In this document: positions 1 through 64,000 of the stretch, one piece after another | Numbering within the stretch: position 1 is the first letter of the stretch | Layout of the letters: every line of letters begins with the position of its first letter | Origin: a virus | Direction: 5' to 3' (one strand) | IMG/VR virus record: IMGVR_UViG_3300018080_005419 | DNA: 64,000 bases | Notes under the pieces: model-generated | The model's input: the letters and a program-made list of their open reading frames with translations, nothing else | What the model was told of the DNA's origin: nothing | Databases searched by the model: none | Translations under genes and position numbers: made by a program

Positions 1-2
1 TT

Positions 3-560
3 CTTGAAAATCATGAATATCGCAGACTGTTGAGGAAATATCAAGATGCATTACTTTATATGGAAGAGAAATTCCTTAAAGGAGATAGAAGATATGATGA
101 ATCTAACGCTGCACACATCAATATTGAATTTTCAGACCTTTTAGAAGAAGTTGACGAATCTTTGGTTCCTTATAATTCGTCAAAACACATTTACAATATT
201 CCTGCTGTCCTTGCTGTTATGTTATATATTTTCTATATTTCCGATGAAGATACAAGAAAGGCAAAGCAGTTTTGGAAAATGCTCATTGACAGTTATTCTA
301 CAGGATTGAATAAGAAGGATCCTATTTGTTATATGATGCTCAAACTTAATGAAAAATTAACATCATATGATGCTAATAAAAAATCCCCTATTCCTAAGAT
401 CAATAAAAAAGAACCAGGAGCGAGTGTTTGTCACAGGGCTCTTTCATATATGGTCGCCAGAGCATGGAATGGATTTATTTTGAATGATCCGGTTAGAGTG
501 TTTAAATATGAAAGAAATCAGGAAATTTTATTCCCAGTACATCCGTCAGAAGAGGAATAA
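3..560 (+). CDS. Hypothetical protein, 5'-truncated by window edge
   Basis: Frame is open from position 3 (LENHEYRRLLRKYQ...) to TAA at 560; no family recognised. Confidence 0.7.
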   Translation, partial: LENHEYRRLLRKYQDALLYMEEKFLKGDRRYDESNAAHINIEFSDLLEEVDESLVPYNSSKHIYNIPAVLAVMLYIFYISDEDTRKAKQFWKMLIDSYSTGLNKKDPICYMMLKLNEKLTSYDANKKSPIPKINKKEPGASVCHRALSYMVARAWNGFILNDPVRVFKYERNQEILFPVHPSEEE

Positions 561-631
561 AATATAGCATCAATATTGTTCTTAATGATGGATAGACTTG
601 TTCATTTGGATGGTTGAGGAGACACATAAAA

Positions 632-826
632 ATGGATGTATTAAAATCTCATCTAAATTATTATTTGGAATTAGTCGATAAAGAAACATTAAAACAAACC
701 ATCAAGAAAATGTTTGATGATGTTGAATGTATTTTTGAACATTATGGCGCAGACCATGATTTAGATATTGAAATTTTTAAAAGAACAATTATCGATGAAC
801 TAAGAAAAAGTCCTATTCGGTTTTGA
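632..826 (+). CDS. Hypothetical protein
   Basis: GAGGAG RBS at ~616-621, ATG at 632 (ORF track starts at 614). Confidence 0.65.
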   Translation: MDVLKSHLNYYLELVDKETLKQTIKKMFDDVECIFEHYGADHDLDIEIFKRTIIDELRKSPIRF

Positions 827-836
827 AGGAATAATA

Positions 837-1046
837 ATGCCAAGGAAACAATCTTATAACAATAAATTATGGCAACAAATTTTAACCAAAATGTCTGAAT
901 ATTCTGTAGAAGAAATAGATATGATGTGCGGTGCCTATAGATATAAACAAAAAGAAAATGAAGCTAGGAAACAAAGAGCCAAAGAAGAACGACAAAGAAA
1001 AGAAGAAGAAAGAAGAGTGAAAAGAGAAAATAAAAACAAAATATAA
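837..1046 (+). CDS. Small basic coiled-coil hypothetical protein
   Basis: ORF with AAGGA RBS; K/R/E-rich C-terminus. Confidence 0.65.
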   Translation: MPRKQSYNNKLWQQILTKMSEYSVEEIDMMCGAYRYKQKENEARKQRAKEERQRKEEERRVKRENKNKI

Positions 1047-1074
1047 ATAAATGTTTTCTTAATACAGAAAAGGC

Positions 1075-1106
1075 AAAAGCCCCTATTTTAGAATAGGGGC
1101 TTTTTT
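1075..1106. terminator. Bidirectional intrinsic terminator
   Basis: AAAAGCCCCTATT-ttag-AATAGGGGCTTTT perfect 13-bp stem between convergent genes. Confidence 0.85.
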
Positions 1107-1128
1107 ATTGTTGGCACTCCATAATTGC

Positions 1129-1311
1129 CTATTTTTTATCTACTTTCTTTTTGCACTTAACACAGTATTTAGTCTGATCTAAGACCTTGGTTCCACAATC
1201 AGGACACGGAAAGGTCTTAGCAGCAACTTCGATTCTTTGTCCAGTAAGATCTGACAAATACTGAATTGCTTCTTCTTCGCTGGCAAAAATAAGTTCTTTT
1301 TCTTCTGACAT
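1129..1311 (-). CDS. Leader-module protein with C-terminal zinc ribbon
   Basis: N-terminal LIFASEEEAIQYLSDLTGQRIEVAA module, then CPDC...CVKC; GAAGGGAG RBS. Confidence 0.8.
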   Translation of the reverse strand: MSEEKELIFASEEEAIQYLSDLTGQRIEVAAKTFPCPDCGTKVLDQTKYCVKCKKKVDKK

Positions 1312-1444
1312 TGCTTTAGCTCCCTTCTCAAAAATAAAAAAGACAAATACTAATAAAGGACAAAATATAAAGAAAATTAAAAGTTCTCTAATTTAATTTT
1401 ATAATTTTGCATATTATGTAGCAATTCTTATAAAGGAGAAAACT

Positions 1445-1729
1445 ATGCGTGATTTGATAACGTTAATACTGAGTCTTGCAAAATTCTTCTATTATCTATT
1501 TTGGCCTTTGATTAAATTATTTGAATTAACCCTTCCTTTTTGGATTTTTGTTTGGAAAATAGCTAGATATCTTAATCCATTTTTGTGGTGGTGCGCTTTG
1601 GTTCATGGTGTTGAATGGAGAATTGTCGGATATATGATGCCTTATGGAATTGGTGGAGGATATGATAGAGAAGGATATTATTGTCAAGAATGCGATAAAT
1701 TATATTGCGGGAGAGATTCGGAGAAATAA
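1445..1729 (+). CDS. Membrane protein with C-terminal CxxC motif
   Basis: AAGGAG RBS; hydrophobic aromatic N-terminal half; CQEC...C. Confidence 0.65.
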   Translation: MRDLITLILSLAKFFYYLFWPLIKLFELTLPFWIFVWKIARYLNPFLWWCALVHGVEWRIVGYMMPYGIGGGYDREGYYCQECDKLYCGRDSEK

Positions 1730-1730
1730 A

Positions 1731-1907
1731 ATGAGAATAGAATTTAAGAAGACTAACTGTGTTAAATGCGGCTCTGAAATATGGAAAATGTTTCCTTATA
1801 ATCAAGAAGAACTGAATAAAACTATTTGCAGTATTTGCGAAGAACCCAATAAAGAATTGCCACCTATTATCTTTAAAGGATATCGAAGCAATGTTAATGA
1901 AAAATAG
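1731..1907 (+). CDS. Zinc-ribbon protein
   Basis: ATG at 1731 directly after the previous stop; CVKC...CSIC. Confidence 0.65.
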   Translation: MRIEFKKTNCVKCGSEIWKMFPYNQEELNKTICSICEEPNKELPPIIFKGYRSNVNEK

Positions 1908-2071
1908 AGACATACAAAAAGAAGAGTGGATCAAAGATATGATTGTTAAACATATACAAAACAATCCAGGAATAGACCCTTTAGATATAGCAAACGATCT
2001 TGATATTCCTCTTATTCGGGCAGTCAATCTTTTGACATACTCCCACGACTTAAGATCGTGGGATTCTTGGC

Positions 2072-3226
2072 TTAAGCGATACTAGCTGTCCGAAAGGACA
2101 GTCTTACGGTATCTAGGCCAGCAGAAGATGCCCCTTCTGCATAAATATTAAAACTAGCGTTCCGATCTCTGTCTAATTCAGTTTTACAACTAGGGCATAT
2201 CCAACTTCTGTCTTTTAACGTTAATCCTTCATTCTTATACCCACATACATAGCATTGTTTAGTAGATGGAAAGAAGCGATTGATTTTATGCACTGTCTTA
2301 AGATATTCTTCGGCTTTAAAGCTCAAAATCTGCATAAACTGATAAAATCCTAAATCGCTTACTTTTCTTCCATATTGTTTTTGCAGCCATTTGATGTTTA
2401 AATCTTCGAAAAACATATAATCATAACTTCGAACTAAAGCTAAAGCTAGTTTAAAATGGAAATCTTTTCTTTTGTTAGTTATCTTTCTATGCATCCTAGC
2501 TAACTTCAATCTAGCTTTTTCTTTATTTCTACTTCCATCTTTCTTTTTAGACAAAGATCTGTTTAACTTCTTTATTCTTCTAATGTCCCTTTTAAAAAAC
2601 AAAGGGGATTTTATATCTTTGTAATCGCTAGATGTTAGAAAGGTTTTCAACCCAAAGTCAAATCCTGCGCTTTTACCCGTCATGAATTTGTCTTTTTCTG
2701 GGCTGTCTTCTAAGACTAACGATATACAAAGCCAAAGATCACCTAAACTATCTCTCTTTATCGTTACTGTTTTTACTTCTCCTTTCGTTTCTCTTGATTT
2801 AGAATACTTATAAATACTCTTCTTTATTTTGATTTTGTTTCCTTCCAGGAATTTATATCCTGCTTGTTTAAGCGTAAATGATTTGTATTTTTTAACCTTT
2901 TTAAACGAAGGAGGGCTACATTTTATTTTCTTTTTGTGCAGTTTAAAAAACAGCTTGTATGCTTTGTCTATACGTTCAGTTATATCTTGAACTGATTGAC
3001 TTGGAATAACCTTAAGATATTTAAATCTTTCTATATTGCTGTTTCTAAGTTTTTTAATATGCTTTTGCAGCTTGTTTTTATCAAGATATTTTCCGTAGAG
3101 TTTATAGTATTTTTTATGCAATGCTATGCAATGATTATACAAAATTCCTGTACAATCAATTGTCTGCATAAGAAAACAATTTCTCTTATGCTTATACAAT
3201 TTATATTTATACGTTCTTCTCTGCAT
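2072..3226 (-). CDS. tnpB: RNA-guided endonuclease TnpB
   Basis: HTH N-terminus; RuvC motifs GFDFG, FEDL, DRDRNA; Zn finger CYVC...CPSC. Confidence 0.95.
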   Translation of the reverse strand: MQRRTYKYKLYKHKRNCFLMQTIDCTGILYNHCIALHKKYYKLYGKYLDKNKLQKHIKKLRNSNIERFKYLKVIPSQSVQDITERIDKAYKLFFKLHKKKIKCSPPSFKKVKKYKSFTLKQAGYKFLEGNKIKIKKSIYKYSKSRETKGEVKTVTIKRDSLGDLWLCISLVLEDSPEKDKFMTGKSAGFDFGLKTFLTSSDYKDIKSPLFFKRDIRRIKKLNRSLSKKKDGSRNKEKARLKLARMHRKITNKRKDFHFKLALALVRSYDYMFFEDLNIKWLQKQYGRKVSDLGFYQFMQILSFKAEEYLKTVHKINRFFPSTKQCYVCGYKNEGLTLKDRSWICPSCKTELDRDRNASFNIYAEGASSAGLDTVRLSFRTASIA

Positions 3227-3229
3227 AAA

Positions 3230-3628
3230 TTATTTGTTTTTCTGATCGTCTATATACTTCTGAATTGTTTCTTCAGAAATATGTCCAACGGACTCACAAT
3301 AATAACTTCTTGTCCAAAGACAAGGAAGTCTGCTTTTTAAAGAATTAAACTCTTTTCTTAAATTTCTAGAAGAATATCCCTTTAATTGTTGAACTATAAA
3401 ATGAGGACTGTCAACAGGAGTAGCTTTTACAAAGAGATGAACATGTTCAGGCATAACTTCCATAGAAAGAATTTGAACACTTAGCTCTTTGGCTTTTTCT
3501 TTTAATAATTGTTTCAATCTTTTTTCAATATCATCAACAAAAACAGGTCTTCTATATTTAGAACACCAAATAAAATGATAGCCTATGTTGTAAACACAAG
3601 TTTTGCTAGTTGTCCATCTCTTTTCCAT
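3230..3628 (-). CDS. tnpA: Y1 HUH transposase TnpA
   Basis: YHFIWCSKYRR, PEHVHLF (HUH), LWTRSYYCESVG, YI (catalytic Tyr). Confidence 0.95.
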   Translation of the reverse strand: MEKRWTTSKTCVYNIGYHFIWCSKYRRPVFVDDIEKRLKQLLKEKAKELSVQILSMEVMPEHVHLFVKATPVDSPHFIVQQLKGYSSRNLRKEFNSLKSRLPCLWTRSYYCESVGHISEETIQKYIDDQKNK

Positions 3629-3786
3629 GTTGTTTATTTTATTCTATAAATAGTCATTTGTCAAATAAATATTTAATTAAATCTGTTCGCTCTCATCCCA
3701 CGACTAAAGTCGTGGGCTTTCCCGCTCAGTTGTCGTAAAAGATTTAATTCGCGAAGGAAAAATAGATTGGATAGAGGAGTAGAGCT

Positions 3787-4254
3787 ATGCCATATTTTTA
3801 TTTCCCAAGAGAAGAAAACTTAAGACCTCTAAGCAATATAGAAGTCATAACAATGCAAGCTTGTTTAGGCAAGTTAGACGATAAGAAATTACCTTGGTCA
3901 TACGAGATAGAAACTTATAAATTTAGATATTTTGAAGATAAGGGTATGACACTCGACAACGGAATTATGGGATATACGAGATTTTTCAGCAAAGATATTC
4001 TATTATCGCCAAATGTTGTTAAGGGACTGCTATGGACAGACAATCAAGGAATTCCAAATAATGAACAATCTATAAGCATAGTTGTCCATGAATTAACTCA
4101 TAGAAATCAAATGAAATGGTTAGGTGGGTTGCTGTGGCCGTTTTTAAATATGTTTGGAGTTGCTGATCTAACAATAGAAAAATGGGCACGAGAAAACGAA
4201 CAGTGTGCCCTTAATGATCTTGCTAAAATATATAGAGAAGAAAGAGAAGGTTAA
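3787..4254 (+). CDS. Zincin-like metallopeptidase-fold protein
   Basis: VVHELTH (HExxH) followed by a downstream Glu (EKWARENE). Confidence 0.55.
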   Translation: MPYFYFPREENLRPLSNIEVITMQACLGKLDDKKLPWSYEIETYKFRYFEDKGMTLDNGIMGYTRFFSKDILLSPNVVKGLLWTDNQGIPNNEQSISIVVHELTHRNQMKWLGGLLWPFLNMFGVADLTIEKWARENEQCALNDLAKIYREEREG

Positions 4255-4871
4255 GAAATAGGCAAATCAAGAGCTTTCCAGCCAGCTACCGGAATTCCTT
4301 CAACAGGGCTAATTCCCATCCCATATTTTAAAGTAACCACATTATATCCTAAAAGCCTTAAAAGAGTCATAGTTTGGCTTGCTGTATGTCCAACATAGCA
4401 AATTAATACAATGGTTTTATCTTTAGGTAATTTTTCTAGGTTTTCAGGCTTAAATAAATCTAACCAAAATATATTAATTGTTCCTTCAATATGTCCTTTT
4501 TGAAAATCATCTGGTTTTCGAATATCCAATAAGAAAAGATCATCGGTTTGGTCGTTATCTATTTTCTTTTTAAGATCTTCAGGAGTAATATAATTCCAAT
4601 TTTTGTCTACTTTGGATATGTATTGAGATATCTTATCTTCCATTTTATTAGTAGATTGAGCTTGATCTGTGGCTAGCTCATAAAAAACAGACTCAAGATC
4701 ATGCACATCATATCCATTTTCTTCTGCCCATTTATGAACTACTGGATCTTTTGGATTTGGATTATCTTGGAGAAATTTTTTAACCTCTTCTTTTGAAGGA
4801 GATTCCTTAGCAATTTTCAGTTTGCTAAGTTTTTCGGCAATTTTTGCAATTCTGTTTATATTTTTGTTCAT
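4251..4871 (-). CDS. Rhodanese-domain protein with RIA-type leader
   Basis: LLDIRKPDDFQKGHIEGTINI and VLICYVGHTAS active-site loop; N-terminus RIAKIAEKLSKLKIA. Confidence 0.85.
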   Translation of the reverse strand: MNKNINRIAKIAEKLSKLKIAKESPSKEEVKKFLQDNPNPKDPVVHKWAEENGYDVHDLESVFYELATDQAQSTNKMEDKISQYISKVDKNWNYITPEDLKKKIDNDQTDDLFLLDIRKPDDFQKGHIEGTINIFWLDLFKPENLEKLPKDKTIVLICYVGHTASQTMTLLRLLGYNVVTLKYGMGISPVEGIPVAGWKALDLPIS

Positions 4872-4887
4872 CTATGTTCTTAAAATA

Positions 4888-4920
4888 AGAGCCCCATATT
4901 TGATTAGAATACAGGGCTCT
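4888..4920. terminator. Possible terminator hairpin
   Basis: AGAGCCC...GGGCTCT inverted repeat with a long loop, between genes. Confidence 0.45.
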
Positions 4921-4943
4921 GAGAAAATATCTAAAAATTCCTC

Positions 4944-5189
4944 TTATGCAGTACGAGAACCAAGCTGACCACTGGCATAAGCACCACCACCAAGACCCTG
5001 TGCTGCCTGTGTAGGAGTTTTGCCTCCGTAACGATGAGCAACTACCAGGAACTTTGCCGTGTCATCCTCTACCAACGGAGAAGCGCATTCCGAGTTAAAA
5101 GCTGCATTTCTTTGGATTCCATATTTTCTTTCCCTTGCATGAATAGGATCATTAGGGATTGCTGGGGTTACGCCTACAGGGACTGCCAT
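4944..5189 (-). CDS. Small Gly/Ala-rich hypothetical protein (possible virion protein)
   Basis: AGGAGG RBS; GC-richer codons; conserved upstream motif. Confidence 0.7.
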   Translation of the reverse strand: MAVPVGVTPAIPNDPIHARERKYGIQRNAAFNSECASPLVEDDTAKFLVVAHRYGGKTPTQAAQGLGGGAYASGQLGSRTA

Positions 5190-5257
5190 TGTGATATCCT
5201 CCTAAAAAACTAAACTAAAAACACTCTCTACAATAAAGAAAATCTATTTAAAAATTA

Positions 5258-5725
5258 TCAATCCTTTTTTGGTCTGACAGCAATCGATATGTGAAATTCG
5301 TGATTGCCCTTCATCAGCGGAGTTAAACCGTATTTCTCCCGTAACTTCTCTAATTGTGGGCTTTTACATTGAATAAACCACACCTTTTCCATTTCGTCCC
5401 AACCTTCTGGATCACAAGACTCAACAGAAGAAATAGCATATTCAAATTCTTGCCCAACTTCTTCAATTGGACCTACTTTTTCTACTTCCTCATCCGTCAT
5501 TACTGAAATGTGAGGATCGTAGTCTGGTGGTTTTTCCATGTCTTCTTCGTAAATCGTTTCATATATATTATTTACAAAATCTTTAGGGACAGTTAAAATT
5601 GCATAACTTCCCTTTTTGTTTTGCACTTTTAATTTGCCCTTCATAGGAACTGCAGGATATTCAGTTACAGTATTTCCTGCAAGAACCATATTAGCTATTC
5701 GAATTATTCTTCTAAAATCGGACAT
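5258..5725 (-). CDS. 2H phosphoesterase-family protein with RIA-type leader
   Basis: Two HxS motifs (PHISV, FHISI) about 75 aa apart; N-terminus RRIIRIANMVLA. Confidence 0.7.
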   Translation of the reverse strand: MSDFRRIIRIANMVLAGNTVTEYPAVPMKGKLKVQNKKGSYAILTVPKDFVNNIYETIYEEDMEKPPDYDPHISVMTDEEVEKVGPIEEVGQEFEYAISSVESCDPEGWDEMEKVWFIQCKSPQLEKLREKYGLTPLMKGNHEFHISIAVRPKKD

Positions 5726-5727
5726 TT

Positions 5728-6144
5728 TTAGCCTTTAAGAAGTTCATTATATTTGGCTTCTGCTTGTGCCATACTATCAAAGTAATAAGCTTCTTTTGGT
5801 TTCCATTTATCATCTTTGAGAACATAAACTTCTGTCTCAAACATATCGTCTTCTCTTTCGATTACAACCTTTCTTGTTTCTGAAGTTTGAGTCTCTTTGA
5901 CGTATTTCTCTTCACCCTCGCTAGATTCTTCCTCTTCTTTGCTGGATTCTTCTTCCTTTGTCTCCTCTTCCTCTTTTTCTTCAGAAGTTTTAGAAAAAGG
6001 ACACTCATCTGTCTCAGAGTTTGGTCCTGTACCATCTGGAATACCTGGGCCCAACTTTGAACCAGCAATATAAACCTTTTGTTCTAACAAATCAGCTAAG
6101 TATTGTAGAGCTTCTTTTTCGGTGGCAAATCGTAGCTCATTCAT
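5728..6144 (-). CDS. Leader-module acidic protein
   Basis: LRFATEKEALQYLADLLEQKVYIAG; GPGIPDGTGP; Glu-rich linker. Confidence 0.8.
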   Translation of the reverse strand: MNELRFATEKEALQYLADLLEQKVYIAGSKLGPGIPDGTGPNSETDECPFSKTSEEKEEEETKEEESSKEEEESSEGEEKYVKETQTSETRKVVIEREDDMFETEVYVLKDDKWKPKEAYYFDSMAQAEAKYNELLKG

Positions 6145-6255
6145 TTTTTCATCTCCTTAATACAATAACAAAAAATTAACACTCTATATAATAGCAAATA
6201 TATAGAGAAAATTTCAAAATTTAAGATGTATTGTTGAAAATTATGAGGTAAGAAA

Positions 6256-7647
6256 TTATTTAATAATTATTCGTTTGCCTGTTAGATTGGATAAATATTG
6301 TAGTGCATCGTTAATAGAAGCCATTTCAAACATTTTTTGTTGCCCTTTGGACTCGGCTAATTCTCTAAAAGGATCAGGATATTTTTCTTTAAGTCTTTGT
6401 TTGTCAGGATGTTTGCTAAGTTCATCTATGTTTATTTTTTGATTTGTCATTAATTTGAATTCTAATGGATCTTTAACTAAATCTTCTGCATAATCAGGAC
6501 CATATTCATTAAAAATATATTGTAAAGTTGGAATATCTTCTTTAAATCCTTCAGTCAAAAGTTTAACAATTGGTTTCATTTCACTTTCTGTCATTTTTGT
6601 ATTGCCAGCATTATTAAATTCAATACCCTGTCCTGTTCCTGGAATTGGTATTTGCATATATTCACCATCATCATCATAATAAATTTGTTCCAGATTTTCT
6701 TTTATTTCGCTTTCGTCAGGCTCATATTCTTCTATTAGTTCATCTTTAACCTCATCTACTTCTTCAGGATGATCTTCTATCCATTCCTCAAAAGTATATT
6801 CTTCCTCTTCTCCTTCTTCTAGTTCTGCTTTTTCACTCTCTCTGTATTCTAAATAATCATCATATCTGTCTTGTAATTTTTGATCAATATCATATTCATC
6901 AGGTTCGTAATGTTCTTTCAACCTCTCAATAACTCCATCTTCATAATCATATCCATAGTTATTTAACCATTCATCAAAATCTATTTTTTCTGTTTCTAGC
7001 ATTCCTTCTACATTCAAAAGTGCATATAATTTATTCCCTTTAGTAATAAGATAAAATGGAGGATCATATCTACGAAACCAATCTTCATCTCGAACACACC
7101 ATTTACCAGCTTGAATCGTATCAAAAGTCTCATCATAATCATCTATTCTAAACAATCTATATTTACCGTTAGATGATAATAACTTTTCATCCATATGACT
7201 AAATAAATCTTCTAGTCTGGGACGTTTATTTTTAAGATTTTCCATAAAATTAGATAGTCCCCTCAAGCCTCTTTCTATAATGTGTTTCATTTTATTTTCG
7301 TTCATTACTTCTGGAACTTGTTTTTGCTTCATAGACATGTATTCTTTTAAAATGGGCTTAGCTTCATCAAGTTCTTCTGGTTTAACTTTATCCTTTTTAA
7401 TCCATTCAATAAGCTGTTTTATAAATTTACCGTCAATTCTTGTATTTTCATCTAACTTTGCAGGTGGGTTTTTAACAGTGGGGTCAGCTTGTATAATTCT
7501 TAAAAATAAGTCGTCAGAATATTTGTCTTCTAACATCTTTTGGCCAAGTTCCATTGTGAATTTCTTGGCAATAATAATTCTACTATCAGTTAATTCTGCT
7601 AGATATTGTATAGCATCAAATTCAGAAGAAAATCTTAATCTTGACAT
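6256..7647 (-). CDS. Acidic protein with leader module at both termini and a 'KWCV' domain
   Basis: N-terminal LRFSSEFDAIQYLAELTDSRIIIA; C-terminal MASINDALQYLSNLTGKRIIIK; paralogous to 11642-13267. Confidence 0.85.
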   Translation of the reverse strand: MSRLRFSSEFDAIQYLAELTDSRIIIAKKFTMELGQKMLEDKYSDDLFLRIIQADPTVKNPPAKLDENTRIDGKFIKQLIEWIKKDKVKPEELDEAKPILKEYMSMKQKQVPEVMNENKMKHIIERGLRGLSNFMENLKNKRPRLEDLFSHMDEKLLSSNGKYRLFRIDDYDETFDTIQAGKWCVRDEDWFRRYDPPFYLITKGNKLYALLNVEGMLETEKIDFDEWLNNYGYDYEDGVIERLKEHYEPDEYDIDQKLQDRYDDYLEYRESEKAELEEGEEEEYTFEEWIEDHPEEVDEVKDELIEEYEPDESEIKENLEQIYYDDDGEYMQIPIPGTGQGIEFNNAGNTKMTESEMKPIVKLLTEGFKEDIPTLQYIFNEYGPDYAEDLVKDPLEFKLMTNQKINIDELSKHPDKQRLKEKYPDPFRELAESKGQQKMFEMASINDALQYLSNLTGKRIIIK

Positions 7648-7718
7648 TTTAAACTGACTCCTTTCTCTATTAGTTTTAGGAAATTATAAAATTTTTCTGA
7701 AAATTCTTGGTTTCTGAC

Positions 7719-7746
7719 TTGTCTATGCAGATATGTCAGCTATAAT
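7719..7746 (+). promoter_or_regulatory. Sigma70-like promoter
   Basis: TTGTCT-16 bp-TATAAT upstream of the PcfJ-like gene. Confidence 0.5.
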
Positions 7747-7780
7747 AATCAAGACTACATATTGCATCCAGGACATATAA

Positions 7781-9112
7781 ATGACTATAACAAAACAAGA
7801 ACGAAGAAAATTTAAAAAAGAAATGGAGAGAAAAGAAGAGGAAATCAAAGCCTCTCTTGCCAGGAAAATCAAGCCTAAAAAATCCAATAAGGATGAAGAA
7901 ATTAAAGAGGTAGTCTATAATAAGTTTTGCGAACCCACTCGTAAATTTTGTTTAAATCATCCTCTATATTGCACTTACAGAAACATAAAATACGATCAAG
8001 ATAAAAAACTGTGGTATAAATATCAAAATCAAGCTCTTGAGAAACTACTTCATACCTGTTTTGATTTAGAATTAATGTATGATGAAAAATGCTGCAAATG
8101 TCTCCCAAAAATAGCACTTTATTGTCAAGACTGGATGCGAAACTTAGAAGACTGGAAACCCAAAACTCATAATAGACATCGACAAATTGCACATCTTTTG
8201 CGTTGGCTTTTTGTAAAATATGACATGCCACTTTTTATGGACACTGCATGGTACGAACAAAAGCAAAATAAATATATCTCTTGGTATATCGATATTGGAA
8301 AAGGAGGAAGTGTATATAAAACATTAAAGCCTTATAATATGACAAGAAAAATGGCTCACCTGTTTGTCCAGTCTCCTAAAGATCTTTCCATTACTGAAGC
8401 TTTGCGATGGACTCAAACTCTAGCATATGGAGGCGATCAAAAAATTGCTCATGCTATTGTCAAAAGTGAACTGCCCATATTGGATCTGAAATTCCCATTT
8501 TGGATGGAGCTAATTCATTTGTTTGCTAGAAGCCCAATGATGGATGCGGCACAAATTGGACCTGTTGTGGATTATGTCAGATTTCAAAAAGCACAAAATG
8601 ATGAATATACTTTAAAAGGGAGAACAATCAATTCTCTCATCAAGCACACAGAAGATTGGCATCAAGGATTAGTTAGAGAAAGAAGGGTCAAGGGGAAATG
8701 TTGGGAGGGCATATGTCTGCCTGATTGGAAACACATTGAAGGCAAAAGTCATCCTAATGAAGATGAAAATGCACTTAACAAAAAACAAACTGTATATAAA
8801 ATTGTACAGATTTTGAACGGAAAAGAATTAGCAGAAGAAGGTAGATCTATGTGCCATTGTGTTTATTCTTATAGCTATTCGTGCGAAAGAGGACAAAGCT
8901 CAATTTGGTCCTTAAGAAAAAATGCATGGGAAGAAGCACGGCAAGAAAGAGTAACTAGAAGACTTTTAACAATCGAAGTTAGAAATCGTGATAATACTAT
9001 ATCCCAAGTAAGAGGAAAATATAACAGAACACCTAATGGTAAAGAGATTTTTTTGTTGAAAAAATGGGCTGAGGAAGCTAGACTTAGAATTAATGCTTTT
9101 GGAGTTAGATGA
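7781..9112 (+). CDS. PcfJ-domain protein
   Basis: C-terminal LAEEGRSMCHCVYSY...SIWSLR...LTIEV...QVRGKYNR, typical of PcfJ-like proteins. Confidence 0.85.
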   Translation: MTITKQERRKFKKEMERKEEEIKASLARKIKPKKSNKDEEIKEVVYNKFCEPTRKFCLNHPLYCTYRNIKYDQDKKLWYKYQNQALEKLLHTCFDLELMYDEKCCKCLPKIALYCQDWMRNLEDWKPKTHNRHRQIAHLLRWLFVKYDMPLFMDTAWYEQKQNKYISWYIDIGKGGSVYKTLKPYNMTRKMAHLFVQSPKDLSITEALRWTQTLAYGGDQKIAHAIVKSELPILDLKFPFWMELIHLFARSPMMDAAQIGPVVDYVRFQKAQNDEYTLKGRTINSLIKHTEDWHQGLVRERRVKGKCWEGICLPDWKHIEGKSHPNEDENALNKKQTVYKIVQILNGKELAEEGRSMCHCVYSYSYSCERGQSSIWSLRKNAWEEARQERVTRRLLTIEVRNRDNTISQVRGKYNRTPNGKEIFLLKKWAEEARLRINAFGVR

Positions 9113-9375
9113 AAAAGGGAGAGAACACGATGAAGGTCTTATTTGGTTTATGTACGATTGGTCCTGAATGTGAGGTGATAATGAAAGCTGGGCATGGAAA
9201 AGGAAGTGCCGCTATAAAAAATGTAAATACTGGCCAAGAAAAGATTATTATGATTCCGTTTATGGAAATAGGTGTAGATGAAGCACAAAATCAAGAAGAA
9301 GAACTTACATTGCTTAAAAAGGAATGTTATAAGCTTATTGATGATATACTAGAAGAAGCAGCACAGAAAGAATAA
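9109..9375 (+). CDS. Hypothetical protein
   Basis: ORF overlapping the previous stop (ATGA). Confidence 0.65.
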   Translation: MKKGENTMKVLFGLCTIGPECEVIMKAGHGKGSAAIKNVNTGQEKIIMIPFMEIGVDEAQNQEEELTLLKKECYKLIDDILEEAAQKE

Positions 9376-9378
9376 AGA

Positions 9379-9693
9379 ATGCCTATTTGTGCTTTATGCG
9401 ATAGAGATGTTGATGAAACAACTGAACATCATCTTATTCCGAAAACACGACATAAGAACAAGAAGAATAAGAAATTGTTTACAAGAGAAGAAGTTAAAGA
9501 GAGAAAAATATCCGTTTGTAGACCATGCCATGATAATATTCACGCTTTATTTTCAGAAAAAGTGTTGGCAAGAGAATATAATACTCTTGAAAAATTAGAG
9601 AATCATCCTAGTATTATCAAGTTCACAAATTGGATTAAAAATAAACCAATAGATACAAATATTCCAAACAGAAGAAATAAAGGAAGAAGATAA
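9379..9693 (+). CDS. HNH endonuclease-family protein
   Basis: CALC...TEHHLIP...CRPCHDNIH. Confidence 0.85.
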   Translation: MPICALCDRDVDETTEHHLIPKTRHKNKKNKKLFTREEVKERKISVCRPCHDNIHALFSEKVLAREYNTLEKLENHPSIIKFTNWIKNKPIDTNIPNRRNKGRR

Positions 9694-9977
9694 TGTCTAC
9701 AGAAAAACTAAAAAGATTAGAAGCTCAAGCTAACCAACATTTGAAGAAAATTGAGTGGATGGAAAAGAAACATATGCCAGAAAGAGCAATTGAAAAAGAA
9801 AGAGATCTATTAGCCGATATAGATGTAGAAATTGCTCTAGAAGTACATTTAAATCCTCCTGACGACACTCCAGAAGAACAACTAAAGAAGAGCATTAAAA
9901 AGGTAGCTAATGATTTGAAAACACTGTCAAACTTCAATAAATTAGGAAGGGCTCTTAGAAACCTCTTTGATCAATAA
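9693..9977 (+). CDS. Hypothetical protein
   Basis: Coupled ORF (TAATG). Confidence 0.65.
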   Translation: MSTEKLKRLEAQANQHLKKIEWMEKKHMPERAIEKERDLLADIDVEIALEVHLNPPDDTPEEQLKKSIKKVANDLKTLSNFNKLGRALRNLFDQ

Positions 9978-9991
9978 AAAGGAGAAGAGTA

Positions 9992-10171
9992 ATGAAGAAT
10001 GTTGAAATGAATGTGGACGGAGATGAATTAACTATTAAAATCGATTTATCTCAGGATTTCGGACCTTCAAAATCTGGCAAAACCATTATCGTAGCATCAA
10101 CAGAAGGAAATATTGCTATTCCAGAAACAGAAATGAAAATTGGAATGAACATATTTAAGCCCAAGAAATAA
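9992..10171 (+). CDS. Small beta-rich protein MKNVEMNVDGDELTIKIDLSQDFGPSKSGKTIIVASTEGN... (59 aa, absent from ORF track)
   Basis: AAGGAG RBS, ATG 9992, TAA 10171; resembles a small protein type I recall from bacteria and phages. Confidence 0.75.
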   Translation: MKNVEMNVDGDELTIKIDLSQDFGPSKSGKTIIVASTEGNIAIPETEMKIGMNIFKPKK

Positions 10172-10184
10172 AGGAGATTTATAT

Positions 10185-10322
10185 ATGATTTCCACTCGAA
10201 GAAAAAAGCTCAAGAGAAAGTCAAGAAGAAATCGCAAAGACAAAGAAAAACAATTAAAGAACAAAGAAGCAAGATCGGCCAAACGAAAAGCATACAATCT
10301 AAAATATAAATCTAAGAAATAA
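10185..10322 (+). CDS. Very basic 45-aa peptide (MISTRRKKLKRKSRR...)
   Basis: AAGGAG RBS; roughly half K/R; absent from ORF track. Confidence 0.6.
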   Translation: MISTRRKKLKRKSRRNRKDKEKQLKNKEARSAKRKAYNLKYKSKK

Positions 10323-10354
10323 AAGAAGATATATTATTTTTGAATTAAATTGAA

Positions 10355-10383
10355 TAACATCCTCTTTAGATAGGAGGATGTTA
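10355..10383 (+). promoter_or_regulatory. Hairpin sequestering the RBS of the DEDDh exonuclease gene
   Basis: TAACATCCTC/GAGGATGTTA 10-bp stem; the AGGAGG at 10372-10377 lies largely within the 3' arm. Confidence 0.6.
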
Positions 10384-10388
10384 AGAAA

Positions 10389-11228
10389 ATGCCTAGTCGT
10401 ATATATAGAATAGCCAAAAGACTTATTGTTTCGGCAGCATTAACCGGCATTACAGATCCACGCCAATTATTTGAAGAACTGTCAGGAAGCGATATAGTAT
10501 TCTTTGATGTAGAAACAACAGGTTTAGATCAACACGAAAAACAAATAATCGAAATTGCAGCTATTCGTGTAGATGGTAGTACATTAAGAGAAAAAGACAA
10601 GTTACATAAAAAGATAAAGCTCACCCAAAAAACTCTAAAACAAATTCAAGAACAAAAAGAAAATCCCTCAACTCTCAAAAAAGGAGAATGGGGCGTAGAA
10701 AAAGTATTAGAATATACCAGATATAATAAGCTGAATCTACCCGAAGAAGAAGAAATAAAAGTCCTAGAGGAATTTAAGGAGTTCTGTGAAAAAAGCAATG
10801 CATATTTAGTGGCACATAATGCTAAATTTGATTTAAAAATGATAGGAACAAGAATCGGTAAAATTAAGAACCTCAAAGTCTATGATACAATGATGTTTGC
10901 CCGATTTTTCTTCATTCCTTCTTTAACTGCGCTATCAAAAGCAGGAGACGAAGAAGCCACCGATCTTCTTGAGAAAATGAAAACGTCAAAAGGAAAAGTG
11001 AGTTCTGGGCTTGTTTATTTAGGAAAAGGGTTAGGCATAGATGTTTCACAAGCCCATAGTGCTTTAGCCGATGTACAAACTACTATCAAGGTTTTTAAGG
11101 GAATTGTCGATCATTTTGAAAATAAGGCAGAGAGTTTAGAATCAGAAGAATATGAGAAGGGGAGACAAAAAGCAATTATGAAAGAAAGGTTCTACAAACA
11201 ATTAGATAAGAAGAAAAAGAAGCGTTAG
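10389..11228 (+). CDS. DEDDh 3'-5' exonuclease (DnaQ-like) with RIA-type leader
   Basis: FFDVETTG, AHNAKFD, HSALAD motifs; N-terminus RIYRIAKRLIVSAA. Confidence 0.9.
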   Translation: MPSRIYRIAKRLIVSAALTGITDPRQLFEELSGSDIVFFDVETTGLDQHEKQIIEIAAIRVDGSTLREKDKLHKKIKLTQKTLKQIQEQKENPSTLKKGEWGVEKVLEYTRYNKLNLPEEEEIKVLEEFKEFCEKSNAYLVAHNAKFDLKMIGTRIGKIKNLKVYDTMMFARFFFIPSLTALSKAGDEEATDLLEKMKTSKGKVSSGLVYLGKGLGIDVSQAHSALADVQTTIKVFKGIVDHFENKAESLESEEYEKGRQKAIMKERFYKQLDKKKKKR

Positions 11229-11638
11229 TATTTTGACTCGTACACTTTTTCAACAATCATTACTGGAATTTTATCTGCCCCGAGAGCTTTTGCTGCTGTT
11301 GCTCTATGATGTCCTTCTTGTCCTTTTCTGGCATAATCCAAATAAAGCATTGGAAATCTGTCGCCATTTTGCATATCTTCTATGTATTTTTGAACTAATT
11401 TTTGATCAAGTCTGTGCTCCATGCTTTGAGGATTAGATCCAAAAAGATCTTGAACCTTTTGTATATAATCATCGGGGCTCATCCATTCAATTTTAAATTT
11501 TCTATTCTTTTTGTCTTTGAAATATTCTGGCAGTTTCATCATATCGTCATAGTCAGTTTGATTGGTCGTATCTGTTTTCCAATTGATTTTTGTTGTACTA
11601 CTAATTAAAAGATTAGCAATTCTAAGCGTTCTTCTCAT
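11225..11638 (-). CDS. ParB/sulfiredoxin-like solo domain with RIA-type leader
   Basis: KYIEDMQNGDRFPMLYL...QEGHHRATAAKALG..IPVMIV. Confidence 0.7.
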   Translation of the reverse strand: MRRTLRIANLLISSTTKINWKTDTTNQTDYDDMMKLPEYFKDKKNRKFKIEWMSPDDYIQKVQDLFGSNPQSMEHRLDQKLVQKYIEDMQNGDRFPMLYLDYARKGQEGHHRATAAKALGADKIPVMIVEKVYESKY

Positions 11639-11641
11639 ATT

Positions 11642-13267
11642 TTATTCCACAGGCACAGATTCAATCCCACCTTCCTTAACCATCTCATAGAACTTCCTTT
11701 TTCCTGCCAATCCTGAAAATAGCTTTCTATTAATATCGATAGGATGCATATAGGCCGTTCCTAATTTGTCTAAAGCATGCATAAATTCATCTTCATTTTG
11801 AGCTTCTTCTACAAGTTCAGCAAGCTTTTTCAGAGATGCTTCTAGTTTGCTTGTTTTAGGAGCTTTTGGATTTGATGGTTCTAAAAAACTTTGAGAACTA
11901 GGAGCACTAACATCTCTTTCCATGATTTTTTGCATAGCTTTAGAGACATCGATTGTAGGTGTACTTATTTTAATACGTTTTCCTGTTAAATCAGCTAAAT
12001 ATTGAATTGCTTTATCTACACTGGAAAATAGAACTTGTTGACCGTAATGCTCTTTTAGCTCTTTGAAATATTTAGGATAAGATTTTTCAAGATATTTGAG
12101 TCTTTTCTTGCTTAACTTTCCTAATGTGCCCTTTTGAAGCATTGTATTATGATATATAGTTCTTTCAATGTCGTCGCCTAAAAGAAATTGAATATCCTTC
12201 CAGGGAGTGTTGTTTGCTACTCTTTCAACATTAATATAAATGCTCCAAGATCCATCATAATCTTGTTCCCATTCCCAATATAAGCTGTTATCTTCAGCTA
12301 CTTCTTCAAAAAGCTCGAAAAGATCTTTTGCGCCTATATCTCCTATATCTAATTCTTCATCATACCCTTCTTGCATATCTTCTACTTTATCTTCAAACTT
12401 ATTCTCAAGCGCTTTAACATAATCATCCTGTGCCCAACTATCCCATGCATCTCTCTCATAATCTCTTTGTTGTTCATAAGGAGGCTCATTACTTCTATAA
12501 TTTTCATATGCATTAGATCTTTCAAATGCTCTCTCTAAATCTAACTTTTCTATTAAAGGCATTAGTTCGTCTATTTCATCGGCTTCTATAGGATCATTTG
12601 TGACATTATTAAACATTTCATCACTAGGACTAAATAGAGCATAATAGCTTCTATTTGGTTTTGTGAACAGCCATAGGGGTTTATAGCCTTCATAATTATC
12701 TTGTTCATTTACACACCATTTAGTTTGATGTGCGAATAATGGTTGTCCCTCTTCTTCCCAACTTCCATCAATTAAATAAGCGTGATATCCATTTAAAACC
12801 AAGTCGGGAGTTTTAAGTATTTGTTCTCTCTTATCGTTTGCCAATTCTTCTTCTGTGTCTTCAATAAAGCTAATGAGATCTGCACCCTTTTGGAAATCCT
12901 TTAACTTTTTAGATGTTTTGCCTTTTCCTCTTAGATTGTTTAGCTTTCTTATTGCATCTTTAATTTCTTCTTTTCTATAAACATTAGACATATATGGAGG
13001 ATTATCAAAATACCACTCTAAAAGAATATGAATAGATTTAACACTCTTCTTTAAATTGCCATCAAATTTTGGATCTATACGAGCAATTTCAACGATTTCT
13101 TGTTGTACTCTATGATCTTCCCAATTTTTAGATATACTCACGCGCTTTCTAAATCTTTCTACTAATTCAGGCATTAGGTCTTCAAGAGATTTAGCAATAA
13201 GAATCCGGCTACCTGTTAAATTAGCTAGATATTGAAAAGCCAAATTAGCATTGGAAAATTTTAGCAT
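11642..13267 (-). CDS. Large acidic protein with N-terminal and internal leader modules and a 'KWCV' domain
   Basis: MLKFSNANLAFQYLANLTGSRILIA; internal LFSSVDKAIQYLADLTGKRIKIS; TKWCV...LWLFTK...YYALF. Confidence 0.85.
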   Translation of the reverse strand: MLKFSNANLAFQYLANLTGSRILIAKSLEDLMPELVERFRKRVSISKNWEDHRVQQEIVEIARIDPKFDGNLKKSVKSIHILLEWYFDNPPYMSNVYRKEEIKDAIRKLNNLRGKGKTSKKLKDFQKGADLISFIEDTEEELANDKREQILKTPDLVLNGYHAYLIDGSWEEEGQPLFAHQTKWCVNEQDNYEGYKPLWLFTKPNRSYYALFSPSDEMFNNVTNDPIEADEIDELMPLIEKLDLERAFERSNAYENYRSNEPPYEQQRDYERDAWDSWAQDDYVKALENKFEDKVEDMQEGYDEELDIGDIGAKDLFELFEEVAEDNSLYWEWEQDYDGSWSIYINVERVANNTPWKDIQFLLGDDIERTIYHNTMLQKGTLGKLSKKRLKYLEKSYPKYFKELKEHYGQQVLFSSVDKAIQYLADLTGKRIKISTPTIDVSKAMQKIMERDVSAPSSQSFLEPSNPKAPKTSKLEASLKKLAELVEEAQNEDEFMHALDKLGTAYMHPIDINRKLFSGLAGKRKFYEMVKEGGIESVPVE

Positions 13268-13725
13268 TATTCTTCCTCGTCTGGATCTGGAGCTAAATTT
13301 TTTCCAGCTTTAATTGAATCGAAAATAATCTTACCTTCTTCAGGAGACTCACCTTTAGGATGGAAGCTAAGGGTTTTCTCTTCTCCACGTTCAAAAAATG
13401 CTCTGTCGTGAATTGGGTCTACTGTACTGTACCAAACGCCTTCATGAAATTGACTGCTTGATGGTTCTGCTGCACCTTCTTTCAACATATAATCAATCAT
13501 CTCATATAAAGAATCAAATTCCATATCTTTATGCTCAAATCCAGTTTCGGCATAATCTCCTGCTCTTGCTGATTCTTCAGTTACAATCTGATATGTGACA
13601 TCAAGTTTAAAATCTTGGAAAAGAGTCTGCTGTCCATCGTATGCAGCAATAATAACTTTCTTACCCGTCATATCAGAAAGGTGTTGAATTGCTTCTTGTT
13701 CACTGCTAAAATTGAGTTCACGCAT
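13267..13725 (-). CDS. Leader-module acidic protein
   Basis: LNFSSEQEAIQHLSDMTGKKVIIAA; AAGGAG RBS. Confidence 0.85.
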   Translation of the reverse strand: MRELNFSSEQEAIQHLSDMTGKKVIIAAYDGQQTLFQDFKLDVTYQIVTEESARAGDYAETGFEHKDMEFDSLYEMIDYMLKEGAAEPSSSQFHEGVWYSTVDPIHDRAFFERGEEKTLSFHPKGESPEEGKIIFDSIKAGKNLAPDPDEEE

Positions 13726-13863
13726 TGTTTAATCTCCTTATTTGCCTTCTACACAATATACTCCAAATATTCAAAAATATTAAAATACATATAACTACTT
13801 AGAAATAAAACAATTAAATATTTTTAAAAAGATATGAAATTTTTGGAGGGAGTTTTGTTTATA

Positions 13864-14043
13864 TTATTTAGAAAGGATCTCGATAGGATATGTTTTTAAG
13901 AGGCAAACTGTACAAATAGTTCCGTCTTCGCACATTTGGTCGAAAATTTCGTTGATCTTTTTCTTTGTTAATCTTTTGCAATCAAGAGGGATTGTTTCTT
14001 TGTGTCCGCATTGAAGTTTGAAAGTTATTGATTTCTGTGCCAT
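13864..14043 (-). CDS. Small Cys-containing protein MAQKSITFKLQCGHKE...CTVC (59 aa, absent from ORF track)
   Basis: ATG 14043, TAA 13864-13866, AGAAAGAGAG upstream; CGH...CxxC suggests zinc binding. Confidence 0.55.
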   Translation of the reverse strand: MAQKSITFKLQCGHKETIPLDCKRLTKKKINEIFDQMCEDGTICTVCLLKTYPIEILSK

Positions 14044-14046
14044 AAT
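14018..14046 (+). promoter_or_regulatory. Possible sigma70 promoter for the tRNA
   Basis: TTGAAA-17 bp-CATAAT about 30 nt upstream of the tRNA; overlaps the start of the antisense small ORF. Confidence 0.4.
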
Positions 14047-14076
14047 AGGTTAAACTCTCTTTCTAAAAAGATAAAA

Positions 14077-14148
14077 GCGCCCGTCGTCCAATGGTTAGGG
14101 CTCAGATCTCTAAAATCTGTTATAGGAGTTCGATTCTCCTCGGGCGCA
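14077..14148 (+). tRNA. Amber suppressor tRNA (anticodon CUA), Glu-like scaffold
   Basis: Complete cloverleaf: acceptor GCGCCCG/CGGGCGC, D arm GTCC-AATGGTTA-GGGC, anticodon arm CAGAT-CTCTAAA-ATCTG (CTA at 14110-14112), 4-nt variable loop, T arm AGGAG-TTCGATT-CTCCT, discriminator A; followed by CTA, not CCA. Confidence 0.92.
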
Positions 14149-14188
14149 CTAATATTATCAAAGAATCAAACTTTTTCAAATAGTTTTC

Positions 14189-14217
14189 TTGACAAACGAA
14201 GGAATATAGAGCATAAT
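14189..14217 (+). promoter_or_regulatory. Sigma70-type promoter of the Pth operon
   Basis: TTGACA-17 bp-CATAAT; predicted TSS ~14224-14225 coincides with the start of a structured RNA. Confidence 0.75.
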
Positions 14218-14224
14218 AGACAAT

Positions 14225-14323
14225 ACTTGCAACTGGCTTGAATGGTAGATACGGAAGCCATAGGATATGTGACCCCGTACTATATTCTGAAAAGAACGAA
14301 TCAAGGTCATCCCCAGTGCAAGT
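14225..14323 (+). ncRNA. Structured 5' leader RNA / candidate ncRNA
   Basis: Nested stems ACTTGCA.CTGG/CCAGTGCAAGT, CTTGA/TCAAG, GTAG.TACGG/CCGTACTAT and a TTCT-GAAA-AGAA tetraloop hairpin. Confidence 0.55.
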
Positions 14324-14342
14324 GTTCAGAAAAGGAAAAGAA

Positions 14343-14669
14343 ATGACCTAGGTAAAACACTGGAACTATATTCTCCTCCGTACTGATCTTCCAATAGATC
14401 AACAAATCGTCCAATCCGCCCATGCAGCTTATGAGGCGGCTTTATATTTGGACCAACCTCGCTCTCCTGTTAATTCCTTGGTTATTTGTGCTGTGCCTAA
14501 TGAAAACGCTCTGCTAAAAGAGTATGAGCGTTTGGCATCCTATAATATCGATTCAATTCTATTTCAAGAGCCAGATAGAAACAATGAAGCAACGGCATTT
14601 TGCACAGAGCCGATTTCTAAAAAGAAGAGGAAGTTATTTTCAAAATGGAAACTTTGGAAGGAGAAATGA
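14343..14669 (+). CDS. Peptidyl-tRNA hydrolase 2 (PTRHD1-like) protein with in-frame TAG at codon 3
   Basis: AAGGA RBS 6 nt before ATG; ATG ACC TAG GTA ...YILLRTDL...QIVQSAHAA...FQEPD...TAFCTEP; the conserved N-terminal motifs lie upstream of the ORF-track start at 14448. Confidence 0.8.
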
Positions 14670-14670
14670 A

Positions 14671-14778
14671 ATGCGTTAGGCAAAAGCTCGTGGACCTCCT
14701 TTTTGGATTTCAGAAATGGCTTTAGGGCTAGTTTGTAGCAAGTTTAATTTAAGTACTTTGTTAATCTTAAACTTGTAA
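14671..14778 (+). CDS. Putative leader/arrest peptide MR*AKARGPPFW... with TAG at codon 3
   Basis: AAGGAG RBS 7 nt before ATG 14671; ATG CGT TAG GCA AAA GCT CGT GGA CCT CCT; open to TAA at 14778. Confidence 0.5.
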
Positions 14779-14842
14779 TAATTCTTAAAAACAGTTTTGT
14801 CAGAAAAAGATATACAAATTTCTGTCAAAAAGGAGAATCAAA

Positions 14843-15139
14843 ATGACTGCTATTGAGACGAAAAATGAAGTTCGCAAAGAGATTTTAGAAACAAAGGAAA
14901 AGATCAAGGCATTAGCTGCAATTCAAAAAGAAGAAAAACAACTTTTAAGAATGCCACATAATAAAATTCCAACAATAGATATTAAACTTCGTAGTGGAAA
15001 TGTTTATCAATGTGGCGGAATTGATCGTGCAGGTCGTTTAATGAGTATAACCAGAGAAAGAGCATATAAGATTACCAAACTCCATATTAAATATAATCGT
15101 ATGCGAGGAAAGCCAACAGATATGCATGAGTACAAATAA
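14843..15139 (+). CDS. Hypothetical protein (KEKIKALA...YNRMRGK type)
   Basis: AAGGAG RBS; basic helical protein downstream of the RGPP ORF. Confidence 0.75.
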   Translation: MTAIETKNEVRKEILETKEKIKALAAIQKEEKQLLRMPHNKIPTIDIKLRSGNVYQCGGIDRAGRLMSITRERAYKITKLHIKYNRMRGKPTDMHEYK

Positions 15140-15150
15140 GGAGAAAAATA

Positions 15151-15549
15151 ATGGACATCGAACAAGAAGATATTGAGAAGTTTTTTGAAATTTATGAAGA
15201 CGTAAAACAAAAGATTGATGATATTGGGAACCTTATTAAATTTGGGAAAAAGAATGACTGGAGTTTAGAGGATTTCGAAGAGCACGGAGGAAATGTTAAA
15301 GCCTTCTTTGAGTATTGGCCCTCTTGTGGTTGTTGCGGCCCTGAACGTTGCTCTGTAGAAATTCCTATGCATTTGCTTTGGAATGAAAATGGCGAAGAAA
15401 AAGCACTTGAGTTAGGGAAAAGAAACCGCTTTATTGCCAAACAAGAAAAAATCAAGAAAGAGCGAAAAGAGAAATTAGAAAACAAAAAGAGAAACAAAGA
15501 AAAAGAACTGGCTGAATACAAAAGATTAAAAGAAAAGTTTGAAAATTGA
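15151..15549 (+). CDS. Hypothetical protein
   Basis: AAGGAG RBS; CGCC motif; coiled-coil C-terminus. Confidence 0.75.
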   Translation: MDIEQEDIEKFFEIYEDVKQKIDDIGNLIKFGKKNDWSLEDFEEHGGNVKAFFEYWPSCGCCGPERCSVEIPMHLLWNENGEEKALELGKRNRFIAKQEKIKKERKEKLENKKRNKEKELAEYKRLKEKFEN

Positions 15550-15688
15550 TGTAAATATCTTAAACACAATGACGTTATGGGGTCAGAACTAAAAATCTGG
15601 CCCTATATTTTTTAAAAAGTTCAATCAAATCTCTCTAAATAGAATATAATATATTGTTGATTGTTTGTTTAAAAGAAAGTATATAACA

Positions 15689-15970
15689 ATGCCAGAGATA
15701 GAGTTTGAAGCAAAACCCAGTGGAGATATGGAGTGCTTTTGCTGGGATGTTACAGAAGAAGAGTACAAAAGAGTTGTCGGAAAAGATGACTATCAATTTG
15801 AAAAAGAATACAGAGAAGAAAGCCATCATGAAGAATATTTAAGAGAATCAGGATTGCCACCTTCTCCTTGGTTTCTTTATCCTGGACATATATTGAGAGC
15901 TATGGGTTTCGATCCAAGCAAAAGTGAAAGTCTAAGAGTGAAAATGATTGTAGAAAAAATTGAAGCCTAA
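15689..15970 (+). CDS. Hypothetical acidic protein
   Basis: ATG 15689 (ORF track starts at 15665). Confidence 0.7.
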   Translation: MPEIEFEAKPSGDMECFCWDVTEEEYKRVVGKDDYQFEKEYREESHHEEYLRESGLPPSPWFLYPGHILRAMGFDPSKSESLRVKMIVEKIEA

Positions 15971-15975
15971 ATAAA

Positions 15976-16416
15976 ATGCCAAGAAATATAATCCGATTTT
16001 ATAGACACACTCAGCCTTGTTTTTGCTTTTCGAACTTTTTTAAGTTTCCAATAGTTCTTAAAGATAAAATATGGCCTACTTCGGAACACTATTATCAAGC
16101 CCAAAAATTCACAAATACTGAATATGAAGAAAAGATCAGGCTTCTCAAAACACCAAAACAAGCAGCAAATATGGGCAGAGACAGATCCCTTCCTCTAAGA
16201 AAAGATTGGGAAGAAGTTAAAAATGAAATTATGTACGAAGCTTTAACGGCCAAATTTTCCCAATCAAAAGAATTAAAATCTATTCTTCTAGCAACAGGAA
16301 ATGCAATATTGATAGAAGACTCGCCTAAAGACTATTATTGGGGATGCGGAAAAGATAATACAGGAAAGAATATGCTTGGGAGATTGTTGATGAAAATTCG
16401 CAAACAAATGAGGTAA
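15976..16416 (+). CDS. NADAR (YbiA-like) family protein
   Basis: FSNFF...WPTSEHYYQAQKF...A.MGR...RKDWE.VK..IM...L.AKF...LL.TG...LIEDSP.DYYWG.G...G.N.LGR.LM.IR. Confidence 0.95.
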   Translation: MPRNIIRFYRHTQPCFCFSNFFKFPIVLKDKIWPTSEHYYQAQKFTNTEYEEKIRLLKTPKQAANMGRDRSLPLRKDWEEVKNEIMYEALTAKFSQSKELKSILLATGNAILIEDSPKDYYWGCGKDNTGKNMLGRLLMKIRKQMR

Positions 16417-16424
16417 CAAGTAAA

Positions 16425-16646
16425 ATGTTTAATATTAACAAAAACAAGAGAGATGGGATATTAATTTTCGTACTCGTTTTTGCATTTATTGTGATGGTTT
16501 TATTTTGCATTCATCACATAATAATATATCGCGAAAATGTAGCCAATCAAAAGAAAGTACAAGAATTAGAAATGGAACAAATGAGAATTAAATTACAACA
16601 ATTACAAGAGAAAAAATGTACCGAAACCCAGAGTAGAGAAGAGTAG
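16425..16646 (+). CDS. Single-pass membrane protein with coiled coil
   Basis: One hydrophobic segment followed by a Q/E-rich helix. Confidence 0.7.
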   Translation: MFNINKNKRDGILIFVLVFAFIVMVLFCIHHIIIYRENVANQKKVQELEMEQMRIKLQQLQEKKCTETQSREE

Positions 16647-16710
16647 TAGGATGAGAATGGAATGCAACGGTTTTATTTAGTTTTTAAAAGAGAAAGGCAA
16701 CAGAAGTAAA

Positions 16711-16866
16711 ATGGGTAAGACAAGAAGACATGACGAATTTTTGGAAGATGATTTTGATAACAACAGAAAAAACAAGAAAAAGAAAAATCAAACAATAAGA
16801 GAAAACAGAAAAAAAGCAAGGGAAAGAAGAGAAAGGGGTGACTATGCAACAATCTTAGAACAATGA
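16711..16866 (+). CDS. Small basic protein MGKTRRHDEF... (51 aa, absent from ORF track)
   Basis: ATG 16711, TGA 16864-16866; K/R-rich. Confidence 0.55.
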   Translation: MGKTRRHDEFLEDDFDNNRKNKKKKNQTIRENRKKARERRERGDYATILEQ

Positions 16867-17526
16867 CTCTTGTTTATCACTAATATCGGGCGCTTCAACA
16901 ACCCAAAATGTGACATCAAGATCGTTATTCCAAGCTAAATTACTACGTCTATTTCCCGAGAATCCATAATAGGTTTTCGGGAATTTTATTAAGATAGGTG
17001 CTTCTAACTCTATTTTTATTTTTTCATTTAATCTATCTCTAAGTTGTGTATATCCTTCTCTATATGTTGGATCTTGTATTTCTTCCTGGAAATCTTTAGG
17101 ATCCTTTGTAATGTTCATAGCAGGATTGACACCAAATTTACTTATTTTTTGGAGCTTACCGTTACTTAAGAAATCAATTAATTCTTTATCTGTTTTAAAA
17201 GAATAACCCATTTTAGCAAAGAAACGCCTAGTAGGATCGTTTTCAAAATACTCACCTGCCTCATCCGCAAAATCAGGCTTTATCCACTTGATTTCTTTTT
17301 GTGGAGGATTGAGTTGATTTGAGACTTCTTTTGTTGAAACTCCATATTCTTTAGCGGCTTGTGCTATTGCTACTCCATACGGTTTACCTTTTTTTTTAAC
17401 TAAAAATCTAACTCTATCTGCTGCCTTTTCTATTTCTCTTGAGGCAGCAACAATAATACGCTTACCTGTCAAATCAGATAAGTATTGGATAGCTTCTGAT
17501 GTACTAGAAAATTTAATTTGCTGCAT
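16855..17526 (-). CDS. Leader-module protein with HTH-like segment and ParB/Srx-like C-terminal domain
   Basis: Likely start MQQIKFSSTSEAIQYLSDLTGKRIIVAA at 17526; APILIK...FSGNRRS; ends QESLF. Confidence 0.8.
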   Translation of the reverse strand: MQQIKFSSTSEAIQYLSDLTGKRIIVAASREIEKAADRVRFLVKKKGKPYGVAIAQAAKEYGVSTKEVSNQLNPPQKEIKWIKPDFADEAGEYFENDPTRRFFAKMGYSFKTDKELIDFLSNGKLQKISKFGVNPAMNITKDPKDFQEEIQDPTYREGYTQLRDRLNEKIKIELEAPILIKFPKTYYGFSGNRRSNLAWNNDLDVTFWVVEAPDISDKQESLF

Positions 17527-17628
17527 TTTGTATCTTTCTAAATAAACTGTATCTAATATTAAGAAAAGATATCCAGTTTTTATGAATAGTTTTTCCATTA
17601 GTAGAGAACAGATAAAGGAGGAAAGAAA

Positions 17629-18564
17629 ATGAATATATTGCAAGCTATTATTGATTTTTTCTGGATGTTTAGGAAAAAGCCAAAAGAGAGTAAACCCGAA
17701 AATAATGAAGGAGAAAATAATATGTCAGAAGAAACGAATACGGCCCCAGCTATTGTTCCGAAAAGAGAAAAAAGAGCATTGTTAGTTGGTATTAATAAAT
17801 ATAGAATTCCTGCTGCTAATTTAAATGGCTGTGTTAATGATGTAGAAGATATTTATCATCTTCTCACAACTACCTATGATTTTAAGCCAGATAATATAAG
17901 AGTAATTGTTGATGAAAGAGCCACTAAAGCAGAAATTGAAAAAAGATATAAATGGATTCTTTCTTCAACAAAAGAAAATGATGAAGCGCTTATATATCAT
18001 AGCGGACATGGAAGTCAATGGAGGGATCGTTCTGGAGATGAGCTTTCTGATAAATTAGATGAAATTTTAATAACTCATGATCATACCTGGAGAGATCCTT
18101 TAACTGATGATGTTATCGGAGAATATTTTAAGCAGTTAGTTAAAGGTGCATATCTCACAATGATAGTTGATGCCTGTCACTCTGGAACAATCACTAGATC
18201 TTTTATTGGAAACCCTGAACCATATGCTATTCGTTATTTGCAGCCTCCATTTGATATTGCAGCAAGAAGTATTGGAAGAGATATGCCTTTAAGATTTGTT
18301 GGGGCTAAAACTGGGGATGAAGAAAATCAAAGACATATTCTTTTATCTGGTTGTAAAGAAAGCGAAACAAGCAAAGAATTAAGATTAGGAACAAAAATTA
18401 GAGGAGCGTTAACCTATAATTTAACGAAACTATTAAGAGAAAATCCGAATATGACATGGAAAGAAGTACAACAAAAAATTATACCATTAGTAAAAAGACT
18501 AGATCAAGAGCCACAATTGAGAGGTATGACGGAACTTAAACAACGTAAAGTTTTTGGAGGATAA
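17629..18564 (+). CDS. Caspase-family (C14, metacaspase-like) protease
   Basis: KRALLVGINKY, LNGCVND, YHSGHG (His), VDACHSG (Cys), GALT; AAGGAGG RBS. Confidence 0.92.
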   Translation: MNILQAIIDFFWMFRKKPKESKPENNEGENNMSEETNTAPAIVPKREKRALLVGINKYRIPAANLNGCVNDVEDIYHLLTTTYDFKPDNIRVIVDERATKAEIEKRYKWILSSTKENDEALIYHSGHGSQWRDRSGDELSDKLDEILITHDHTWRDPLTDDVIGEYFKQLVKGAYLTMIVDACHSGTITRSFIGNPEPYAIRYLQPPFDIAARSIGRDMPLRFVGAKTGDEENQRHILLSGCKESETSKELRLGTKIRGALTYNLTKLLRENPNMTWKEVQQKIIPLVKRLDQEPQLRGMTELKQRKVFGG

Positions 18565-18569
18565 TCAAA

Positions 18570-18764
18570 ATGGCAAGTCTCAGCAATAATAATCTCTACA
18601 AAAGAGAAGGTCTTTACGGTGCTCCTCTTCCTTCTGGTTTGACCAATATGCGCTATCCCGAAAATCCTCGGGTAGTTACACCAGAAACAGCCAAGAAGGG
18701 TATTAAAGATTGGAATTCTCTATATCCTGCAGAAAATAGATCATTATTACCTTCAAGTATCTAA
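18570..18764 (+). CDS. Hypothetical protein
   Basis: GGAGG RBS; Pro-rich. Confidence 0.65.
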   Translation: MASLSNNNLYKREGLYGAPLPSGLTNMRYPENPRVVTPETAKKGIKDWNSLYPAENRSLLPSSI

Positions 18765-18787
18765 AAATAAAGGTATAATAATCTTAG

Positions 18788-18865
18788 ACGACTGAAATGT
18801 AGGCGAGACAAATGCAACCGAATTAAGAGTATAGTATTGGAGCGGTTATTCTATATTTCAGTTGT
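18788..18865 (+). ncRNA. Candidate structured small RNA
   Basis: 15-bp stem ACGACTGAAATGTAG/CTATATTTCAGTTGT with G-U pairs, inner AACCG/CGGTT stem; TATAAT at 18774-18779 just upstream. Confidence 0.4.
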
Positions 18866-18946
18866 TAAAATAAAATATTAATGTAGCGGAAAACAATGTA
18901 AGGTATCGTAATTGAAGAGAGTCGAAATCTACCGTATAGGAAACGC

Positions 18947-18980
18947 TTTGGCCCTACTTAAATAACTAAGTAGGGCCAAA
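18947..18980. terminator. Strong hairpin / probable terminator
   Basis: TTTGGCCCTACTTA/TAAGTAGGGCCAAA perfect 14-bp stem. Confidence 0.65.
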
Positions 18981-18997
18981 ATGTTAAGGAGAAAGAA

Positions 18998-19633
18998 ATG
19001 AAAAAAATAATCATTATATTAACAATGTTTTTAGTTGGCTGCTTTCCTATAAAGAAAGAAAAACAAAATCAATGCTCGGCTATATTCCAAGTTTGTCATG
19101 ATCATTCAAAAGGAGTAAGTTGCGGATCTGCCTTTCTTGTTAAATATCGAAATAAAATGTTTGTTTTAACGGCTGCTCATGTTGTATATGATGGAAATAT
19201 GATATGGCTCTTAAAATATAACAATGAAGTATCACCAATCAAAATAATCAGTGTAATCAATCCAAATTTTGAAGATATAGCCATTTTGCTTGTAGATGGT
19301 ATTCCTAAGAATCATCCATATTTTGAATTGGCTTCTGCTAAAGGATTATCTATTGAAAAAGTAGAATCATATGGTTACAATAAATACTTATTTAAAAGCA
19401 AAGGGAATTTATTAGACATGCAATTTGCCACATCAGCCAAAGGACAGGCAAAAACATATTTACTAAGTGATTGTCAAATGATAGGTGGAATGTCAGGAGG
19501 TCCGTTGTTGTATGAAGGAAAGGTAATAGGAGTGAATATAGCTAAAATGGTTGATATTGAAGGATTAAGAGGCGTTCACGTAGATGTCGATAATTTTATA
19601 GACGAGTTAGATGCAATGATAGATCAATTTTAA
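18998..19633 (+). CDS. Trypsin-like serine protease, lipoprotein
   Basis: Signal peptide with LVGC lipobox; TAAHV, EDIA, GMSGGP catalytic triad motifs. Confidence 0.88.
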   Translation: MKKIIIILTMFLVGCFPIKKEKQNQCSAIFQVCHDHSKGVSCGSAFLVKYRNKMFVLTAAHVVYDGNMIWLLKYNNEVSPIKIISVINPNFEDIAILLVDGIPKNHPYFELASAKGLSIEKVESYGYNKYLFKSKGNLLDMQFATSAKGQAKTYLLSDCQMIGGMSGGPLLYEGKVIGVNIAKMVDIEGLRGVHVDVDNFIDELDAMIDQF

Positions 19634-19872
19634 ATATCTGTAGCGTTTCTATGATTTGCATGCCATCTACTTTGTTTAATGACTTGTTCTTGAGTTAATT
19701 CTTGAGTTCCTACCATTGTTACTTTCCAGGTTTTTGTCCATTCTCCTGTATCTCTATTTTTCAGTTCTAATATTTTTCCTTTAACAGCATATTTTTCAGG
19801 TAGCCATGTAGTATTAATGAGTACTGATCCATTATCTTTTCTCATTTCTAGTACGCATTGTTTGTAGTTCAT
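19630..19872 (-). CDS. Hypothetical protein
   Basis: ORF downstream of the SLOG gene. Confidence 0.65.
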   Translation of the reverse strand: MNYKQCVLEMRKDNGSVLINTTWLPEKYAVKGKILELKNRDTGEWTKTWKVTMVGTQELTQEQVIKQSRWHANHRNATDI

Positions 19873-20383
19873 GACATCTCTTTTCGTACACTTTTCTTAA
19901 AATTCCTCTAAAACTATATTCTTTATCTATAAAATTAAAAACTGGAATTTTATAACAATAAGCAATCCTTAAGGCTTGTAATGTACCACCCTTGTTTTTG
20001 TTCGTATAACAGACAACAAAATCTGCAGGCTCATCTAAATTTGGACCTAATACTTGCTGAGAATTTCTTGCATGTAGTCTTTTAGCACCTTGTTTTAAGT
20101 GTTGCCAACCAGGATGATATTGTTCAGCTATTTCAAACGCTTTCTCTGGGGGTTCGAAATAATTAGACTTATTCCCGTTGAATTTTTTCCAAGGTAGAAA
20201 GATTTGCTTTTCTCCTTCTACTCTATCGCATCCTACTTCAAAAGCAGTATCGGCTCCATCTGCTCCACCACTTCTTAAACAATAACCTAATTTGGCTAAT
20301 TGTTCTGCTAAATTCTGAAATTGTTTGATGATTGCTTCAGGGGTTTCTCTAGATCCAATTCCTGCGTAGTATTTTTTAGCCAT
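19832..20383 (-). CDS. SLOG/DprA-like nucleotide-binding protein
   Basis: YAGIGSRETP, LRSGGADGADTAFE, GGTLQALRIA. Confidence 0.85.
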   Translation of the reverse strand: MAKKYYAGIGSRETPEAIIKQFQNLAEQLAKLGYCLRSGGADGADTAFEVGCDRVEGEKQIFLPWKKFNGNKSNYFEPPEKAFEIAEQYHPGWQHLKQGAKRLHARNSQQVLGPNLDEPADFVVCYTNKNKGGTLQALRIAYCYKIPVFNFIDKEYSFRGILRKVYEKRCHELQTMRTRNEKR

Positions 20384-20401
20384 AATGTTATATTATAGCT
20401 A

Positions 20402-20737
20402 TTATTCGTGCTCAATTCCAGCTTCTTCTTCCATTTTCTTTAATCTGTCATAATAATCTTTAATTTCCCAGAGATGATCTAATGAAATTTCCTTAGCAAT
20501 ATTGCTATCGTTTGTGTGTTCCATTTCAACCTTAATGCCCATAGTTAATTGTTTTTCAATCTCTTCAACGGAGACACCATGCTTATCTGCAATGTCTTGA
20601 ACTGTCTTACTTTCTGCAAAACCTCCTGGCAATAAGTCAGATGGTTCGTCAGCGGCAATCTTAATAGTCTTGCCTGTTAGATCTGCAAGAAATTGAATTG
20701 CTTCATCAAAACTTCTGAATGTTTTATGATTTGTCAC
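20402..20737 (-). CDS. Leader-module protein with DUF5661-like domain
   Basis: KTFRSFDEAIQFLADLTGKTIKIAA; QLTMGIKVEMEHT...EISLDHLWEIKDYYDRL. Confidence 0.8.
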   Translation of the reverse strand: MTNHKTFRSFDEAIQFLADLTGKTIKIAADEPSDLLPGGFAESKTVQDIADKHGVSVEEIEKQLTMGIKVEMEHTNDSNIAKEISLDHLWEIKDYYDRLKKMEEEAGIEHE

Positions 20738-20847
20738 AATATATCTCCTTTTTAGATTTATGCTAACTTTGCTACATATTTAAGAAAATCTATTCAAAAA
20801 TTATAAATTTTCTTAGATATAATAGTTAATATAGAAAGAAAGATAAA

Positions 20848-21087
20848 ATGAAACCTCCAACATTTATTTTAGCAGGCACATATCATCAAGCTCAATATTG
20901 GATTAAAAATTTAGGTAAAGACTATAGAAAATTTAAAATTATCACCGATACAAGTAGAGTTAGAGGATACAGAGATTATACAATTATAAGAGTTGGGACT
21001 TGGTACGAAAGAAAAGATCTTAGAGAAATAGCAGAAGTAGCTAGAGTTTCAGGAGCAATTATTTTAAATGGAAGGGAAGAAATATGA
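20848..21087 (+). CDS. Hypothetical protein
   Basis: ORF; ILAGTYHQA N-terminus. Confidence 0.7.
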   Translation: MKPPTFILAGTYHQAQYWIKNLGKDYRKFKIITDTSRVRGYRDYTIIRVGTWYERKDLREIAEVARVSGAIILNGREEI

Positions 21088-21521
21088 AGCCAGTAGTATG
21101 TGTTGATTTGGATGGAACCTTGGCCAAATTTGATGAATGGCAAGGAGTAGATCATTTTGGTGATCCTTTTCCTGGAGCCGTAGAATTCACAAAAAAATTA
21201 TCTGATTTTTTTGATGTTTGTATTTATACCTGTCGCTGCAATGAAAAAATAAACCCTCCTGAAAAATCTAATCTTCTCAAAAATAGAGTTAGAGATTGGT
21301 TAGATGAACACGGATTTGTATATAGTCATATTTATGCAGAACAAGGAAAACCTATTGCTCATGCCTATATTGATGACAAGGGAATTTCATGCCAGCCAGA
21401 TTTGAATGGAGAAGAAGCATACAATATGGTTTTGCGAATTCTGGGTGTTCTTGGCAGTCCGCAAGTAGAAGAGGTAGCTACCGCGATTGAAGTTAGCGAA
21501 GAAATGGACAAAGAAGAATAG
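21084..21521 (+). CDS. HAD-superfamily phosphatase
   Basis: VCVDLDGTLA, IYTCR, KPIAHAYIDDKG. Confidence 0.85.
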   Translation: MKPVVCVDLDGTLAKFDEWQGVDHFGDPFPGAVEFTKKLSDFFDVCIYTCRCNEKINPPEKSNLLKNRVRDWLDEHGFVYSHIYAEQGKPIAHAYIDDKGISCQPDLNGEEAYNMVLRILGVLGSPQVEEVATAIEVSEEMDKEE

Positions 21522-21548
21522 AATAAAATATATTAGTTTGAAAGATAG

Positions 21549-21583
21549 ATCGAGAGCTTTGACTTAAAAAGTTCTCGATTTTT
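21549..21583 (+). terminator. Intrinsic terminator
   Basis: ATCGAGAGCTTT/AAAGTTCTCGAT stem followed by a T-run. Confidence 0.75.
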
Positions 21584-21654
21584 ATTTTGCTAAGGAGATT
21601 TTGAGGTTATAATATACCAACGCCTTTCTAAAAGGACATAAAGGAGAATAAGAA

Positions 21655-22146
21655 ATGAGTACACATGACGTTCCTGGGGCAAAGAAAGTAAACAACGATG
21701 TATTAGCGATGGGGTGCTGGGCTGAGCATGCAGATGGTAGCATGATCTTTGTAGAATCAACAGAAGGTGGTAGAGTTATCTATTCTGTTTTTGATATCAG
21801 CAAAAATCCTCCCGTCGAATTTAGAGACTCAATGCCAGAAAAAGGGTTTAAGGATCATTTTTCCTGGAATCCTAAAGACCCAAATTCTGAAAAGTGGCTC
21901 TGGAAAGATAAAACTCCATTTCCTTGGGATCGAATTATTAAAGAGGGCGTTCCTGATGGTGTAAGACATGCCTGCGCTCATGATCTTATAACATCTGCCG
22001 AAAGAGTTGCACAAAAAAGAGAGCTTATCGGTAAAAAAGTCGATCCTGAAGATATTAAAACCCGCCTCCCTTCTAAGATCATAGGAAAAGTTGGAAGAGC
22101 AGTTATTGCCGGTATTCAAGGCGCAATAGGCGAATTAAAAGCTTAA
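21655..22146 (+). CDS. Hypothetical protein
   Basis: AAGGAG RBS; Trp-rich. Confidence 0.8.
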   Translation: MSTHDVPGAKKVNNDVLAMGCWAEHADGSMIFVESTEGGRVIYSVFDISKNPPVEFRDSMPEKGFKDHFSWNPKDPNSEKWLWKDKTPFPWDRIIKEGVPDGVRHACAHDLITSAERVAQKRELIGKKVDPEDIKTRLPSKIIGKVGRAVIAGIQGAIGELKA

Positions 22147-22167
22147 ATCTTTTTGGAGTATAAAAAC

Positions 22168-22476
22168 ATGCCTGATATTGATTGGGATGATGGGCAAATC
22201 CGTACTGATATGAATTGTACAGAGTGCGGTAAAAACTTTATTGCCGAATTAGATCACAGTATAGATGGAAATCATATTGTTGAATGTCCTTATTGTGGTC
22301 ATGAACATTGCAGAGTTATTAAAAATGGCAAAATAACAGATGATAGATGGGATACAAAATCACAAAGAGTAGATGTAGATAAAAGAAGAGTATGGAAACA
22401 CAATGTATTACCTATGAAAACGTCAACTGCTTGTGCATTTATTCGAGAAAAATGGTTGAATTTTGGACTAAGATAA
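22168..22476 (+). CDS. Zinc-ribbon protein
   Basis: GGAG RBS, ATG 22168; CTEC...CPYCGHEHC. Confidence 0.75.
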   Translation: MPDIDWDDGQIRTDMNCTECGKNFIAELDHSIDGNHIVECPYCGHEHCRVIKNGKITDDRWDTKSQRVDVDKRRVWKHNVLPMKTSTACAFIREKWLNFGLR

Positions 22477-22477
22477 T

Positions 22478-23449
22478 ATGCTGACTAACGATCATATGCC
22501 AAATCAATTAGTTAAAGTAGAACTAAACGATAAGGTAGAATCAAAATATATTAAACATATTGGCGAAAGTATACGTCAGCAAATAATGGAAGAAATCACC
22601 CAAGAATTATTTAAAGATATACTGTTTGAAACTCCGGAAGATGCAGCAAACATAATAAAACGAAACACTTCTTTTGATAAGATAGAATGCAGACAAGAAC
22701 CATGGGGGGTTACATCATTTACGCTACATGGAAAGGCTAAGCCGATGCCAACAACTAAGAATAGTAGTTATGCTCAAGCTAGAGTTAATACTTTGTCTCA
22801 ATACAATCTTAAAGGTTTAGTACAGGCTGGTGTTGATATGGCTTATGACAGCACAAGCTCAAGTTCGTTAACCTCATATAATCCAAATTATCATAATAGC
22901 ACAGCATCAACACAACCTATTAATTTTAAGTGTTCTTCCGCTATAGATACTAGTCTCTTTGTTCAGGCACTTAGTAAAATAAAAATAGAAGATGGGCAAG
23001 AAATAGAAATAGAATTACCTGATAATAGCGTTTTAAAGGTTGCAACAAACGGCAGTTATCAAGTCATAGATGATAATGCTCAAGTACAATACAAAGCTAA
23101 TAGAATTAGAGGGTTTAACAGGTATATCAATTCAAGCGACCTATTGCAGGATTTCATACGATTTTTAGGAGAGTTAGGAGTTAGACAGTCTCAGGTATTA
23201 GAGATTCCTATTGAACTATTTATTAATTGGTTGGTATGTAAAGCAGCAGAACAGGATGGGGAAGAAGCACCTGACGATATTACTGCGCCCGAAAATCATC
23301 CAAAATTATTAGAAGCAAAAGAAAATCATTATCATAAGTGTTTGTGTTGCGGAAGATTTATTAACAACTCATTTGCAGAAAAAGGATTTAATTTTTGTAA
23401 TGGTAATTGTGCTTCTAATTTTGCAGAGAACAAGCTAGCTGTTGCATAA
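22478..23449 (+). CDS. Hypothetical protein with C-terminal CxxC...C/C motif
   Basis: Long ORF; CLCC...FCNGNC. Confidence 0.75.
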   Translation: MLTNDHMPNQLVKVELNDKVESKYIKHIGESIRQQIMEEITQELFKDILFETPEDAANIIKRNTSFDKIECRQEPWGVTSFTLHGKAKPMPTTKNSSYAQARVNTLSQYNLKGLVQAGVDMAYDSTSSSSLTSYNPNYHNSTASTQPINFKCSSAIDTSLFVQALSKIKIEDGQEIEIELPDNSVLKVATNGSYQVIDDNAQVQYKANRIRGFNRYINSSDLLQDFIRFLGELGVRQSQVLEIPIELFINWLVCKAAEQDGEEAPDDITAPENHPKLLEAKENHYHKCLCCGRFINNSFAEKGFNFCNGNCASNFAENKLAVA

Positions 23450-23452
23450 AGA

Positions 23453-23485
23453 AAGCCCTAAAAGAAGATTAATCCTTTAGGGCTT
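23453..23485. terminator. Terminator hairpin between convergent genes
   Basis: AAGCCCTAAA/TTTAGGGCTT 10-bp stem. Confidence 0.7.
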
Positions 23486-23506
23486 ATATATTGCATTTCT
23501 TAAGTT

Positions 23507-23944
23507 CTATTCGTCTATTAGAATTTTCTTACCTGTAAAATCAGCAAGATATTGAATAGCTTCTTCTTCAGAGGAGAACTTTAATTCGCCTTCCTTAACT
23601 TGAGTTTCGATTTCTCCAGCTAATATATATTGTTCAAATACATCTGCCATAACTTCTGCTGTTGCTTCCATTTCTTCTTCGGTAAGATCAATTTCTTTTT
23701 CAGCAAGGATTTTAACCAATTCTTTTGCAAGCTTAATGGCAACCATTTTAAAATCAGTCATTGCTACTTCACTGCCCTTCCATTTTTTAACTTGTTCCTT
23801 TACAAGATCGCCAATAGCATCCATGACAGGTTTTCTTTTATCACCCAATTTTAAGTCTGCATTTGTAGCAGCAATTTTAATCAATTTAGCAATACGGAGA
23901 CTATTAATTTGGTGATCCGATGCAATTTTAATTCTGAGGGACAT
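23507..23944 (-). CDS. Protein with N-terminal KIA/RIA repeats and C-terminal leader module
   Basis: MSLRIKIASDHQINSLRIAKLIKIAA...ELKFSSEEEAIQYLADFTGKKILIDE; AAGGAG RBS. Confidence 0.8.
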   Translation of the reverse strand: MSLRIKIASDHQINSLRIAKLIKIAATNADLKLGDKRKPVMDAIGDLVKEQVKKWKGSEVAMTDFKMVAIKLAKELVKILAEKEIDLTEEEMEATAEVMADVFEQYILAGEIETQVKEGELKFSSEEEAIQYLADFTGKKILIDE

Positions 23945-24005
23945 TGTTTGCTCTCCTTTTAAGAAAATTCATTCAAAAGGGAGAGGAATATAAAAGAATA
24001 TGAAA

Positions 24006-24293
24006 TTATTCTTCTACAATTTTAATGCCGTTTTCTTCACAGGCTTTAAACAATTTGTCTTCAATCACCTTTAAGAGAATTTTTTCTGTTTTTTTACGTC
24101 GAATATATGTTTTAATTTTACAATATATCGTCAAAATGAGAGAGAGAGGACCAAAAAATGTAGCAATACCATAAACTAAAAGACTACTAATCCTCTTTAT
24201 ACCTTCCTTTTTGAGTACTTTATTATAAAACCTTTGATTCCAGATAATACAGATAAGTGTGCAAGTTAGATAAAGATAAATTGCTAGTGACAT
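24006..24293 (-). CDS. Small membrane protein
   Basis: Two hydrophobic segments; similar architecture to the next gene (..GPLS../..GPILS..). Confidence 0.65.
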   Translation of the reverse strand: MSLAIYLYLTCTLICIIWNQRFYNKVLKKEGIKRISSLLVYGIATFFGPLSLILTIYCKIKTYIRRKKTEKILLKVIEDKLFKACEENGIKIVEE

Positions 24294-24377
24294 ATTGTTT
24301 CTCCTTTATATTTAAGACAACTATATAGACAAATCTAAGTACAAAAATTTTAAACAATTTTATAAAATCACAAAAAT

Positions 24378-24677
24378 TTAATTCTCAATTGCTGTAATCT
24401 TATATTGTTTAAGAAGTTGTGGTAATTCTTTTTGAATTGCAGCCTTAAGTTCTCTTTTATAAAAATATATCTTAATTTTTCTGCAAATATACCTATAAAT
24501 TGTATAAAAAGAAAGAATTGGACCAGATAGAATAAAGAGATAAAATATAGGAATTCGCTCAATATTCTCAAACAATTTTGATTCTAAGTATTTGTAGCTT
24601 AAGATATTATATACAACACAGGTCAAATAGGCAATCATGATGAAATACATTGCTTCTCCTTCTACATATATAGACAA
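24378..24677 (-). CDS. Small membrane protein, probable paralog of 24006-24293
   Basis: Two hydrophobic segments followed by a basic tail. Confidence 0.65.
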   Translation of the reverse strand: MSIYVEGEAMYFIMIAYLTCVVYNILSYKYLESKLFENIERIPIFYLFILSGPILSFYTIYRYICRKIKIYFYKRELKAAIQKELPQLLKQYKITAIEN

Positions 24678-24788
24678 ACCAAAACCTAAAAATTTCAGAA
24701 AAATCTAAGAGAATTATAAAAATTGGCAGAAATTGTAGTAGCTATTTGATCTGTCTGGCTATAATATTGTTATTTGGAGAGATTCGAA

Positions 24789-25259
24789 ATGGCCGACATT
24801 GTTAGAGCACCAGAACCATATAACCTAAACAGCAAACCAACTGTCTTTTTAGCAGGCACAATCGACATGGGAAAAGGAGAAAATTGGCAACCTAAAGCGG
24901 AAGAATGGCTCAGCGACCTAGACATTCTGATTCTGAATCCGCGTAGATTAGATTGGGATAGCTCGTGGAAGCAAAGTATTGACGATCCAAAATTCAGAGA
25001 ACAAGTAGAATGGGAACTAACAGCACAAGAAGAAGCAAGTGTCATCTTCATGTACTTTGCTCCAGGTTCTCAATCTCCAATAACTCTTCTTGAATATGGA
25101 TTGTTTGCAAAGACGGGTAAAGTAATTCTATGTTGTCCTGATGGGTATTTTAGGAAGGGTAATTTAGAAGTAACCGCTAATTTCTACGGTCTACCTCTTT
25201 ACGAAGATCTCATTGAAGGGTTAGATGCTGTTAGAAATACAATTGAAGGAAGAGCATAA
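24789..25259 (+). CDS. Nucleoside 2-deoxyribosyltransferase-like protein
   Basis: VFLAGTIDMG...WQ...ILNPRR...QVEWEL...SPITLLEYGL. Confidence 0.9.
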   Translation: MADIVRAPEPYNLNSKPTVFLAGTIDMGKGENWQPKAEEWLSDLDILILNPRRLDWDSSWKQSIDDPKFREQVEWELTAQEEASVIFMYFAPGSQSPITLLEYGLFAKTGKVILCCPDGYFRKGNLEVTANFYGLPLYEDLIEGLDAVRNTIEGRA

Positions 25260-25727
25260 ATGAATTGGGAAGAATACTTTTTCTCGATGGCAGAATTAGC
25301 AGCAACTAAATCTAAAGATAGATCTACAAAAGTTGGATGTGTCATTGTTGGTCCAGATAATGAAGTTAGATCTATCGGCTTTAATGGGTTTCCTCGTGGC
25401 ATTAATGACGATATAGACGAGAGACATGAACGCCCGATGAAGTACTCTCTCACAGAACATGCCGAACGCAATGCAGTATATAATAGTTGCAGAATGGGTG
25501 TTCCTTTGAAGGGTTGTAGATTATATGCAAATTGGCTATTGTGTGTTGAATGTGCTAGGGCAATTATTCAAGTCGGAATTGTTGAGATTATATATGACGC
25601 CAGAGATGAAGAAGCTAAAAGAAAAAAATGGGATGTGAGATGGAAAGAGAACTTCGAACTGGCGCAATCAATGTTGGAAGAGGCAGGAGTTAAAATCACA
25701 TTTTACAGAGGAGAAGAAAGAAAATGA
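25260..25727 (+). CDS. dCMP deaminase-family protein
   Basis: SKDRSTKVGCVIV, GFNGFPRG, HAERNA, LCVECARAIIQ. Confidence 0.93.
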   Translation: MNWEEYFFSMAELAATKSKDRSTKVGCVIVGPDNEVRSIGFNGFPRGINDDIDERHERPMKYSLTEHAERNAVYNSCRMGVPLKGCRLYANWLLCVECARAIIQVGIVEIIYDARDEEAKRKKWDVRWKENFELAQSMLEEAGVKITFYRGEERK

Positions 25728-26299
25728 GCGAAAAGAAATCTCTAAGCACAGGATGTATTGTTGCAATTGGTGTCGCCATTGTTGGACTTATATTTGTTAT
25801 CTCAATTGGTGGTTATTTTGTTAGCACTATGAATACAGAAGTTGGATTAAGAAATACAATAACCGCAAAAGTTCAAGATAACGAGAGTGAATTTGACAAT
25901 ATGTTTAAGAAAATTAGTCAAGTTGCTCAGGTATCCGAAAAACAAATGGACTCTCTTAAGGACATATTTAACTCTCATGCTACCAGTAGAGCAGGAGAAG
26001 GAGGACAAGGTGGTGTAATGATGAATTGGATTAAAGAAAGTATTCCCAATGTAGACACCAAGGTGTTCGCTAATCTCCAAAACATTATTACAGGCTCCAG
26101 AGATAGATGGACAATGCGCCAAAAAGAATTGGTTGATCTGAAAAGAGAGCATGACAATCTATTAGATAAATTCCCAAGTAGTATGGTATGTTCTATTCTC
26201 GGCAAAGAAAAGATCGAAATCACTATTGTATCATCTAGCAGAGCCAAGAAGGCTATGCAGACTGGTATTGATGATGATATTAATGTTTTCAAAGAATAA
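25724..26299 (+). CDS. Membrane-anchored hypothetical protein
   Basis: N-terminal TM helix followed by a coiled-coil soluble domain. Confidence 0.75.
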   Translation: MSEKKSLSTGCIVAIGVAIVGLIFVISIGGYFVSTMNTEVGLRNTITAKVQDNESEFDNMFKKISQVAQVSEKQMDSLKDIFNSHATSRAGEGGQGGVMMNWIKESIPNVDTKVFANLQNIITGSRDRWTMRQKELVDLKREHDNLLDKFPSSMVCSILGKEKIEITIVSSSRAKKAMQTGIDDDINVFKE

Positions 26300-26383
26300 T
26301 TTAAAATTATTCTAAAATTTTCTATGTTGATTTTGTCTATATAGGCAGAATGTGGTTTAAAAGTCTATATAGGAGAATACAAA

Positions 26384-27532
26384 ATGTGGATTTTCTATCT
26401 AATCGCTACTCTAATGTCTATTGCAACTTGTGTATTATGGATAAATTATAAAAGGATTTGTTGGTGGGAGGGTTTAATCTCTATAGGAGCGGCTTTCCTA
26501 ACTGCCGGTATTATCCATGTTGTTATTATAAGAGGATTAACGGGCGATGTAGAAACGTGGTCTGGTCAAATAACTAAAGTAATTCATTATCCAAAATGGA
26601 TCGAAGAATATCAGGAAGCGGTCTACAAAACTGTTACTCGTACTTCTGGATATGGTAAAAATCAAAAAACTTATACAGAAAGTGTATTTAGCCATTACGA
26701 AACAAAATATCGAACACATCATGAACATTGGGTAGAAAGTAATTATTTTGGAAGAGAGACGGTTACTAAAAGGATTCCAGAATCCAGATTCAAAGAAATA
26801 GCTCATAATTTTGGTGGCAAGATAATTACAACACAACCACATAAATCAGGATTTTATGAAGGTGATCCAAACATTTATACGATACAGAATGAAACTGGTT
26901 ATATTTATCCGTCTGTAATTACAAAGACATGGACAAATAGGGTAAAAGCTGCTCCTAGCGTCTTTTCTTTTCCTAAAATACCTAAAGGAATACAGGTACT
27001 CGATTATCCTACGCTTAAACATTTTCATCGCTCAAATCGTCTTATAGGGCTTGCAAAAAAGCATATCAGCATTTTAGAGTGGGATCGAATGTGTTCTCGT
27101 CTTGGTCCTATGAAAAAAGTTAATGTGATTCTGATTGGATACATACAAGGCGATGCACAAATAGCACATTATCAGGAAGCAAAATGGATAGGAGGAAAGA
27201 AGAACGATTTGGTGTTGTGTTACGGTGGAGATGAAACTGGCAAGAAAGCAAGTTGGTCTTATGTATTTGGATGGACAGAAGAAGAAATTGTTAAAAGAAA
27301 TCTCGAAACTGTTTTGTTAGAATGTTCAATTGATAATAATATTCTTCCCAAAATAGAAGAAGAAATTGCTAAAAACTATAAGATCAAAGAATGGAAGAAA
27401 TTTGATTATATTAGCGTAGAGCCTCCATTTTGGTCTTATCTCGTTATGCTTTTCGTGACAATCATTTTACAGGGCGGTTTTTTGACATGGGCATTTCTCA
27501 ATAAACACAGAGGACAAGGAATTAAAGAGTAG
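26384..27532 (+). CDS. Membrane protein with large extracytoplasmic domain
   Basis: Two N-terminal TM segments and one C-terminal TM segment. Confidence 0.75.
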   Translation: MWIFYLIATLMSIATCVLWINYKRICWWEGLISIGAAFLTAGIIHVVIIRGLTGDVETWSGQITKVIHYPKWIEEYQEAVYKTVTRTSGYGKNQKTYTESVFSHYETKYRTHHEHWVESNYFGRETVTKRIPESRFKEIAHNFGGKIITTQPHKSGFYEGDPNIYTIQNETGYIYPSVITKTWTNRVKAAPSVFSFPKIPKGIQVLDYPTLKHFHRSNRLIGLAKKHISILEWDRMCSRLGPMKKVNVILIGYIQGDAQIAHYQEAKWIGGKKNDLVLCYGGDETGKKASWSYVFGWTEEEIVKRNLETVLLECSIDNNILPKIEEEIAKNYKIKEWKKFDYISVEPPFWSYLVMLFVTIILQGGFLTWAFLNKHRGQGIKE

Positions 27533-27542
27533 GAGAAAAAGA

Positions 27543-28391
27543 ATGAAAATGCAATTTGTTGGAGTTGGATCTGCCTTTACTACTCAGGAATATTATCAGT
27601 CAAATGTTTTAGTTATTGCAGAAAGTGGAAAAAAGTTGCTGATTGATTGTGGTAGCGATGCTAGATTTGCCCTACAAGAATTAAATATTAAGCCTGACGA
27701 TTTAGATGGTGCTTATGTTAGTCATTTGCATGCTGATCATGTTGGAGGCTTAGAATGGTTGGCTTTTTGTACGTATTTTAATCCCAACGCAGAACGACCA
27801 AAACTATATTGCAATTCTGAATTAATGCCTCAGTTGTGGGAACAGGCATTAAGAGGAGGTTTAGAGTCAATACAAGGCAAAGTGGTGACTCTAACTGAAT
27901 ATTTTGAGTGTGTCCCAATTCCTCAAAATGAATCTTTTTATTGGGAAAATATTGAATTTACTCCTGTTCAAACGGTTCATGTTATGGCAGGCTACTACAT
28001 CAAATATTCTTATGGGCTTTTGATTCAAGAAGAGTCTACAGAATCAATAGCATACGATGAACCATATGATGCACTAGGAAATGGATGTATCAATTCTTAT
28101 AGGAGAGTAGAAAGAAAGGTCGAAAAACCCGTTGTATTTTTCACAACAGATACGCAATTTTGTCCTAATCAAATTAAGGATTTTTATAATAGGGCGGATA
28201 TTATTTTTCATGATTGCGAAACGTTTCCTTTTAAGAGTGGAGTTCATGCCCACTATGAAGATTTAAAAACATTAGATAAAGAGACAAAAGAAAAGATGTG
28301 GCTCTACCATTATCAGCCAAATCCATCACAAGATGCAAAAGAGGATGGATTTGCTGGATTTGTTCAGAAGGGTCAAGTGTTTGAAATTTGA
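27543..28391 (+). CDS. Metallo-beta-lactamase-fold hydrolase, Apyc1-like
   Basis: VGVGSAF, LLIDCG, SHLHADHVGGLE, LWEQALRGGL, TVHV, TTDT, FHDC, GVHA, LYHY. Confidence 0.85.
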   Translation: MKMQFVGVGSAFTTQEYYQSNVLVIAESGKKLLIDCGSDARFALQELNIKPDDLDGAYVSHLHADHVGGLEWLAFCTYFNPNAERPKLYCNSELMPQLWEQALRGGLESIQGKVVTLTEYFECVPIPQNESFYWENIEFTPVQTVHVMAGYYIKYSYGLLIQEESTESIAYDEPYDALGNGCINSYRRVERKVEKPVVFFTTDTQFCPNQIKDFYNRADIIFHDCETFPFKSGVHAHYEDLKTLDKETKEKMWLYHYQPNPSQDAKEDGFAGFVQKGQVFEI

Positions 28392-28430
28392 TTGGTTGAT
28401 AAAGACTATTGACGAAAATTTGGAGGTAAA

Positions 28431-28892
28431 ATGGAATATTATATAGTTTCGAGCTTTGATCCGGAATGCTATAATCCAACTATTTTAAAAGGCCAAAAGG
28501 TAGAAAATTGGGAAGAATATTGCAATTCTCTCATGCCAGAAGCAATCAAACTAGCAATTAAGAAATATAGCAAAGGGAACAAAGATTTTGATGGAGCAAT
28601 AAACCATCTTTCTTTGAGAATAACAGAAGAAAGAATGTCAGAAGCTATGATAGAAGTATTGAAAAAGAAGGGATATGAATTAGTTAAATTTCAAGAAAAA
28701 TCGTTTGGCTGGAGGGGGGATTTTTTCGATATTAATGAAATTGAATTGCACAATCTCAGGGCAGAACTCGAAAACAACGAATCATATATAGAAAGAAAAA
28801 ATGATTATGAGCTTAAGAAAGATACAATCGATTATCTTCAAGAGAAAAATGCCAAAATTAAAACTAAAATAAAAGAACTAGAAGAAAATTAA
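28431..28892 (+). CDS. Hypothetical protein
   Basis: GGAGG RBS; coiled-coil C-terminus. Confidence 0.75.
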   Translation: MEYYIVSSFDPECYNPTILKGQKVENWEEYCNSLMPEAIKLAIKKYSKGNKDFDGAINHLSLRITEERMSEAMIEVLKKKGYELVKFQEKSFGWRGDFFDINEIELHNLRAELENNESYIERKNDYELKKDTIDYLQEKNAKIKTKIKELEEN

Positions 28893-29215
28893 AATTTCTT
28901 TGATTCTTCTCTAAATGCCCTACTATCTTTAAGCCAGCCTTGAATTGCTTGGTGATAATCCTTCATGCTAGATTCTTGTAACTTAACAATATCATCCGGC
29001 ACACCCACTTCTAATGTTTCAAATTCATCGCCTTTTTGGATAGCTACAGTACTTCCTGGTTTGATTCTTACTTTTATTTTTTTGCCACTCTCCATTGTGA
29101 CATTATAGAGATAGCCTTCTTCTGTATCGCTTGAATGGCTTACACTTTTAACTAAGTTTTCTGCAATAAGCATTTGAGCGATGACAATTTTTCTACGCAT
29201 GATGTTATTCTCCAA
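28889..29215 (-). CDS. Hypothetical protein with RIA-like leader
   Basis: MRRKIVIAQMLIAE near the N-terminus. Confidence 0.7.
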   Translation of the reverse strand: MENNIMRRKIVIAQMLIAENLVKSVSHSSDTEEGYLYNVTMESGKKIKVRIKPGSTVAIQKGDEFETLEVGVPDDIVKLQESSMKDYHQAIQGWLKDSRAFREESKKF

Positions 29216-29218
29216 ATT

Positions 29219-29404
29219 TTATTCTGGTGGATTTTGCCAACGTGGTTCCAAAATGCCTCCGCCAATATCAACTACTGTTAGAATTTGTCCTTCATTACCA
29301 GGATGAAGGCGAATCCAATCTTTACCGTCATAATAAAGAAGGTCGCCAATTAAACCTGCATCTGGTCCATCATAATCGCCAACTTCGGTTTTTTCGGAAG
29401 CCAT
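29219..29404 (-). CDS. Small protein resembling a single phage fibre/adhesin repeat
   Basis: GDLLYYDGKDWIRLHPGNEGQILTV...P.W. Confidence 0.65.
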   Translation of the reverse strand: MASEKTEVGDYDGPDAGLIGDLLYYDGKDWIRLHPGNEGQILTVVDIGGGILEPRWQNPPE

Positions 29405-29580
29405 TAGTTAGCTCCTCTATCGCTTTTTAAAGACTTGTTAGCTCCTCTTGTGCGATCTACCATATGTTCAAAGCCTTGGCTAATAATAGCAATTTTAACA
29501 GGTTTTCCTAAAGTATCACACAAATATTGAATAGCATCCTCTTCAGATTCAAAAATTAGAGAGTCTTCTGTTTCTTGCAT
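29404..29580 (-). CDS. 58-aa protein consisting mostly of the leader module (absent from ORF track)
   Basis: MQETEDSLIFESEEDAIQYLCDTLGKPVKIAIISQ...; AAGGAG RBS; stop overlaps the next ATG. Confidence 0.75.
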   Translation of the reverse strand: MQETEDSLIFESEEDAIQYLCDTLGKPVKIAIISQGFEHMVDRTRGANKSLKSDRGAN

Positions 29581-29737
29581 TTTCTATTTAACTCCTTGTA
29601 AGTACAATAGTTTATAGTTTTTAACGTATTATTTTCGACAATACATATTATAATAATTTCGCTTCTTATAATAAGGTCAACATATTAAATAAAATTCAAT
29701 AATTTTTCCTAAGAATATAGAGAGGAGTTTCAAAATC

Positions 29738-30709
29738 ATGCTACAATTTAAAACAGCCAATCAAGCGCTTCAAACACTTGCCGATCTAAAACAGTGTCGC
29801 ATCAAAATTGCAGACATTGATATTCCAAAAAGAAAGTTGGGGAATACAGGATTGGAGGTGGGCATATTTTCTTTAGGTGGACAAGGAGCATTAGAGCATC
29901 AAAGAGACAAAGAAGAAATGGCAGAGATTATCACCAGAGCATATGAGCTTGGGGTAAATTATTTCGACACTTCTCCAATTTATGGTCCTTCTGAAGATTA
30001 TTATGGACATGCAATTCCCAGCTTTAGAAATGATATTATTTTAGCAACAAAGAGCGATAAAAGAGATGGGGATGGAGCTTTAAAAGACATAGAAAAATCC
30101 TTAGAAAGACTGAAAACGGATTGGATAGATGTATGGCAAATTCATCATGTAGATAATATGGAAGAAGTAGAACAAATATTTGGACCTGGAGGGGCATTAG
30201 AGGCCTTTAAACAAATGAAGGATGAAGGTGTTGTTAAAAATATAGGAATTACTGGGCATGAAGATCCTGAAGTATTAGTGGAAATGCTTAACAGATTCCC
30301 ATTCGATACCGTTCTTTGTGTAGCCAATGCTGCTGATGTAAATGTAGATCCTTCTTTTGAATCAACGCTATATCCTGTGGCAAATGAAATGAATGTTGGA
30401 ATTATAGGGATGAAGGTATTTGCTCAGGGTTACATTTTTCATCCAGATGGTATTAAAACAACATGGGAGCCACTTTATTATGCAATGTCGCAACCAATTT
30501 CTACTGTTATTGTTGGATGCGATAGTGTGGCCCAATTAGAAGAGAATGTTGCACTAGCTAAGGGTTTCTATAAATTAAGCCCTGAACAATTAGAAGAAAT
30601 TCAAAATCAAACTAAATCATATACAAAGAGAGGAGCTTTTTTTAGGAGTGAGTTCGGAGGGTATAGTTCTCAGGAAAAGCTCAAAAAATTAGTTGTTTTT
30701 GAAAAATAA
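29738..30709 (+). CDS. Aldo/keto reductase with N-terminal leader module
   Basis: MLQFKTANQALQTLADLKQCRIKIA fused to PKRKLGNTG...GVNYFDTSPIYG...LATK...DVWQIH...NIGITGH. Confidence 0.92.
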   Translation: MLQFKTANQALQTLADLKQCRIKIADIDIPKRKLGNTGLEVGIFSLGGQGALEHQRDKEEMAEIITRAYELGVNYFDTSPIYGPSEDYYGHAIPSFRNDIILATKSDKRDGDGALKDIEKSLERLKTDWIDVWQIHHVDNMEEVEQIFGPGGALEAFKQMKDEGVVKNIGITGHEDPEVLVEMLNRFPFDTVLCVANAADVNVDPSFESTLYPVANEMNVGIIGMKVFAQGYIFHPDGIKTTWEPLYYAMSQPISTVIVGCDSVAQLEENVALAKGFYKLSPEQLEEIQNQTKSYTKRGAFFRSEFGGYSSQEKLKKLVVFEK

Positions 30710-30710
30710 A

Positions 30711-31175
30711 TTAAAACTCTAAAATATTCTCATTCAAACAATTCAACATATCATTTAATTTTATTTTCAGTTCTTTAATAGAATTCGCAATTGGTATATT
30801 TGCATCCTTTTTTATTTCTTTAATCTCTCCATTTTCGTCTTGCTCTACATCGTGAATTTCATACCAAGTTTCCTCAAATTCTCCCGCTTTATATTTTATC
30901 TTTACTACCCTGTTATTCTTATATTCTTGACTAATTTTATCGCGTCTTGTTTCGTAATCTAAAACAGGTTTTTCTAAGCATCTAAGCATTCTTTTTATTT
31001 CTTCTTTTAACTCTGATAAAGTAGTCCCAGCAGGAGAGATGGCGTTTTCTGTCATACCTTCTACTTCATCATTTTCATAATAAACCTCATGAATTTCATA
31101 CCATACATCGTCTGTTGTTTTGGCTTGTCTTTTAACTACCCTATGATTCCAATATTGCCCTTTCTCTTTTTCCAT
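30711..31175 (-). CDS. Tandem two-repeat hypothetical protein
   Basis: RVVK...WYEIHEV...P.G.TLSELK...L.C / RVVK...WYEIHDV...PIANSIKELK...LNC. Confidence 0.75.
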   Translation of the reverse strand: MEKEKGQYWNHRVVKRQAKTTDDVWYEIHEVYYENDEVEGMTENAISPAGTTLSELKEEIKRMLRCLEKPVLDYETRRDKISQEYKNNRVVKIKYKAGEFEETWYEIHDVEQDENGEIKEIKKDANIPIANSIKELKIKLNDMLNCLNENILEF

Positions 31176-31186
31176 ATCAATACATC

Positions 31187-32437
31187 CTATGCTAAATGTG
31201 CATTATAAAGGGTAGATACAGCCTCTTTAATTTCACTTTCTTCCCAGGAAATATTTACCTTAATAGATGGGTTGTTTTTCTGTTTTTTCACCCAAGCAAC
31301 AATAGAATATTCTCCAGCCTTTCTTTTGACTCTTTTAATCATTAGGAGGGTTCTATCGCCATTTTTTACCAAACCAAAGAAATCCCTTGGATGTTGGAAA
31401 ATATGATCACTTGGAATAGAAGATGAACAAATCTCCAACATCTTTTTCATTTCTGTTTTATTTCTTTTAACACTTGATGTTTTCTTTTCTATATATTTGG
31501 CATATTTGGTTGCAAGAAATTTATCTACAATAGCGGAAATATCGCTATCATTTTTGATGTCTTTTACTTTGACTGTAGTAGTAATCTCTGGTTTACCGTC
31601 GCGTTCACCTCCAGGATGAAATGATATCTCTCCCTTTGAACGATCCTGTGTTATAAAAACGAGAACTAATCTGCCATCTTTAAAGGTTGTATATCTACCA
31701 GAGGGATGAGCATGGACTTCCTTACATTCTTCTATTTTGTTTTTAAACTGATCAATTATTTTGGCTAGGATATCTTTGCATTTTTCCCAGCGCTTATCTC
31801 TACGATCCATATAATTATTTATATTTTCAGACACGAATTTTGTTACAACTTCTTTCATTTCTGCTTCTTCTGTTCCTACAAATACATTTATCTTTGGACT
31901 TGTTTTTCTGTCTCTTTCTCCTCCCATATGAACAATAATTTTCCTAAGCTTCTTTTCAATATACATTACAACAGATTTCCCACTTTTAACAGTAGCATAT
32001 TTGTTTTGTGGATGAAATTTGACACCTGGATCTGGAACCAAAGAACTAGCAAATAAAGTAGTATTTCTTAATAAATTAATTCTTTCCTGATTTAATTTCT
32101 TTCTATCTATAGCTCTCTTATATTTTGGAGTTTTCTTTTTATTTTTATTCGGTGTTTCAGAATCAAAGAATTTTTTATCATTTTCGATTACCTCAACTGG
32201 AACCTCAATACCATTATCTGTATAGTATTTTCTCTGAATTAAACGAATAACGGCTTTCCTAATCCATTCTTTTGTAGTTTCAGGTGGTTGTTTTCCAGTA
32301 AGAGATGAGTATTTTTCGTTAAGTTGAATATCTGTTAAATTAGGAACATCTTTAGCAAGTTCAAAAATTGCTTCCTTTGCTTTGTTTAGTGTTTCTTTTT
32401 GCGTATTGTCTTCTTGTGGTTGATTATTACTTGTCAT
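31187..32437 (-). CDS. Basic protein with three internal repeats
   Basis: HPQNKYATVKSGKSVVMYI / HPSGRYTTFKDGRLVLVFI / HPRDFFGLVKNGDRTLLMI; HMGGERD / HPGGERD. Confidence 0.75.
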   Translation of the reverse strand: MTSNNQPQEDNTQKETLNKAKEAIFELAKDVPNLTDIQLNEKYSSLTGKQPPETTKEWIRKAVIRLIQRKYYTDNGIEVPVEVIENDKKFFDSETPNKNKKKTPKYKRAIDRKKLNQERINLLRNTTLFASSLVPDPGVKFHPQNKYATVKSGKSVVMYIEKKLRKIIVHMGGERDRKTSPKINVFVGTEEAEMKEVVTKFVSENINNYMDRRDKRWEKCKDILAKIIDQFKNKIEECKEVHAHPSGRYTTFKDGRLVLVFITQDRSKGEISFHPGGERDGKPEITTTVKVKDIKNDSDISAIVDKFLATKYAKYIEKKTSSVKRNKTEMKKMLEICSSSIPSDHIFQHPRDFFGLVKNGDRTLLMIKRVKRKAGEYSIVAWVKKQKNNPSIKVNISWEESEIKEAVSTLYNAHLA

Positions 32438-32476
32438 GAAAATATTCTCCTTTCTACATCAGAATCAAAACAAGAA

Positions 32477-33184
32477 TTAGTCTGGTAATTTAACTTCTAT
32501 CCTATCAAATTCATTATCGATAAGATTTTCACCATTCCATTCCTGTTTGTTGTTTTCCGATGAGTAAACTTCAATAGATTCTTGTTGTTCATCGTTTATT
32601 GTTCCTTGTTCTTCTTCGATATGATCTTCCTGTTGTGATTCTTCTGTGTTTATTTCGGTTTTAAACCCATAAAGAATTTCTACTCTATCTACATCTAACA
32701 ATAAAGCCATAAGTTCATCAACTGCATCTTCTTCTTCCATTCTATTTTTTCCATATCCCAATGGTGGCAAATAAATGGTGCCAGGAATAAGATGTAAATT
32801 TCTTTTTAAAATATCCACAGTTTCTTCAATAACTTCCCAATCTGTTTTTTCTGTATCTTTTTTTTCTTCTCTTGATCCAGCCTCATCAGGAGTAAGTATT
32901 ATTCCAAAATCGTCAGAACATAAAGGAATTCTCAAATCACTATAAGAAAGAATTTTTTGAGGTTCGTCCTCCCTTGTCAACTTACTTGCAAAAACTGCAA
33001 ATTTTCCTCTGCCAACTTTACACAATCTTTCGTAATTTTTCTCTAAGCCAGGAAACTTAGATACCATATACCTTCCTACTTCTGATGGAAATTTGTTGTT
33101 TGGATTTTCTGGAGCAGTTGGCATACAAATCCAGCCCTTTGACCAGAACTTCCATATTTCATCACACTTATATTTGACAGCCAT
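32477..33184 (-). CDS. Degenerate macro-domain-like protein with acidic tail
   Basis: IYLPPLGYGKN resembles the macro-domain P.IG.G loop; weak. Confidence 0.45.
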   Translation of the reverse strand: MAVKYKCDEIWKFWSKGWICMPTAPENPNNKFPSEVGRYMVSKFPGLEKNYERLCKVGRGKFAVFASKLTREDEPQKILSYSDLRIPLCSDDFGIILTPDEAGSREEKKDTEKTDWEVIEETVDILKRNLHLIPGTIYLPPLGYGKNRMEEEDAVDELMALLLDVDRVEILYGFKTEINTEESQQEDHIEEEQGTINDEQQESIEVYSSENNKQEWNGENLIDNEFDRIEVKLPD

Positions 33185-33276
33185 ACATTGTCCAATACCA
33201 GAAACGAGATCTGTATTCTAGATATTATACCGCAAGATTATCGACTAAAGGTAGGAAAAGTTATTTTTATTCTTTT

Positions 33277-33801
33277 CTAAGCGTTCCAAGAATCCCAACC
33301 AAAGTTAATCCCATATCTTAAATCACCATACTGACCGCTATAAGTGAATGGATCAAAAGCGCCTTCGGCTTCTGCTCTTCCGTCAGAAAAAGGATCTCCG
33401 AGCCCTAAACCATCTTGATCATAATCTTCAGGAGGTAACGGAGGAAAGTCAACATTCCATGATTCACATCCTATTCCTATGCGAGAACCATAGGTTAATC
33501 GTCCGCCTAACGTACCATCTCTTGTAATATGACCAAAATTGCGATTCCAATAAAAAACTTTGCATGAACCATTCCATTTACAAGAAGAACATCCTTGTCC
33601 TGGTTGCCTTGGTGTATTGATTGTTCTTGGATAATGTATGCGAGGATCGAGTGGACCTACATCTCCTGGCCCTGGCTTATTTCCTGTATTTTTACGAGGA
33701 GTTGGTTGCGAAGATGTTGTTCGATCAAAAGATTCAGGAATAGGAGGATGACTGTGTATAGCAGGAACATATCTTCTATAAACTGATTCGTATTCTGCCA
33801 T
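33277..33801 (-). CDS. Pro/Gly-rich hypothetical protein with CxxC motif
   Basis: ORF with GC-richer codon usage; CSSCKW. Confidence 0.7.
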   Translation of the reverse strand: MAEYESVYRRYVPAIHSHPPIPESFDRTTSSQPTPRKNTGNKPGPGDVGPLDPRIHYPRTINTPRQPGQGCSSCKWNGSCKVFYWNRNFGHITRDGTLGGRLTYGSRIGIGCESWNVDFPPLPPEDYDQDGLGLGDPFSDGRAEAEGAFDPFTYSGQYGDLRYGINFGWDSWNA

Positions 33802-33807
33802 AATTTT

Positions 33808-34407
33808 TTACGCCTCATCTAAAATTAAATCAACTTCTTTAACTTCTAACTCAGGGTTGATTTCTTTTAGTTTTTCTACTATCCATTTCACTGATTCGTC
33901 ATTGTCTAAATTATCAGGCAACGAAAGAAGTTCTATCTGCCATAAGCCAGATAATCTAAAAATTATAGAATCAATTATTAGCTGAAACCAAGGATTTGTT
34001 GTTCTAGTCCCATCAGGAGTTAATGGTTGTCTTCCCCATGGTATGTGAACAATAACATCATATTTCTCAGCTTCTAATTTGCAATTTTCGACATAGGATG
34101 TTATGTCGAAATTCTCGTCTACATGCATTCCCTGAATACAATAGGCTGCAAGATCAATCCAGGATCTATCCGTCACAAAATTTTCATAGTGTGATTCCAT
34201 AACGCTTTTGTTATCAAATAGCATGTTTTGTCGTTTAGGAGTGCATAGAAATTGTTCTACTGTTTGCCCCATACCATATTGAAATCCAAAATCTTTCAGG
34301 ATAGTTTTCGCTAAATTTGTAAGTGAAGGATGTGCAATGACTTCTGACAATTTTCGAGCAATTGTGGTTCTGCCTGTGCCTGCTGATCCCGCCAATGCTA
34401 TTTTCAT
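33808..34407 (-). CDS. P-loop nucleoside/nucleotide kinase-like protein
   Basis: KIALAGSAGTGRTT Walker A variant; VTDRSWID. Confidence 0.75.
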   Translation of the reverse strand: MKIALAGSAGTGRTTIARKLSEVIAHPSLTNLAKTILKDFGFQYGMGQTVEQFLCTPKRQNMLFDNKSVMESHYENFVTDRSWIDLAAYCIQGMHVDENFDITSYVENCKLEAEKYDVIVHIPWGRQPLTPDGTRTTNPWFQLIIDSIIFRLSGLWQIELLSLPDNLDNDESVKWIVEKLKEINPELEVKEVDLILDEA

Positions 34408-34601
34408 TGTAAATCCTTATAAAATAAAAATTTAAAACATACAAACCATAGAAATATTATAGTCTTATGGAGCAAAAGTTCGTTCTCTTTTTCTTATAAT
34501 TTTGCTTCCTAGTAGATCTAAAAGTCTTACTACATACTAATAGGGGAATTATATAATTTTTTGGAATAGAGTCAAGCAGTTTGTTTCAGGAGGACAATAA
34601 A

Positions 34602-34958
34602 ATGGCTGCCTCACAAACTACAACCTTTATGCTGGCTAACGGGAAAGAAGAAATAAAAGTAAATTGGGATAAATCTAATGGTGAAATACAACTTATGCGT
34701 GTTAAACTCCCCGATCCAGATGTTACAGATACCGAACCCCCTACTAAACAATGCTTTATGCTTAGAACTACCGATCTAAAACCACAAGAATGGGTTGAAC
34801 TTACAGAAACTATTCTCAGGGCACTACAAAAATTATTTCATCTTCCTGGCTATGGTGCTGAAATGGAATATGATAGCATACAAGAAGCAATTTCAACTTT
34901 CAAACAAATGATAGGCGACGATGACGATGAAGATGAAGAGGATGAAGAAGAGTTTTAA
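34602..34958 (+). CDS. Hypothetical protein with acidic tail
   Basis: AGGAGG RBS, ATG 34602. Confidence 0.75.
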   Translation: MAASQTTTFMLANGKEEIKVNWDKSNGEIQLMRVKLPDPDVTDTEPPTKQCFMLRTTDLKPQEWVELTETILRALQKLFHLPGYGAEMEYDSIQEAISTFKQMIGDDDDEDEEDEEEF

Positions 34959-35020
34959 AAACACAAGCTATATTTAAAAATTAAGACTATAATAGAATAG
35001 AGCCATGAGAAGAGAGAAAA

Positions 35021-35368
35021 ATGGATAGAAAATCACAAGTAAGAGTGTTAATTCCCAATCAGTTAGATGTGATTTTTAATAATAAAGTCGTAACATCTGA
35101 CAAAAAAATCCTTATGTATATCGAAAATAATAATGGCATTGAAAAAATTGTCCGTGGTTCTCGTGTTGTTCCATATATCGGAGAACAACCAATTGAGACA
35201 AGCATAAAATTTAAAAATGGACCTAATGGCTGGGTAGAGTTTAAAGATAGCGAAGGGAATAAACAAAAATTAACCGGAAACATCTTCGCGTATTTATCTG
35301 TTCCTTTTGAGTCAGGAGAAACACCTCCAAAAGTCAAATTATATGTTTCGGATCTGCAAGACAACTAA
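35021..35368 (+). CDS. Hypothetical protein
   Basis: ORF with purine-rich RBS. Confidence 0.7.
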   Translation: MDRKSQVRVLIPNQLDVIFNNKVVTSDKKILMYIENNNGIEKIVRGSRVVPYIGEQPIETSIKFKNGPNGWVEFKDSEGNKQKLTGNIFAYLSVPFESGETPPKVKLYVSDLQDN

Positions 35369-35386
35369 TCAGGATTACAAACAATC

Positions 35387-36076
35387 ATGTCAGATTCTAA
35401 AAAATTAGATGAACGGATTGAGCTAGTTCACGATTATTGGATTGATCCTGATAGTCGCGAAATTTGGATACATGGAATTGATAATACAGGTGATGAAGAA
35501 GGAGAGCCCGGTGTTGATCATCAAATGGCAACTCGTGTAATTAAAAATCTTCACTATCTCCGCAAACAATCTACAAGAGCAACTGTTACAATCCATCTCC
35601 ATACTTGTGGTGGATATGTAGGAGAAGGATTTGCTATTTACGATACTATCAGATTAATGCCTTATCCTGTAACAATCATCAGTTACACTCATGCCAGAAG
35701 TATGTCGTCAGTTATACTTCAAGCAGCAGCAGGACCAGATGATACAAGATTGCTTTTACCCAGTAGTCATTTTATGTTTCATTTTGGGTCATACGAAACA
35801 CATGGAATTTCTCAACAAGTTTATAGCGAAATTGATTTCTTTAAAAAGTATGATGAATTAATGATAGATATTTATATAGAATCTGTTAAAAATGGTAAAA
35901 AATTTAAAGGAGTAACAGATAAAAGAATCAGAAAAGAATTGATAGATAGAATGAACAGCAAAGTAGATGTTTATTTAACTGCTGAAGAAGCGGTTGAATG
36001 GGGATTTGCTGACGGAATACTTGAAACTTGGCCGAATACATGCAAATGGAAAAGAGGAAACACTAAGAAGGTTTAA
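35387..36076 (+). CDS. clpP: ClpP-family protease subunit
   Basis: IHLHTCGGYV.EGFAIYD, ARSMSSVIL (Ser), FMFH (His), DVYLTAEEAVEWGFAD. Confidence 0.85.
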   Translation: MSDSKKLDERIELVHDYWIDPDSREIWIHGIDNTGDEEGEPGVDHQMATRVIKNLHYLRKQSTRATVTIHLHTCGGYVGEGFAIYDTIRLMPYPVTIISYTHARSMSSVILQAAAGPDDTRLLLPSSHFMFHFGSYETHGISQQVYSEIDFFKKYDELMIDIYIESVKNGKKFKGVTDKRIRKELIDRMNSKVDVYLTAEEAVEWGFADGILETWPNTCKWKRGNTKKV

Positions 36077-36179
36077 ATTCAACGATTGTCAAATCTTCAT
36101 TTTCAAGCTCTTCTTCTATAATTTCCAAAACCTTATTCCAATCGCCACCTGCTAAACCACAACCTATTATCGTTTTCAT
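36063..36179 (-). pseudogene. 38-aa C-terminal fragment of a macro domain
   Basis: MKTIIGCGLAGGDWNKVLEIIEEELENEDLTIVEF; ATG overlaps the upstream TGA; ends in TAG. Confidence 0.65.
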
Positions 36180-37195
36180 GCTGATGGCCTTTTAGACAAA
36201 ATATAAGTAATTGTATCATCTGGTAATCCTACTTCTATTGCTCTTTTTTCAAGCATATCCCACACATCAATTCTGGATATTCCGATATTTGCCAAACTTT
36301 TTGCAACCTCTTCAAATTCAGCTTCTGTTACTTCCTTATCGTCAAATGAAACGCCAACCTTCTCGTCAATAAATGGCGCTCCTTCTTTAAATACCTCTTC
36401 TTGGGTTAATGCAGATTCAACATTCCACATTTCCCACTTATATTTTTTAGTTTTGGGATCGATTAATATATCAACTCCACGAATAGGTCTGTCTACATCA
36501 TATTCGTTCTTTTGAGTTCTTGCTAGCGATCCAGGATTTATAAAAAGTGTGCCAATATCAGTAATAGTAGGATTAAAGCCCTGATGAAGATCTCCGCATA
36601 AAACAACATCTATAGATCTTTTTCCGTCGTTTTCTGTTTTAAACTCTCTTAAATCAATACCATAATGTTCATCTAATTTATCCATTAACAAATGATGTAC
36701 AAGAACAACACGAATATCGATATCTTTTGGGCGTTTTCTACTTGAAACTCGCATAGACCATTTAATCGGGTCAGAACTATTAGGACAAGCCAAAAATCCA
36801 ATTTTTAACCCTTGAATGTCTTTAACTAAGTCTTTATCTGTAGGAATTTCTTCAATGTTTTCAATAACACGAGAAGCCTGTCTGAATATAAAAGCTTGAG
36901 TGGATAAATGTCGCGTTCCATAGTCTTTGCCGTATAGATCGTGTTGGCCCCATGTATATAAAAATGGAACTTTAAGATGTTCATCAAAAATATGGATAGC
37001 TTTTTCTTTAACTTGATCCGCATTAAGTCTATATGTATGACAAAAATCACCTCCGAACAGTGCTAAGTCTGATTCGGAGGCGTGTTGAATACAATCTTTT
37101 AATTTTCCTAGAATAGTTTCAGGGTAATCGTCTTTTCTGCTGATAGGACCCTGACCACGCAAATGAAGATCGGTAAAGAATGAAAGTCTAATCAT
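36176..37195 (-). CDS. Mre11/SbcD-like metallophosphoesterase (recombination nuclease subunit)
   Basis: TDLH, GGDFCH, GQHD, VHH, GDLH, NPGSL. Confidence 0.88.
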   Translation of the reverse strand: MIRLSFFTDLHLRGQGPISRKDDYPETILGKLKDCIQHASESDLALFGGDFCHTYRLNADQVKEKAIHIFDEHLKVPFLYTWGQHDLYGKDYGTRHLSTQAFIFRQASRVIENIEEIPTDKDLVKDIQGLKIGFLACPNSSDPIKWSMRVSSRKRPKDIDIRVVLVHHLLMDKLDEHYGIDLREFKTENDGKRSIDVVLCGDLHQGFNPTITDIGTLFINPGSLARTQKNEYDVDRPIRGVDILIDPKTKKYKWEMWNVESALTQEEVFKEGAPFIDEKVGVSFDDKEVTEAEFEEVAKSLANIGISRIDVWDMLEKRAIEVGLPDDTITYILSKRPSA

Positions 37196-37246
37196 TGTTT
37201 TTTCCTTGTTAATTATGTCGCAAGATAGCGGGTAATGTTTTAATTA

Positions 37247-37555
37247 TTATATAGCGGGAACTCCATGTTGGTATCCGTAAATAACGCCAAACTTTGTTGT
37301 GAATCTTTCCTGGATCATTTGCGTATAGCCAGCAGTAGTAGGAGCAGAATATAGATCCTTATAATACAGACGTTTGTAGTTTTCTCCTTCTCCATCAGGA
37401 AGTGTAGAAGGTATATCCAAATACCGAATAATTTGATTTCGATAATCAGCGTCAGCCTCAGCAATAGGTACATTTACATATGGATTTGGGTCATTTGCTC
37501 GAATATCGTTTGGAACAGTAACAGTAAAATCATAATCTTGTGTATAAACAGGCAT
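37247..37555 (-). CDS. Hypothetical protein
   Basis: AAGGAGG RBS; Tyr/Pro-rich. Confidence 0.75.
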   Translation of the reverse strand: MPVYTQDYDFTVTVPNDIRANDPNPYVNVPIAEADADYRNQIIRYLDIPSTLPDGEGENYKRLYYKDLYSAPTTAGYTQMIQERFTTKFGVIYGYQHGVPAI

Positions 37556-37577
37556 AATTTGACCTCCTTAAATTGTA

Positions 37578-39035
37578 CTACTCTATGGCCGTTAAGTCCA
37601 GTAAATGTCTGCTCTTTCCATTATAAAAGCAACCATCACTGTCAATATCAAACTTCCTTAACGGCACTGTCATAATATGCCCAGTTATCAAAGTTTTTTC
37701 AAGATCGTCAAAATGCTTCTCCCAAACAAAGAAAGATATGTCGTCAAAGTCGTCTGAAAATTCCACTATCCACATAGGATTCCCAGACTTTTTGGACACT
37801 GTTTTCTTAATTTTTCCTATAACTCCAAGGAAAACGCCCTCTTCCGTGTTCTTCAATTCTTCTATCTTTGAGATTCCATATTCGTCTAATTTATCGTATG
37901 TTTCCATAGGTATTAACGAATGGCTTAATGAAATTCCTAATAATTCTTCTTCTGCGCTTTTTCTTTCTTCTTCTCCAAAATGCACATACTCATAAGTTTT
38001 TTCTTTCCTTATTTCTCCTAAAAATTGATTAATCATAAATTCACGGTCGCCAAAACAATCAAAAGCGCCAGATTTAATCAGAGCCATAATTTTAGATTTA
38101 TTACACTTTCTTTTTTCAACCTTATCGTAAAAATCTTTGAGGGAGTTGAACGGCCTTTTAGTAAGAACTTCATTGGCACCAGCAGGACCTAAATTCTTAA
38201 TCATACTCAGGCCCCATCGAATAGTGTTTCCTTCTAAGGTGAATTTGTTTTCAGAATTGTTTACATCAGGGGGAATAATAGAAATACCCATCTTTCTAGC
38301 ATATTGAATATATTTTTTAAGAATGCTGCCACCTCTCTTATCCTTTTTGGCAATATCTGTAAAGTTTAAGAGAGCAGCCATAAATTGTATAGGGAAATGA
38401 ACTTTAAGGAATAATGACCAATATGCTACCATTGCATAAGATGCTGCGTGGCTTAAGTTGAAACCGTAGCCCCCATAATTTTTAAGAGTTTCAACAAAAG
38501 TATCTAATTGATCTTGCGTTATAAGTCCGTCTTTGACAGATTTTTGCGAACGTTTTTTAAAGTCTTCTAATAAAACTTGTAGTTTCTTCATTGTTTCAGC
38601 ATTATCTTTTCCCTTTGCTAATCCTTTTCTTAGAGCATTAGCTTCAGCACCAGAAAATCCTGCTAAACGTCTAGCAATTGCCATTGCACTTTCTTGGTAG
38701 ATTGGGAGATTGTAGGATCTATCCAGAACATCAGCAACAGCAGGAATCGACTCCCATCTTTCATATCCCTTCTTTCTCTTACCGTAAGTAACATGTAAAT
38801 TACCACTCAAAGGATCTGGTCTTCCCAAAGTAGTAGCAGCATACATATCAGCGAATGAATCAATCCCTATCTCTTTAATAATCCCAATAGCAACATCTGT
38901 CTCAAATTGAAAAATGCCAAATACATCTAATTTGTTCAAACGCTTAAAGCATTCTTGATCATCATCTGGAACTTTAGCCATATCAAGTGGTTCTGGAGAT
39001 ACATTTTCTACAATACCAGGGTCAATTTTAAGCAT
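37578..39035 (-). CDS. dnaE: DNA polymerase III alpha, C-terminal fragment
   Basis: GIFQFE, LGRP, PIYQE, LRKG..K, YGFNLSHAASY, PPDVN.S, IRWGLSMIKNLG, OB fold; own AAAGGA RBS. Confidence 0.92.
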   Translation of the reverse strand: MLKIDPGIVENVSPEPLDMAKVPDDDQECFKRLNKLDVFGIFQFETDVAIGIIKEIGIDSFADMYAATTLGRPDPLSGNLHVTYGKRKKGYERWESIPAVADVLDRSYNLPIYQESAMAIARRLAGFSGAEANALRKGLAKGKDNAETMKKLQVLLEDFKKRSQKSVKDGLITQDQLDTFVETLKNYGGYGFNLSHAASYAMVAYWSLFLKVHFPIQFMAALLNFTDIAKKDKRGGSILKKYIQYARKMGISIIPPDVNNSENKFTLEGNTIRWGLSMIKNLGPAGANEVLTKRPFNSLKDFYDKVEKRKCNKSKIMALIKSGAFDCFGDREFMINQFLGEIRKEKTYEYVHFGEEERKSAEEELLGISLSHSLIPMETYDKLDEYGISKIEELKNTEEGVFLGVIGKIKKTVSKKSGNPMWIVEFSDDFDDISFFVWEKHFDDLEKTLITGHIMTVPLRKFDIDSDGCFYNGKSRHLLDLTAIE

Positions 39036-39105
39036 TTCTCTATTTTCCTTTATATTTTTCCTAACAAGTGTGAATCTATTTTTACTTCAAACGGAGAATA
39101 ATAAA

Positions 39106-39375
39106 ATGGAAGAAAGACAAGATGAAGTTATTTTTCAAACCGCAGAAGAAGCTTTCCAAAAACTTGCCGATTTAACAGGCAAGAAAATAATGGTTCCTGA
39201 TAAGGCTGAACCAACAGTAGCAGAAGAAAATCAAGAAGAAGAAGCTGTTACTGGAGGCACAACAAAAGAATTAGCCGACAAGCTTAGAGAACAAGGTGAA
39301 AAATACGGAGAAGCAGCTGACAAATTAGAAGACATTGATTCTGAAATTGAATCTTTCGGAACAGCAATTGAATAG
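39106..39375 (+). CDS. Leader-module acidic protein lying antisense between the dnaE fragments
   Basis: GGAG RBS, ATG 39106; VIFQTAEEAFQKLADLTGKKIMV. Confidence 0.8.
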   Translation: MEERQDEVIFQTAEEAFQKLADLTGKKIMVPDKAEPTVAEENQEEEAVTGGTTKELADKLREQGEKYGEAADKLEDIDSEIESFGTAIE

Positions 39376-39378
39376 CAA

Positions 39379-41976
39379 TTAATCTAAACTCATCTCTAAA
39401 GCTGTTTCAGGAATTCCAATTAATTGATGTCCTGGCTCTAAGTCCCTAACTGTTGTTTCGTATATTTCTCCTTCCCAGTCTACTTCTACAATATCGTCTT
39501 CCTTTAAACGTATTAATCGACCGTCTTCTAATTTGATGACGGTCGTAGTTTTTTCAATTAGATCTAAAGCGTCTGAAATAATAGAAATCGTTCTTAATCC
39601 AAGAATGTCATATTTAACCAATCCAACTTCCTGAAGTTCTTTTAATGCTAATCCTTCAGTCCAACAAGCAACAACTTCTGCTTCGTCTTTGCCATCTTTT
39701 TTAGTTGTTAATTTTCGTACAGGAATCCATTTAGTAAGATCAACAGATGCTACAATCATACCTGCCGGATGTTTACCTATATTTCTAATTTGACCTCTTA
39801 AAGCTTTACATGCATTACTCATATAAGGATGTGCGTCAATTAGTCCTTTAATTGTTGGCTCTTTTTCTAACAAAGAACCCCAATCCATTTTATCAAGAGC
39901 GTCACCATCACTATCCGGATCATCATCATCTTTATATTTATCGTTCAATCCTTTAGTAATTGCATTTAAAAATCCAGGCTCAATACAAAAAACTCGTCCA
40001 ACATCTTTAATTGCTGTCTTTGTCCAAATTAATTGATAAGATCCAATACTACAAACGTGCTCTTCTCCAAATAATTTTCCCATTGCTTCTTTTACTTCTC
40101 GTCTATATCTTGGATCAACGTCCCAATCAATATCAGGAGGGTCAGATCTAGATTCGTCTAAAAATCGCTCGAAAAGAAGATTATACTTAATAGGATCAAG
40201 TTTTGTAATTTCTAAACAATACGATATTAAAGAACCAGCAGCACTTCCACGGCCAGGACCAGTCAATATCTTATGTTCTTTGCAATATTCAACAATCTTT
40301 CTGAAAATTAAAAAATAATCAGCAAAGTCAAGGTTTTCAATAACAGATAGTTCATGTTCCAATCTTTCTTCATATTTTGATTTGCCTGAAAGTTTAAATT
40401 TATCCATACCTTCTCGACAAAAAGATTTTAAATCAGCATTAGAATTATCACTCATCTTTGGTAATTTAATGGACGTATCAATGTCAAAGTTTTCAATAGA
40501 TCTAGCTAAACTTCTTGTGTCTCGAATAGCTTTCCAAAATATTTCCTCTGTAAAAACATCATCTTCGGGACCATGCATATCTTTCCAAGACTCGTATAAT
40601 TCATCTAATGTCTTAAAGTAGAAATCCTTTCCTTCAAACTCCCATACAGCATCTTCATTCAGAGACTTATCTAAATTACCTTCCCCTTTCATGATTCTAT
40701 CGGCATTTTCATCAAATACAGGAAGACAAGCCTCATATCCATTATCTTCTAAAAATTTACGAGCATATAAAAGACCATCTTGCAATATTGCTTGTTTACT
40801 TTCTAATTCGTTTTCTTCCTTCCATCTATCTGTTTTCGGATCTATTTCAAAACCTTCAGATGTTAATTTGGGCTTCATATATCCAGCAGCAACAGACATG
40901 GCTTTATCAACCATTGTTTTATTGTCTCGTATCATCAACAAAATATCGTGAACTTCTGAGTCTTCTTTTCTTAAATAATGTACATCTGTTGTAATTACAT
41001 ATTTAGCACCAACCCACTCACCAAATGCAATGAGCTTCCTATTAATGTCTATTTGTTCTTCCCATTCAATTAGGTTTAACTCGATATAAAAATCATCAAA
41101 AATGCTCTTATAAAAATCGTATCTCTCTTTTGCTATTTCTAATCTTTTATCCCAGGACACTTTTTCGTCATTTAGGATAGTAGGAATTTCTCCAGCGCCA
41201 CCATCAGTAGAAGTTGCAATGACTCCTTCTCCATGTTCTGCTAAAAAGTCACAATCTGTTCTTGGTTTATAATAGAATCCGTTTAATTCAGCATCGTTTT
41301 GAATTTGAATTATATTGAACCATCCCTTTAAATTTTTAGCCAATAGGATTTGATGAAAATTCCGACGATACTTCAACTTCATTTCGCCATCCATGTCTTT
41401 ATATGTTTCTTTCGGCAATTTTCTATATTGATTTAAATAAGCTTCAACTCCAAAGACGGGTTTCATTCCCAATTTTTTAGCCAGAATATATTGTTTTACC
41501 CATCCTCCAAGCGAACCATGATTTGTTGCTGTAAGATAAGTCCATCCCCTTTCCATCATTAGGTCTGCTCTTTTTTGTGCTGTTCCTAATCCATCACGCA
41601 AACTATATTCGTCATGTAAATGGAAATGAGCAAAATCTTCTAATGCTACCCTCTCAATAGTAGACAAAGTATCGTCGTCAATTTCGTCATCAATTCGAAC
41701 TGTTAAGTAATCCTTTATAGTTGGAGGATTGTCGCAATGGGAAAAGATTACAAGATTCGGATTGCAAATTTCTAATTCTTCTTGGAGAATTTCGGCATAA
41801 TTTTCATGATCCTTCAAGGTCACAAAAATGCACTGTTCTTTATCCAGATCAAGTCGTTCAAGGGTATAATCACAGTATTCTTGAGATGGTTCACTTTCTG
41901 TAACTATAACAAAATTATAGGACTTACGCTGAGGAGTTACAGGTTCAATATCTGGCAAATCAAGATAGGTAGGCAT
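39379..41976 (-). CDS. dnaE: DNA polymerase III alpha, N-terminal fragment (PHP + palm) with Hint-like C-terminal tail
   Basis: HFHLHDEYS..DG, TNHG, GPGRGSAAGS, PPDIDWD, GKHPAG, KYDILGL; ~110-aa N-terminal extension; 56-aa non-DnaE tail. Confidence 0.93.
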   Translation of the reverse strand: MPTYLDLPDIEPVTPQRKSYNFVIVTESEPSQEYCDYTLERLDLDKEQCIFVTLKDHENYAEILQEELEICNPNLVIFSHCDNPPTIKDYLTVRIDDEIDDDTLSTIERVALEDFAHFHLHDEYSLRDGLGTAQKRADLMMERGWTYLTATNHGSLGGWVKQYILAKKLGMKPVFGVEAYLNQYRKLPKETYKDMDGEMKLKYRRNFHQILLAKNLKGWFNIIQIQNDAELNGFYYKPRTDCDFLAEHGEGVIATSTDGGAGEIPTILNDEKVSWDKRLEIAKERYDFYKSIFDDFYIELNLIEWEEQIDINRKLIAFGEWVGAKYVITTDVHYLRKEDSEVHDILLMIRDNKTMVDKAMSVAAGYMKPKLTSEGFEIDPKTDRWKEENELESKQAILQDGLLYARKFLEDNGYEACLPVFDENADRIMKGEGNLDKSLNEDAVWEFEGKDFYFKTLDELYESWKDMHGPEDDVFTEEIFWKAIRDTRSLARSIENFDIDTSIKLPKMSDNSNADLKSFCREGMDKFKLSGKSKYEERLEHELSVIENLDFADYFLIFRKIVEYCKEHKILTGPGRGSAAGSLISYCLEITKLDPIKYNLLFERFLDESRSDPPDIDWDVDPRYRREVKEAMGKLFGEEHVCSIGSYQLIWTKTAIKDVGRVFCIEPGFLNAITKGLNDKYKDDDDPDSDGDALDKMDWGSLLEKEPTIKGLIDAHPYMSNACKALRGQIRNIGKHPAGMIVASVDLTKWIPVRKLTTKKDGKDEAEVVACWTEGLALKELQEVGLVKYDILGLRTISIISDALDLIEKTTTVIKLEDGRLIRLKEDDIVEVDWEGEIYETTVRDLEPGHQLIGIPETALEMSLD

Positions 41977-42100
41977 ATGTGTATCTTCTCCTTTCGTATA
42001 TCTTCTTTTATTCTACCTTTAGATCAAGAAAAAACTTCTATATTTCTTTATATTTTAGCCGTTTATGTAAGACGATTACTTTCTATAAGGAGTGAACACA

Positions 42101-43660
42101 ATGAATATTACTGGTGGACAGCTTAGGCTTCTCACAAAGGTTCTCCCAAGATTAAAGTTTGCTACAGTAGTCGGGCTTTCTCAATTTTTAGGGTTTGATC
42201 TTAATGGTTTGCTTAGTATCCGAACAGCAGGTAGAACCGCAGCTGTTGAGGATGAAGAAGCAAGAGAACAAGAAGACGTTGCACTAGAAGATATTATGGA
42301 GGGAAAAAGAGAGGAAGAAGAAACCCCCGCCAAAGATTATATTGAAGATCACTCAGATCCTACTATTGCTGCTTTTAATTCATATGTTGAAAATGATCTT
42401 GTTCGTAAAAAATATTTCCCAGATACAAAATTAAAACTACAAAAAGCCCTCGCAAATAATCCGAATGCCAACGAAATTATGCAAAAATTAAGTAGTCCTG
42501 AATTTACCAAATCAAGCAAAAAGCATACTGATATTAAAAAGGATGTCAGATCATATGCAAAGGAAGTTGGATTAACCGGGACAGAGATTGATTTAGCAGA
42601 TTCATATGTTTCACTACAAAGAATTCTTAACGGTAAATTTAGAACAGATTTTAAATCAATTATTATGAATCATGCTAAAAAAATAGTAAGTGCAAAAGTT
42701 CTTGAATCTTTAGAAGATGCTGTTGGTTGGATTATTACTGCTATAATACAAGGTCGAAAGATTCTGAACAAAAGTTTTTTACAGGGAGAGAGCGATCCCG
42801 AAAAGAGTTATTCATTAGAAGAACAAATTGATTTAAAGTATTTCGGAGAAGGAAAATACGTAGGTGCTCAAAGCATTATTGAAACACTTACACATCTTTC
42901 AAGGACAACAGCTGGAAATACTATAAAACTACTTAAAGGTGAAGAACATAGCAGTATACATGAGAGTGTAGGAGATGAAGAAGATTCTACAATGGGAGAT
43001 TTAATACGCGATAAAAGAACTGAAAGTCCTGATGAAGCTGAAATGAGAAGAGAAGTTAAAAAGATATTAGAAGAAGTTGTTAAAGAAAATGCAAAATCTA
43101 AAGAAGAAGCAGATACGATTTTATGGGCAATGGATTATGCTGAAAAGGCTCCCATTGAAAGAAAGGGAACCGGAGAAGGCGTAGGACTAGAAAGTACTTC
43201 ATATTATACTTCAGATCCAAAAGCATGGGAAGAAATTGGCATTATGTCGCAAAATGATTATAATAACCGAATAAGAGGTCCCATGCAAAGACTAAGACCG
43301 TTGATTGATGCACGTTTACGAAGCGAAATGGGAATTAGAATTTCATCTATTCTCAGTCAACAATTGTTAATTCGTGCAGCTGGAGGAGGCAAATTAAAAT
43401 TAGCATCTAAGATTTCTAACGTATCACCTTGGAGAAATTTTGGCAACGTTAAGGTATACGAAGCTGGCAAACCACAATTTGCTCACGAATTTTATTGGGA
43501 AATTGACGGTAACAAGGTTAAAATAGCAGATGTGCAGGATGTTGACGAAGAACATATCGATGAAGCATATCAGTCAGCACTGCAAGCTGTTCAACAAGAA
43601 GCATTTCGATCTAATTTAGAAGAAAAAGAGAAAAATAGTGTTGAAGGAAATATGGGCTAA
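42101..43660 (+). CDS. Large protein with divergent sigma-factor-like region 3.2/4
   Basis: SIHESVGDEEDSTMGDLIRDKRTESPDE resembles the sigma70 finger; AAGGAG RBS. Confidence 0.55.
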   Translation: MNITGGQLRLLTKVLPRLKFATVVGLSQFLGFDLNGLLSIRTAGRTAAVEDEEAREQEDVALEDIMEGKREEEETPAKDYIEDHSDPTIAAFNSYVENDLVRKKYFPDTKLKLQKALANNPNANEIMQKLSSPEFTKSSKKHTDIKKDVRSYAKEVGLTGTEIDLADSYVSLQRILNGKFRTDFKSIIMNHAKKIVSAKVLESLEDAVGWIITAIIQGRKILNKSFLQGESDPEKSYSLEEQIDLKYFGEGKYVGAQSIIETLTHLSRTTAGNTIKLLKGEEHSSIHESVGDEEDSTMGDLIRDKRTESPDEAEMRREVKKILEEVVKENAKSKEEADTILWAMDYAEKAPIERKGTGEGVGLESTSYYTSDPKAWEEIGIMSQNDYNNRIRGPMQRLRPLIDARLRSEMGIRISSILSQQLLIRAAGGGKLKLASKISNVSPWRNFGNVKVYEAGKPQFAHEFYWEIDGNKVKIADVQDVDEEHIDEAYQSALQAVQQEAFRSNLEEKEKNSVEGNMG

Positions 43661-44057
43661 GCTTTTTGGTAGCAAAGAAAAAGAAGCTACATTAAATATC
43701 AATCTCAATATTAAAGTGAAAGACCTCGACAGATTTGTCGAGGTTCTTTCAAAAATATCTCATAACTCGAATAACAACTTCAATAATAGGGATATAATAG
43801 AAGAAAGAGAAGTCAATAATAAAAATCAATCTGAGGAAAGACAAATTATTAATAAACCCATATCTGAAAAGAAAAAACATTTAAGTGAGGATCCTATTAC
43901 AGCAAAAGATGTAGCTGAAATATTTAATTCAACTGGCATCCAAAAAGGAGTTGATAAAACAGGATCTGACCTTTATAGTCACTCAAAAGGATCTAGTACA
44001 GATAACCAAGTTTCATCTTTAAAGAAACTCAAGAAAAAAGGAAATCAAAATGGTTAA
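43638..44057 (+). CDS. Hypothetical protein
   Basis: ORF overlapping its neighbours. Confidence 0.7.
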   Translation: MLKEIWAKLFGSKEKEATLNINLNIKVKDLDRFVEVLSKISHNSNNNFNNRDIIEEREVNNKNQSEERQIINKPISEKKKHLSEDPITAKDVAEIFNSTGIQKGVDKTGSDLYSHSKGSSTDNQVSSLKKLKKKGNQNG

Positions 44058-45210
44058 AGAGAAAAAAGAAATTGCAGAAGTTCAAGACATTACAGATGAA
44101 GTTTTAAAGGCTGCTGAAAAACCAATTCAAAGAAAAGCTGTTACTGATGAAAATACAAAATATGGTGTTGGTCTAGATGTAGGAACAGCATTTGTTGTAG
44201 GTTCACGTCAAATCGATGATAAGGTTGAATTCAGATCGATCCGAAATGCTTATTATGCAATGCCCCCAAATCCGGTTATGCAAAAATTATTAACTGACGC
44301 AAGTAAAAAAGACAATGATTCTGAAAATGATCATGGTGGAACGGGTTATCTAGAAATGAATGGCGAAATTATTGTTATTGGAGAAAAAGCTTTAGCCTAT
44401 GCTGCAAGTAATCATTCTAATACTCGTAGACCAATGCAAAAAGGTGTTCTTTCACCCGATGACAATGCGGAAGCAATCATGTCTGTTCTGGTACAAAAGG
44501 CATTAGGAGAACCAAAAAAGAAAAATGAAGTTTGTCGTTTTTCTGTTCCTGCTGAGCCTTTTGATGACAAAGATATCGACATTATTTTCCATGAAGGTAT
44601 GGTTTCGGCTATTCTTGAAGATCTGGGTTATTCTGCACAAGCTATTAATGAAGGTGAAGCAATCTGTTATAGTGAATTGTCATCGGAAGAAGATCGTTTG
44701 ACTGGTGGCGCTTTTTCTCTTGGTGGCGGACAAAGCAACGGTTGTATTATGTTTGAAGGTCGTCCTGTGATTAGCTTCAGTGTTGCTCGTGGTGGTGACT
44801 GGATAGATGAAAAGAGCTTCAAGCATGCAAGAATGCAAAGTGCTGCCGAAATGACCTATTTTAAAGAGAATAATAAAGTTGATCTAATAAGTCCTAAAGG
44901 TTGCACAGATAATGATAGAGCAGCAGCAGCATTAGCTATGTATTATCGTTATCATATTCGATCTCTAGTTGAAGCTGTATCTGATCTGATCTCTAAAGAA
45001 AAAGTAGTGCCGACATTTGATAAACCAATTAAGTGGGTTGTTGGTGGTGGAACTTCGAGGGCAGTAAACTGTGTTCAAATGATAAAAGACGAGTTTTCTA
45101 AACAAAAATTGCCATTTGTCTTAGAAGATGTTGTCCAGGCAGAAAATCCAATGACATCTGTTTCAAATGGATGTTTGATTGCTGCAAGGCTGGATGAAGA
45201 TGAAGAATAA
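44050..45210 (+). CDS. Actin-fold ATPase (FtsA/MreB/ParM-like)
   Basis: VGLDVGT (phosphate 1), AINEGEA (connect 1), FSLGGGQSN (phosphate 2), VVGGGTS (adenosine), VSNG. Confidence 0.85.
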   Translation: MVKEKKEIAEVQDITDEVLKAAEKPIQRKAVTDENTKYGVGLDVGTAFVVGSRQIDDKVEFRSIRNAYYAMPPNPVMQKLLTDASKKDNDSENDHGGTGYLEMNGEIIVIGEKALAYAASNHSNTRRPMQKGVLSPDDNAEAIMSVLVQKALGEPKKKNEVCRFSVPAEPFDDKDIDIIFHEGMVSAILEDLGYSAQAINEGEAICYSELSSEEDRLTGGAFSLGGGQSNGCIMFEGRPVISFSVARGGDWIDEKSFKHARMQSAAEMTYFKENNKVDLISPKGCTDNDRAAAALAMYYRYHIRSLVEAVSDLISKEKVVPTFDKPIKWVVGGGTSRAVNCVQMIKDEFSKQKLPFVLEDVVQAENPMTSVSNGCLIAARLDEDEE

Positions 45211-45358
45211 ACAACAGCCAATAAAAGGCATTAATTTAGATTTACTTAAAAAGAAATTGCAAGATGCAGAGGATGACGAAAACGATTATCCTTCCTCTTC
45301 TTTGATTTTAAAGCTCGTCAGAGGAATTAAGCCGCATGCCAAACAACGTGAGCGGTGA
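45200..45358 (+). CDS. Small hypothetical protein MKNKQQPIKGINLDLLKKKL... (52 aa, absent from ORF track)
   Basis: ATG overlapping the end of the actin-like gene; TGA 45356-45358. Confidence 0.5.
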   Translation: MKNKQQPIKGINLDLLKKKLQDAEDDENDYPSSSLILKLVRGIKPHAKQRER

Positions 45359-46007
45359 GGACTATGACGAAGATATAACCATAGAACTTGCTCAATATAC
45401 TGAACCTGCCCTTAGCTCTGCATTGATGATTCGTCGCAGACTTGATTCAACTAATAAGAAAAACTTTAATCAAGACAGTTTTAATAAAAAATTTCCAGGC
45501 CAAAGAAATTTAGATATTGGTTGCGGGAACTGTGTAGAAAAAGGCTGGATTCGTTTAGATTGCAATGAAAGATATAAACCAGATTTATTAATGGATGCAC
45601 ATAATATTTTATTAGGAAATAATTGTATAGATTTAGCCAGAATGCATTATGTTCTAGGATATGTAATAGAGCCGTCTAAAGTATTGTCAGAAGTATGGAG
45701 AATCTTAAAACCGAATTCATTATTGTATCTAGTAAATGGCGCTCCTGCATCTGATATTCAACTAATGCCAGGAGTTCGTCACTCTTTTCCTAAACTTTTT
45801 TGGGAAGATGTTAATAAAAATAATCCAAGACTCTATATTCCTGAAGATTCAAAAGGAAAATGGGAATTAGAAGATGAGAGATACGATTGGTCGCAAACCG
45901 CAAACAAACTCGCATCAAAATTAAAACTAACAAGAGAATTGGTCGTTACTACATTCAGAAATGTAGTAAGTAAGCAATATATAACTCTTCGAAAAATTTC
46001 AAAATAG
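45336..46007 (+). CDS. Class I SAM-dependent methyltransferase-like protein
   Basis: NLDIGCG, DLLMDAH, HYVL, VLSEVWRILKP; start codon uncertain. Confidence 0.8.
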   Translation: MPNNVSGEDYDEDITIELAQYTEPALSSALMIRRRLDSTNKKNFNQDSFNKKFPGQRNLDIGCGNCVEKGWIRLDCNERYKPDLLMDAHNILLGNNCIDLARMHYVLGYVIEPSKVLSEVWRILKPNSLLYLVNGAPASDIQLMPGVRHSFPKLFWEDVNKNNPRLYIPEDSKGKWELEDERYDWSQTANKLASKLKLTRELVVTTFRNVVSKQYITLRKISK

Positions 46008-46009
46008 AA

Positions 46010-46192
46010 TTAAACAAAACCACTTTCAGCATCAAGAAATTTTTGATTTTGTTTCATAATCATATCTACAGTTTCTTTGTCAATGTTTAAATATTTTATC
46101 ATTAACTCTCTGGTTTTAGGACTTTGTCTTGGTATTACACTCATTAACAATTTTAACTGACCTTTTGAAAGACTATTTTTGTTAATATCCAT
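46010..46192 (-). CDS. Small protein similar to the N-terminus of 42101-43660
   Basis: SKGQLKLLMSVIPRQ vs TGGQLRLLTKVLPRL; AGGAGG RBS. Confidence 0.7.
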   Translation of the reverse strand: MDINKNSLSKGQLKLLMSVIPRQSPKTRELMIKYLNIDKETVDMIMKQNQKFLDAESGFV

Positions 46193-46244
46193 TTTATTTT
46201 CCTCCTTATTACAACATAATAAATCATCTTTCGCCTATATATAC

Positions 46245-46274
46245 AAAACCCCACAATAAAATTTGTGAGGTTTT
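46245..46274. terminator. Intrinsic terminator
   Basis: AAAACCCCACAA/TTGTGAGGTTTT stem with T-run. Confidence 0.6.
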
Positions 46275-46307
46275 TTATTTTTTAATAAAGATTTTTGTTA
46301 GATGAAA

Positions 46308-46763
46308 TCAAGGTTGGACGATTTTGCTCGTATCTCCTTGAGGAACAATAATTTGTGATTGTTGTTCTCTTTGTTGCTGCTTTGCTTTTTCTTGTTCTAT
46401 TGCTATTCTTTGCCTTGTTTTATCAAGTTCTTTATCCATTATTGTATCAAATTTGTCTATAGCTTCTCTGGCATTTTTAATACCAGTCATTTGGAAGCTA
46501 TATGGTGTTAGTTGACCCATTGCCATTACGTGAGTTTTGCCAATGAACTTTCGAGGTTTATCTTTATCAATTGAAATTTTACCAGATTGAGAAATACTTA
46601 TAGGTACTAACATATCAATAGCAACCAATTGGCTATCTGTAATACACTCTAACTTATACAATTGACGATCTGACGTAGAAATACGGCTAATGTCTTCTTT
46701 TGGTTGTTCTTCTTTCTTTTCTTCTTCTTGTTTCTTGTCATCTTCTTTTCTTTCTTCTTCCAT
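46308..46763 (-). CDS. Hypothetical protein
   Basis: AAAGGG RBS; ends IIVP...KIV. Confidence 0.75.
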   Translation of the reverse strand: MEEERKEDDKKQEEEKKEEQPKEDISRISTSDRQLYKLECITDSQLVAIDMLVPISISQSGKISIDKDKPRKFIGKTHVMAMGQLTPYSFQMTGIKNAREAIDKFDTIMDKELDKTRQRIAIEQEKAKQQQREQQSQIIVPQGDTSKIVQP

Positions 46764-46781
46764 TGCTTTCCCTTTCTTGGT

Positions 46782-47936
46782 TTAATTCCCAGCTACAACA
46801 TGAAATATTCTATGAAAAATAGAAATCTTTAAAGCATCCCACATTTTATCTCTAATTTCTGACGGCACATCGGAAACTTTAAATATTCCTAAAGGCACAG
46901 TAGCTCCAGCAGATCCCATTTTTCCGCCGCCATGTTGTTTACCAAAAACAGCTTTGGCAAACCCATTAACATCTAGAGAGGTATTAGCAGATCTTATACT
47001 AGCAACAAGATTATCAGATACTATACCAAAAACAACAGCAGTTTCAATACCTTCCATACGAACTACTTTATCTGCTAACATAGGTATTGCATCTCGTTTA
47101 GCAGCAGTGGTTATCCCAATACACCCGACTAAACATGACCCTTTAGATTTTTGATTAACGAAATTGCCCTCATGATCTACCTTATTTATCTCTCTTTCCG
47201 CTTCAAAAAAATAACTAGGAAGAGGATAATCAATAATACCAGCAAGTTTTTTACGATTAACAAAATTTGCTAATTCTTTAAATGCATCAAAATCTTTATC
47301 CGTGGTGTTTTCGCTTATCATATCTTGAGTATCAATTCGAATACCTAAGAATAATGCCGTTGCTACATCTTGATCTATTTCTTCTTCGAATTCAATCTGT
47401 AATTCTTTTATCAGTTCCCATATCAAAGTTGATGTAGACCCTATTGGTTCGATCCATGACAATTCTGCATTACTAGTAACTCTATGATGATCAATAACAA
47501 GGTTTGGATTTTCAGAAGCAGAGTTCTTTTCAGTGCAATCAAGACAAATTTGAATATTAAACTCATCGTTTATTTCTTCAGTCTTATGTAAACGAATATC
47601 TAAAATATTTACCATTGTTTTGTTTTGAGGATGGCTTATATCTCCATCATAATATATGTTTGATACTAATGCATGTTTTTTAGCCAAAAGCCATTGTAAT
47701 GCTCTTGCCGAACCAATAGCGTCTGGATCTGGTGCGTTATGAATTATAATTGCAACTTTATTGGGTGGTTTTTCCTTGTCTTCATTTATAGCAATGTTTT
47801 CCAAAAATTCAGAAACATCATTTATAATCCCACGTTGTTCTTCTAGGGTTTCTTTGGGAGAAATATCATTTTGATTTTCTTCTATCAATAAATCTTTAGA
47901 AATAATCTGACTAGTCTTTTTTGGATTAGAAGTCAA
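46782..47936 (-). CDS. DHH/DHHA1 phosphoesterase (NrnA/GdpP-like)
   Basis: HNAPDPDAIGS, LDC, IDHH, GIRIDT, SIRS, GGGK..AGA. Confidence 0.9.
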   Translation of the reverse strand: MTSNPKKTSQIISKDLLIEENQNDISPKETLEEQRGIINDVSEFLENIAINEDKEKPPNKVAIIIHNAPDPDAIGSARALQWLLAKKHALVSNIYYDGDISHPQNKTMVNILDIRLHKTEEINDEFNIQICLDCTEKNSASENPNLVIDHHRVTSNAELSWIEPIGSTSTLIWELIKELQIEFEEEIDQDVATALFLGIRIDTQDMISENTTDKDFDAFKELANFVNRKKLAGIIDYPLPSYFFEAEREINKVDHEGNFVNQKSKGSCLVGCIGITTAAKRDAIPMLADKVVRMEGIETAVVFGIVSDNLVASIRSANTSLDVNGFAKAVFGKQHGGGKMGSAGATVPLGIFKVSDVPSEIRDKMWDALKISIFHRIFHVVAGN

Positions 47937-48014
47937 TATTTATTCCTCCAAATATAAAACCATGAGACTTTTATCTCATGGTTGTTATTATATCTTCATT
48001 TTGTAGAAAAGTCG

Positions 48015-48431
48015 CTAGTTTATTATATTTTTTATGTGCATAGGTATCTCATGGGAAGAAAAATTAGCACATTTTTTATCTGGATTTTCTGGATTCGGAA
48101 GCGGAATCTCCTTATGACCATAAAAAGAACATTCTCCGTCTTCATTGAACAAACATTCTGAACATTGAGAACATAGCTTTAAATAAGCATTATACCACCT
48201 CATCAGATAATTTGTTCTTTTCTTAATTATTTTTTCTAATCTACGAATGGTCAAATTAAGCTTCTTTGCTTCCTTTTCATTCACTAAATTATTTTCTAGA
48301 AGATGATTCAAAAGAGATTTAGAAGCTATATGTTGAAATATCAAATCATCCAGTAATCCACAATCTTTCCCAAATTTTCTTTGAAGAAGTTGGCGAGCTA
48401 AACCAATAGGAATGTCTTGTTGTGTATTCAT
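48015..48431 (-). CDS. Hypothetical protein with Cys cluster
   Basis: CSQCSECLF...C...C. Confidence 0.7.
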   Translation of the reverse strand: MNTQQDIPIGLARQLLQRKFGKDCGLLDDLIFQHIASKSLLNHLLENNLVNEKEAKKLNLTIRRLEKIIKKRTNYLMRWYNAYLKLCSQCSECLFNEDGECSFYGHKEIPLPNPENPDKKCANFSSHEIPMHIKNIIN

Positions 48432-48447
48432 AGTTATACTCTTTTCT

Positions 48448-49428
48448 TCATGTCGAGGCTCTTCTAGTTAAGAGCCCGGTACTAGGAAGTATAGACGCAA
48501 ATCCTAAATTAGCAAACCATTTTTTAAGAGTTAATGGATCAGATTGGGTATAAGTTATTGGTTTTAAGCCATTTATGTTTTTATTAATTTTCTTCAAATC
48601 ATAGGCTAAATGAACAATATCAACCTGATCTAGTACGTTTTGCTCTTTTTTCTTCTTTTTCTCTTTTGAATCTATCCATGAAATCAAATCTTTATATGTT
48701 GCTTTTCCACTATCTATCCCCAATTCCTTCTGAGCTTCTAAGAGCATTTTTATAGCTGTTTTTTCTCCTACTCCTTTTACACCGATAATATTGTCTCCGC
48801 TATCTCCTGCCAATGCTCCTATATCAATCCATTGTTGCGGAGAAAGATTAAACTCACCGCCAAAACTATCATATGTCATTGCTCCTTTTCCACTAATAGA
48901 TAGAATACTAACATTCTCGGAAAGCAATTGGTACATATCTTTATCAGAGGAGATTATTTTGATAACATCCCCTCTTTCTTCGTGAATCCTAGCAAGTGTT
49001 CCAATTACATCGTCTGCTTCGTGTCCTTCTATTTGAATTTGATCGACAAGAGTAAGATCAAGTATTTCCTTAAGAGTTGGTTTTTGTATATCAATTGCTT
49101 CTACTAAATCGTTTGTCTTTCCTTCTGCTTCTTCCTTTGCTCTTTTTCTTTCTCTATTTTGTTTGTAATAACCTTGTTCTTCTGTTAAAATTCCTTTAGC
49201 AATGGCTTCTTTACTAATCCTTAAACGTTCTTCTGTTCCTCCATCCCAAATAATGGCAATTTTAGCATCTCTCCATCTTTGCCAAACAGCTAATAATTCT
49301 TTGAAAACGCCAAAAATTACTCCTGTAGGTTCACCATTATTTGTTAAATGTCTATTTGTCCAACCAACTCGAAAACAAGTATTATTTGCATCAATAAGCA
49401 CAATAAGATCAGAAGGCTTTGCTGTCAT
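48448..49428 (-). CDS. 5'-3' exonuclease (PolA N-terminal/flap family)
   Basis: LIDAN, IIWDGG, YKQNR, EADDVIG, SSDKDMYQL, ALAGDSGDNIIGVKGVGEKTA. Confidence 0.93.
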   Translation of the reverse strand: MTAKPSDLIVLIDANNTCFRVGWTNRHLTNNGEPTGVIFGVFKELLAVWQRWRDAKIAIIWDGGTEERLRISKEAIAKGILTEEQGYYKQNRERKRAKEEAEGKTNDLVEAIDIQKPTLKEILDLTLVDQIQIEGHEADDVIGTLARIHEERGDVIKIISSDKDMYQLLSENVSILSISGKGAMTYDSFGGEFNLSPQQWIDIGALAGDSGDNIIGVKGVGEKTAIKMLLEAQKELGIDSGKATYKDLISWIDSKEKKKKKEQNVLDQVDIVHLAYDLKKINKNINGLKPITYTQSDPLTLKKWFANLGFASILPSTGLLTRRAST

Positions 49429-49511
49429 TTTATTAGACTCTCCAAAAAGATAAAGGCTCTAGCTATATTATAACCAGAGCCTTTCCAAATTAAGTTGATA
49501 AATTTAAAATT

Positions 49512-50624
49512 CTATTCTACAAAGATGGGCCAATCACAAATTTTGCCTTTTTCTTGATCAATTACAAAAAACGACTGTCTTGGTTCTTCATATGGGGCTT
49601 TAATAGAGATAGCATAAGCATTCCATCCAATAAGGCTACCATTAAGAACAAATGGTCCTGCATCCATCATTTGTTGATGGAAATGACCAAAAACATCTAA
49701 ATAAACCTTTTCAGACTTATTCCATTGTGCAATAGCCTTATTTGTAGGAATTGTCACGCCGCCTACACCACCAGCATATCTGATAGCATCTCCGTGGTGG
49801 AATCTTAATTTGAATCCATACAGAGGAAGATATGTATGATAACCATTTTCAATAATAAAGTGAACTCTTGAGTTTTTAGCATAGATTTTCTCAAGAGTTT
49901 TATACATCATCCATTCATATGAATTTTTATGCGATGTTGAGATACGTTTCTTTAGTGTGGTTCGACCGTGATTTCCTGGACAACACGGAATAATAATCTT
50001 CTCAAAGTTCCCTTCTTTTAATAAGAAATCAATTCCCTGGCAAAGAAGTTCCTGAATGAATAAACTTGCTTCTGTAGGACTAAGATAATTATCCTCCTGT
50101 AATTCTTCATGAATATATCCAGAAATCATATCGCCAAGAATAGCAAGAACTAAATTTTTAATTCTAATTCCATTTCTCACAAGATTGGTTAAGAACAATC
50201 CTTTTCTGAAGAATCTTGCTGCTCGTGCTTCTGCAATTTTAAGATTAAATTCGTTTTTATTGTTTACTGTTGATGGATCTACTTTCTCTTCTACATGCCA
50301 ATCGGAAGCAACCATAATAGCAGTTGCATTTCCTACTTTGCCAGATGACTTTTTAACGAGAGCAGGCACTTTGGTTTCTGATGATTCTTTTAATGCAAGT
50401 AAATGTTCAATGGTTTGGTCTTTGTCTTCCATTTCTTTTAGAGTGGACTTATATCTACGCTCTAACTCTCCTAGCCTATCTTTAAGTTTTGCAAAAGATA
50501 AGTCAGAACGAATCAAATACTCATCAGGAATAATGCCAGTCTCACGCAATTCCATAAGTAGCTTGTGTTCTTCGGGGGAAAGAGTTACGCGAGGATTGCT
50601 GCTTGACTTTTTCTTCTTTGCCAT
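49512..50624 (-). CDS. Calcineurin-like metallophosphoesterase with N-terminal coiled coil
   Basis: SDWH, LGDMISG, PGNHGR, HHGD, GHFHQ, NGS. Confidence 0.8.
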   Translation of the reverse strand: MAKKKKSSSNPRVTLSPEEHKLLMELRETGIIPDEYLIRSDLSFAKLKDRLGELERRYKSTLKEMEDKDQTIEHLLALKESSETKVPALVKKSSGKVGNATAIMVASDWHVEEKVDPSTVNNKNEFNLKIAEARAARFFRKGLFLTNLVRNGIRIKNLVLAILGDMISGYIHEELQEDNYLSPTEASLFIQELLCQGIDFLLKEGNFEKIIIPCCPGNHGRTTLKKRISTSHKNSYEWMMYKTLEKIYAKNSRVHFIIENGYHTYLPLYGFKLRFHHGDAIRYAGGVGGVTIPTNKAIAQWNKSEKVYLDVFGHFHQQMMDAGPFVLNGSLIGWNAYAISIKAPYEEPRQSFFVIDQEKGKICDWPIFVE

Positions 50625-50760
50625 TACTTTCACTCCTTTATTTGAATTTCTACTTAATCTCTACCACTTCTATTATAGTGGCAGAATATAAAAAAGTATT
50701 TAAATATTTGATAAGAAAATATGTTATGTCGAAAATTGGGATGTAATAAACTATTTTAAT

Positions 50761-51570
50761 TTATGACTTGATTTTGAATTTTTTTTCGAGTTTGCTACGA
50801 TTAGTTCTTTTTATATGGCGAATTTCTTCTTTAGAAAGAGTTGCATTAAATGTTGTTTTGTGATTATGAAAAACATATGAACCTAAAGATACTCTAATTT
50901 TATATTCATTATTATATATTCGAAGACATAAATCATCATCGTCTCCATAGCCCAATCCATAAATAGGATCTAAAAGTCCCACCTTTTGAAAAATTTCTTT
51001 GCGGAAAATTGTACAGAAAAAAGCAACCATAGGACAGGATATCCCCATAGGAGCTTCAATATGTTTAGTATTAAAATAAGAATCTAAAATTTTACCTCTT
51101 GCATCAGTATCTAATTCTTTCAAGTTTGGATATTGTTGAATACCTGAACTTTTAAATAAACGCTTCCATCCTTGAAGTGACGATTCGGCTGATGAAACAG
51201 GACCGATAGCACCTATTTTGTTATCACTTTCAAGAATGAAAGTCATCTTATCTAACCATGTTGCAGAAACTTCTATATCGTTATTTAAAATTGCAAAATA
51301 TTCACAATCTTTTCCATAAGGAGTATTCAATAATATTTCTATACCATTATTTACACCTTTAACGAATCCTAAATTTGTATCGGACCATATAGATAAACGA
51401 TTTTTATGCTGTTTAAAAGAATTTATCACTGATTGTTTAGATTTTTCTGTAGATCCATTATCCATCCATACTAATAAATAATCATCTGTATGTTTTAAAA
51501 TAGAATCAAAACAACGAATTGTAAATTCTTCTTGACCATATGTTGGAATAATAAGAGCCGTTTTAGGCAT
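50761..51570 (-). CDS. Glycosyltransferase family 2
   Basis: IIPTY, DNGS, NLGF..G.N.G, LNNDI, FFC, G.GDDDDLC.R. Confidence 0.9.
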   Translation of the reverse strand: MPKTALIIPTYGQEEFTIRCFDSILKHTDDYLLVWMDNGSTEKSKQSVINSFKQHKNRLSIWSDTNLGFVKGVNNGIEILLNTPYGKDCEYFAILNNDIEVSATWLDKMTFILESDNKIGAIGPVSSAESSLQGWKRLFKSSGIQQYPNLKELDTDARGKILDSYFNTKHIEAPMGISCPMVAFFCTIFRKEIFQKVGLLDPIYGLGYGDDDDLCLRIYNNEYKIRVSLGSYVFHNHKTTFNATLSKEEIRHIKRTNRSKLEKKFKIKS

Positions 51571-51577
51571 TTTAATA

Positions 51578-53029
51578 TTATCCTTGATGACTCGACTTTA
51601 AAAAAGTTTGTGTTAAATTGGTAGTTGGGTCTATTGTTTGATATTGTAAATTATTTTTATATGCTACATAATTAAAACTCAATTGATCTCGCTTGCTATG
51701 AGCTTTTACTTCTCGCCACCATAATTCCATAACATTGATTATTTCATTGTCATTGTGTTCTCGAATAATTGTTCCCGTCATAGCTAAACCTATATTCTTA
51801 GGAAATCCTTCATTTTCATACTTTTCTATTTGTATCCTCATAGTCTTAGCTTGATCTTTTCTTAAGTCTATACATGCTTGCAATTCATCATAAAGACAGT
51901 CTCTTAAATCATGCTTCATTAACATAATTTTTTGTGTGCGTTTTTGAAAAAGTTGGTTCATATTACTATTAATTTTTAAATTCCCATCAATCCACAAACT
52001 CGTTTCATATTCGGTTAAAAATCTATGAGGAAGGATTTTATACATTCTTGCTGTTTTAGCATGATTGCAGTCAATAGTATCCACATATCGAATATCCCAA
52101 GTAGAAGACTTAATACTATTGTTATCAGTAAAGCAAATATAGTCTATACCATTTTCTTTATTTGGAACTTCATTTAATTGATCATAGTCTCCCATTATCG
52201 CAGTATAAATAACTAATCTATTTTGTTTATTTTCTGATGATTTATAAAAATAAGGATTTGTAGTATTAGCAGACCATCTTCCATCCAAATAAAGATTTCG
52301 TTCTAATGGTTTATGTACGGATTTTGCAATTATTAATGGTCCTTCATTCAAACACACATATGAAGAAAGCTCATCCTTTTGCAATTCTATTAAAGCATTG
52401 GATATCATATCTTCAGGAAAAACATATTTTTCTAAATCGTAATTTTCATCTAAACTAAATAATATATATTGCCCTTGTATGTCTTTGGCATCTTTAGTAA
52501 ATTCGAAACAATTATAAATTTGGTTTGCCAGTTTATCTTTAAAAATAGACAAATTACTTTCAGAATCAAAAATAGATATTAAACCGTTATATCCAAATAT
52601 TTCTGTATGAGGAATTAAATTCTCTTCGTTAAAATTAAAATCATAAACTATTGATCCTTGATATTTTTGATAATTTATATAAAAATCACTTTCGATTTCA
52701 TCATCACAAAATAATGCTATCGAATTTCTTGTGTCGGGAGATAAACAACAAACTGAAAACTTGGCTTGTAATTCAGTCTCTAAAAATATAACATCTTTAA
52801 ATAATAATTCGTAAAACGCATTATCTTTTAATTTTCTACCATCTATTGTCCAAGATTGGTTCAAATTGTTTTGATTATCTATTTCAAATTTTACAATTAT
52901 TGTTGTGCGATTTTTTCGACAATATGTTCCAAATTTTATACATAGAGAATTAATCTCTTTTTTAGCTGGCAAAATAATCTCTTGTTTAACAAGACTTTTA
53001 GCTGTTAATGGACCTACTGGTTTTTCCAT
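51578..53029 (-). CDS. DUF616/TOD1-MUCI70-like glycosyltransferase-domain protein
   Basis: VIYTAIMGDYD.L, ICFTD, ARMYKILPH.FL, SLWIDGN, H..RDCLYDE...C, RDQLSFNY. Confidence 0.85.
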   Translation of the reverse strand: MEKPVGPLTAKSLVKQEIILPAKKEINSLCIKFGTYCRKNRTTIIVKFEIDNQNNLNQSWTIDGRKLKDNAFYELLFKDVIFLETELQAKFSVCCLSPDTRNSIALFCDDEIESDFYINYQKYQGSIVYDFNFNEENLIPHTEIFGYNGLISIFDSESNLSIFKDKLANQIYNCFEFTKDAKDIQGQYILFSLDENYDLEKYVFPEDMISNALIELQKDELSSYVCLNEGPLIIAKSVHKPLERNLYLDGRWSANTTNPYFYKSSENKQNRLVIYTAIMGDYDQLNEVPNKENGIDYICFTDNNSIKSSTWDIRYVDTIDCNHAKTARMYKILPHRFLTEYETSLWIDGNLKINSNMNQLFQKRTQKIMLMKHDLRDCLYDELQACIDLRKDQAKTMRIQIEKYENEGFPKNIGLAMTGTIIREHNDNEIINVMELWWREVKAHSKRDQLSFNYVAYKNNLQYQTIDPTTNLTQTFLKSSHQG

Positions 53030-53033
53030 GGTT

Positions 53034-53510
53034 TTATTCCAGCATCTCTTCCAATCTTTTAAATTCTTTTTCTTGATCTTCTATGATCTTCTTAATGTTT
53101 GGAGGTTGATGAGAAGGAGGTTTGACCCACTTACCATCATCTCGTCTGTATCCACCAGGACCAAATTTATTCAAGTTATTTAAATCTACAGCTGTTTGTA
53201 ATTCGTCATCGTCAATTCCACAAGCTGTTAAGGTTCCTGTAGTTACAACCTTAATGTCAGCACAACCATCGGCAATTTCGATAAGATCAACGTCAAATGC
53301 TTCTTGAAATTCCACATTATTAATTTCTATGCTTTCATCATTAACCCTAATATAAAATCCTAGCGCTTTAATTGTCTCTAATGATTCTTCTAAAATCAAC
53401 CTAGCACGAAGTTCTCTTGTTTCGTAATCAGGAATAATGGGTGATTTAGGCACATCTTGACCAGCCAACTTCATAAACAAATCAACTCTTTGTTGATGTG
53501 TACTTCTCAT
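53034..53510 (-). CDS. MazG-like/PRA-PH NTP pyrophosphohydrolase
   Basis: LRARLILEESLE, EIADGCADI, N.NKF...RDDGKWVKP. Confidence 0.85.
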   Translation of the reverse strand: MRSTHQQRVDLFMKLAGQDVPKSPIIPDYETRELRARLILEESLETIKALGFYIRVNDESIEINNVEFQEAFDVDLIEIADGCADIKVVTTGTLTACGIDDDELQTAVDLNNLNKFGPGGYRRDDGKWVKPPSHQPPNIKKIIEDQEKEFKRLEEMLE

Positions 53511-53512
53511 TT

Positions 53513-54679
53513 TTAAATCTCCTCCACGGCCACTTCTTCATTTTCAATAGTTTCTGTTTCTTCTGAGCTTTCCTCTTTATCTTCTGGTTCTTTATCTACC
53601 TCAGGAGGAATAGGATCTTCCTTTTTTATATCACCCTTCAAATTATCAACAATTTGACTATATAAACTATTCTGTAAATCTTTATTGTCGTGTATTGCTT
53701 CGTAAAGATTTTGACGACCTTGGAATTTTTCATCTAATTCTTTAACAACAAACCAAGCACCAGATTTATCAATCATTTCCATATCAAGACCAAGATCAAT
53801 AATTTGTTCGACTCTATCAATACCTGTGCCGAAACGAATTTTAAATGTACACACTTTAAATGGAGGGGCGATTTTATTCTTAGCAACTTTAGCTTTAACA
53901 ATATTGTTCACAATTTCTTCACCACTCTTATCAGAACCAATACGGCGCAATTCCAATCTTTGACTGGCATAAAATCTAAGTGCTTTACCGCCAGTTGTGC
54001 CACTTCCCATTGCTGCATTTGTTTGGCCAATTTGGGTCCTGATTTGATTTGTAAAGATAACTGTGGACCTTTTCTTAGCTAACAATGTGTTAAGATTCCT
54101 TAAACCCTCGCTCATCATTTTTGCATGCTTACCCATTGTTACTGTTCCAATAGCAGCCTCAAACATATCTCTTGGAGTTAAGGCCGCTACAGAATCGACA
54201 ACAACGAGTTTAACATCGTTTTTGACAAGTTCCATCATAATATTTAATGCATGTTCGCCACTATCAGGTTGGCTAACAAGCAGATTTTCTACATTTACAT
54301 TTAATTGTTGAGCATAGATTGGATCAAATGAGTTTTCTGAATCAATAAGAGCACACAACTCACCGCCATTTTGAACAGAACTTAGAGCATGTAGAGTAAG
54401 TGTTGATTTTCCAGCAGATTCAGGACCATAAATTTCAACAATTCTTCCCCATGCATAACCACCACCCATTTTTTGATCCAACAATAAACAACCAGTAGAA
54501 AATGTAGGAATTTTAGAGATTTTATCAGCCTTCAGAGTCATAATTGGATCGTCACCAGACCACTCTGATGGACAAGCTTTTGAAACAGCCACACAAATTG
54601 AATCTAAACGCTTACGAAGATCGGAATCTCCACCTTTTGCAGCCTTTCTTTCAACTTTCTTTTTTCTTCCTCTTGGCAT
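53513..54679 (-). CDS. recA: RecA recombinase
   Basis: GRIVEIYGPESAGKST, IDSEN, SQPDSGE, VVDSVAAL, IFTNQIR, GGKALRFYAS.R, KNKIAPPF. Confidence 0.97.
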   Translation of the reverse strand: MPRGRKKKVERKAAKGGDSDLRKRLDSICVAVSKACPSEWSGDDPIMTLKADKISKIPTFSTGCLLLDQKMGGGYAWGRIVEIYGPESAGKSTLTLHALSSVQNGGELCALIDSENSFDPIYAQQLNVNVENLLVSQPDSGEHALNIMMELVKNDVKLVVVDSVAALTPRDMFEAAIGTVTMGKHAKMMSEGLRNLNTLLAKKRSTVIFTNQIRTQIGQTNAAMGSGTTGGKALRFYASQRLELRRIGSDKSGEEIVNNIVKAKVAKNKIAPPFKVCTFKIRFGTGIDRVEQIIDLGLDMEMIDKSGAWFVVKELDEKFQGRQNLYEAIHDNKDLQNSLYSQIVDNLKGDIKKEDPIPPEVDKEPEDKEESSEETETIENEEVAVEEI

Positions 54680-54713
54680 TTTATAATCCTTTTAAAAGTA
54701 ATAAGTATAAAGA

Positions 54714-54746
54714 AGGGTCGGATGTAGAATAAACTACTCCGACCCT
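54714..54746. terminator. Hairpin between the putative SSB gene and recA
   Basis: AGGGTCGGA/TCCGACCCT stem plus inner GTAG/CTAC. Confidence 0.55.
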
Positions 54747-54780
54747 CCACCCTAACCAAATCGCCTACCTTTAATTAACT

Positions 54781-56121
54781 TTATTTAGAAGTGCTTTCGG
54801 ATTTACACTCATCCGATTTCTTGCACTTTTTACATTCTCCATCACTATCATCATAGTAACCAAAACAACTCGGCTTAATGTCCCCAGTATCTTCATCAGA
54901 TTCAGATTCTAAATCGTCTTCTGGGGCTTCTTTGGTCGGTGCTTCTTCGGCGGGTTCTTCCTCCTTAGCCTCTTCAGTTGGCTTGGCCGGTTTTGAAGGT
55001 GGTTTTGGCTTAGAAGGAGCTTTTGGAGGTTTTGGCGGAGAAGGTTTTTTACTAAAGGTTTCGTTTTTTGGTTCAGGCTTTTCTTCAACTTCAGATTCAG
55101 TTTCTGGCTCGGGATCGGCCTCTGGCTTTTCAGGAGATTCTGAGGCATCTTCGAATTCATCTGCTACACTTGCTGCTCTACGTTTGGGAGCAGCAGCACG
55201 ACGAACAGGAGGCTTAGGTTTATCTTCAGACGATTCTTCCGATTCGCTTCCAGAATCAGTTTTTATTGTCTTTTGAACAGGAGAATCCGAAGGATAATCT
55301 TCAGAAGTTTTACCTAATACATCAGTAATTAATTCTTGATATGCGGGTTTAAGAGATTCAAACAATGTTCTTGGAGACATATGGCTTGCAATATAACGAA
55401 TGAGATCCAAAGGAGCCATACCCTTTTCTTCATCGGTCAATGGTGTTACTTTAATATTAGGACCATCCAGAGCAAAGGCAGCACCGTAAGTAATTCTAGT
55501 TCCTTGATGTTTTGAAACAACAACATCACATCCTTCATCCGGATCGGCAATTTGAGGATATTGTTTTGCAAGTGCCTCAATTGCTTCAGTTCCTTCAGTT
55601 CCAAGATTTAAAATTTTCCAGCCTAGACCCTCGGTTTCGTTTCCATCAGGATCTTTTGTCTTGACAATGGGATCTGCGCGTGAAATTGCATCCCAAGAAT
55701 ATCTACTGCGAGGGAAAGATTTGCCAGAAATTTCCTTCATTTTCTTTTCTAAATCTTGATCTTCACTTTCTTTAGCTTCTTTCCTGCGAATATTCGAAGC
55801 TAAACGAAGATCACAAATAGGACAACAATGCAGTTCTTCTTCGCTACGGGATTGATTGTCAATATCCCAATTCATACATGTTACATTTGTTGATACAGCT
55901 GCTCTTTCTTCACCTTTGGGCTTTAGGGCATCGGCAGAAACAAGATCTTTAATATAATGCCTTTCACAAACAGCAACATTTCCACCCAAACGAACAACAT
56001 TATCACCCTCTTCCAATTGCACCCATAAACCCGACATTGTTGAAAAGCTTTTGGCCTTTCGGTTGGACCCAGAAGATCCAGTTGCTGCTTTTGCTTTCTG
56101 AAGCTTTGCTAAAACGTCCAT
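54781..56121 (-). CDS. Probable single-stranded DNA-binding protein with long acidic/Pro linker and C-terminal Cys module
   Basis: Position beside recA; gp32-like layout (LEEGDNVVRL...CPIC...YSWDAISR); C-terminal CFG...C..C...C. Confidence 0.55.
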   Translation of the reverse strand: MDVLAKLQKAKAATGSSGSNRKAKSFSTMSGLWVQLEEGDNVVRLGGNVAVCERHYIKDLVSADALKPKGEERAAVSTNVTCMNWDIDNQSRSEEELHCCPICDLRLASNIRRKEAKESEDQDLEKKMKEISGKSFPRSRYSWDAISRADPIVKTKDPDGNETEGLGWKILNLGTEGTEAIEALAKQYPQIADPDEGCDVVVSKHQGTRITYGAAFALDGPNIKVTPLTDEEKGMAPLDLIRYIASHMSPRTLFESLKPAYQELITDVLGKTSEDYPSDSPVQKTIKTDSGSESEESSEDKPKPPVRRAAAPKRRAASVADEFEDASESPEKPEADPEPETESEVEEKPEPKNETFSKKPSPPKPPKAPSKPKPPSKPAKPTEEAKEEEPAEEAPTKEAPEDDLESESDEDTGDIKPSCFGYYDDSDGECKKCKKSDECKSESTSK

Positions 56122-56243
56122 TGTGACTTTCCTTTCCTACTTGTTCAAACGGCTAACCAAGACAATTTCGTCTCTACAAATGAGCCAACGTACTCTTTGT
56201 AGGCAACAATTATTATATCCTCATTAAACGCAAAAATTAAAAA

Positions 56244-56762
56244 TTAACTGTGAAATTTTTGCGGTTGAGTAACACTTGTAAGTCCATTCAGGCTAAAACC
56301 TTTCTTCTCCCATACTTCCACCCACGACTTTAAATCTCTTACTGCAGCCTTATAATATTTAATAGATTCATGAAAATATTTAAAATCAGTTCTAAGTGGG
56401 CCATCTTCTATTTCGCTCAAAACAATAGCTAAATTTTGAATATCCTCTTTGCTTGGTCTGGACATTCCATATTCTTCCTTGGCATATCTCGTGATAATTC
56501 CCTTTTCTCTAATAATTCCTTGGTTAAGTTGCGCCTCTAAATCTTCTAATTCCGTTTGAGCCATATTATACATATGAGAGAAATAAGCCAATGCTGCCGC
56601 GTGAATTTTCCAATGCTCATGTACAGTTTCTTCCATAATTGCCAAAAGCTGTTCCGCATCTACTTCTGAAATAGCAGTATCGCCAATACGGAAATCGCCA
56701 GCTTTTGTCATACAGGATCTTATTTTTTCAAGAATACCATCAAATTCATCTTCGCTACTCAT
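56244..56762 (-). CDS. Coiled-coil protein, possible UvsY-like recombination mediator
   Basis: Helical; AALAYF...A..E...LEA pattern; context next to SSB/RecA. Confidence 0.35.
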   Translation of the reverse strand: MSSEDEFDGILEKIRSCMTKAGDFRIGDTAISEVDAEQLLAIMEETVHEHWKIHAAALAYFSHMYNMAQTELEDLEAQLNQGIIREKGIITRYAKEEYGMSRPSKEDIQNLAIVLSEIEDGPLRTDFKYFHESIKYYKAAVRDLKSWVEVWEKKGFSLNGLTSVTQPQKFHS

Positions 56763-57444
56763 CTTTGGATTCCTCTTCTAATCCTGATTCATATTCGCTA
56801 AGATAATTTTCCAGGTCACTCGTAGTCATGCTGCCATTATCTTCGCGAATTAACATTCTTTGTATTTCTTCATTCCCAGTTTTTTCGAATAACATTTCTC
56901 CGCTTTTTCGTATTGATTCTCTCTTACTTATTCTATCCTCTTCGTTTGTTCTTTTTCTAATTTTATCTCTATTGGTCATAAAAAATCTTGACATTACCCA
57001 AGTTCCACATACTACTTTTACAACTGGACTAAACTTTCTCCTAATGTTATCGTCATCAAAGAAAACATCAAAAACCCATGACAAATATTCTTTTATAGAA
57101 ATATTTTTGTCTTTCAATTTTTTAATTGAAGCTTTAATAACTCCTATTTCATCAGGCGGTATTTTCGTCTTATATTCAATATCTGTTTCTTGAACATATC
57201 TATCACGAAAATAAGCAATAAAATAACGTATTTCTTCACCTTCTGAGTATTCTATTTCATCGCCTTCTTTTATAACCCTTTTTGGCAATTTTCCATCTTT
57301 TTTGTTTAACTCTTCCTGTAACATCTCACCTAATATATTCATTTGAAACCGAATTTTTTTATTTGTAATCTTCGGCCAGCAAATGCCAATAGTATTCAAT
57401 AAATAAGTCTCTATACGTACTGGAGACCTTCTTGGTCCTGCCAT
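56755..57444 (-). CDS. Hypothetical replication-cluster protein
   Basis: Coupled ORF. Confidence 0.7.
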   Translation of the reverse strand: MAGPRRSPVRIETYLLNTIGICWPKITNKKIRFQMNILGEMLQEELNKKDGKLPKRVIKEGDEIEYSEGEEIRYFIAYFRDRYVQETDIEYKTKIPPDEIGVIKASIKKLKDKNISIKEYLSWVFDVFFDDDNIRRKFSPVVKVVCGTWVMSRFFMTNRDKIRKRTNEEDRISKRESIRKSGEMLFEKTGNEEIQRMLIREDNGSMTTSDLENYLSEYESGLEEESKDE

Positions 57445-58571
57445 TATTCGTCTCCAAACTCATCGCGTCCTCTACTTCGACGTTTCTTCCCTTTATATGA
57501 TACCGTTGAATCTCCTTCTTCATCCTTTTTTTCTGTTAATTTTGCTTTCTTATAATGGGTTATAGCTCTTTTAACTGATGGACTTCCTTCGCTATAAATC
57601 ATGTCAATTTTTTCGACAAAATCTTTTTCAGAAGTTATGTCGAAATCCTCGTATAAATGTTTGGCAACTGTTTTCCCTATGCCTGAAATACCAACTAATC
57701 TTGTAAGTTTAGTAGGAACCCCATATTTATATCGCATTTCCAAAGCATTAACAAAACCACTCATATCGCCCCACATTCTCCGACAACAATTGCACATAGC
57801 ACTAATTGCAGCAAACATTCTTGGCATATCGCTCTTTACAGAATAAAAACATGGAAGCTCCACCCTAGGATTTCTACCCATTAAAGCACAATGTACAGCC
57901 AAAAGTCTACTAATAGATCCTTCTCTTATGCTTAAACCTCGACCTATAATATTTTCACACAATGTTGTTGCCTGACTCCTTACCATTTCAGAGTCCCATT
58001 CTTGCGCCATATATAAATTAGCAATAGCCCATGCTTGACAATAATCATTAAAAAGCAAATCTTTCTTGTGCAATGTAGAAATATTAGAAAACCAATCTCG
58101 AACATCATAAGGAGAAAAATAAAATGCTGCACAAATTTTTCCTAATGGTTTTGCCTTTATTTTTCCAGTTTCAGGATCAAATTCGGCAGATCCAGTATCG
58201 TGTAATTCCTGTGCAATATCTTCATAAACAGGAATTTTTTCTCCCCTAGATGTTCTTTGAAATTTATCCAATGTAAAATCATACCAGTTTAAAAATGATT
58301 TTTTATCATATATAATTTTACGTACAACTTGAGAAATTACATGGAAGGCAAATGTAGATATGTCGTTTAAAGTTGATCTGGTCTCATATGAACTATCATC
58401 GGAGAATTTCTTTTTCCATATTATTGCATCATCATTGGCAAGAACAATGTGTACATCTGCTTCATCTTGACCATGCATCCTTCCCGCTCTCCCAGCCATT
58501 TGCTTAGTGTCTCTTGGTCTTAGAGAGCTACCAGCACGTCTTACATCAACAATAATTACACGATCTGCCAT
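57444..58571 (-). CDS. Ski2/Hel308-like helicase, C-terminal part
   Basis: Starts MADRVII; motif VI QMAGRAGR; winged-helix-like region and HhH (LVGISGIGKTVA). Confidence 0.85.
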   Translation of the reverse strand: MADRVIIVDVRRAGSSLRPRDTKQMAGRAGRMHGQDEADVHIVLANDDAIIWKKKFSDDSSYETRSTLNDISTFAFHVISQVVRKIIYDKKSFLNWYDFTLDKFQRTSRGEKIPVYEDIAQELHDTGSAEFDPETGKIKAKPLGKICAAFYFSPYDVRDWFSNISTLHKKDLLFNDYCQAWAIANLYMAQEWDSEMVRSQATTLCENIIGRGLSIREGSISRLLAVHCALMGRNPRVELPCFYSVKSDMPRMFAAISAMCNCCRRMWGDMSGFVNALEMRYKYGVPTKLTRLVGISGIGKTVAKHLYEDFDITSEKDFVEKIDMIYSEGSPSVKRAITHYKKAKLTEKKDEEGDSTVSYKGKKRRSRGRDEFGDE

Positions 58572-58628
58572 CTTATTAACAAATCCCTTTTAAAAATTTA
58601 AAATGCAAGAATGAAACAGAGGAGAGAT

Positions 58629-59558
58629 TTATAGATTGACGCCCATCGCCAAAGCAGATGTAGTTACTAATACATTTAAATCACATATTTGATTTTTAAA
58701 TTGAGCTTCTAAAAATTTTCTTTCGTCGGGCTTTAAACCAGCATGATAAAATGCAGCTTTAATTTTTCTCTTCATTAGGGCCTCTGTTACATTACGTCCT
58801 ATTCTTTTCGAATGGACAAACACAAGTATCTTATCCACCGGGTTCTTTCTTATTATTCTAACCGTCTCATCAATCATATTTTCTTCAAATTCCCAACGAT
58901 CTTTAGATTTCCTTACTCCCTTCCAATGAATATTCAATGTAACAGGTCGCCAATCAGAAGAAATACAATAAGTAGGTTTCCCATTTAAACTTTTGAGCCA
59001 TGCAGCTATCTCTTTAGCATTAGACATAGTTGCAGATAAACCAACAATTCTCGCTTTTTTGTTAATCTTTGTAAAATTAACAAGGCCGACCTCTAAAGCG
59101 GCCCCACGTACAGGCTCATCTAATAAATGCATCTCATCTAAAACCAGAACTCCTACATCAGCCAACCATTTTCCGTGCATACCAGGATTACGAGATTTGC
59201 TGTCCAATGTTTCACTAGTAACAATAATAAGCCTAGCTCTCTCAAAATCCTCTGCACGAGCCATATAATCGCCTGTATTAATAATTTTAGGAACTTCAGA
59301 CCATTCTTCTATTGTATTAAATTGGGCCATTCTTTCGTCAGATATGGCCTTGAGAGGAGATGCATATACGCATTTTGTATCGCTCACTGTTGCAATCTCA
59401 TGAGCAAAAAAACACATCGCCACAGCTGTTTTTCCAGTGGATGTGTTTAAAGCAACAATTAAATTACAATCTTTATCTGCGAATTGTACTGCTTCTGATT
59501 GTGGCTTGTTAAATTCTTCAAATGGAAATGATAAATGCTTAAATTCAGATGTTTTCAT
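58629..59558 (-). CDS. Ski2/Hel308-like SF2 helicase, N-terminal part
   Basis: Q-motif FNKPQ, NTSTGKT, SPLKA, TSE, LDEMH, GLSAT, WRPV, FVHSK, YHAGL; ends TTSALAMGVNL*. Confidence 0.9.
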   Translation of the reverse strand: MKTSEFKHLSFPFEEFNKPQSEAVQFADKDCNLIVALNTSTGKTAVAMCFFAHEIATVSDTKCVYASPLKAISDERMAQFNTIEEWSEVPKIINTGDYMARAEDFERARLIIVTSETLDSKSRNPGMHGKWLADVGVLVLDEMHLLDEPVRGAALEVGLVNFTKINKKARIVGLSATMSNAKEIAAWLKSLNGKPTYCISSDWRPVTLNIHWKGVRKSKDRWEFEENMIDETVRIIRKNPVDKILVFVHSKRIGRNVTEALMKRKIKAAFYHAGLKPDERKFLEAQFKNQICDLNVLVTTSALAMGVNL

Positions 59559-60082
59559 TTATAATGTTGCTCAACAAATGGTTTAATCAATTCTTTTATA
59601 TGTTTATCGTCGCTTCCCATATTGATATTCATTGAAGGACCACCTTTATTGCGTCCTCCAATTTCAAAATAAACAAAATTTCTTTTCTTAGCCAAAAAAG
59701 ACATAACTCTTCCACCAATTTTTAAAGATGCTGTGGTACGACCAGGATTATATTTAATAGAATCATGTTTAATTAGACCTGCCGCAGCATTCACACAATG
59801 ATCAAAGAAGGCTTGTTTTCCTAATTCTGCCATTTCTTTATTTTTTGCCTTCTTCTCTTGTGGAGTATTGGGGATTACTTTTTCTTCCTGGCCAAGTTCA
59901 TCAATATCTTTTTTCATACTTTGTTCTGATTCATTGGCTCTACTAATAGTGTATGTTCTGCACCATTCTGATCTCGCGCAACTAGAAGGATGACAATCAG
60001 AAGCCACGTTGCTAAACCACCCAAAACATGCTCCCGGCTCCAATACTATATCTTTTTCATCCACCAATGATTTGCTACTCAT
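59555..60082 (-). CDS. Hypothetical protein with N-terminal Cys module
   Basis: CFGWF...DC...SC...WC. Confidence 0.7.
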   Translation of the reverse strand: MSSKSLVDEKDIVLEPGACFGWFSNVASDCHPSSCARSEWCRTYTISRANESEQSMKKDIDELGQEEKVIPNTPQEKKAKNKEMAELGKQAFFDHCVNAAAGLIKHDSIKYNPGRTTASLKIGGRVMSFLAKKRNFVYFEIGGRNKGGPSMNINMGSDDKHIKELIKPFVEQHYK

Positions 60083-60095
60083 AAAACTCTCCCTT

Positions 60096-61010
60096 CTAGT
60101 TGTTATTAATTATGTCCCAAATATCAACCACATCATTATGCAAAATTGATGTCAATTTCTTCTCAGAAAATACTTCAAATGGGCGAGGAGGAACAATTTG
60201 ACTTGAGAGAATTAAAGGAATAAAATCGTGTTTCTTAAGCCAAGGATCAACACGATCAACAATACGTTTAACAACTCCTGGAGAAACATCAAATTTTTCA
60301 GCAACAATTTCGATGCATTTCTTATTTCTGCCGGTTTTTGGTTTAGGAAGTTTCTTGATATCCAAAAGCATATTGAGAATGCGATAATCTTTTAATGTTT
60401 TGCATACCGATTTATAAAGTTTCATTCTCATTTGCTCAAAAACAATCATATCCTCACTCTTTTGTCGCTCTTTATCCATTACTTCAAGGCTGGGAGGTTC
60501 ATACTCTTTGTTTTCTTCATCAACAAAATTGTGGATTGAAATTGGATTGAAATTTGCTTCAATAAATTCAATATCACCATCATTATTCCGCTTTGTTGTA
60601 ATTCCTGTTATCATTCGCGCCTCTTTATGTTTAATCAATTTAAGATATGTTGAACGTAGAATGACACCAATATAAGTAGAAGGTAAAATTGGTTTTTTCT
60701 CTCCATCTTTATTTAATCGATATGGCTGATATTTCTTTAATCTTGTCCATACACTTATCATGCCATATTGAACAAGGTCGCTAAGAGAGAAAAATTCCTT
60801 AAGACTTGAATGAAAATTTTGAGCCATTTTAATCGCAAACCTATGATAACTATTTGTAAGTTGTAGATCTTCTTCTTTAGTAATTGTATCATTCTGCAAT
60901 TTTTTAATAAGTTTCTTTTGTAGTTTATTTCTCTCTTTTGAATTTAAATCTTCATATGTTGAGTCTAAGTAAATGTACTCGTACTGTTTTTCGTTTTTTT
61001 CTCGTAACAT
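60096..61010 (-). CDS. Sigma70-family-like phage sigma factor
   Basis: Region 2-like RFAIKMAQNF...SDLVQYGMISV...KKY...STY...LR; C-terminal HTH (EIVAEKFDVSPGVVKRI). Confidence 0.75.
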   Translation of the reverse strand: MLREKNEKQYEYIYLDSTYEDLNSKERNKLQKKLIKKLQNDTITKEEDLQLTNSYHRFAIKMAQNFHSSLKEFFSLSDLVQYGMISVWTRLKKYQPYRLNKDGEKKPILPSTYIGVILRSTYLKLIKHKEARMITGITTKRNNDGDIEFIEANFNPISIHNFVDEENKEYEPPSLEVMDKERQKSEDMIVFEQMRMKLYKSVCKTLKDYRILNMLLDIKKLPKPKTGRNKKCIEIVAEKFDVSPGVVKRIVDRVDPWLKKHDFIPLILSSQIVPPRPFEVFSEKKLTSILHNDVVDIWDIINNN

Positions 61011-61046
61011 GCTTCTCCACCCTCCCCAGAACAACCTGCTATCAAC

Positions 61047-62180
61047 TTAGGACCGTCCCAAGTCGAGATCACCATATGTGAATACTTCTTCAGTTTTGTT
61101 TTTGAGATAGTAGAGAATTTCACTGCGATTTAAATCTTTCGGGTCTCTGCCTTTTGCTAGTTTAGTTATATATACGGAATTAAATATAGAAAGCAAGTCT
61201 TTTATTATTTTTTCTGTTCCTCTTTCTCCTCCCTCATCCCCATCAAGCATTATAACTACTTTACGTGGATGAAGTTTACTGAGAATTAAGAGTTGATCGT
61301 TGCTCAAATTTGTTCCCCCAATTCCTAATGTTCCTGGGAAACCTTCTTGACGTAATTTCATCAAATCTCTACATCCCTCAACCAAAATAGCTACTTCATT
61401 TTTAGGACAAGATTCCGCGCCAAATAAACATTTTCCAACCTTAAATCCTTTTGGATATCTTACTTTTCTATAATCATCTGGCCTACTTCTTCTTAGTTGT
61501 TTAGTATTCATATCGACAACTTTATTATTTTTCTTTAACCAATCATCTAAACCCAATACATCTGTTGCAACAAATCCTATAAGATCATAATCGCTATTTC
61601 TAATTGGAAAAATCAATCTATCTTTGTAAAATCCGTGGGTAAACTCAACACAACCAAAATCTAAAGCAGTCTTAGGTAATATGTTATTTTTAGCAAGAAG
61701 AGAAATAGCCCCAGAGTGCAATTCTCCTTCTTCTATATAACTTTCAAATTTGTCAATGTCTAAAGCAGAAATTTCTCTAATTGGTTCAGATGTTGGATTG
61801 ATAAGATTTTTGATTCGTTTGTATTTTGCCTCTATAGAATTAATAGGTGTTCCAAGTATCCATTCTATTGCTTCTATTTTTGAAATTTTACGAATTCTTG
61901 CTGTTTCATATACCAAATTGCTTCCGCGTGATTCTGTAAAACAATTTGTCTTACCAGTTCTAACATTGATTGTCCATTTGGGATGACTTGGTTCTCTACC
62001 CGTAAAAGACATATGTGTGGGACAATAACCCCATATTTGATCGCCTCTTCTTGAAACAATTTGAATATTTAATCTATCCAATACAGATTCTACATCAATC
62101 GAATCCATGATCCAACTGATGTCAGAACAATCCAAATCGCTAAGCGAAATGTCGCCCATTGATGATTCTAAGTGATACAT
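61047..62180 (-). CDS. dnaG: DnaG-like DNA primase
   Basis: Zn-binding CP.H...H...W.IN...NCF; RLIFPI; TOPRIM LVEG..D, LDGDEGG; RDPKD. Confidence 0.88.
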   Translation of the reverse strand: MYHLESSMGDISLSDLDCSDISWIMDSIDVESVLDRLNIQIVSRRGDQIWGYCPTHMSFTGREPSHPKWTINVRTGKTNCFTESRGSNLVYETARIRKISKIEAIEWILGTPINSIEAKYKRIKNLINPTSEPIREISALDIDKFESYIEEGELHSGAISLLAKNNILPKTALDFGCVEFTHGFYKDRLIFPIRNSDYDLIGFVATDVLGLDDWLKKNNKVVDMNTKQLRRSRPDDYRKVRYPKGFKVGKCLFGAESCPKNEVAILVEGCRDLMKLRQEGFPGTLGIGGTNLSNDQLLILSKLHPRKVVIMLDGDEGGERGTEKIIKDLLSIFNSVYITKLAKGRDPKDLNRSEILYYLKNKTEEVFTYGDLDLGRS

Positions 62181-62225
62181 GAACCGCCTTCGTTGTCAGC
62201 CAATTTGTTATCCTGATTGTTCTCC

Positions 62226-62253
62226 ATTATAGAAATCTGGCTGAAGTTGTCAA
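62226..62253 (-). promoter_or_regulatory. Sigma70-type promoter upstream of primase
   Basis: TTGACA-16 bp-TATAAT on the minus strand. Confidence 0.6.
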
Positions 62254-62270
62254 CAAAAATCGGGAATTTT

Positions 62271-63329
62271 TTAACTTATTAACCAGTCAGGCTTTAGGAA
62301 CCTTCTTCTTGTTGAAAAATCCCAAGGAGTAAACGGATCATTTGGATCGCAGTTAGCAAGTTCTGTGGCTTTGATTGCATCATAAGTCTGCGCAACACGG
62401 TCATCTGAAAGGAAGCATTGGGATAAAATCATAGATTCCAGACTTTGCGGTAATGTTGCTCCCATACGTTCATCTTTATTCCCAGGATTAATATTACCAC
62501 TCCTAGAAGAAAGAATTAAATGGGTTAGCTGAAGAATAATATCCTCATCTAATGACCAACTATCATCTTCTTCGGGAATACCTGCATATGATTTGCACTT
62601 CTTTGGATTTTGCTTTAAGTTGATAATTCCAAGCATTAAACGGTTATACGATAAAGACACATCTCCATATAATGATCCTTTTAATGTAACAGTTGGGATA
62701 TGATCAACTAAATCAAAAGCATAAATTTTCCCACTATTAGAAATAAAAGATGCAGCAATCAATAACTCTTTTGAAATATCTTTTAGATTATAGACATATG
62801 CCATTTGTTCAGCAGCAGCAGATACACGACAAGACTGCATCAAAGCACCACCCATAGATCCATATCGTGCGCCTTCTGAAGCTGGAGTGTTGAAAAACAA
62901 TTCTTTAATCTTATCAGTAAAAACAGCTTTAAAAATTGCTTTAAGAGTTGGGTTGTTGATTTGAGAAGCGGCATCGTCAAAGGTAGATTTGTATTCATCA
63001 ATATTATCAACTACCAAAACAAAGTCATCAATATCGACATCATCTTCATTTATATTGACAATTTCTTTTGCGATTATGTTAGTAGCGCCACCATATTCCT
63101 GACTATGGCCTTTAATAAAAACATAAGAACAAGTCTCAAATCCCTCAAAGGCACTCCAATATTTTGCAATTCTGGCCCCTGTCTTATCACGAAGCTTCAA
63201 ATCACAATAGGGTTTACCTGTTTTGGTAAGCTTTTCAGATGCTTCGCACAAATAATAAGCAGATTCAATCGTCATCCCAGGAACGATTGTGGCAAGAGGT
63301 GTGTTGTTATAAGTGGATTTGCCGCTCAT
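62271..63329 (-). CDS. YhaM-like OB-fold + HD-fold protein with degenerate HD motifs
   Basis: KTGKPY..L.LRDKTG..AKYW OB fold; PA....GGAL; ISNSGK where LHDIGK is expected. Confidence 0.75.
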   Translation of the reverse strand: MSGKSTYNNTPLATIVPGMTIESAYYLCEASEKLTKTGKPYCDLKLRDKTGARIAKYWSAFEGFETCSYVFIKGHSQEYGGATNIIAKEIVNINEDDVDIDDFVLVVDNIDEYKSTFDDAASQINNPTLKAIFKAVFTDKIKELFFNTPASEGARYGSMGGALMQSCRVSAAAEQMAYVYNLKDISKELLIAASFISNSGKIYAFDLVDHIPTVTLKGSLYGDVSLSYNRLMLGIINLKQNPKKCKSYAGIPEEDDSWSLDEDIILQLTHLILSSRSGNINPGNKDERMGATLPQSLESMILSQCFLSDDRVAQTYDAIKATELANCDPNDPFTPWDFSTRRRFLKPDWLIS

Positions 63330-63415
63330 AATCTTTTCTCCTTCTTGGCAAATAAACGAGTTGTTCTATCATTATAGCCAGAAGGATTTAATTCTTTCCT
63401 TTAAATGTTTAATTT

Positions 63416-64000
63416 TTATTCTATCGCTTTCCTGACAATCTTCTTTTTGGATAGATCTTCTTCGGAAATATCTTCCATTTCCTTGGTCTCTTCGGCAATT
63501 GAAGCAGGTTTTTCCTCTGTTTTTTCTGGTTCTTTGGTCCCTATTTCTTCTTTAAGTTTCGACACATCTTTTTCGGTTGGGCCTGACTTTTTCTTACCAT
63601 ATTTCGATTTTGTTGCCGATTTAAAGTGTTCTATTTCTTTTTCCATATATTCTTTATCTTTTTCGCTCATTCTTTCGTCATCTCTTTCTCTAATTGTTCC
63701 TGTTCCCTTATGAAATCTACAATAGAAAACAAATTTATTGCCGTCTCTATTTTTTGTAATTTTAACGCGCCAAGTTGTATTAAAACCTCCCTTATCGTCA
63801 CCTAAACCTTCTTCTCCAACAACGGATTCTAATTCTTTGATAGCCATGACAATATTTGCGGCACCACTTTTTTGTTTTGATCCGCGAACATTGTAAGCAC
63901 TCATATCATCCATTTCTACAGACGCAGTATCGGCCTGTGTTGCTGTTACTCCTGCTACTCGAAATTGCATACAGATATTTTTGAATTCGGCAACAGCTTT
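63416..64000 (-). CDS. dnaB: Replicative DnaB-like helicase, C-terminal part (5'-truncated by window edge)
   Basis: TATQA, GSKQKSGAANIVMAI, KITKNRDG; frame is open to position 64000. Confidence 0.75.
   Translation of the reverse strand, partial: KAVAEFKNICMQFRVAGVTATQADTASVEMDDMSAYNVRGSKQKSGAANIVMAIKELESVVGEEGLGDDKGGFNTTWRVKITKNRDGNKFVFYCRFHKGTGTIRERDDERMSEKDKEYMEKEIEHFKSATKSKYGKKKSGPTEKDVSKLKEEIGTKEPEKTEEKPASIAEETKEMEDISEEDLSKKKIVRKAIE

Follow-up and report, generated by a model that had tools for sequence, protein, structure and literature searches.

A portable 26-residue module on unrelated proteins of an uncultured huge phage: a candidate docking tag

Why the same short peptide should be joined to otherwise unrelated genes is the question raised by the stretch of viral DNA analyzed here (64,000 nucleotides, hereafter the window). 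Beyond T4 and the phiKZ/SPN3US group, it is little understood by what means huge phages select the many non-structural proteins of their heads and bring them in, and a single recognizable tag marks a candidate cargo set, which can therefore be listed from sequence alone. The initial annotation had counted 13 copies on 11 genes and had proposed a profile scan. A hidden Markov model (HMM) trained on the copies in the window found 13 domains in 11 open reading frames, at independent E-values of 1e-14 to 6e-18 and with the runner-up at E ~0.7, and a second model, based on 194 modules present in database representatives, recovered the identical 13 copies at 26.5-58.6 bits, as against 5.4 bits for the runner-up. 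HMM scanning of the window past 39.4 kb found no module copy. The module spans about 26 residues (26-30 aa), and its architecture is a strand, a 12-residue helix, a T-G-K turn and a second strand.

Ten of the window's copies are N-terminal, two are C-terminal and one is internal. On the minus strand, N-terminal modules lead gene 1129-1311 (module at 1210-1299, 58.6 bits; 60 aa), gene 5728-6144 (6052-6141, 44.5 bits; 138 aa with an acidic low-complexity middle), gene 6256-7647 (7555-7644, 44.0 bits; 463 aa), gene 11642-13267 (13181-13267, 43.2 bits; 541 aa), gene 13267-13725 (13633-13722, 53.6 bits; 152 aa), gene 16855-17526 (17434-17523, 55.0 bits; 223 aa), gene 20402-20737 (20642-20731, 43.3 bits; 111 aa) and gene 29404-29580 (29476-29565, 37.2 bits; 58 aa). 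The product of gene 6256-7647, in which family alignment reveals a conserved W-C-V central domain and a very acidic stretch, also carries a C-terminal module (6259-6336, 42.0 bits) and stops one residue past strand 2; its paralogue in the same alignment, gene 11642-13267, carries an internal one (residues 410-438; 11951-12040, 46.6 bits) followed by a tail of ~100 aa. The module of gene 23507-23944 (145 aa; minus strand) is C-terminal (23510-23590, 54.3 bits), and three short [IL]-[RK]-I-A motifs are found in the N-terminus of that protein. On the plus strand, one N-terminal module (39121-39210, 40.6 bits) leads the 89-aa acidic coil of gene 39106-39375, which sits between the two halves of a split dnaE (by Pfam) on the opposite strand, and the most divergent copy (29738-29824, 26.5 bits) leads the 323-aa aldo/keto reductase of gene 29738-30709. 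Pfam agrees with the cargo earlier assigned to this last gene (PF00248, E 5.5e-36) and with the DUF5661 cargo of gene 20402-20737 (PF18905, E 6.9e-17). The CxxC...CxxC zinc ribbon of gene 1129-1311 does draw Pfam matches, but all of them are under cut-offs, and the sole basis for the possible ParB/Srx-like cargo of gene 16855-17526, proposed as ParB-like, is a sulfiredoxin match at E 0.046. The start of the latter gene is ATG 17526, not TTG 17643 of the open reading frame list; other module genes start at ATG 39106 and GTG 20737, and an AAGGAG-type ribosome-binding site stands in front of most module genes of the window. Nine of the 11 genes do lie on the minus strand, as had been remarked, but the plus-strand dominance against which this was set is just mild (38 plus versus 31 minus genes). 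Each of the minus-strand blocks (4-30 kb), an IS element excepted, holds a module gene. A promoter search for late expression gave no signal beyond chance.

The module is restricted to one clade of uncultured phages. It occurs in more than 140 protein clusters, all from a few metagenomes, with about 30 module genes per genome, and searches of cultured phages, IMG/VR and 185,579 species genomes returned no module. Among the 194 modules of 147 database representatives, 108 are N-terminal, with the conserved Phe at residue 3-11, 22 are C-terminal, with the chain ending 0-3 residues past strand 2, and about 64 are internal. The residues preceding C-terminal copies are not conserved, and Pro is enriched 1.66-fold in the 15 residues past the module. 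The cargoes are diverse, 80 of 150 being singletons by BLASTP, and their Pfam domains in relatives include Ank, Rubrerythrin/EncFtn/Ferritin, NUDIX, RelA_SpoT, DUF3175, ChaB and others. Alignment of the orthologues of gene 16855-17526, which are 45-59% identical, shows that some have the module and some lack it. The cargo of gene 13267-13725 is 69% identical to that of a relative, with the module in front here and behind there, and a cultured Pseudomonas phage has a homologue of it that lacks the module. The module is a mobile appendage with a strict preference for chain ends and has been gained, lost and relocated on the same cargo, and the earlier view of a portable tag on unrelated cargo holds in this respect.

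Structural models give some indication of how such a unit might act. Small proteins consisting only of module, spacer and module occur, and in one of them, P0048, in which a 42-residue Pro-rich linker joins the two modules, AlphaFold modeled both modules at pLDDT 93-94, with DSSP strands at E2-5/E22-25 and E71-74/E91-94. Its pTM of 0.53 equals the fraction of residues inside the two modules, as expected for one rigid body. In the model of P0051, two modules are kept apart by a 58-residue helix and the strands are absent; in both models there is one 12-residue helix per module, not two. As strands were modeled only where two modules can meet, the DSSP strings and pTM of these two monomer models suggest that modules pair with each other. 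The invariant surface residues (Q, Y/H, D, T-G-K) also suggest a specific interface. A Foldseek search with the module fold found no match, and in a structural comparison the best Z of 3.7 was not significant; a polyketide synthase (PKS) class 2 docking-domain complex gave a weak Z of 2.3.

Two indirect lines of evidence point to the phage head. Firstly, on the same 280-kb contig a head-maturation protease gene (phrog_18299, E 2.5e-8) is immediately preceded by two module genes, which share a strand and are spaced by 11-17 nt: that of P0010, with two modules, and that of a 164-aa protein. The gene of the major head protein, which matches phrog_2522 (E 9e-54) and phage G gp27 (PDB 6wkk, E 6.9e-60), begins 5.1 kb downstream of the 164-aa module gene. 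Given the number of module genes per genome, the presence of two of them in the head operon could be due to chance, and PHROGs annotation of the module-bearing representatives called none of them a virion protein. The neighbors in this operon also include proteins of 443, 218, 467 and 169 aa. Secondly, encapsulated ferritin is a recurrent cargo, the ferritin-bearing module proteins being from relatives rather than from this contig. The best matches of the ferritin-like cargo are 5n5e (6.6e-14), the Pyrococcus furiosus ferritin-shell fusion 2e0z (1.2e-12) and Myxococcus xanthus EncC (2.5e-10). In L081:1443-1964, residues 10-95 match EncFtn 5n5e and the module takes over from residue 93, exactly where the ferritin domain stops. 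Encapsulated ferritins are cargo of HK97-fold encapsulin shells and carry their targeting peptide behind the ferritin domain, the position that the module occupies in the tagged ferritin proteins (PMC11202242).

The reading that we favor, tentatively and with somewhat less than even confidence, is that the module is a portable docking tag, most likely for the interior of an HK97-fold prohead; no portable docking tag of this kind has been described so far. A flexible linker would join the module to its cargo, and a lone module would be unable to complete a sheet, while two modules would complement each other into a small unit of four strands and two helices. Clients with a single tag (the reductase, DUF5661, zinc ribbon and ferritin-like proteins, and others) would latch onto multi-tag struts, in each of which two modules flank a coiled coil or acidic domain, and so build a mixed protein body. 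Its destination would most likely be the inside of the prohead, as a core or as a body of cargo or ejection proteins, and it would be seeded by the module proteins whose genes adjoin that of the prohead protease. Three steps of this scheme are inferred: that modules of separate proteins pair, that the proteins enter the head and that, if it occurs at all, proteolysis releases them at the Ala which follows strand 2. A short tag that works at either protein end and apparently requires no partner other than another copy is directly testable and possibly useful for loading or assembly.

It is unlikely, in our estimate, that the same docking tag serves an assembly outside the virion, such as a cytoplasmic factory, a condensate, an enzyme raft or hetero-oligomers formed during infection. 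Such a role would agree with the surroundings of the module genes, which in the window and in relatives lie mostly amid accessory, anti-defence and nucleotide-metabolism genes and not structural ones (neighbors include Apyc1, caspase, 2H-SAK, rhodanese, RNase T, gyrase, RNR and ThyX), and with a cargo rich in enzymes; multivalent struts would suit a scaffold-client network wherever it forms. The two module genes inside the head operon, beside the protease, argue against it, as does a ferritin cargo family known from closed HK97-fold shells (PMC11202242). The packaging or compartment-targeting role proposed in the initial annotation gains indirect support from these same two findings, but the placement of most module genes among non-structural genes does not favor it. 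Even a tag that acts in the cytoplasm would represent a new viral system for co-localizing enzymes.

We consider improbable a strict leader of the T4 type, in which an N-terminal propeptide binds the scaffold core through a separate receptor, without pairing, and is then cut off by the prohead protease, with the cleavage after I-x-I-A that the initial annotation had proposed. The Ala that follows strand 2 is indeed kept mainly where the chain continues, in 101 of 108 N-terminal (94%) and 51 of 64 internal copies versus 5 of 22 C-terminal ones (23%), and the protease gene adjoins module genes. Moreover, tandem arrays in which 4-5 small genes each begin with a module recall the loci of T4 internal proteins (PMC3012670), a likeness that also counts for the favored docking tag. 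However, C-terminal copies have no site on the cargo side and cannot be accounted for by cleavage after I-x-I-A, the unit is folded and has 26 residues where a leader peptide has ~10, and it is hard to see why struts made only of module, spacer and module would exist if both modules were thrown away. Known phage proteases of the T4 and phiKZ types, which act on the prohead, cleave behind a Glu; the module terminates in I-x-I-A and has no conserved Glu at the putative site.

Far less probable, and largely refuted, is the idea that the module binds nucleic acid, as NUMOD1 or helix-turn-helix motifs do, and brings cargo to DNA or RNA. The F-x-S-x-x-E-A...L stretch is superficially like the first helix of NUMOD1 or an excisionase-type helix-turn-helix, and one of the 13 modules matched Arm-DNA-bind_4 at E 0.033. 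A NUMOD1 match had been named beforehand as the result that would speak against the targeting reading, but a Pfam search with all 13 modules gave no match to NUMOD1 or to any helix-turn-helix family even at E up to 10, the module is assigned to no Pfam family, and a PDB sequence search found no match to solved structures; besides, the models have one strand-flanked helix and not two helices, the consensus ranges from roughly neutral to acidic, and proteins of nothing but module, linker and module exist. That the repeat has no protein function and is a DNA-level recombination handle or a scar of recent duplication spreading gene cassettes is scarcely credible, since, for all the tandem arrays, the swapping of cargo among module genes and a Y/H choice at one module position that is more uniform within a locus than chance (p = 0.003), the DNA alignment of the copies has a mean column identity of 66% with Ser (TCN and AGY) and Leu (TTR and CTN) codons split, which bears out the earlier claim of conservation at the protein level, while four residues are invariant across 74 proteins, reading frame and exact terminal register are preserved and the peptide is modeled as a confident fold.

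How, then, does the favored docking tag compare with known systems? The encapsulation peptides of bacterial microcompartments (BMCs) are short amphipathic helices that direct enzymes to a protein shell; they occur at either terminus or between domains and are connected through linkers. They differ from the module in being helix only and in needing BMC shell proteins, and no BMC domain was found among the scanned open reading frames (85 kb of the 280-kb contig). Fusion to the coat-binding domain of a scaffold (such as the C-terminal helix-turn-helix of P22 gp8), to dockerin-cohesin or to PKS docking domains relocates cargo. Like the module, scaffolding and docking domains are small terminal domains on elongated helical proteins that drive assembly; they share no sequence or significant fold similarity with it, and theirs are distinct receptors and ligands whereas the module looks self-complementary. 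The capsid-targeting sequence of T4 has ~10 residues, is strictly N-terminal and is removed by gp21 after L/I-x-E. It is the only part shared by the diverse T4 internal proteins, and the tag alone loads foreign proteins into the prohead core (PMC3012670). In both systems a terminal tag is the sole common part of diverse, fast-evolving proteins with clustered genes, but the likeness drawn in the initial annotation is functional at most: the module is a longer, folded unit with C-terminal and internal copies and not a short N-terminal leader, lacks an L/I-x-E site and has no sequence similarity to the T4 tag.

Another parallel is with encapsulins, in which a terminal tag likewise tethers diverse cargo, including the same ferritin family, inside an HK97-fold shell (PMC11202242). 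Encapsulin cargo genes stand next to that of their HK97-fold shell, to whose inner surface the cargo binds; here, two module genes precede the gene of the major head protein by about 5 kb within one operon. The alternating hydrophobic strand I-x-I of the module loosely recalls the minimal encapsulin consensus L-x-I/L-x. Encapsulin nanocompartments are thought to be derived from HK97-fold capsids, and a tagged encapsulated ferritin provides a concrete bridge between the two. The encapsulin peptides, however, lack structure, are short, sit mostly at the C-terminus and dock into a cleft of the shell P-domain, whereas the module exceeds them in length, has a predicted fold, is mostly N-terminal and is seemingly paired with another module, and its consensus differs from the encapsulin L(F)-x-V(I)-x-x-L(I) (PMC11202242). 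Unlike in encapsulins, the shell would here be the DNA-filled capsid of a phage G-like virus, and its binding is putative. It is possible, though on balance rather doubtful, that in this phage G-like clade of huge phages the phage's own capsid doubles as an encapsulin-like container, filled by means of a self-complementing split-domain tag, the tagged genes of each genome building an internal strut-client body that includes encapsulated ferritin and several enzymes. If so, it would constitute a new route for assembling phage internal or ejection proteins and a viral counterpart, possibly an ancestral form, of encapsulin cargo loading.

The strand-helix-strand peptide of about 26 residues that we refer to as the module is visible in the direct translation of the 11 named ORFs of the window. 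A profile trained on the copies within the window returned 13 domains on these ORFs with no other match above noise, and a second profile, made from 194 database modules, recovered the same 13 copies at 26.5-58.6 bits (next match, 5.4 bits), so that both scans agree with the count in the initial annotation. Ten copies are N-terminal and start at most a few residues from the initiator Met, two end their proteins (genes 6256-7647 and 23507-23944) and one is internal (gene 11642-13267). No variation occurs at A, Q or L among the 13 window copies. In 74 N-terminal examples F, A, Q and L never change, and conservation reaches 90% or more at L, T, G and the Ala that follows strand 2. The DNA of the copies shows 66% identity per column and the codon families used for Ser and Leu differ between copies, which indicates that selection acts on the peptide and bears out the proposed protein-level conservation with divergent codons.

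Nine of the 11 module genes lie on the minus strand, as had been noted, but the region, previously described as dominated by plus-strand genes, is only mildly plus-biased (38 versus 31 genes). Every minus-strand block at 4-30 kb, the IS element aside, holds one or more module genes. The two halves of the split dnaE, both on the minus strand (37578-41976), flank module gene 39106-39375(+), which lies exactly between them. The word TTTTGAAT, found upstream of several module genes, occurs 21 times against 19.9 expected by chance, and sigma-70-like sites (88 versus 83) are also at chance level; therefore nothing points to a promoter that is shared or late. A tRNA with the amber-suppressor anticodon CUA, labeled Pyl by ARAGORN, lies at 14077-14149, and TAG is the stop codon of 17 of the 94 called genes, three module genes among them. 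Amber read-through of these 3 of the 11 module genes was considered and rejected, as the extension would be just 3-9 residues.

A search of 1.84 billion representative proteins with a module profile gave 434 clusters at E ≤0.001; among the best 150 of these, 147 are true carriers, with 194 modules, and three are repeat-protein false positives. The conserved Phe falls at residue 3-11 in 108 of the 194 modules, and the chain ends 0-3 residues after strand 2 in 22. The cargo set of the carriers is very diverse. Some orthologues of 16855-17526 have the module and some lack it. The cargo of 13267-13725 shares 69% identity with a protein of a relative in which the module comes behind the cargo; this cargo also has a module-free homologue in a cultured Pseudomonas phage. 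Relatives further contain runs of small genes in tandem, four or five per array, each opening with the module. By these sequence comparisons, the module is a movable add-on. The 463-aa protein (gene 6256-7647) and its 541-aa paralogue (gene 11642-13267) share a central domain of a rare family with three homologues, for which a PcfJ-like identity was rejected (hhalign probability 0.1).

A degenerate DNA pattern with 42% sensitivity for true modules gave 21 matches, all chance, in 185,579 species genomes and none in IMG/VR, and it detected 52 true loci with 123 modules in JGI metagenomes, nearly all at 31-44% G+C and from a handful of samples. In cultured phages the module was not found: tblastn of two module proteins against 50,697 phage records returned none. 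Pfam, NUMOD1 included, and PDB sequences gave no significant match, and neither did Foldseek or VIA-align, queried with the single module or a two-module model. The best values across these searches were Z 3.7, ETF-alpha at E 0.014 over 17 residues and phrog_11035 at E 0.005; no solved fold matches the module.

Structures were predicted for two natural proteins with two modules each. A 58-residue helix keeps the modules of P0051 apart, and each is predicted as a helix alone, without strands (pLDDT 88). In P0048 a 42-residue Pro-rich linker allows the modules to meet, and both are predicted as strand-helix-strand (pLDDT 93-94); the pTM of 0.53 nearly equals the share of residues that belong to the two modules, which would be the case if these form one rigid unit. 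From these models we infer that modules would pair with one another. Some proteins consist of module, spacer and module alone, and the N- and C-terminal module architecture of the 463-aa family is conserved, both of which fit a cross-linking role. The module is an undescribed domain whose mode of action is apparently self-complementary.

P0010, a database protein with two modules, is encoded near 246 kb of the same 280,011-bp metagenomic contig, of which the window is positions 32019-96018; the window and the P0010 neighborhood (L102) together cover 85 of 280 kb. The L102 gene run is on one strand, with gaps of 11-17 nt among the first four genes, and encodes a 443-aa protein, P0010 (L102:10001-11233), a 164-aa module protein, an intein-split head-maturation protease (L102:11758-13866), a 218-aa candidate scaffold protein (L102:13939-14595), a 467-aa protein (L102:14664-16067), a 169-aa protein and the major head protein (L102:16804-17775). 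The last, encoded outside the window, is closely related to gp27 of phage G (PDB 6wkk, E 6.9e-60). The protease and head protein genes occupy about 240-246 kb of the contig; the protease-gene intein bears a homing-endonuclease domain, and a homing endonuclease gene follows that of the major head protein. The 218-aa and 467-aa proteins have a common N-terminal leader of about 16 residues, M-[SA]-R-x-R-[IL]-T-...-A-A-D, that loosely recalls the module end, is not HMM-significant and perhaps serves both proteins in processing or targeting. The P0023 family, with N- and C-terminal modules, lies in a one-directional operon (L104), for which PDB and phage searches gave no confirmation of a tail-tube identity.

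In relatives, a half-ferritin recurs as module-bearing cargo. Its best solved matches are all encapsulated ferritins, including the P. furiosus form fused to an HK97-fold shell, and the module starts at the exact end of the half-ferritin domain; in encapsulin systems, the linker and targeting peptide occupy the position right after that ferritin domain (PMC11202242). Another element in common is a C-terminal tail of about 55 residues that closes with ...D-E-G-L-E-P-D-Y-I-F. Differing cargoes bear it, ferritin-like ones among them, and in every case it accompanies the module (L081:1443-1964, L097:3578-4072, L068:805-1380, L063:125-700 and L102:11246-11740). The putative link of the module to the head rests on operon context and cargo analogy.

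We tentatively favor a role for the module as a docking tag, by which cargo would be brought into the prohead interior. The module on one protein would pair with that on another, module proteins of the head operon would seed the assembly, and docked cargo would thereby be loaded inside the prohead. It is rather unlikely that the same tag builds a cytoplasmic body instead, a reading based on the position of most module genes among accessory and metabolic genes. A strict cleavable leader of the T4 type, as the initial annotation had suggested, is improbable. In its favor is the Ala after strand 2, present in 94% of N-terminal, 80% of internal and just 23% of C-terminal copies; the existence of C-terminal copies and of module-only strut proteins weakens it. 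Nucleic-acid binding is very unlikely, the NUMOD1-like identity named beforehand as contrary to a targeting role having no Pfam match, and so is a DNA-level recombination handle.

Six window proteins, 4251-4871(-), 5258-5725(-), 10389-11228(+), 11225-11638(-), 23507-23944(-) and 28889-29200(-), begin with a different and shorter motif, roughly R-[IL]-x-[RK]-I-A; they are described as without the full module, although 23507-23944 has a C-terminal one. The motif also occurs in relatives (L083:1984-2547, L044:6091-6597 and L053:1586-2104). The six window proteins include a rhodanese, a 2H-SAK phosphoesterase and an RNase T-like exonuclease, and five of the six genes are in minus-strand blocks that also hold module genes. 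Within the first 25 residues there are 9 matches against 0.42 expected, for a pattern picked after seeing the data, and the motif may represent the tag pared down to a minimum or an amphipathic helix with no relation to it. Module gene 16855-17526 and a caspase-family (C14) protease gene, 17629-18564(+), are divergently oriented, with a trypsin-like protease gene, 18998-19633(+), nearby. A K-[RK] pair is conserved in the module immediately before strand 2 and could be a candidate cut site for these proteases.

Besides these proteases, the window encodes a split DnaE, RecA, an actin-like protein, a TnpB/IS605 element, an Apyc1-like protein and the amber-suppressor tRNA. The IS605-type element (TnpB and Y1 transposase) and the Apyc1-like anti-Pycsar protein of metallo-beta-lactamase fold are in the accessory region, at 2072-3628(-) and 27543-28391(+). 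The gp27-like major head protein, taken with a Pol III-type polymerase, is in keeping with jumbo-phage group 3.2, the phage G-like group (PMC7824862). Among known systems, the T4 capsid-targeting sequence (PMC3012670) and encapsulin targeting peptides resemble the module in function, but it lacks the sequence and structural hallmarks by which each is defined.

What the first reader, a model, noticed from the sequence alone, without database searches (positions are those of the whole stretch)
14077..15139. Amber-gated translation module: suppressor tRNA + structured leader RNA + TAG-interrupted peptidyl-tRNA hydrolase + TAG/RGPP peptide + downstream gene
Seen: within about 1.1 kb, all on +, are a canonical tRNA with anticodon CUA, a TTGACA-17-CATAAT promoter, a ~100-nt structured RNA starting at the predicted TSS, and two consecutive ORFs. 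Each ORF has a good RBS and TAG as its third codon (ATG ACC TAG, 14343; ATG CGT TAG, 14671). Elsewhere in the window TAG is an ordinary stop. Known: two-codon minigenes such as the lambda bar minigenes cause peptidyl-tRNA drop-off that Pth must recycle, and RAPP/RGPP-type motifs stall ribosomes. Inference: this is a dedicated switch, not genome recoding. Without suppression the ORFs behave as drop-off minigenes. With the tRNA charged, or host RF1 impaired, the hydrolase that recycles peptidyl-tRNA is made. It could sense the state of host termination or tRNA pools, or counter anti-phage translation shutdown. I know no name for this arrangement.
Basis: partly seen in the sequence, partly recalled or inferred. 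Interest (0 to 1): 0.92.

Follow-up and report, generated by a model that had tools for sequence, protein, structure and literature searches.

The report
Suppressor-tRNA-gated phage translation switch
A large phage carries its own tRNA that reads the stop codon UAG, beside two reading frames that each hold a deliberately placed early UAG, so their products should be made only when that tRNA works; about 70 other phages, several lab-grown, share the design, and I found no paper describing it.

Summary
A canonical tRNA with anticodon CUA (14077-14149) lies upstream of a promoter, a gene with UAG as codon 3 (14343-14669) and a short ORF with UAG as codon 3 followed by Arg-Gly-Pro-Pro (14671-).

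The gene has the PTH2 peptidyl-tRNA hydrolase fold. TAG is otherwise an ordinary stop: 13 of 80 likely genes in the window end in it and none is split by it.

The decisive evidence is comparative:
- Of 89 non-redundant relatives, 58 have an in-frame TAG at codons 3-7 and about 12 more do by eye. One has TGA instead, next to a tRNA-UCA. None has TAA.
- Cultured phages GAP32, ME3, Arash, RsoM2USA and XacN1 show the same gate, and all five carry a tRNA-CUA.
- In ME3 this gene is the only gated gene in 235 kb.
- The short ORF recurs as 26 distinct peptides with RGPP, RAPP or RSPP after the stop. Its Pro-Pro region pairs with the next gene's ribosome-binding site, and the pairing covaries.

My reading is a lock-and-key switch driven by stop-codon read-through, with an arrest-peptide leader. 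Its purpose is unresolved. The "structured leader RNA" is not supported. This scan had already noted the same module on other DNA.

The parts
14018..14046 (+). Promoter-like site in front of the tRNA (TTGAAA-17-CATAAT with TG)
   Evidence: Consensus scan, 10 of 12 matches. Consensus match only.
14077..14149 (+). tRNA with anticodon CUA (amber suppressor). Anticodon loop CUCUAAA, no encoded CCA. This is the key of the switch.
   Evidence: ARAGORN. Rfam tRNA 60.3 bits. CUA tRNAs lie beside the homologous gene in 38 of 70 TAG-gated loci.
14189..14217 (+). Promoter TTGACA-17-CATAAT of the gated operon
   Evidence: 11 of 12 matches. The homologous promoter sequence is present in L001.
14225..14342 (+). 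5' leader. Not conserved and weakly structured. Holds TGGTAGATACGG (14243-14254), which resembles the start of the arrest leaders of relatives.
   Evidence: Fold z-score -1.63. Absent in L001 and L003. No Rfam match.
14343..14669 (+). PTH2-fold (peptidyl-tRNA-hydrolase-like) gene, 108 codons, with in-frame UAG as codon 3 (14349-14351). This is lock 1.
   Evidence: Translation. Profile against PDB PTH2, E 2.4e-7. AlphaFold pLDDT 90.8 and Foldseek TM 0.72-0.79 to PTH2 structures. Gate conserved.
14671..14778 (+). Leader ORF M-R-UAG-A-K-A-R-G-P-P..., with UAG at 14677-14679 and RGPP codons at 14689-14700. This is lock 2, a stop-gated arrest peptide.
   Evidence: Translation. 26 distinct homologous leaders carry RGPP, RAPP or RSPP after the stop. 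Synonymous codon variation at R, G/S and P. RGPP is a known strong arrest motif (PMC12992588).
14696..14705 (+). 5' arm of the masking helix (CUCCUUUUUG), overlapping and following the Pro-Pro codons
   Evidence: Perfect 10-bp complement to 14826-14835. Paired in the MFE fold. Matched against mismatched duplex test.
14826..14835 (+). 3' arm of the masking helix (CAAAAAGGAG), which is the Shine-Dalgarno region of the next gene
14843..15139 (+). Regulated downstream gene, 98 aa, predicted helical hairpin, function unknown. The family follows the leader in relatives.
   Evidence: tblastn and alignment. AlphaFold pLDDT 79.7. No Pfam, PHROG, fold or Atlas match.
15151..15549 (+). Next gene of the same transcription unit, 132 aa, Cys-rich, unknown function
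   Evidence: ORF list. Homologue in L001. No Pfam or PHROG match.
15576..15607 (+). Terminator-like hairpin followed by a T run, the likely end of the operon
   Evidence: Consensus scan.

Best explanation
This is a translational lock-and-key module. The phage tRNA-CUA is the key.

Lock 1 is a UAG placed as codon 3 of a PTH2-fold gene, in the tail just before the first beta-strand. Without read-through the ribosome releases a dipeptide. With the charged suppressor the full enzyme is made, whichever amino acid is inserted.

Lock 2 is a short leader ORF that starts one base after that gene's stop. Only a ribosome that reads through its UAG reaches Arg-Gly-Pro-Pro, a known ribosome-arrest motif. 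The stalled ribosome covers the sequence at and after the Pro codons. That sequence otherwise pairs with the Shine-Dalgarno region of the next gene, so the stall frees that site and the 98-aa protein is made.

Shown: the anatomy, its conservation, the match of stop codon to anticodon, the covarying helix, and the PTH2 fold.

Inferred: read-through, the stall, the unmasking, and the purpose. My favoured purpose, at low confidence, is to tie production of a peptidyl-tRNA recycling enzyme and its partner to the moment and level at which stop-codon read-through is active in the infected cell.
For: Conservation of the gate: of 89 non-redundant homologous loci, 59 pass an automatic test. The test asks for a start codon with a Shine-Dalgarno run, 2-6 sense codons, an in-frame stop, then the domain. 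Of these, 58 use TAG, 1 uses TGA and 0 use TAA. The stop is codon 3 in 30 of them. The next base is a purine in 58 of 59. In 57 of 59 no SD-preceded start lies between the stop and the first strand. About 12 more loci are gated by eye.

Stop matches anticodon: 38 of 70 TAG-gated loci hold a tRNA-CUA in the fetched stretch and none holds another suppressor. The TGA-gated gene (L035) has a tRNA-UCA 362 nt upstream. The only TGA-bearing leader (L134) sits in the locus that carries a tRNA-UCA.

Cultured phages: GAP32, ME3, Arash and RsoM2USA show the gate, and XacN1 and Xoo-sp13 show it on an HD::PTH2 fusion. GAP32, ME3, Arash and RsoM2USA carry a tRNA-CUA. The XacN1 authors report two CUA tRNAs with no identified target.

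ME3 whole genome: 302 likely genes, 32 ending in TAG. The scan returned two start-proximal TAG candidates; the second is the stop of the preceding gene, which leaves the PTH2-like gene. The TAA and TGA controls give none, and there is no excess of TAG-split genes.

Window: 13 of 80 genes end in TAG and none is split.

Fold: profile against PDB PTH2 gives E 2.4e-7 over the full length. The AF2 model has pLDDT 90.8 and Foldseek TM 0.72-0.79. The first strand starts at residue 6.

Leader: 26 distinct peptides (18 RGPP, 5 RAPP, 3 RSPP) lie 0-6 codons after the stop. Arg uses 5 codons, Gly 4, Ser 3 and Pro 4, so selection acts on the peptide. RGPP, RAPP and RSPP are the arrest-competent cores reported in PMC12992588.

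Helix: duplex energy between the Pro-Pro region and the next gene's RBS averages -18.1 kcal/mol for matched loci and -11.7 for mismatched ones, with 0 of 20000 permutations as good. Whole-leader folds pair at least 6 RBS bases with that region at P > 0.5 in 13 of 16 loci. In the window the helix is a perfect 10 bp.
Against: - No experiment or RNA or protein data bears on read-through, stalling or unmasking.
- The amino-acid identity of the tRNA could not be established.
- The nascent chain at the proposed stall is only 10 residues here, and 8-17 in relatives. PMC12992588 states that a RAPP-like core alone is insufficient and needs an N-terminal neighbour region.
- In the window the helix closes a 120-nt domain, so its stability in vivo is uncertain. 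In 3 of 16 loci the fold does not predict it.
- The gene fails the Pfam PTH2 gathering score (17.7 against 23 bits) and lacks the Gly-Lys-Gly-Lys loop of PTH2, so hydrolase activity is an inference.
- About half of the gated loci show no tRNA-CUA inside the fetched flanks. Many of those flanks are short, and in XacN1 and RsoM2USA the tRNA lies far away.
- A closed loop, in which the tRNA's only evident target in ME3 is this gene, leaves the selective purpose unexplained.
Confidence: 0.75

Rival explanations
1. The phage uses genetic code 15 (TAG read as an amino acid) throughout or in its late genes. On this view the two TAGs are ordinary sense codons with no special gating role.
For: Some relatives have a second, internal TAG in the same gene (L024, L025, L030-L032, L037, L040, L041). 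Gene callers used TAG=Q for P0002. Phage stop-codon recoding with suppressor tRNAs is documented (bioRxiv 10.1101/2021.08.26.457843, listed). Only 64 kb of a 211-kb contig was visible.
Against: In the window 13 of 80 genes end in TAG, none is split by TAG, and reading TAG through adds no real coding. The same holds for the whole ME3 genome. The XacN1 authors found nothing behind 18 amber stops. Random sense use would scatter TAGs, not fix one at codons 3-7 in about 70 diverged genes.
Confidence: 0.07
2. M-T-stop is a two-codon upstream minigene. The enzyme is made by re-initiation at a non-canonical codon just after it, and no read-through occurs. The tRNA-CUA neighbour serves another purpose.
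For: In the HD::PTH2 fusions (XacN1, Xoo-sp13, L034, L123) and in IkeLoa (ATG-TAG-GTG) a canonical start follows the TAG within 0-5 codons.
Against: A minigene would accept any stop codon. The stop is TAG in 58 of 59 cases, never TAA even in AT-rich phages, and is TGA exactly where the neighbouring suppressor is UCA. In 57 of 59 loci no SD-preceded start lies before the first strand of the fold. The base after the stop is a purine in 58 of 59, a context I recall as favouring suppression.
Confidence: 0.06
3. Only the PTH2-like gene is gated. The TAG/RGPP ORF is a chance or vestigial ORF, and the CCUCC run is simply an anti-Shine-Dalgarno element that masks the next gene's RBS with no role for the peptide.
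For: Pro-Pro codons (CCU CCU) are by nature complementary to GGAGG, so some pairing is expected in any locus; mismatched pairs still reach -11.7 kcal/mol. Cultured phages have the gated gene but no such leader.
Against: The peptide motif is kept through synonymous changes, including CGN/AGR and AGY/TCN switches. The variants seen (RGPP, RAPP, RSPP) are the arrest-competent ones. A start codon with SD and an in-frame stop 0-6 codons before the motif are present in all 26 leaders. The one TGA leader sits with a tRNA-UCA. In several loci the helix uses bases after the Pro codons that differ between loci yet stay complementary.
Confidence: 0.1
4. The TAGs are sequencing or assembly errors, or recent nonsense mutations in a decaying gene.
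For: A single C-to-T change turns CAG into TAG. The deepest run that holds the stretch may be the source itself.
Against: The same stop at the same place occurs in about 70 independent contigs with 31-68% protein identity and very different G+C, including finished genomes of cultured phages. Two other studies' contigs carry the leader's TAG unchanged.
Confidence: 0.01

Closest known systems
RAPP/RGPP-type regulatory arrest peptides (ApdA, ApdP, ApcA; SecM with RAGP; Streptomyces RAPP/RGPP uORFs; PMC12992588, PMC10987492, PMC10951233)
   Same: A short upstream ORF ends in or contains Arg-(Ala/Gly/Ser)-Pro-Pro. A downstream gene's ribosome-binding site is sequestered by pairing with the region that a stalled ribosome would cover.
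   Different: The arrest motif lies behind an in-frame stop codon matched to a phage-encoded suppressor tRNA, so the sensed input would be read-through and not protein export. The nascent chain is only 8-17 residues. There is no signal peptide or membrane segment. The host is a phage and the regulated gene is unrelated to Sec/YidC.
Stop-codon recoding in phages (code 15 or 4 in crAss-like, Lak and other phages; bioRxiv 10.1101/2021.08.26.457843, PMC9523058)
   Same: A phage-encoded suppressor tRNA and in-frame TAG in phage genes. Read-through was proposed there to time gene expression.
   Different: In those phages TAGs are scattered through many, mostly late, genes and TAG is not used as a stop. 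Here the surrounding genes use the standard code with TAG stops, and the in-frame TAGs are confined to one or two fixed, start-proximal positions.
prfB (release factor 2) autoregulation by an early in-frame UGA
   Same: An early in-frame stop codon in a translation-factor gene is used to couple its expression to the cell's termination capacity (established knowledge).
   Different: prfB is rescued by +1 frameshifting, not by a suppressor tRNA. It senses RF2. No frameshift site is evident here.
PTH2 peptidyl-tRNA hydrolases (archaeal Pth2, human PTRH2/Bit1; PDB 2zv3, 3erj, 1wn2, 1q7s, 1xty)
   Same: Same fold over the full length (TM 0.72-0.79). The R-x-D-L ... Q-x-x-H-A and D ... T-A motifs are shared.
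   Different: Below the Pfam gathering score. The Gly-Lys-Gly-Lys loop is absent. A distinct invariant set is present (R13, D15, Q24, H27, E54, E76, D78, T84). This is a very large, mostly viral family of 5033 50%-identity clusters. Activity is untested.
Lambda bar minigenes and minigene-induced peptidyl-tRNA drop-off
   Different: bar minigenes are stand-alone toxic elements in pth-defective hosts. Here the 'minigene' is the in-frame start of the hydrolase-like gene itself and is tied to a cognate suppressor.
Engineered amber-codon translational switches with orthogonal tRNAs (PMC6412442)
   Same: Placing UAG early in a gene makes its expression depend on a suppressor tRNA.
   Different: Those are synthetic. 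This would be a natural, widely conserved counterpart.

Membership tests
tRNA (Rfam RF00005), amber suppressor | Cloverleaf that scores above the Rfam gathering score | tested here: met
   60.3 bits against a cut-off of 29. ARAGORN also calls it.
tRNA (Rfam RF00005), amber suppressor | Anticodon CUA in a 7-nt loop with U33 and A37 | tested here: met
   Loop CUCUAAA.
tRNA (Rfam RF00005), amber suppressor | Aminoacylation and decoding of UAG in vivo; identity of the amino acid | not testable with these tools
   Comparison with 60 other phage tRNAs was inconclusive, with weak likeness to tRNA-Lys(CUU) in some loci.
PTH2 peptidyl-tRNA hydrolase (Pfam PF01981) | Score above the Pfam gathering threshold | tested here: not met
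   17.7 bits against 23, E 0.0043.
PTH2 peptidyl-tRNA hydrolase (Pfam PF01981) | PTH2 alpha/beta fold over the whole protein | tested here: met
   Profile against PDB 2zv3, E 2.4e-7. Foldseek probability 1.00 and TM 0.72-0.79 to six PTH2 entries.
PTH2 peptidyl-tRNA hydrolase (Pfam PF01981) | Catalytic residues of Pth2 (Lys of the Gly-Lys loop, Asp and Thr near the C-terminal strand; recalled from the Sulfolobus Pth2 literature) | tested here: inconclusive
   Asp78 aligns with the PTH2 Asp, and an invariant Thr84 follows. The Gly-Lys-Gly-Lys loop is missing.
PTH2 peptidyl-tRNA hydrolase (Pfam PF01981) | Hydrolysis of peptidyl-tRNA | not testable with these tools
   Needs an enzyme assay.
RAPP-type regulatory arrest peptide | R-(A/G/S)-P-P core near the end of a short ORF | tested here: met
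   RGPP at 14689-14700. There are 26 distinct homologous leaders.
RAPP-type regulatory arrest peptide | Lies upstream of the regulated gene, whose RBS is masked by a structure that a stalled ribosome would open | tested here: met
   Predicted only. Duplex test gave 0 of 20000 permutations as good. Folds predict it in 13 of 16 loci.
RAPP-type regulatory arrest peptide | Ribosome actually stalls, with dependence on the N-terminal neighbour region | not testable with these tools
   PMC12992588 says the core alone is insufficient. Here only 6 residues precede it.
RAPP-type regulatory arrest peptide | Monitors protein localisation (signal or membrane segment, Sec/YidC gene downstream) | tested here: not met
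   No such segment in a 10-residue chain. The downstream gene has no Sec/YidC relation.
Stop-codon-recoded (code 15) phage | Many in-frame TAGs in genes and TAG not used as a terminator | tested here: not met
   13 of 80 genes end in TAG and there are 0 TAG-split genes in 64 kb. ME3 gives the same result. The rest of the 211-kb contig was not seen.
prfB-type frameshift autoregulation | Slippery CUU-UGA site with an upstream SD-like stimulator and a +1 frame continuation | tested here: not met
   The gene continues in the zero frame after the TAG.

The most novel reading that the evidence does not exclude
The module is a self-contained sensor or homeostat of genetic-code state. It would measure the balance between the phage suppressor tRNA and host release factor 1 at dedicated UAG 'test codons'. 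It would use the result to set the level of a PTH2-like enzyme and a small partner protein, and these would act back on the suppressor or on termination.

It would then be the natural target of the 'orphan' suppressor tRNAs of standard-code jumbo phages, and the evolutionary beachhead from which full TAG recoding arose.
Probability: 0.3. Interest if true: 0.95.

Novelty: new variant of a known kind. Interest (0 to 1): 0.88.

Why it matters
- **A target for orphan suppressor tRNAs.** Suppressor tRNAs in standard-code phages have had no known target; the XacN1 authors say so explicitly. This finding gives them one conserved target and a testable logic.
- **A natural amber switch.** It would be a natural counterpart of the amber-codon switches built in synthetic biology.
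- **A new input for arrest peptides.** It would be the first arrest peptide whose input is stop-codon read-through.
- **A step toward recoding.** It offers a plausible intermediate on the road to stop-codon reassignment in phages.
- **Annotation errors.** The gated gene is mis-annotated or missing in public records. It is truncated in GAP32, ME3 and Arash, and tblastn lists no feature under the match in 13 records.
- **Testability.** The gate exists in cultured phages of Cronobacter, Acinetobacter, Salmonella, Ralstonia and Xanthomonas, so the hypothesis can be tested directly at the bench.

Tried and rejected
- **Own genome.** None is held for this window.
- **Nucleotide search.** A search of 13000-17000 against 50,697 phage records found nothing. 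Only the protein search reached relatives.
- **Rfam.** Relaxed thresholds on 13700-15300 gave only the tRNA and a sub-threshold mirror match.
- **Leader RNA.** The 14225-14345 leader is rejected as a structured element: z -1.63, and not conserved.
- **tRNA identity.** Pairwise comparison with other phage tRNAs was inconclusive.
- **Downstream 98-aa protein.** No Pfam or PHROG family, no Foldseek match with E <= 0.001, and only low-score Atlas rows. Its family was not found in the five cultured phage genomes.
- **ME3 leader.** No RxPP leader was found in ME3.
- **Alignment A3.** It was too diverse for the search for related loci, so A1 was used. This biases the metagenome set toward the EPDRNNE subfamily.
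- **Sequencing runs.** No RNA holder was listed. Only contigs were available, so nothing can be said on expression.
- **Second TAG candidate in ME3.** The candidate at 165388 is the stop of the preceding gene in the same frame, not a gate.
- **Literature.** Five searches found no description of the arrangement.
Full report
**What is in the window**

ARAGORN finds a single tRNA, at 14077-14149 on the + strand, with anticodon CTA. Rfam scores it at 60.3 bits.

A TTGAAA-17-CATAAT site precedes the tRNA at 14018-14046. A near-consensus TTGACA-17-CATAAT site follows it at 14189-14217.

Downstream lie two reading frames:
- ATG ACC TAG at 14343-14351, which opens a 108-codon frame ending at 14669.
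- ATG CGT TAG at 14671-14679, which opens a short frame reading M-R-stop-A-K-A-R-G-P-P.

After them come a 98-aa gene (14843-15139), a 132-aa gene (15151-15549) and a terminator-like hairpin (15576-15607).

The DNA has 34% G+C and comes from a 211,655-bp contig. It carries a split DnaE, a volactin-like gene, a caspase-domain gene and a NADAR gene. Its relatives lie in IMG/VR contigs of 100-500 kb. I therefore treat it as a huge phage.

**TAG is an ordinary stop here**

- Of 80 non-overlapping likely genes, 57 end in TAA, 13 in TAG and 10 in TGA.
- No gene is split by an internal TAG.
- 14349 is the only TAG that follows an SD-preceded ATG and is followed by a long frame with no nearby start.

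**The gene**

Pfam gives only a sub-threshold PTH2 match (17.7 bits). A profile of 28 homologues does better. It hits archaeal Pth2 structures over the full length, with 2zv3 at E 2.4e-7.

The AlphaFold model has pLDDT 90.8. It superposes on six PTH2 entries at TM 0.72-0.79.

The first strand begins at residue 6. The UAG (residue 3) therefore sits in the free N-terminal tail, where any inserted residue should be tolerated.

Nine residues are invariant: R13, D15, Q24, H27, A28, E54, E76, D78 and T84. The Gly-Lys-Gly-Lys loop of PTH2 is missing. Hydrolase activity is therefore an inference.

The family is very large, with 5033 clusters at 50% identity at E <= 0.001. Many database members begin M-x-Q or start inside the first strand. 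That pattern is what code-15 calls and truncated calls of a TAG-gated gene would look like.

**The gate is conserved**

The first five homologous contigs all had the early TAG. So did nearly all closer relatives among 37 IMG/VR loci.

After adding 80 metagenome loci, 89 non-redundant genes had a recognisable domain start. Of these, 59 passed an automatic test (start with SD, 2-6 sense codons, in-frame stop, domain):
- The stop is TAG in 58, TGA in 1 and TAA in 0.
- The stop is codon 3 in 30 of them.
- The preceding residue is Thr in 25.
- The next base is a purine in 58 of 59.
- No SD-preceded start lies before the first strand in 57 of 59.

About 12 more loci are gated by eye but failed my SD or distance rule. 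About 18 loci, a distant 'KLYVLVR' clade, start normally.

**The stop matches the tRNA**

- A tRNA-CUA lies within the fetched stretch in 38 of 70 TAG-gated loci, nearly always on the same strand. No other suppressor occurs there.
- The single TGA-gated gene (L035: ATG AAG TGA GTT) has a tRNA-UCA 362 nt upstream.
- Ungated family members also tend to sit beside suppressor tRNAs (11 of 18). Two of them sit beside tmRNA genes.

**Cultured phages**

tblastn finds the family in 36 phage records. The gate is present in:
- Cronobacter phage GAP32 (M-A-Q-stop)
- Acinetobacter phage ME3 (M-T-stop)
- Salmonella phage Arash (M-L-stop)
- Ralstonia phage RsoM2USA (M-L-stop)
- the HD-domain::PTH2 fusions of Xanthomonas phages XacN1 and Xoo-sp13

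The public annotations there are truncated or absent.

tRNA-CUA was located in four of these phages and is reported for a fifth:

| Phage | Position of tRNA-CUA relative to the gene | Source |
|---|---|---|
| ME3 | about 0.5 kb upstream | |
| Arash | 1.3 kb downstream | |
| GAP32 | about 3 kb downstream | |
| RsoM2USA | about 13 kb away | |
| XacN1 | in the terminal repeats | |

The XacN1 authors report two CUA tRNAs and state that they could not identify target genes.

Bixzunavirus IkeLoa has ATG-TAG-GTG at the annotated start, and a tRNA-CUA 250 nt after the gene. That case is ambiguous.

I rebuilt the 234.9-kb ME3 genome from twelve stretches. It has 302 likely genes, of which 32 end in TAG. 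The scan returned two start-proximal TAG candidates. The second is the stop of the preceding gene, which leaves the PTH2-like gene. The TAA and TGA controls give none, and TAG-split genes are no more frequent than controls.

**The short ORF is an arrest leader**

It recurs right after the gated gene, or elsewhere in the locus, as 26 distinct peptides. Each has a start, 1-7 codons, a stop, 0-6 codons, then the core. The core is RGPP in 18, RAPP in 5 and RSPP in 3.

Codons vary synonymously, including CGN/AGR and AGY/TCN switches. Selection therefore acts on the peptide.

RGPP and RAPP are the strongest known bacterial arrest cores, resistant to EF-P, and RSPP is permissive (PMC12992588).

The stop is TAG in 25 leaders. 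It is TGA in one (L134), whose locus carries a tRNA-UCA.

A conserved ~100-aa gene follows the leader.

The bases at and after the Pro-Pro codons are complementary to that gene's Shine-Dalgarno and start region. The sequences differ between loci while the complementarity is kept:
- Matched pairs average -18.1 kcal/mol and mismatched pairs -11.7, with 0 of 20000 permutations as good.
- Whole-leader folds pair the RBS with that region in 13 of 16 loci.
- In the window, 14696-14705 (CUCCUUUUUG) pairs perfectly with 14826-14835 (CAAAAAGGAG).

The regulated protein is a predicted helical hairpin with no recognisable relatives of known function.

**How it most likely works**

The tRNA-CUA is a key for two locks. 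With the suppressor charged and able to compete with release factor 1, the ribosome reads codon 3 of the PTH2-like gene and makes the enzyme.

The leader starts one base after that gene's stop, so it may be translationally coupled to it. A ribosome that reads through the leader's UAG reaches RGPP and stalls. This frees the next gene's RBS. Without read-through, both frames end after two codons.

Read-through, stalling and unmasking are inferred. So is the purpose.

The link between PTH2-like genes and suppressor tRNAs holds even for ungated members. Neighbours include tmRNA, HD-domain and CCA-adding genes. These suggest that the enzyme handles tRNA-linked by-products of read-through. A feedback role on the suppressor itself is equally open.

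**What does not hold**

The ~100-nt leader between the promoter and the gated gene is not significantly structured and is absent from close relatives. It contains TGGTAGATACGG (14243-14254). This is identical to the start of the L002 leader and may be a relic of a second arrest leader. It has no in-frame start. The minigene drop-off idea could not be tested.

**Literature and earlier notes**

Five full-text searches found no description of this arrangement. Earlier AI notes of this same scan describe the same module in at least 17 other genomes. I reached my reading before seeing them. I checked their central claim, that stop and anticodon match, on my own loci. They are not independent evidence.

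**Verdict**

This is a widely conserved, apparently undescribed variant of arrest-peptide and read-through control, and it can be tested in cultured phages.

Noticed in passing
window 39379-41976 (-) and 37578-39035 (-): DNA polymerase III alpha is split into two genes. One holds PHP plus the NTPase domain and the other holds the finger plus HHH. A ~340-nt spacer between them holds a 101-aa ORF on the other strand (39070-39375).
   Followed up: no
window 44050-45210 (+): Strong match to Pfam Volactin (E 7e-56), an actin-like protein family, in a phage context.
   Followed up: no
window 17629-18564 (+) and 15976-16416 (+): A caspase-domain (Peptidase_C14) protein and a NADAR-domain protein lie just downstream of the gated operon. 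The NADAR gene keeps its place in relative L001.
   Followed up: partly
window 11642-13267 (-), 13267-13725 (-), 16855-17643 (-): Three flanking proteins share a repeated motif of the form F-S-S-x-x-E-A-I-Q-Y-L-S-D-L-T-G-K-R-I near their N-termini. The 541-aa protein has it twice, once at the N-terminus and again at about residue 405. No Pfam or informative PHROG match.
   Followed up: no
window 14243-14254: TGGTAGATACGG in the 5' leader of the gated gene is identical to the W-stop-I-R start of the arrest leader in L002. It may be a relic of a second leader. It has no in-frame start codon.
   Followed up: partly
It lies between the gated operon's second gene and the arrest leader.
   Followed up: partly
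L012 about 4400-4480 and L023 2850-2925: A tRNA-like element sits between the arrest leader and the regulated gene. It is called tRNA-Cys in L023 and is not called in L012.
   Followed up: no
L044 (XacN1 ORF364), L048 (Xoo-sp13), L034, L123; L045 2803-3366; L043 from 2818: An HD-domain protein is fused to the N-terminus of the PTH2-like domain in some phages and is encoded right after it in ME3 and GAP32. ME3 also has a CCA-adding enzyme gene about 2 kb upstream. This suggests a tRNA-repair context.
   Followed up: partly
L046 4307-4381 (Salmonella phage Arash): The record annotates this tRNA as tRNA-Phe, but its anticodon reads CUA.
   Followed up: partly
L041 2350-2745 and L042 1548-1874: Phage-encoded tmRNA genes lie within about 2.5 kb of ungated PTH2-like genes and CUA tRNAs.
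   Followed up: no
L002 and L006, end of the PTH2-like gene: In these relatives the gated gene also ends in TAG, immediately before the leader's start. Read-through would therefore also extend the enzyme.
   Followed up: no

What the first reader, a model, noticed from the sequence alone, without database searches (positions are those of the whole stretch)
14077..14148. Intact amber suppressor tRNA in a code-11 phage
Seen: all four stems pair fully (one G-U), the D-loop GG and TTCGATT T-loop are present, and the anticodon loop CTCTAAA gives CUA. The G1-C72 pair, GTCCAATGGTTAGGGC D arm, 4-nt variable loop and A discriminator resemble tRNA-Glu more than tRNA-Gln (inference). It is the only tRNA I found in 64 kb, and genes such as 1129-1311, 16425-16646, 21084-21521 and 39106-39375 end in TAG, so suppression must be partial or timed. 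CCA is not encoded (CTA follows).
Basis: partly seen in the sequence, partly recalled or inferred. Interest (0 to 1): 0.8.

Follow-up and report, generated by a model that had tools for sequence, protein, structure and literature searches.

The report
Amber suppressor tRNA gating phage genes
A 280-kb uncultured phage that uses the ordinary genetic code carries a real tRNA that reads the UAG stop codon, and its likely job is to switch on two neighbouring genes that begin with a deliberate UAG, an arrangement kept in dozens of large phages, including cultured ones.

Summary
The tRNA is real: ARAGORN and Rfam (60 bits) call one canonical cloverleaf with anticodon CUA at 14077-14148.

The phage is not recoded. 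In 155 kb (55% of its 280-kb contig), code-11 ORFs cover 89-94%. TAG ends 38 of 198 ORFs, tail genes included. The phage also encodes an RF1-type release factor.

Only two intergenic ORFs need UAG read-through, and both lie just downstream of the tRNA:
- a Pth2-like hydrolase gene (ATG ACC TAG, 14343);
- a tiny leader with an RGPP arrest-like motif (ATG CGT TAG, 14671).

In 47 related viral loci:
- 35 Pth2-like genes carry TAG at codons 3-6;
- the next base is a purine in 39 of 40 TAG-bearing genes (window and cultured phages included);
- 28 of the 35 also carry a tRNA(CUA);
- all 21 tRNA(CUA) genes found within 3 kb are on the same strand as the gene.

Cultured GAP32, CBB, BF, fHe-Yen9-04, ME3 and Arash show the same pairing.

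Homologues without the TAG most often have Gln at that position. The tRNA body, however, looks like Gly(UCC)/Glu, not Gln.

This scan had already noted the pairing on this same DNA (e1-5804148, among others). I re-derived it independently. The tRNA belongs to a known kind; the conserved amber gate appears unpublished.

The parts
14018..14046 (+). Sigma-70-like promoter candidate for the tRNA: TTGAAA, 17-nt spacer with TG, CATAAT. It ends 30 nt before the tRNA 5' end.
   Evidence: Consensus scan, 10 of 12 matches. A pattern match only; expression was not tested.
14077..14148 (+). tRNA with anticodon CUA (amber suppressor). Canonical class I cloverleaf with a 4-nt variable loop, A73 discriminator and A36-A37-A38. 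The 3' CCA is not encoded.
   Evidence: ARAGORN; Rfam tRNA at 60.3 bits; sequence.
14189..14217 (+). Second sigma-70-like promoter candidate (TTGACA-17-CATAAT), in front of the leader and the Pth2-like gene.
   Evidence: Consensus scan, 11 of 12 matches. No Rfam family matches the ~100-nt leader. Its fold is not significantly stable (z -1.55).
14343..14669 (+). Pth2-like (peptidyl-tRNA-hydrolase-like) gene. It starts ATG ACC TAG G, so UAG is codon 3 (14349-14351). This is the predicted main target of the tRNA.
   Evidence: Translation with TAG read through. Pfam PTH2 is weak (E 0.0043). A family profile matches solved Pth2 structures at E 3.7e-6. There are 1045 homologues. The conserved RxDL...QQxVQxxHA block lies between the TAG and the next usable start codon.
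14671..14778 (+). 36-codon leader ORF, ATG CGT TAG G..., which would encode M-R-(UAG)-A-K-A-R-G-P-P-F-W... It carries an arrest-like RGPP motif. This is the predicted second target.
   Evidence: AAGGAG 7 nt upstream. Similar tiny ORFs (early TAG, then xPP) stand before homologous genes in L017, L022, L034, L047, L051-54.
14843..15139 (+). 98-aa protein of unknown function, directly downstream of the amber/arrest leader. Its expression is presumably controlled by that leader.
   Evidence: Homologues follow the Pth2-like gene in L017, L022 and L032. No Pfam or Atlas lead.

Best explanation
The gene encodes a working amber suppressor tRNA in a phage that otherwise treats UAG as a stop.

Proposed mechanism (inferred unless marked otherwise):
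1. The tRNA is transcribed from its own sigma-70-like promoter, possibly reading on into the next operon.
2. Host enzymes trim it and add CCA.
3. A host synthetase charges it, most likely with glutamine.
4. It does not recode the genome. It supplies limited UAG read-through, competing with RF1.
5. That read-through acts as a trans-acting key for a small, cis-linked amber-gated regulon with two parts.

(a) The Pth2-like hydrolase. Its conserved N-terminal motifs can only be made if the UAG at codon 3 is decoded.

(b) A short leader whose UAG at codon 3 must be read before the ribosome reaches an RGPP arrest-type motif. This would control the 98-aa gene behind it.

Placing the UAG at codons 3-6, followed by a purine, fits a site built to be suppressed. 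If it is not suppressed, only a di- or tripeptide is wasted.

The net effect is that output of the hydrolase, and of the 98-aa protein, follows the ratio of suppressor activity to RF1 activity in the infected cell.

Shown here: the tRNA, the code-11 status, the two early-TAG ORFs, and their conservation and linkage across phages. Inferred: expression, charging, the inserted residue, arrest at RGPP, and the physiological purpose. My guess for the purpose is that the phage couples a peptidyl-tRNA hydrolase to the level of read-through, as a timer or a homeostat.
For: 1. The tRNA is real and canonical. Its loop CUCUAAA has U33 and A37-A38. By established knowledge, A36-A37-A38 is the MiaA substrate context shared by efficient amber suppressors.

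2. The genome is not recoded.
- Code-11 ORFs cover 89-94% of the 154,842 bp sampled.
- Stop codons: TAA 129, TAG 38, TGA 31.
- The tail-like module, including a 2309-aa ORF, is intact.

3. In that 155 kb, the only intergenic ORFs of the form RBS-ATG-(1-4 codons)-TAG are the two next to the tRNA.

4. Read-through is required. The next usable start would delete the invariant R/D/Q/H block. The gene caller's product is a 73-aa stump, or no gene at all.

5. Conservation across 47 viral loci holding a homologue.
- 35 have ATG, 1-4 codons, then TAG.
- The base after TAG is A or G in 39 of 40.
- The same pattern ending in TAA or TGA occurs 1 and 6 times, against 45 for TAG.

6. Linkage.
- tRNA(CUA) lies within 3 kb in 21 of 47 loci. 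No other anticodon exceeds 8.
- All 21 are on the gene's strand. It is the only tRNA present in 9 loci.
- It lies 31-59 nt before the ATG in L025, L028 and L033.
- Whole-record checks add 10 more, giving 28 of 35 TAG-bearing loci.

7. Cultured standard-code phages show the same pairing: GAP32 (annotated 'Sup-tRNA'), CBB, BF, fHe-Yen9-04, ME3 ('anticodon CTA') and Arash. Mycobacteriophage Cane17 has ATG TAG GTG with a tRNA(CUA) 250 nt downstream.

8. Residue 3 of 60 complete code-11 homologues is Gln in 14, Glu in 7 and Lys in 2.

9. Where the Pth2-like gene lacks a TAG (L047, L051-54), an early-TAG/xPP leader opens the operon that ends in it.
Against: - No expression, processing, charging or read-through data exist for this phage.
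- The tRNA lacks the bacterial tRNA-Gln hallmarks (U1-A72, G73), so Gln insertion rests on protein alignment only.
- The host is unknown, and so is whether it has a GlnRS.
- Two near-complete relatives with an early TAG (L023, L049) showed no tRNA(CUA) with my patterns. RsoM2USA has none within 8 kb.
- Some relatives carry the tRNA but no TAG in the Pth2-like gene (L050, probably L053), so the tRNA may have other or primary targets.
- XacN1 has two CUA tRNAs but no TAG in its Pth2-like domain.
- 45% of the genome, including the head genes, was not examined.
- The suppressor tRNAs of different phages are no more alike than unrelated tRNAs. Common descent of the tRNA with the gate is therefore not shown.
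- The exact tRNA sequence was not found in a second data set.
Confidence: 0.68

Rival explanations
1. The phage is a partial or incipient TAG recoder of the code-15 type. The suppressor is the first step towards recoding, or the tool for it, and recoded late genes lie in the unexamined part of the genome. The Pth2-like TAG would then be just one recoded codon among many.
For: Published model: suppressor tRNAs appear in standard-code relatives before recoding, and recoding is confined to late genes (bioRxiv 10.1101/2021.08.26.457843). The genome is low in GC (33.7%). Head and lysis genes were not found in the 55% sampled.
Against: - TAG is not depleted: 19% of stops, more than TGA.
- Tail-like genes, including 2309-aa and 1070-aa ORFs, have no in-frame TAG.
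- The phage encodes an RF1-type factor, which reads UAG/UAA. The same paper reports RF2 in TAG-recoded phages.
- The TAG sits at the same place, codons 3-6 of one gene family, in phages as far apart as mycobacteriophages and Rak2-like phages. Those cultured phages are annotated throughout in code 11.
Confidence: 0.08
2. The tRNA's main role is general UAG read-through with no dedicated targets. It might damage or reprogramme host proteins that end in UAG, buffer the phage against amber mutations, or counter a host defence. The neighbouring early-TAG genes would be secondary sensors or safeguards that deal with the consequences.
For: - A gate on one small gene does not by itself explain why a suppressor is kept.
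- A peptidyl-tRNA hydrolase is a plausible remedy for stalled or rescued ribosomes after read-through.
- The tRNA occurs without a TAG in the Pth2-like gene in L050, and probably in L053.
- The XacN1 authors found no targets behind 18 amber stops (PMC5852040).
Against: - Nothing in the sequence points to a host target.
- Extensions behind the phage's own TAG stops are no shorter than behind TAA stops (median 10.5 against 10 codons), so the phage shows no adaptation to strong read-through.
- This reading is compatible with the best explanation rather than opposed to it.
Confidence: 0.17
3. The tRNA is not used in decoding. It could be a relic, a decoy for tRNA-cleaving defence nucleases, or an RNA processing signal. 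The early TAGs would then be bypassed in some other way: near-cognate tRNA-Gln, reinitiation, or real termination that yields a minigene-like dipeptide.
For: - The 3' CCA is not encoded, unlike all 12 other tRNAs I read in this genome.
- The acceptor stem and discriminator fit no single synthetase well.
- A few TAG-bearing relatives lack a detectable tRNA(CUA).
Against: - All conserved tertiary positions and the suppressor-type loop are intact.
- The CUA anticodon co-occurs with the TAG in 28 of 35 loci, and all 21 copies within 3 kb are on the gene's strand.
- The codon after the TAG is rarely a possible start, so reinitiation is not general.
- The purine after TAG in 39 of 40 cases suggests selection for suppression.
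Confidence: 0.07

Closest known systems
CUA 'Sup-tRNA' genes of cultured standard-code jumbo phages: Cronobacter phage GAP32 (NC_019401), Acinetobacter phage ME3 (NC_041884), Xanthomonas phage XacN1 (PMC5852040)
   Same: A phage-encoded canonical tRNA with anticodon CUA, in a large phage that uses TAG as a stop. In GAP32 and ME3 a Pth2-like gene with an early TAG lies 2.9 kb and 0.43 kb from the tRNA.
   Different: - Sequence identity is only 53% to the GAP32 tRNA; there is no close relative.
- In the records, these tRNAs are annotated without a function.
- The XacN1 authors state that they could not find targets.
- The link to the early-TAG Pth2-like gene is not in the records (GAP32_397 is annotated as a truncated ORF). 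I did not find it in the papers I searched.
Suppressor tRNAs of stop-codon-recoded phages (TAG read as Gln, code 15: crAss-like, Lak and other gut phages; Borges et al., bioRxiv 10.1101/2021.08.26.457843)
   Same: A phage tRNA(CUA) overrides a host stop codon so that phage genes with in-frame TAG can be translated, probably as Gln. The idea that this times gene expression is also shared.
   Different: - There, many late genes carry in-frame TAGs, TAG is rare as a stop, and RF2 may be encoded.
- Here, TAG ends 19% of ORFs and late-type genes are TAG-free.
- Here an RF1-type factor is encoded.
- Only two tiny 5'-proximal sites next to the tRNA need read-through.
E. coli supE (glnV amber suppressor), and synthetic Glu/GlyT(CUA) suppressors that GlnRS mischarges (Normanly et al. 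1990, J Mol Biol 213:719; recalled from memory, not checked here)
   Same: The CUCUAAA anticodon loop. A Glu- or Gly(UCC)-type body carrying CUA was reported to be charged partly or mainly with Gln. That would reconcile the tRNA body with the Gln seen in homologues.
   Different: - supE is a mutated tRNA-Gln with U1-A72 and G73; this tRNA has G1-C72 and A73.
- The host and its synthetases are unknown.
- In hosts without GlnRS, such as Mycobacterium for Cane17, the charging route must differ.
Ribosome-arrest leader peptides with RAPP/RGPP/RAGP cores (ApdA, ApdP, SecM) and Pro-Pro-stop leaders; named from general knowledge
   Same: The second target is a short leader with R-G-P-P. Relatives have RSPP-stop, AKPP-stop, RAPP, VGPP and QAPP, in front of a downstream gene.
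   Different: An amber codon at codons 3-5 precedes the arrest motif, so stalling would depend on suppression. I know of no described arrest leader gated in this way. Arrest itself is untested.

Membership tests
tRNA (Rfam RF00005), canonical elongator | Cloverleaf that scores above the family threshold, with conserved U8, A14, G18 G19, U33, T54-Psi55-C56 and A58 | tested here: met
   60.3 bits against a gathering score of 29, model positions 1-71 of 71. ARAGORN agrees. The named positions were read from the sequence.
Amber suppressor tRNA | Anticodon CUA in a 7-nt loop with U33 and a purine at 37 | tested here: met
   Loop CUCUAAA.
Amber suppressor tRNA | Is aminoacylated and decodes UAG in vivo | not testable with these tools
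   Indirect support only: a TAG in an essential part of a linked gene co-occurs with the tRNA in 28 of 35 related loci.
Bacterial tRNA-Gln | U1-A72, G73, G2-C71/G3-C70, 5-nt variable loop (E. coli GlnRS identity set, from established knowledge; E. coli genes read here) | tested here: not met
   The tRNA has G1-C72, C2-G71, A73 and a 4-nt variable loop. Identity to glnV/glnW is 43%. Only G3-C70, G10 and U35 are shared.
Bacterial tRNA-Glu | G1-C72, U8-C9-G10-U11-C12 start of the D arm, 4-nt variable loop (no position 47), U11-A24, anticodon UUC | tested here: inconclusive
   Shares G1-C72, UCGUC and the 4-nt loop. Identity to E. coli gltT is 61%. But it has U11-G24, C2-G71 and A73, and the anticodon is changed. 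tRNA-Gly(UCC) fits as well or better (67%).
tRNA-Pyl (ARAGORN's label) | Small D loop without G18 G19, 3-nt variable loop, 6-bp anticodon stem, and pylS/pylBCD genes | tested here: not met
   Canonical D and T loops, a 5-bp anticodon stem and a 4-nt variable loop. No Pyl genes were seen among the proteins screened or the called genes listed, which are not a complete survey of the 155 kb.
Stop-codon-recoded (code 15) phage | Many in-frame TAGs in conserved, mainly late, genes, so that code 11 fragments them | tested here: not met
   No long ORF is split by TAG in the window. Code-11 coverage is 89-94% over 155 kb, including the tail-like genes. Head genes were not located.
Stop-codon-recoded (code 15) phage | TAG rarely or never used as a terminator; RF2 rather than RF1 if a release factor is encoded (as reported in bioRxiv 10.1101/2021.08.26.457843) | tested here: not met
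   TAG ends 38 of 198 ORFs. The encoded factor scores 256 bits as RF1 against 173 as RF2, with PPT and GGQ motifs.
PTH2 peptidyl-tRNA hydrolase (Pfam PF01981), for the main target gene | Score above the Pfam gathering threshold; catalytic activity | tested here: inconclusive
   A single sequence scores 17.7 bits against a cut-off of 23. A family profile hits solved Pth2 chains at E 3.7e-6 to 0.05. I therefore call it 'Pth2-like'. Activity is untested.

The most novel reading that the evidence does not exclude
Large standard-code phages use a dedicated suppressor tRNA as a trans-acting regulator of gene expression, not as a tool for changing the code.

In this reading, the tRNA(CUA), a phage RF1-type factor, an amber-gated Pth2-like hydrolase and an amber-gated arrest leader together form a circuit. 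The circuit measures the balance between UAG read-through and UAG termination in the infected cell. It uses that balance to time or stabilise the expression of a small regulon.

The circuit would be ancient and widespread, running from mycobacteriophage cluster C1 to Rak2-like phages and environmental huge phages. It would also identify, for phages such as GAP32 and ME3, the missing target of the orphan suppressor tRNAs reported in jumbo phages.
Probability: 0.35. Interest if true: 0.85.

Novelty: new variant of a known kind. Interest (0 to 1): 0.62.

Why it matters
Suppressor tRNAs have been annotated in cultured jumbo phages that use the standard code, such as GAP32, ME3 and XacN1. Their purpose has stayed open, and the XacN1 authors state that they could find no target genes.

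The comparison made here points to a concrete target that annotation misses. That target is a UAG placed at codons 3-6 of a Pth2-like gene, and of a small arrest-type leader. It lies upstream of the start codon that gene callers choose, which is why annotation misses it.

If this holds, a stop-codon-reading tRNA would be acting as a regulatory molecule in a virus that has not changed its genetic code.

There are practical consequences too. Dozens of phage records would carry a truncated or missing Pth2-like gene. The idea can also be tested directly in cultured phages of laboratory hosts (Cronobacter, Serratia, Yersinia, Acinetobacter, Salmonella, Mycobacterium smegmatis).

Tried and rejected
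- **Whole-genome search:** I walked the contig by exact-protein look-ups instead and used all 12. This reached 55% of it. The head genes were not found.
- **Close relatives of the region:** megablast of 8000-20000 against phages found none.
- **Relatives of the tRNA itself:**
  - blastn of the tRNA against phages and E. coli genomes found none;
  - an exact T-arm pattern in viral contigs found none;
  - two metagenome scans for the tRNA with a free anticodon found none.
  
  The anticodon therefore could not be confirmed in a second data set. A look-up of the truncated Pth2-like product found no record.
- **Identity from the D arm:** the exact D arm occurs in tRNA-Ile(UAU), Gln(UUG) and Gly(UCC) of phages and in Gly(UCC) of Coriobacteriia, so it does not settle identity.
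- **Identity from overall similarity:** similarity to 169 distinct phage tRNAs gave no clear nearest isoacceptor. The phage's own 12 array tRNAs include no Gln, Glu, Gly or Lys to compare with.
- **Programmed fusions:** three TAG-ended genes run in frame into the next gene. This is the same rate as for TAA-ended genes (3 of 22 against 12 of 91), so I rejected it.
- **Back-up stops after TAG:** no difference from TAA.
- **T-box or other known RNA in the leader:** no match, and the fold is not significant.
- **The 98-aa protein:** no lead from Pfam or the Atlas.
- **Word-based protein search for the Pth2-like gene:** found only the query itself.
- **First alignment for locus search:** too diverse to yield patterns.
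- **Degenerate anticodon-loop pattern on whole records:** as many hits as its control. I kept only the hits that ARAGORN confirmed.
Full report

ARAGORN reports one tRNA in the 64-kb window, at 14077-14149 on the + strand, with anticodon CTA. Rfam's tRNA model matches 14077-14148 over its whole length at 60.3 bits, against a threshold of 29, E 1.5e-10. Nothing else in the window reaches any Rfam threshold.

The sequence shows all four stems fully paired, with one G-U pair (U11-G24). It also shows G18 G19, T loop TTCGATT, anticodon loop CTCTAAA, a 4-nt variable loop, discriminator A, and CTA instead of CCA after it.

ARAGORN's 'Pyl' label reflects only the anticodon. The D loop, the T loop and the 5-bp anticodon stem are canonical, not Pyl-like.

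A sigma-70-like promoter candidate (TTGAAA, 17 nt with TG, CATAAT) ends 30 nt before the tRNA. A second candidate (TTGACA-17-CATAAT) lies 41 nt after it. No terminator is predicted between them.

**2. What genome is this, and is it recoded?**

The window is 33.7% GC. It encodes replication proteins: a split DnaE-type polymerase, primase, helicases, a UvsX-like recombinase and exonucleases.

An exact-protein look-up places the window at about 32019-96018 of a 280,011-bp metagenomic contig. I walked that contig with further look-ups. This gave 154,842 bp, or 55% of the contig.

| Measure | Result |
|---|---|
| Code-11 ORF coverage | 89-94% |
| ORFs of 50 aa or more, non-overlapping | 198 |
| Stops | TAA 129, TAG 38, TGA 31 |

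- No long ORF in the window is split by a TAG.
- The tail-like module translates without interruption. It holds two proteins with weak 'minor tail' matches, a 2309-aa ORF and a 1070-aa ORF. Seven of the 33 ORFs beyond the window end in TAG.
- Extensions that read-through would add behind TAG stops are no shorter than behind TAA stops (median 10.5 against 10 codons).
- In-frame run-on into the next gene is equally common for both stops.

The genome also encodes a 231-aa release factor. It matches RF1 models from position 106 onward, so it lacks domain 1. It scores 256 bits as RF1 against 173 as RF2, and has PPT and GGQ motifs.

The phage therefore uses TAG as a stop and even brings a UAG/UAA-type release factor. 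This is the opposite of what is reported for TAG-recoded phages, which carry RF2 and deplete TAG.

**3. What needs the tRNA?**

I scanned the 155 kb for a ribosome-binding site, a start codon, a few codons, a stop and then a long open frame. Only two intergenic cases stand out. Both lie directly downstream of the tRNA.

*The first* starts at 14343 with ATG ACC TAG GTA and is followed by 105 open codons.
- With the TAG read through, it gives a 108-aa protein.
- Its Pfam PTH2 match is weak.
- A profile of its family hits solved Pth2 peptidyl-tRNA hydrolases at E 3.7e-6.
- An exhaustive HMMER search finds 1045 relatives.
- The invariant R, D, Q and H residues lie between the TAG and the next possible start. 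Gene callers produce a 73-aa stump or nothing. Read-through is therefore needed for a complete protein.

*The second* starts at 14671 with ATG CGT TAG GCA, behind AAGGAG. It would encode M-R-(UAG)-A-K-A-R-G-P-P-F-W... The R-G-P-P resembles the cores of known ribosome-arrest peptides (general knowledge; arrest is untested). It ends 64 nt before a 98-aa gene of unknown function.

**4. Is this arrangement conserved?**

A degenerate-pattern search with an alignment of close homologues returned 47 loci from IMG/VR. Most come from contigs of 100-380 kb.

*The gate:*
- In 35 loci the gene begins ATG, one to four codons, then TAG. The position is codon 3 in most, then 4, 5 or 6. All have a good ribosome-binding site.
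- The base after the TAG is A or G in 39 of 40 cases and never T. In E. coli, a 3' purine is known to favour amber suppression (general knowledge).
- The same start architecture ending in TAA or TGA occurs once and six times in these loci, against 45 times for TAG.

*The tRNA:*
- ARAGORN finds a tRNA(CUA) within 3 kb in 21 of the 47 loci. No other anticodon is present in more than 8.
- All 21 are on the gene's strand. In nine loci it is the only tRNA.
- In L025, L028 and L033 it ends 31-59 nt before the ATG, so co-transcription is likely there.
- Pattern searches of whole records, confirmed by ARAGORN, add ten more records in which the tRNA lies 3-41 kb away.
- In total, 28 of the 35 TAG-bearing loci have the tRNA. 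Of the seven without it, three come from records known to be short or incomplete (L011, L036, L045) and two were not checked as whole records (L008, L034). Two come from near-complete genomes (L023, L049).

*Cultured phages*:

| Phage | Start of Pth2-like gene | tRNA(CUA) |
|---|---|---|
| GAP32 | M-A-Q-TAG | 'Sup-tRNA', 2.9 kb downstream; record annotates a truncated ORF |
| CBB, BF, fHe-Yen9-04 | early TAG | present, 3.4-3.9 kb downstream |
| ME3 | M-T-TAG | 'anticodon CTA', 0.43 kb upstream |
| Arash | M-L-TAG | present, annotated as tRNA-Phe |
| RsoM2USA | M-L-TAG | none within 8 kb |
| Cane17 (mycobacteriophage) | ATG TAG GTG | 250 nt downstream |
| XacN1, Xoo-sp13 | domain inside a longer ORF, no TAG | none in the stretch fetched; the XacN1 paper reports two CUA tRNA genes in each terminal repeat |

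*The leader is conserved too.* Homologues of the 98-aa gene in L017 and L022 are preceded by M-V-F-W-(TAG)-M-Q-C-R-S-P-P-stop and M-K-(TAG)-L-C-P-A-K-P-P-stop. In L032, where the Pth2-like gene has a TGA in place of the TAG, the leader is M-S-R-G-P-P-stop.

In L047 and L051-L054 the Pth2-like gene has no TAG. There, an early-TAG leader with RAPP, VGPP or QAPP opens a two-gene operon that ends in the Pth2-like gene. Two different designs therefore make the same hydrolase depend on UAG read-through. This is the strongest hint that the dependence itself is under selection.

**5. Which amino acid is inserted?**

The tRNA's identity to reference tRNAs:

| Reference tRNA | Identity |
|---|---|
| Gly(UCC), Atopobiaceae | 67% |
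| Glu, E. coli gltT | 61% |
| Gly(UCC), E. coli glyT | 55% |
| Lys, E. coli | 44% |
| Gln, E. coli | 43% |

- It shares G1-C72, C2-G71 and G3-C70 with Gly, UCGUC with Glu and Gly, and the 4-nt variable loop with both.
- It lacks U1-A72 and G73 of bacterial tRNA-Gln.
- Comparison with 169 distinct phage tRNAs does not resolve its origin.
- The phage's own array of 12 tRNAs has no Gln, Glu, Gly or Lys. Unlike the suppressor, all of them encode CCA.

The better clue is the protein. Among 60 complete, code-11 homologues, residue 3 is Gln in 14, Glu in 7, Asp in 6 and Lys in 2. Starts such as M-T-Q-V and M-S-Q-V mirror M-T-(TAG)-V.

From memory, not checked here: synthetic E. coli amber suppressors built on Glu and GlyT bodies were found to be charged largely by GlnRS (Normanly et al. 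1990). That would reconcile the body with the alignment.

I put Gln at about 0.5. Glu, Lys and Gly are the alternatives.

**6. How it most likely works.**

The tRNA is made early from a host-type promoter. It is then trimmed and given its CCA end by host enzymes, and charged. It competes with RF1 at UAG.

At ordinary terminal UAGs, read-through adds short tails. At the two engineered sites it has a larger effect. One site opens the Pth2-like reading frame. The other lets the ribosome reach the arrest-type motif of the leader, which presumably frees translation of the 98-aa gene.

Placing the UAG right after the start costs only a di- or tripeptide when it is not suppressed.

The phage's RF1-type factor sits in a different operon and would oppose the tRNA. 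The pair could therefore set a window of expression.

All steps after 'the tRNA gene and the TAGs exist and co-occur' are inference. I cannot say why a hydrolase should track read-through. Clearing peptidyl-tRNA that arises after read-through, or feedback on the suppressor itself, are guesses.

**7. Comparison with what is known.**

Phage suppressor tRNAs are well known in recoded phages. They are also annotated in several standard-code jumbo phages. For XacN1, the authors read through 18 amber stops and found no targets. A review of jumbo phages lists PTH2 as widespread but mentions no suppressor.

Four full-text searches found no paper that links tRNA(CUA) with an early TAG in the Pth2-like gene. 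The library does not hold most subscription journals, so this is not proof of absence.

The tRNA as such is a new member of a known kind. Its dedicated use in a standard-code phage is a new variant.

Earlier notes of this scan, on the same DNA, had already described the pairing (e1-5804148, e1-5804134, e1-5804146), the second ORF (e1-5804149) and the RF1-like factor (e1-5804199). I used them as leads and re-derived each point with my own calls.

**8. Limits.**

- No expression data exist, and the host is unknown.
- 45% of the genome was not read.
- The exact tRNA was not found in a second data set, although five contigs carry the neighbouring gene.
- The 47 loci include close relatives of one another: about ten Rak2-like records, L034 and L036, and L041, L042 and L044. 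The counts therefore overstate the number of independent lineages.

Noticed in passing
L109:874-1569 (same contig, about 75 kb beyond the window end): The phage encodes a 231-aa RF1-type release factor without domain 1. It has PPT and GGQ motifs and scores 256 bits as RF1 against 173 as RF2. It would oppose the amber suppressor.
   Followed up: partly
L111:5423-10028 and 15417-15493 (same contig): Twelve further tRNA genes: Ile, Ala x2, Tyr, Phe, Leu x4, Asp, Trp and Val. All encode the 3' CCA. The suppressor is the only tRNA read in this genome that does not.
   Followed up: partly
window 37578-39035, 39070-39375, 39379-41976: The DnaE-type polymerase is split into an 865-aa ORF and a 485-aa ORF in different frames. 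A 101-aa ORF on the opposite strand lies in the gap. This looks like a gene split by a mobile insert.
   Followed up: no
window 56755-58571; L002:8541-10355: Two adjacent window ORFs of 375 and 229 aa form a single 604-aa ORF in a near-identical JGI contig. This is a strain difference or an assembly indel.
   Followed up: no
L069:8903 (Ralstonia phage RsoM2USA): A second gene, right after the Pth2-like gene, also starts with an early TAG (M-K-S-TAG, then 188 codons). No tRNA(CUA) lies within 8 kb.
   Followed up: no
L056:4307-4381 (Salmonella phage Arash); L055:4088-4321 (GAP32): Annotation errors in public records. Arash's tRNA(CUA) is labelled tRNA-Phe. GAP32_397 is annotated as a truncated ORF that starts after the conserved block of the Pth2-like gene.
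   Followed up: partly
L032:3001 and L037:1761-1836: Variants of the theme. L032 has a TGA in place of the TAG near the start of the Pth2-like gene, and a leader M-S-R-G-P-P-stop without TAG. L037 has an ochre-type tRNA(UUA) 1.2 kb upstream of a Pth2-like gene that has no stop.
   Followed up: no
window 14225-14323: About 100 nt of leader lie between the second promoter candidate and the Pth2-like start. No Rfam family matches, and the predicted fold is not significantly more stable than shuffles (z -1.55).
   Followed up: partly
L001:4852-7998 and L059:3741-7856 (same contig): The SNF2-type helicase and the ribonucleotide reductase large subunit both carry intein domains, according to the precomputed Pfam hits.
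   Followed up: no
L105:5578-6310 (same contig): Two adjacent small KTSC-domain proteins. KTSC is the RNA-binding domain found at the end of some lysyl-tRNA synthetases. This is another translation-related oddity in this phage.
   Followed up: no
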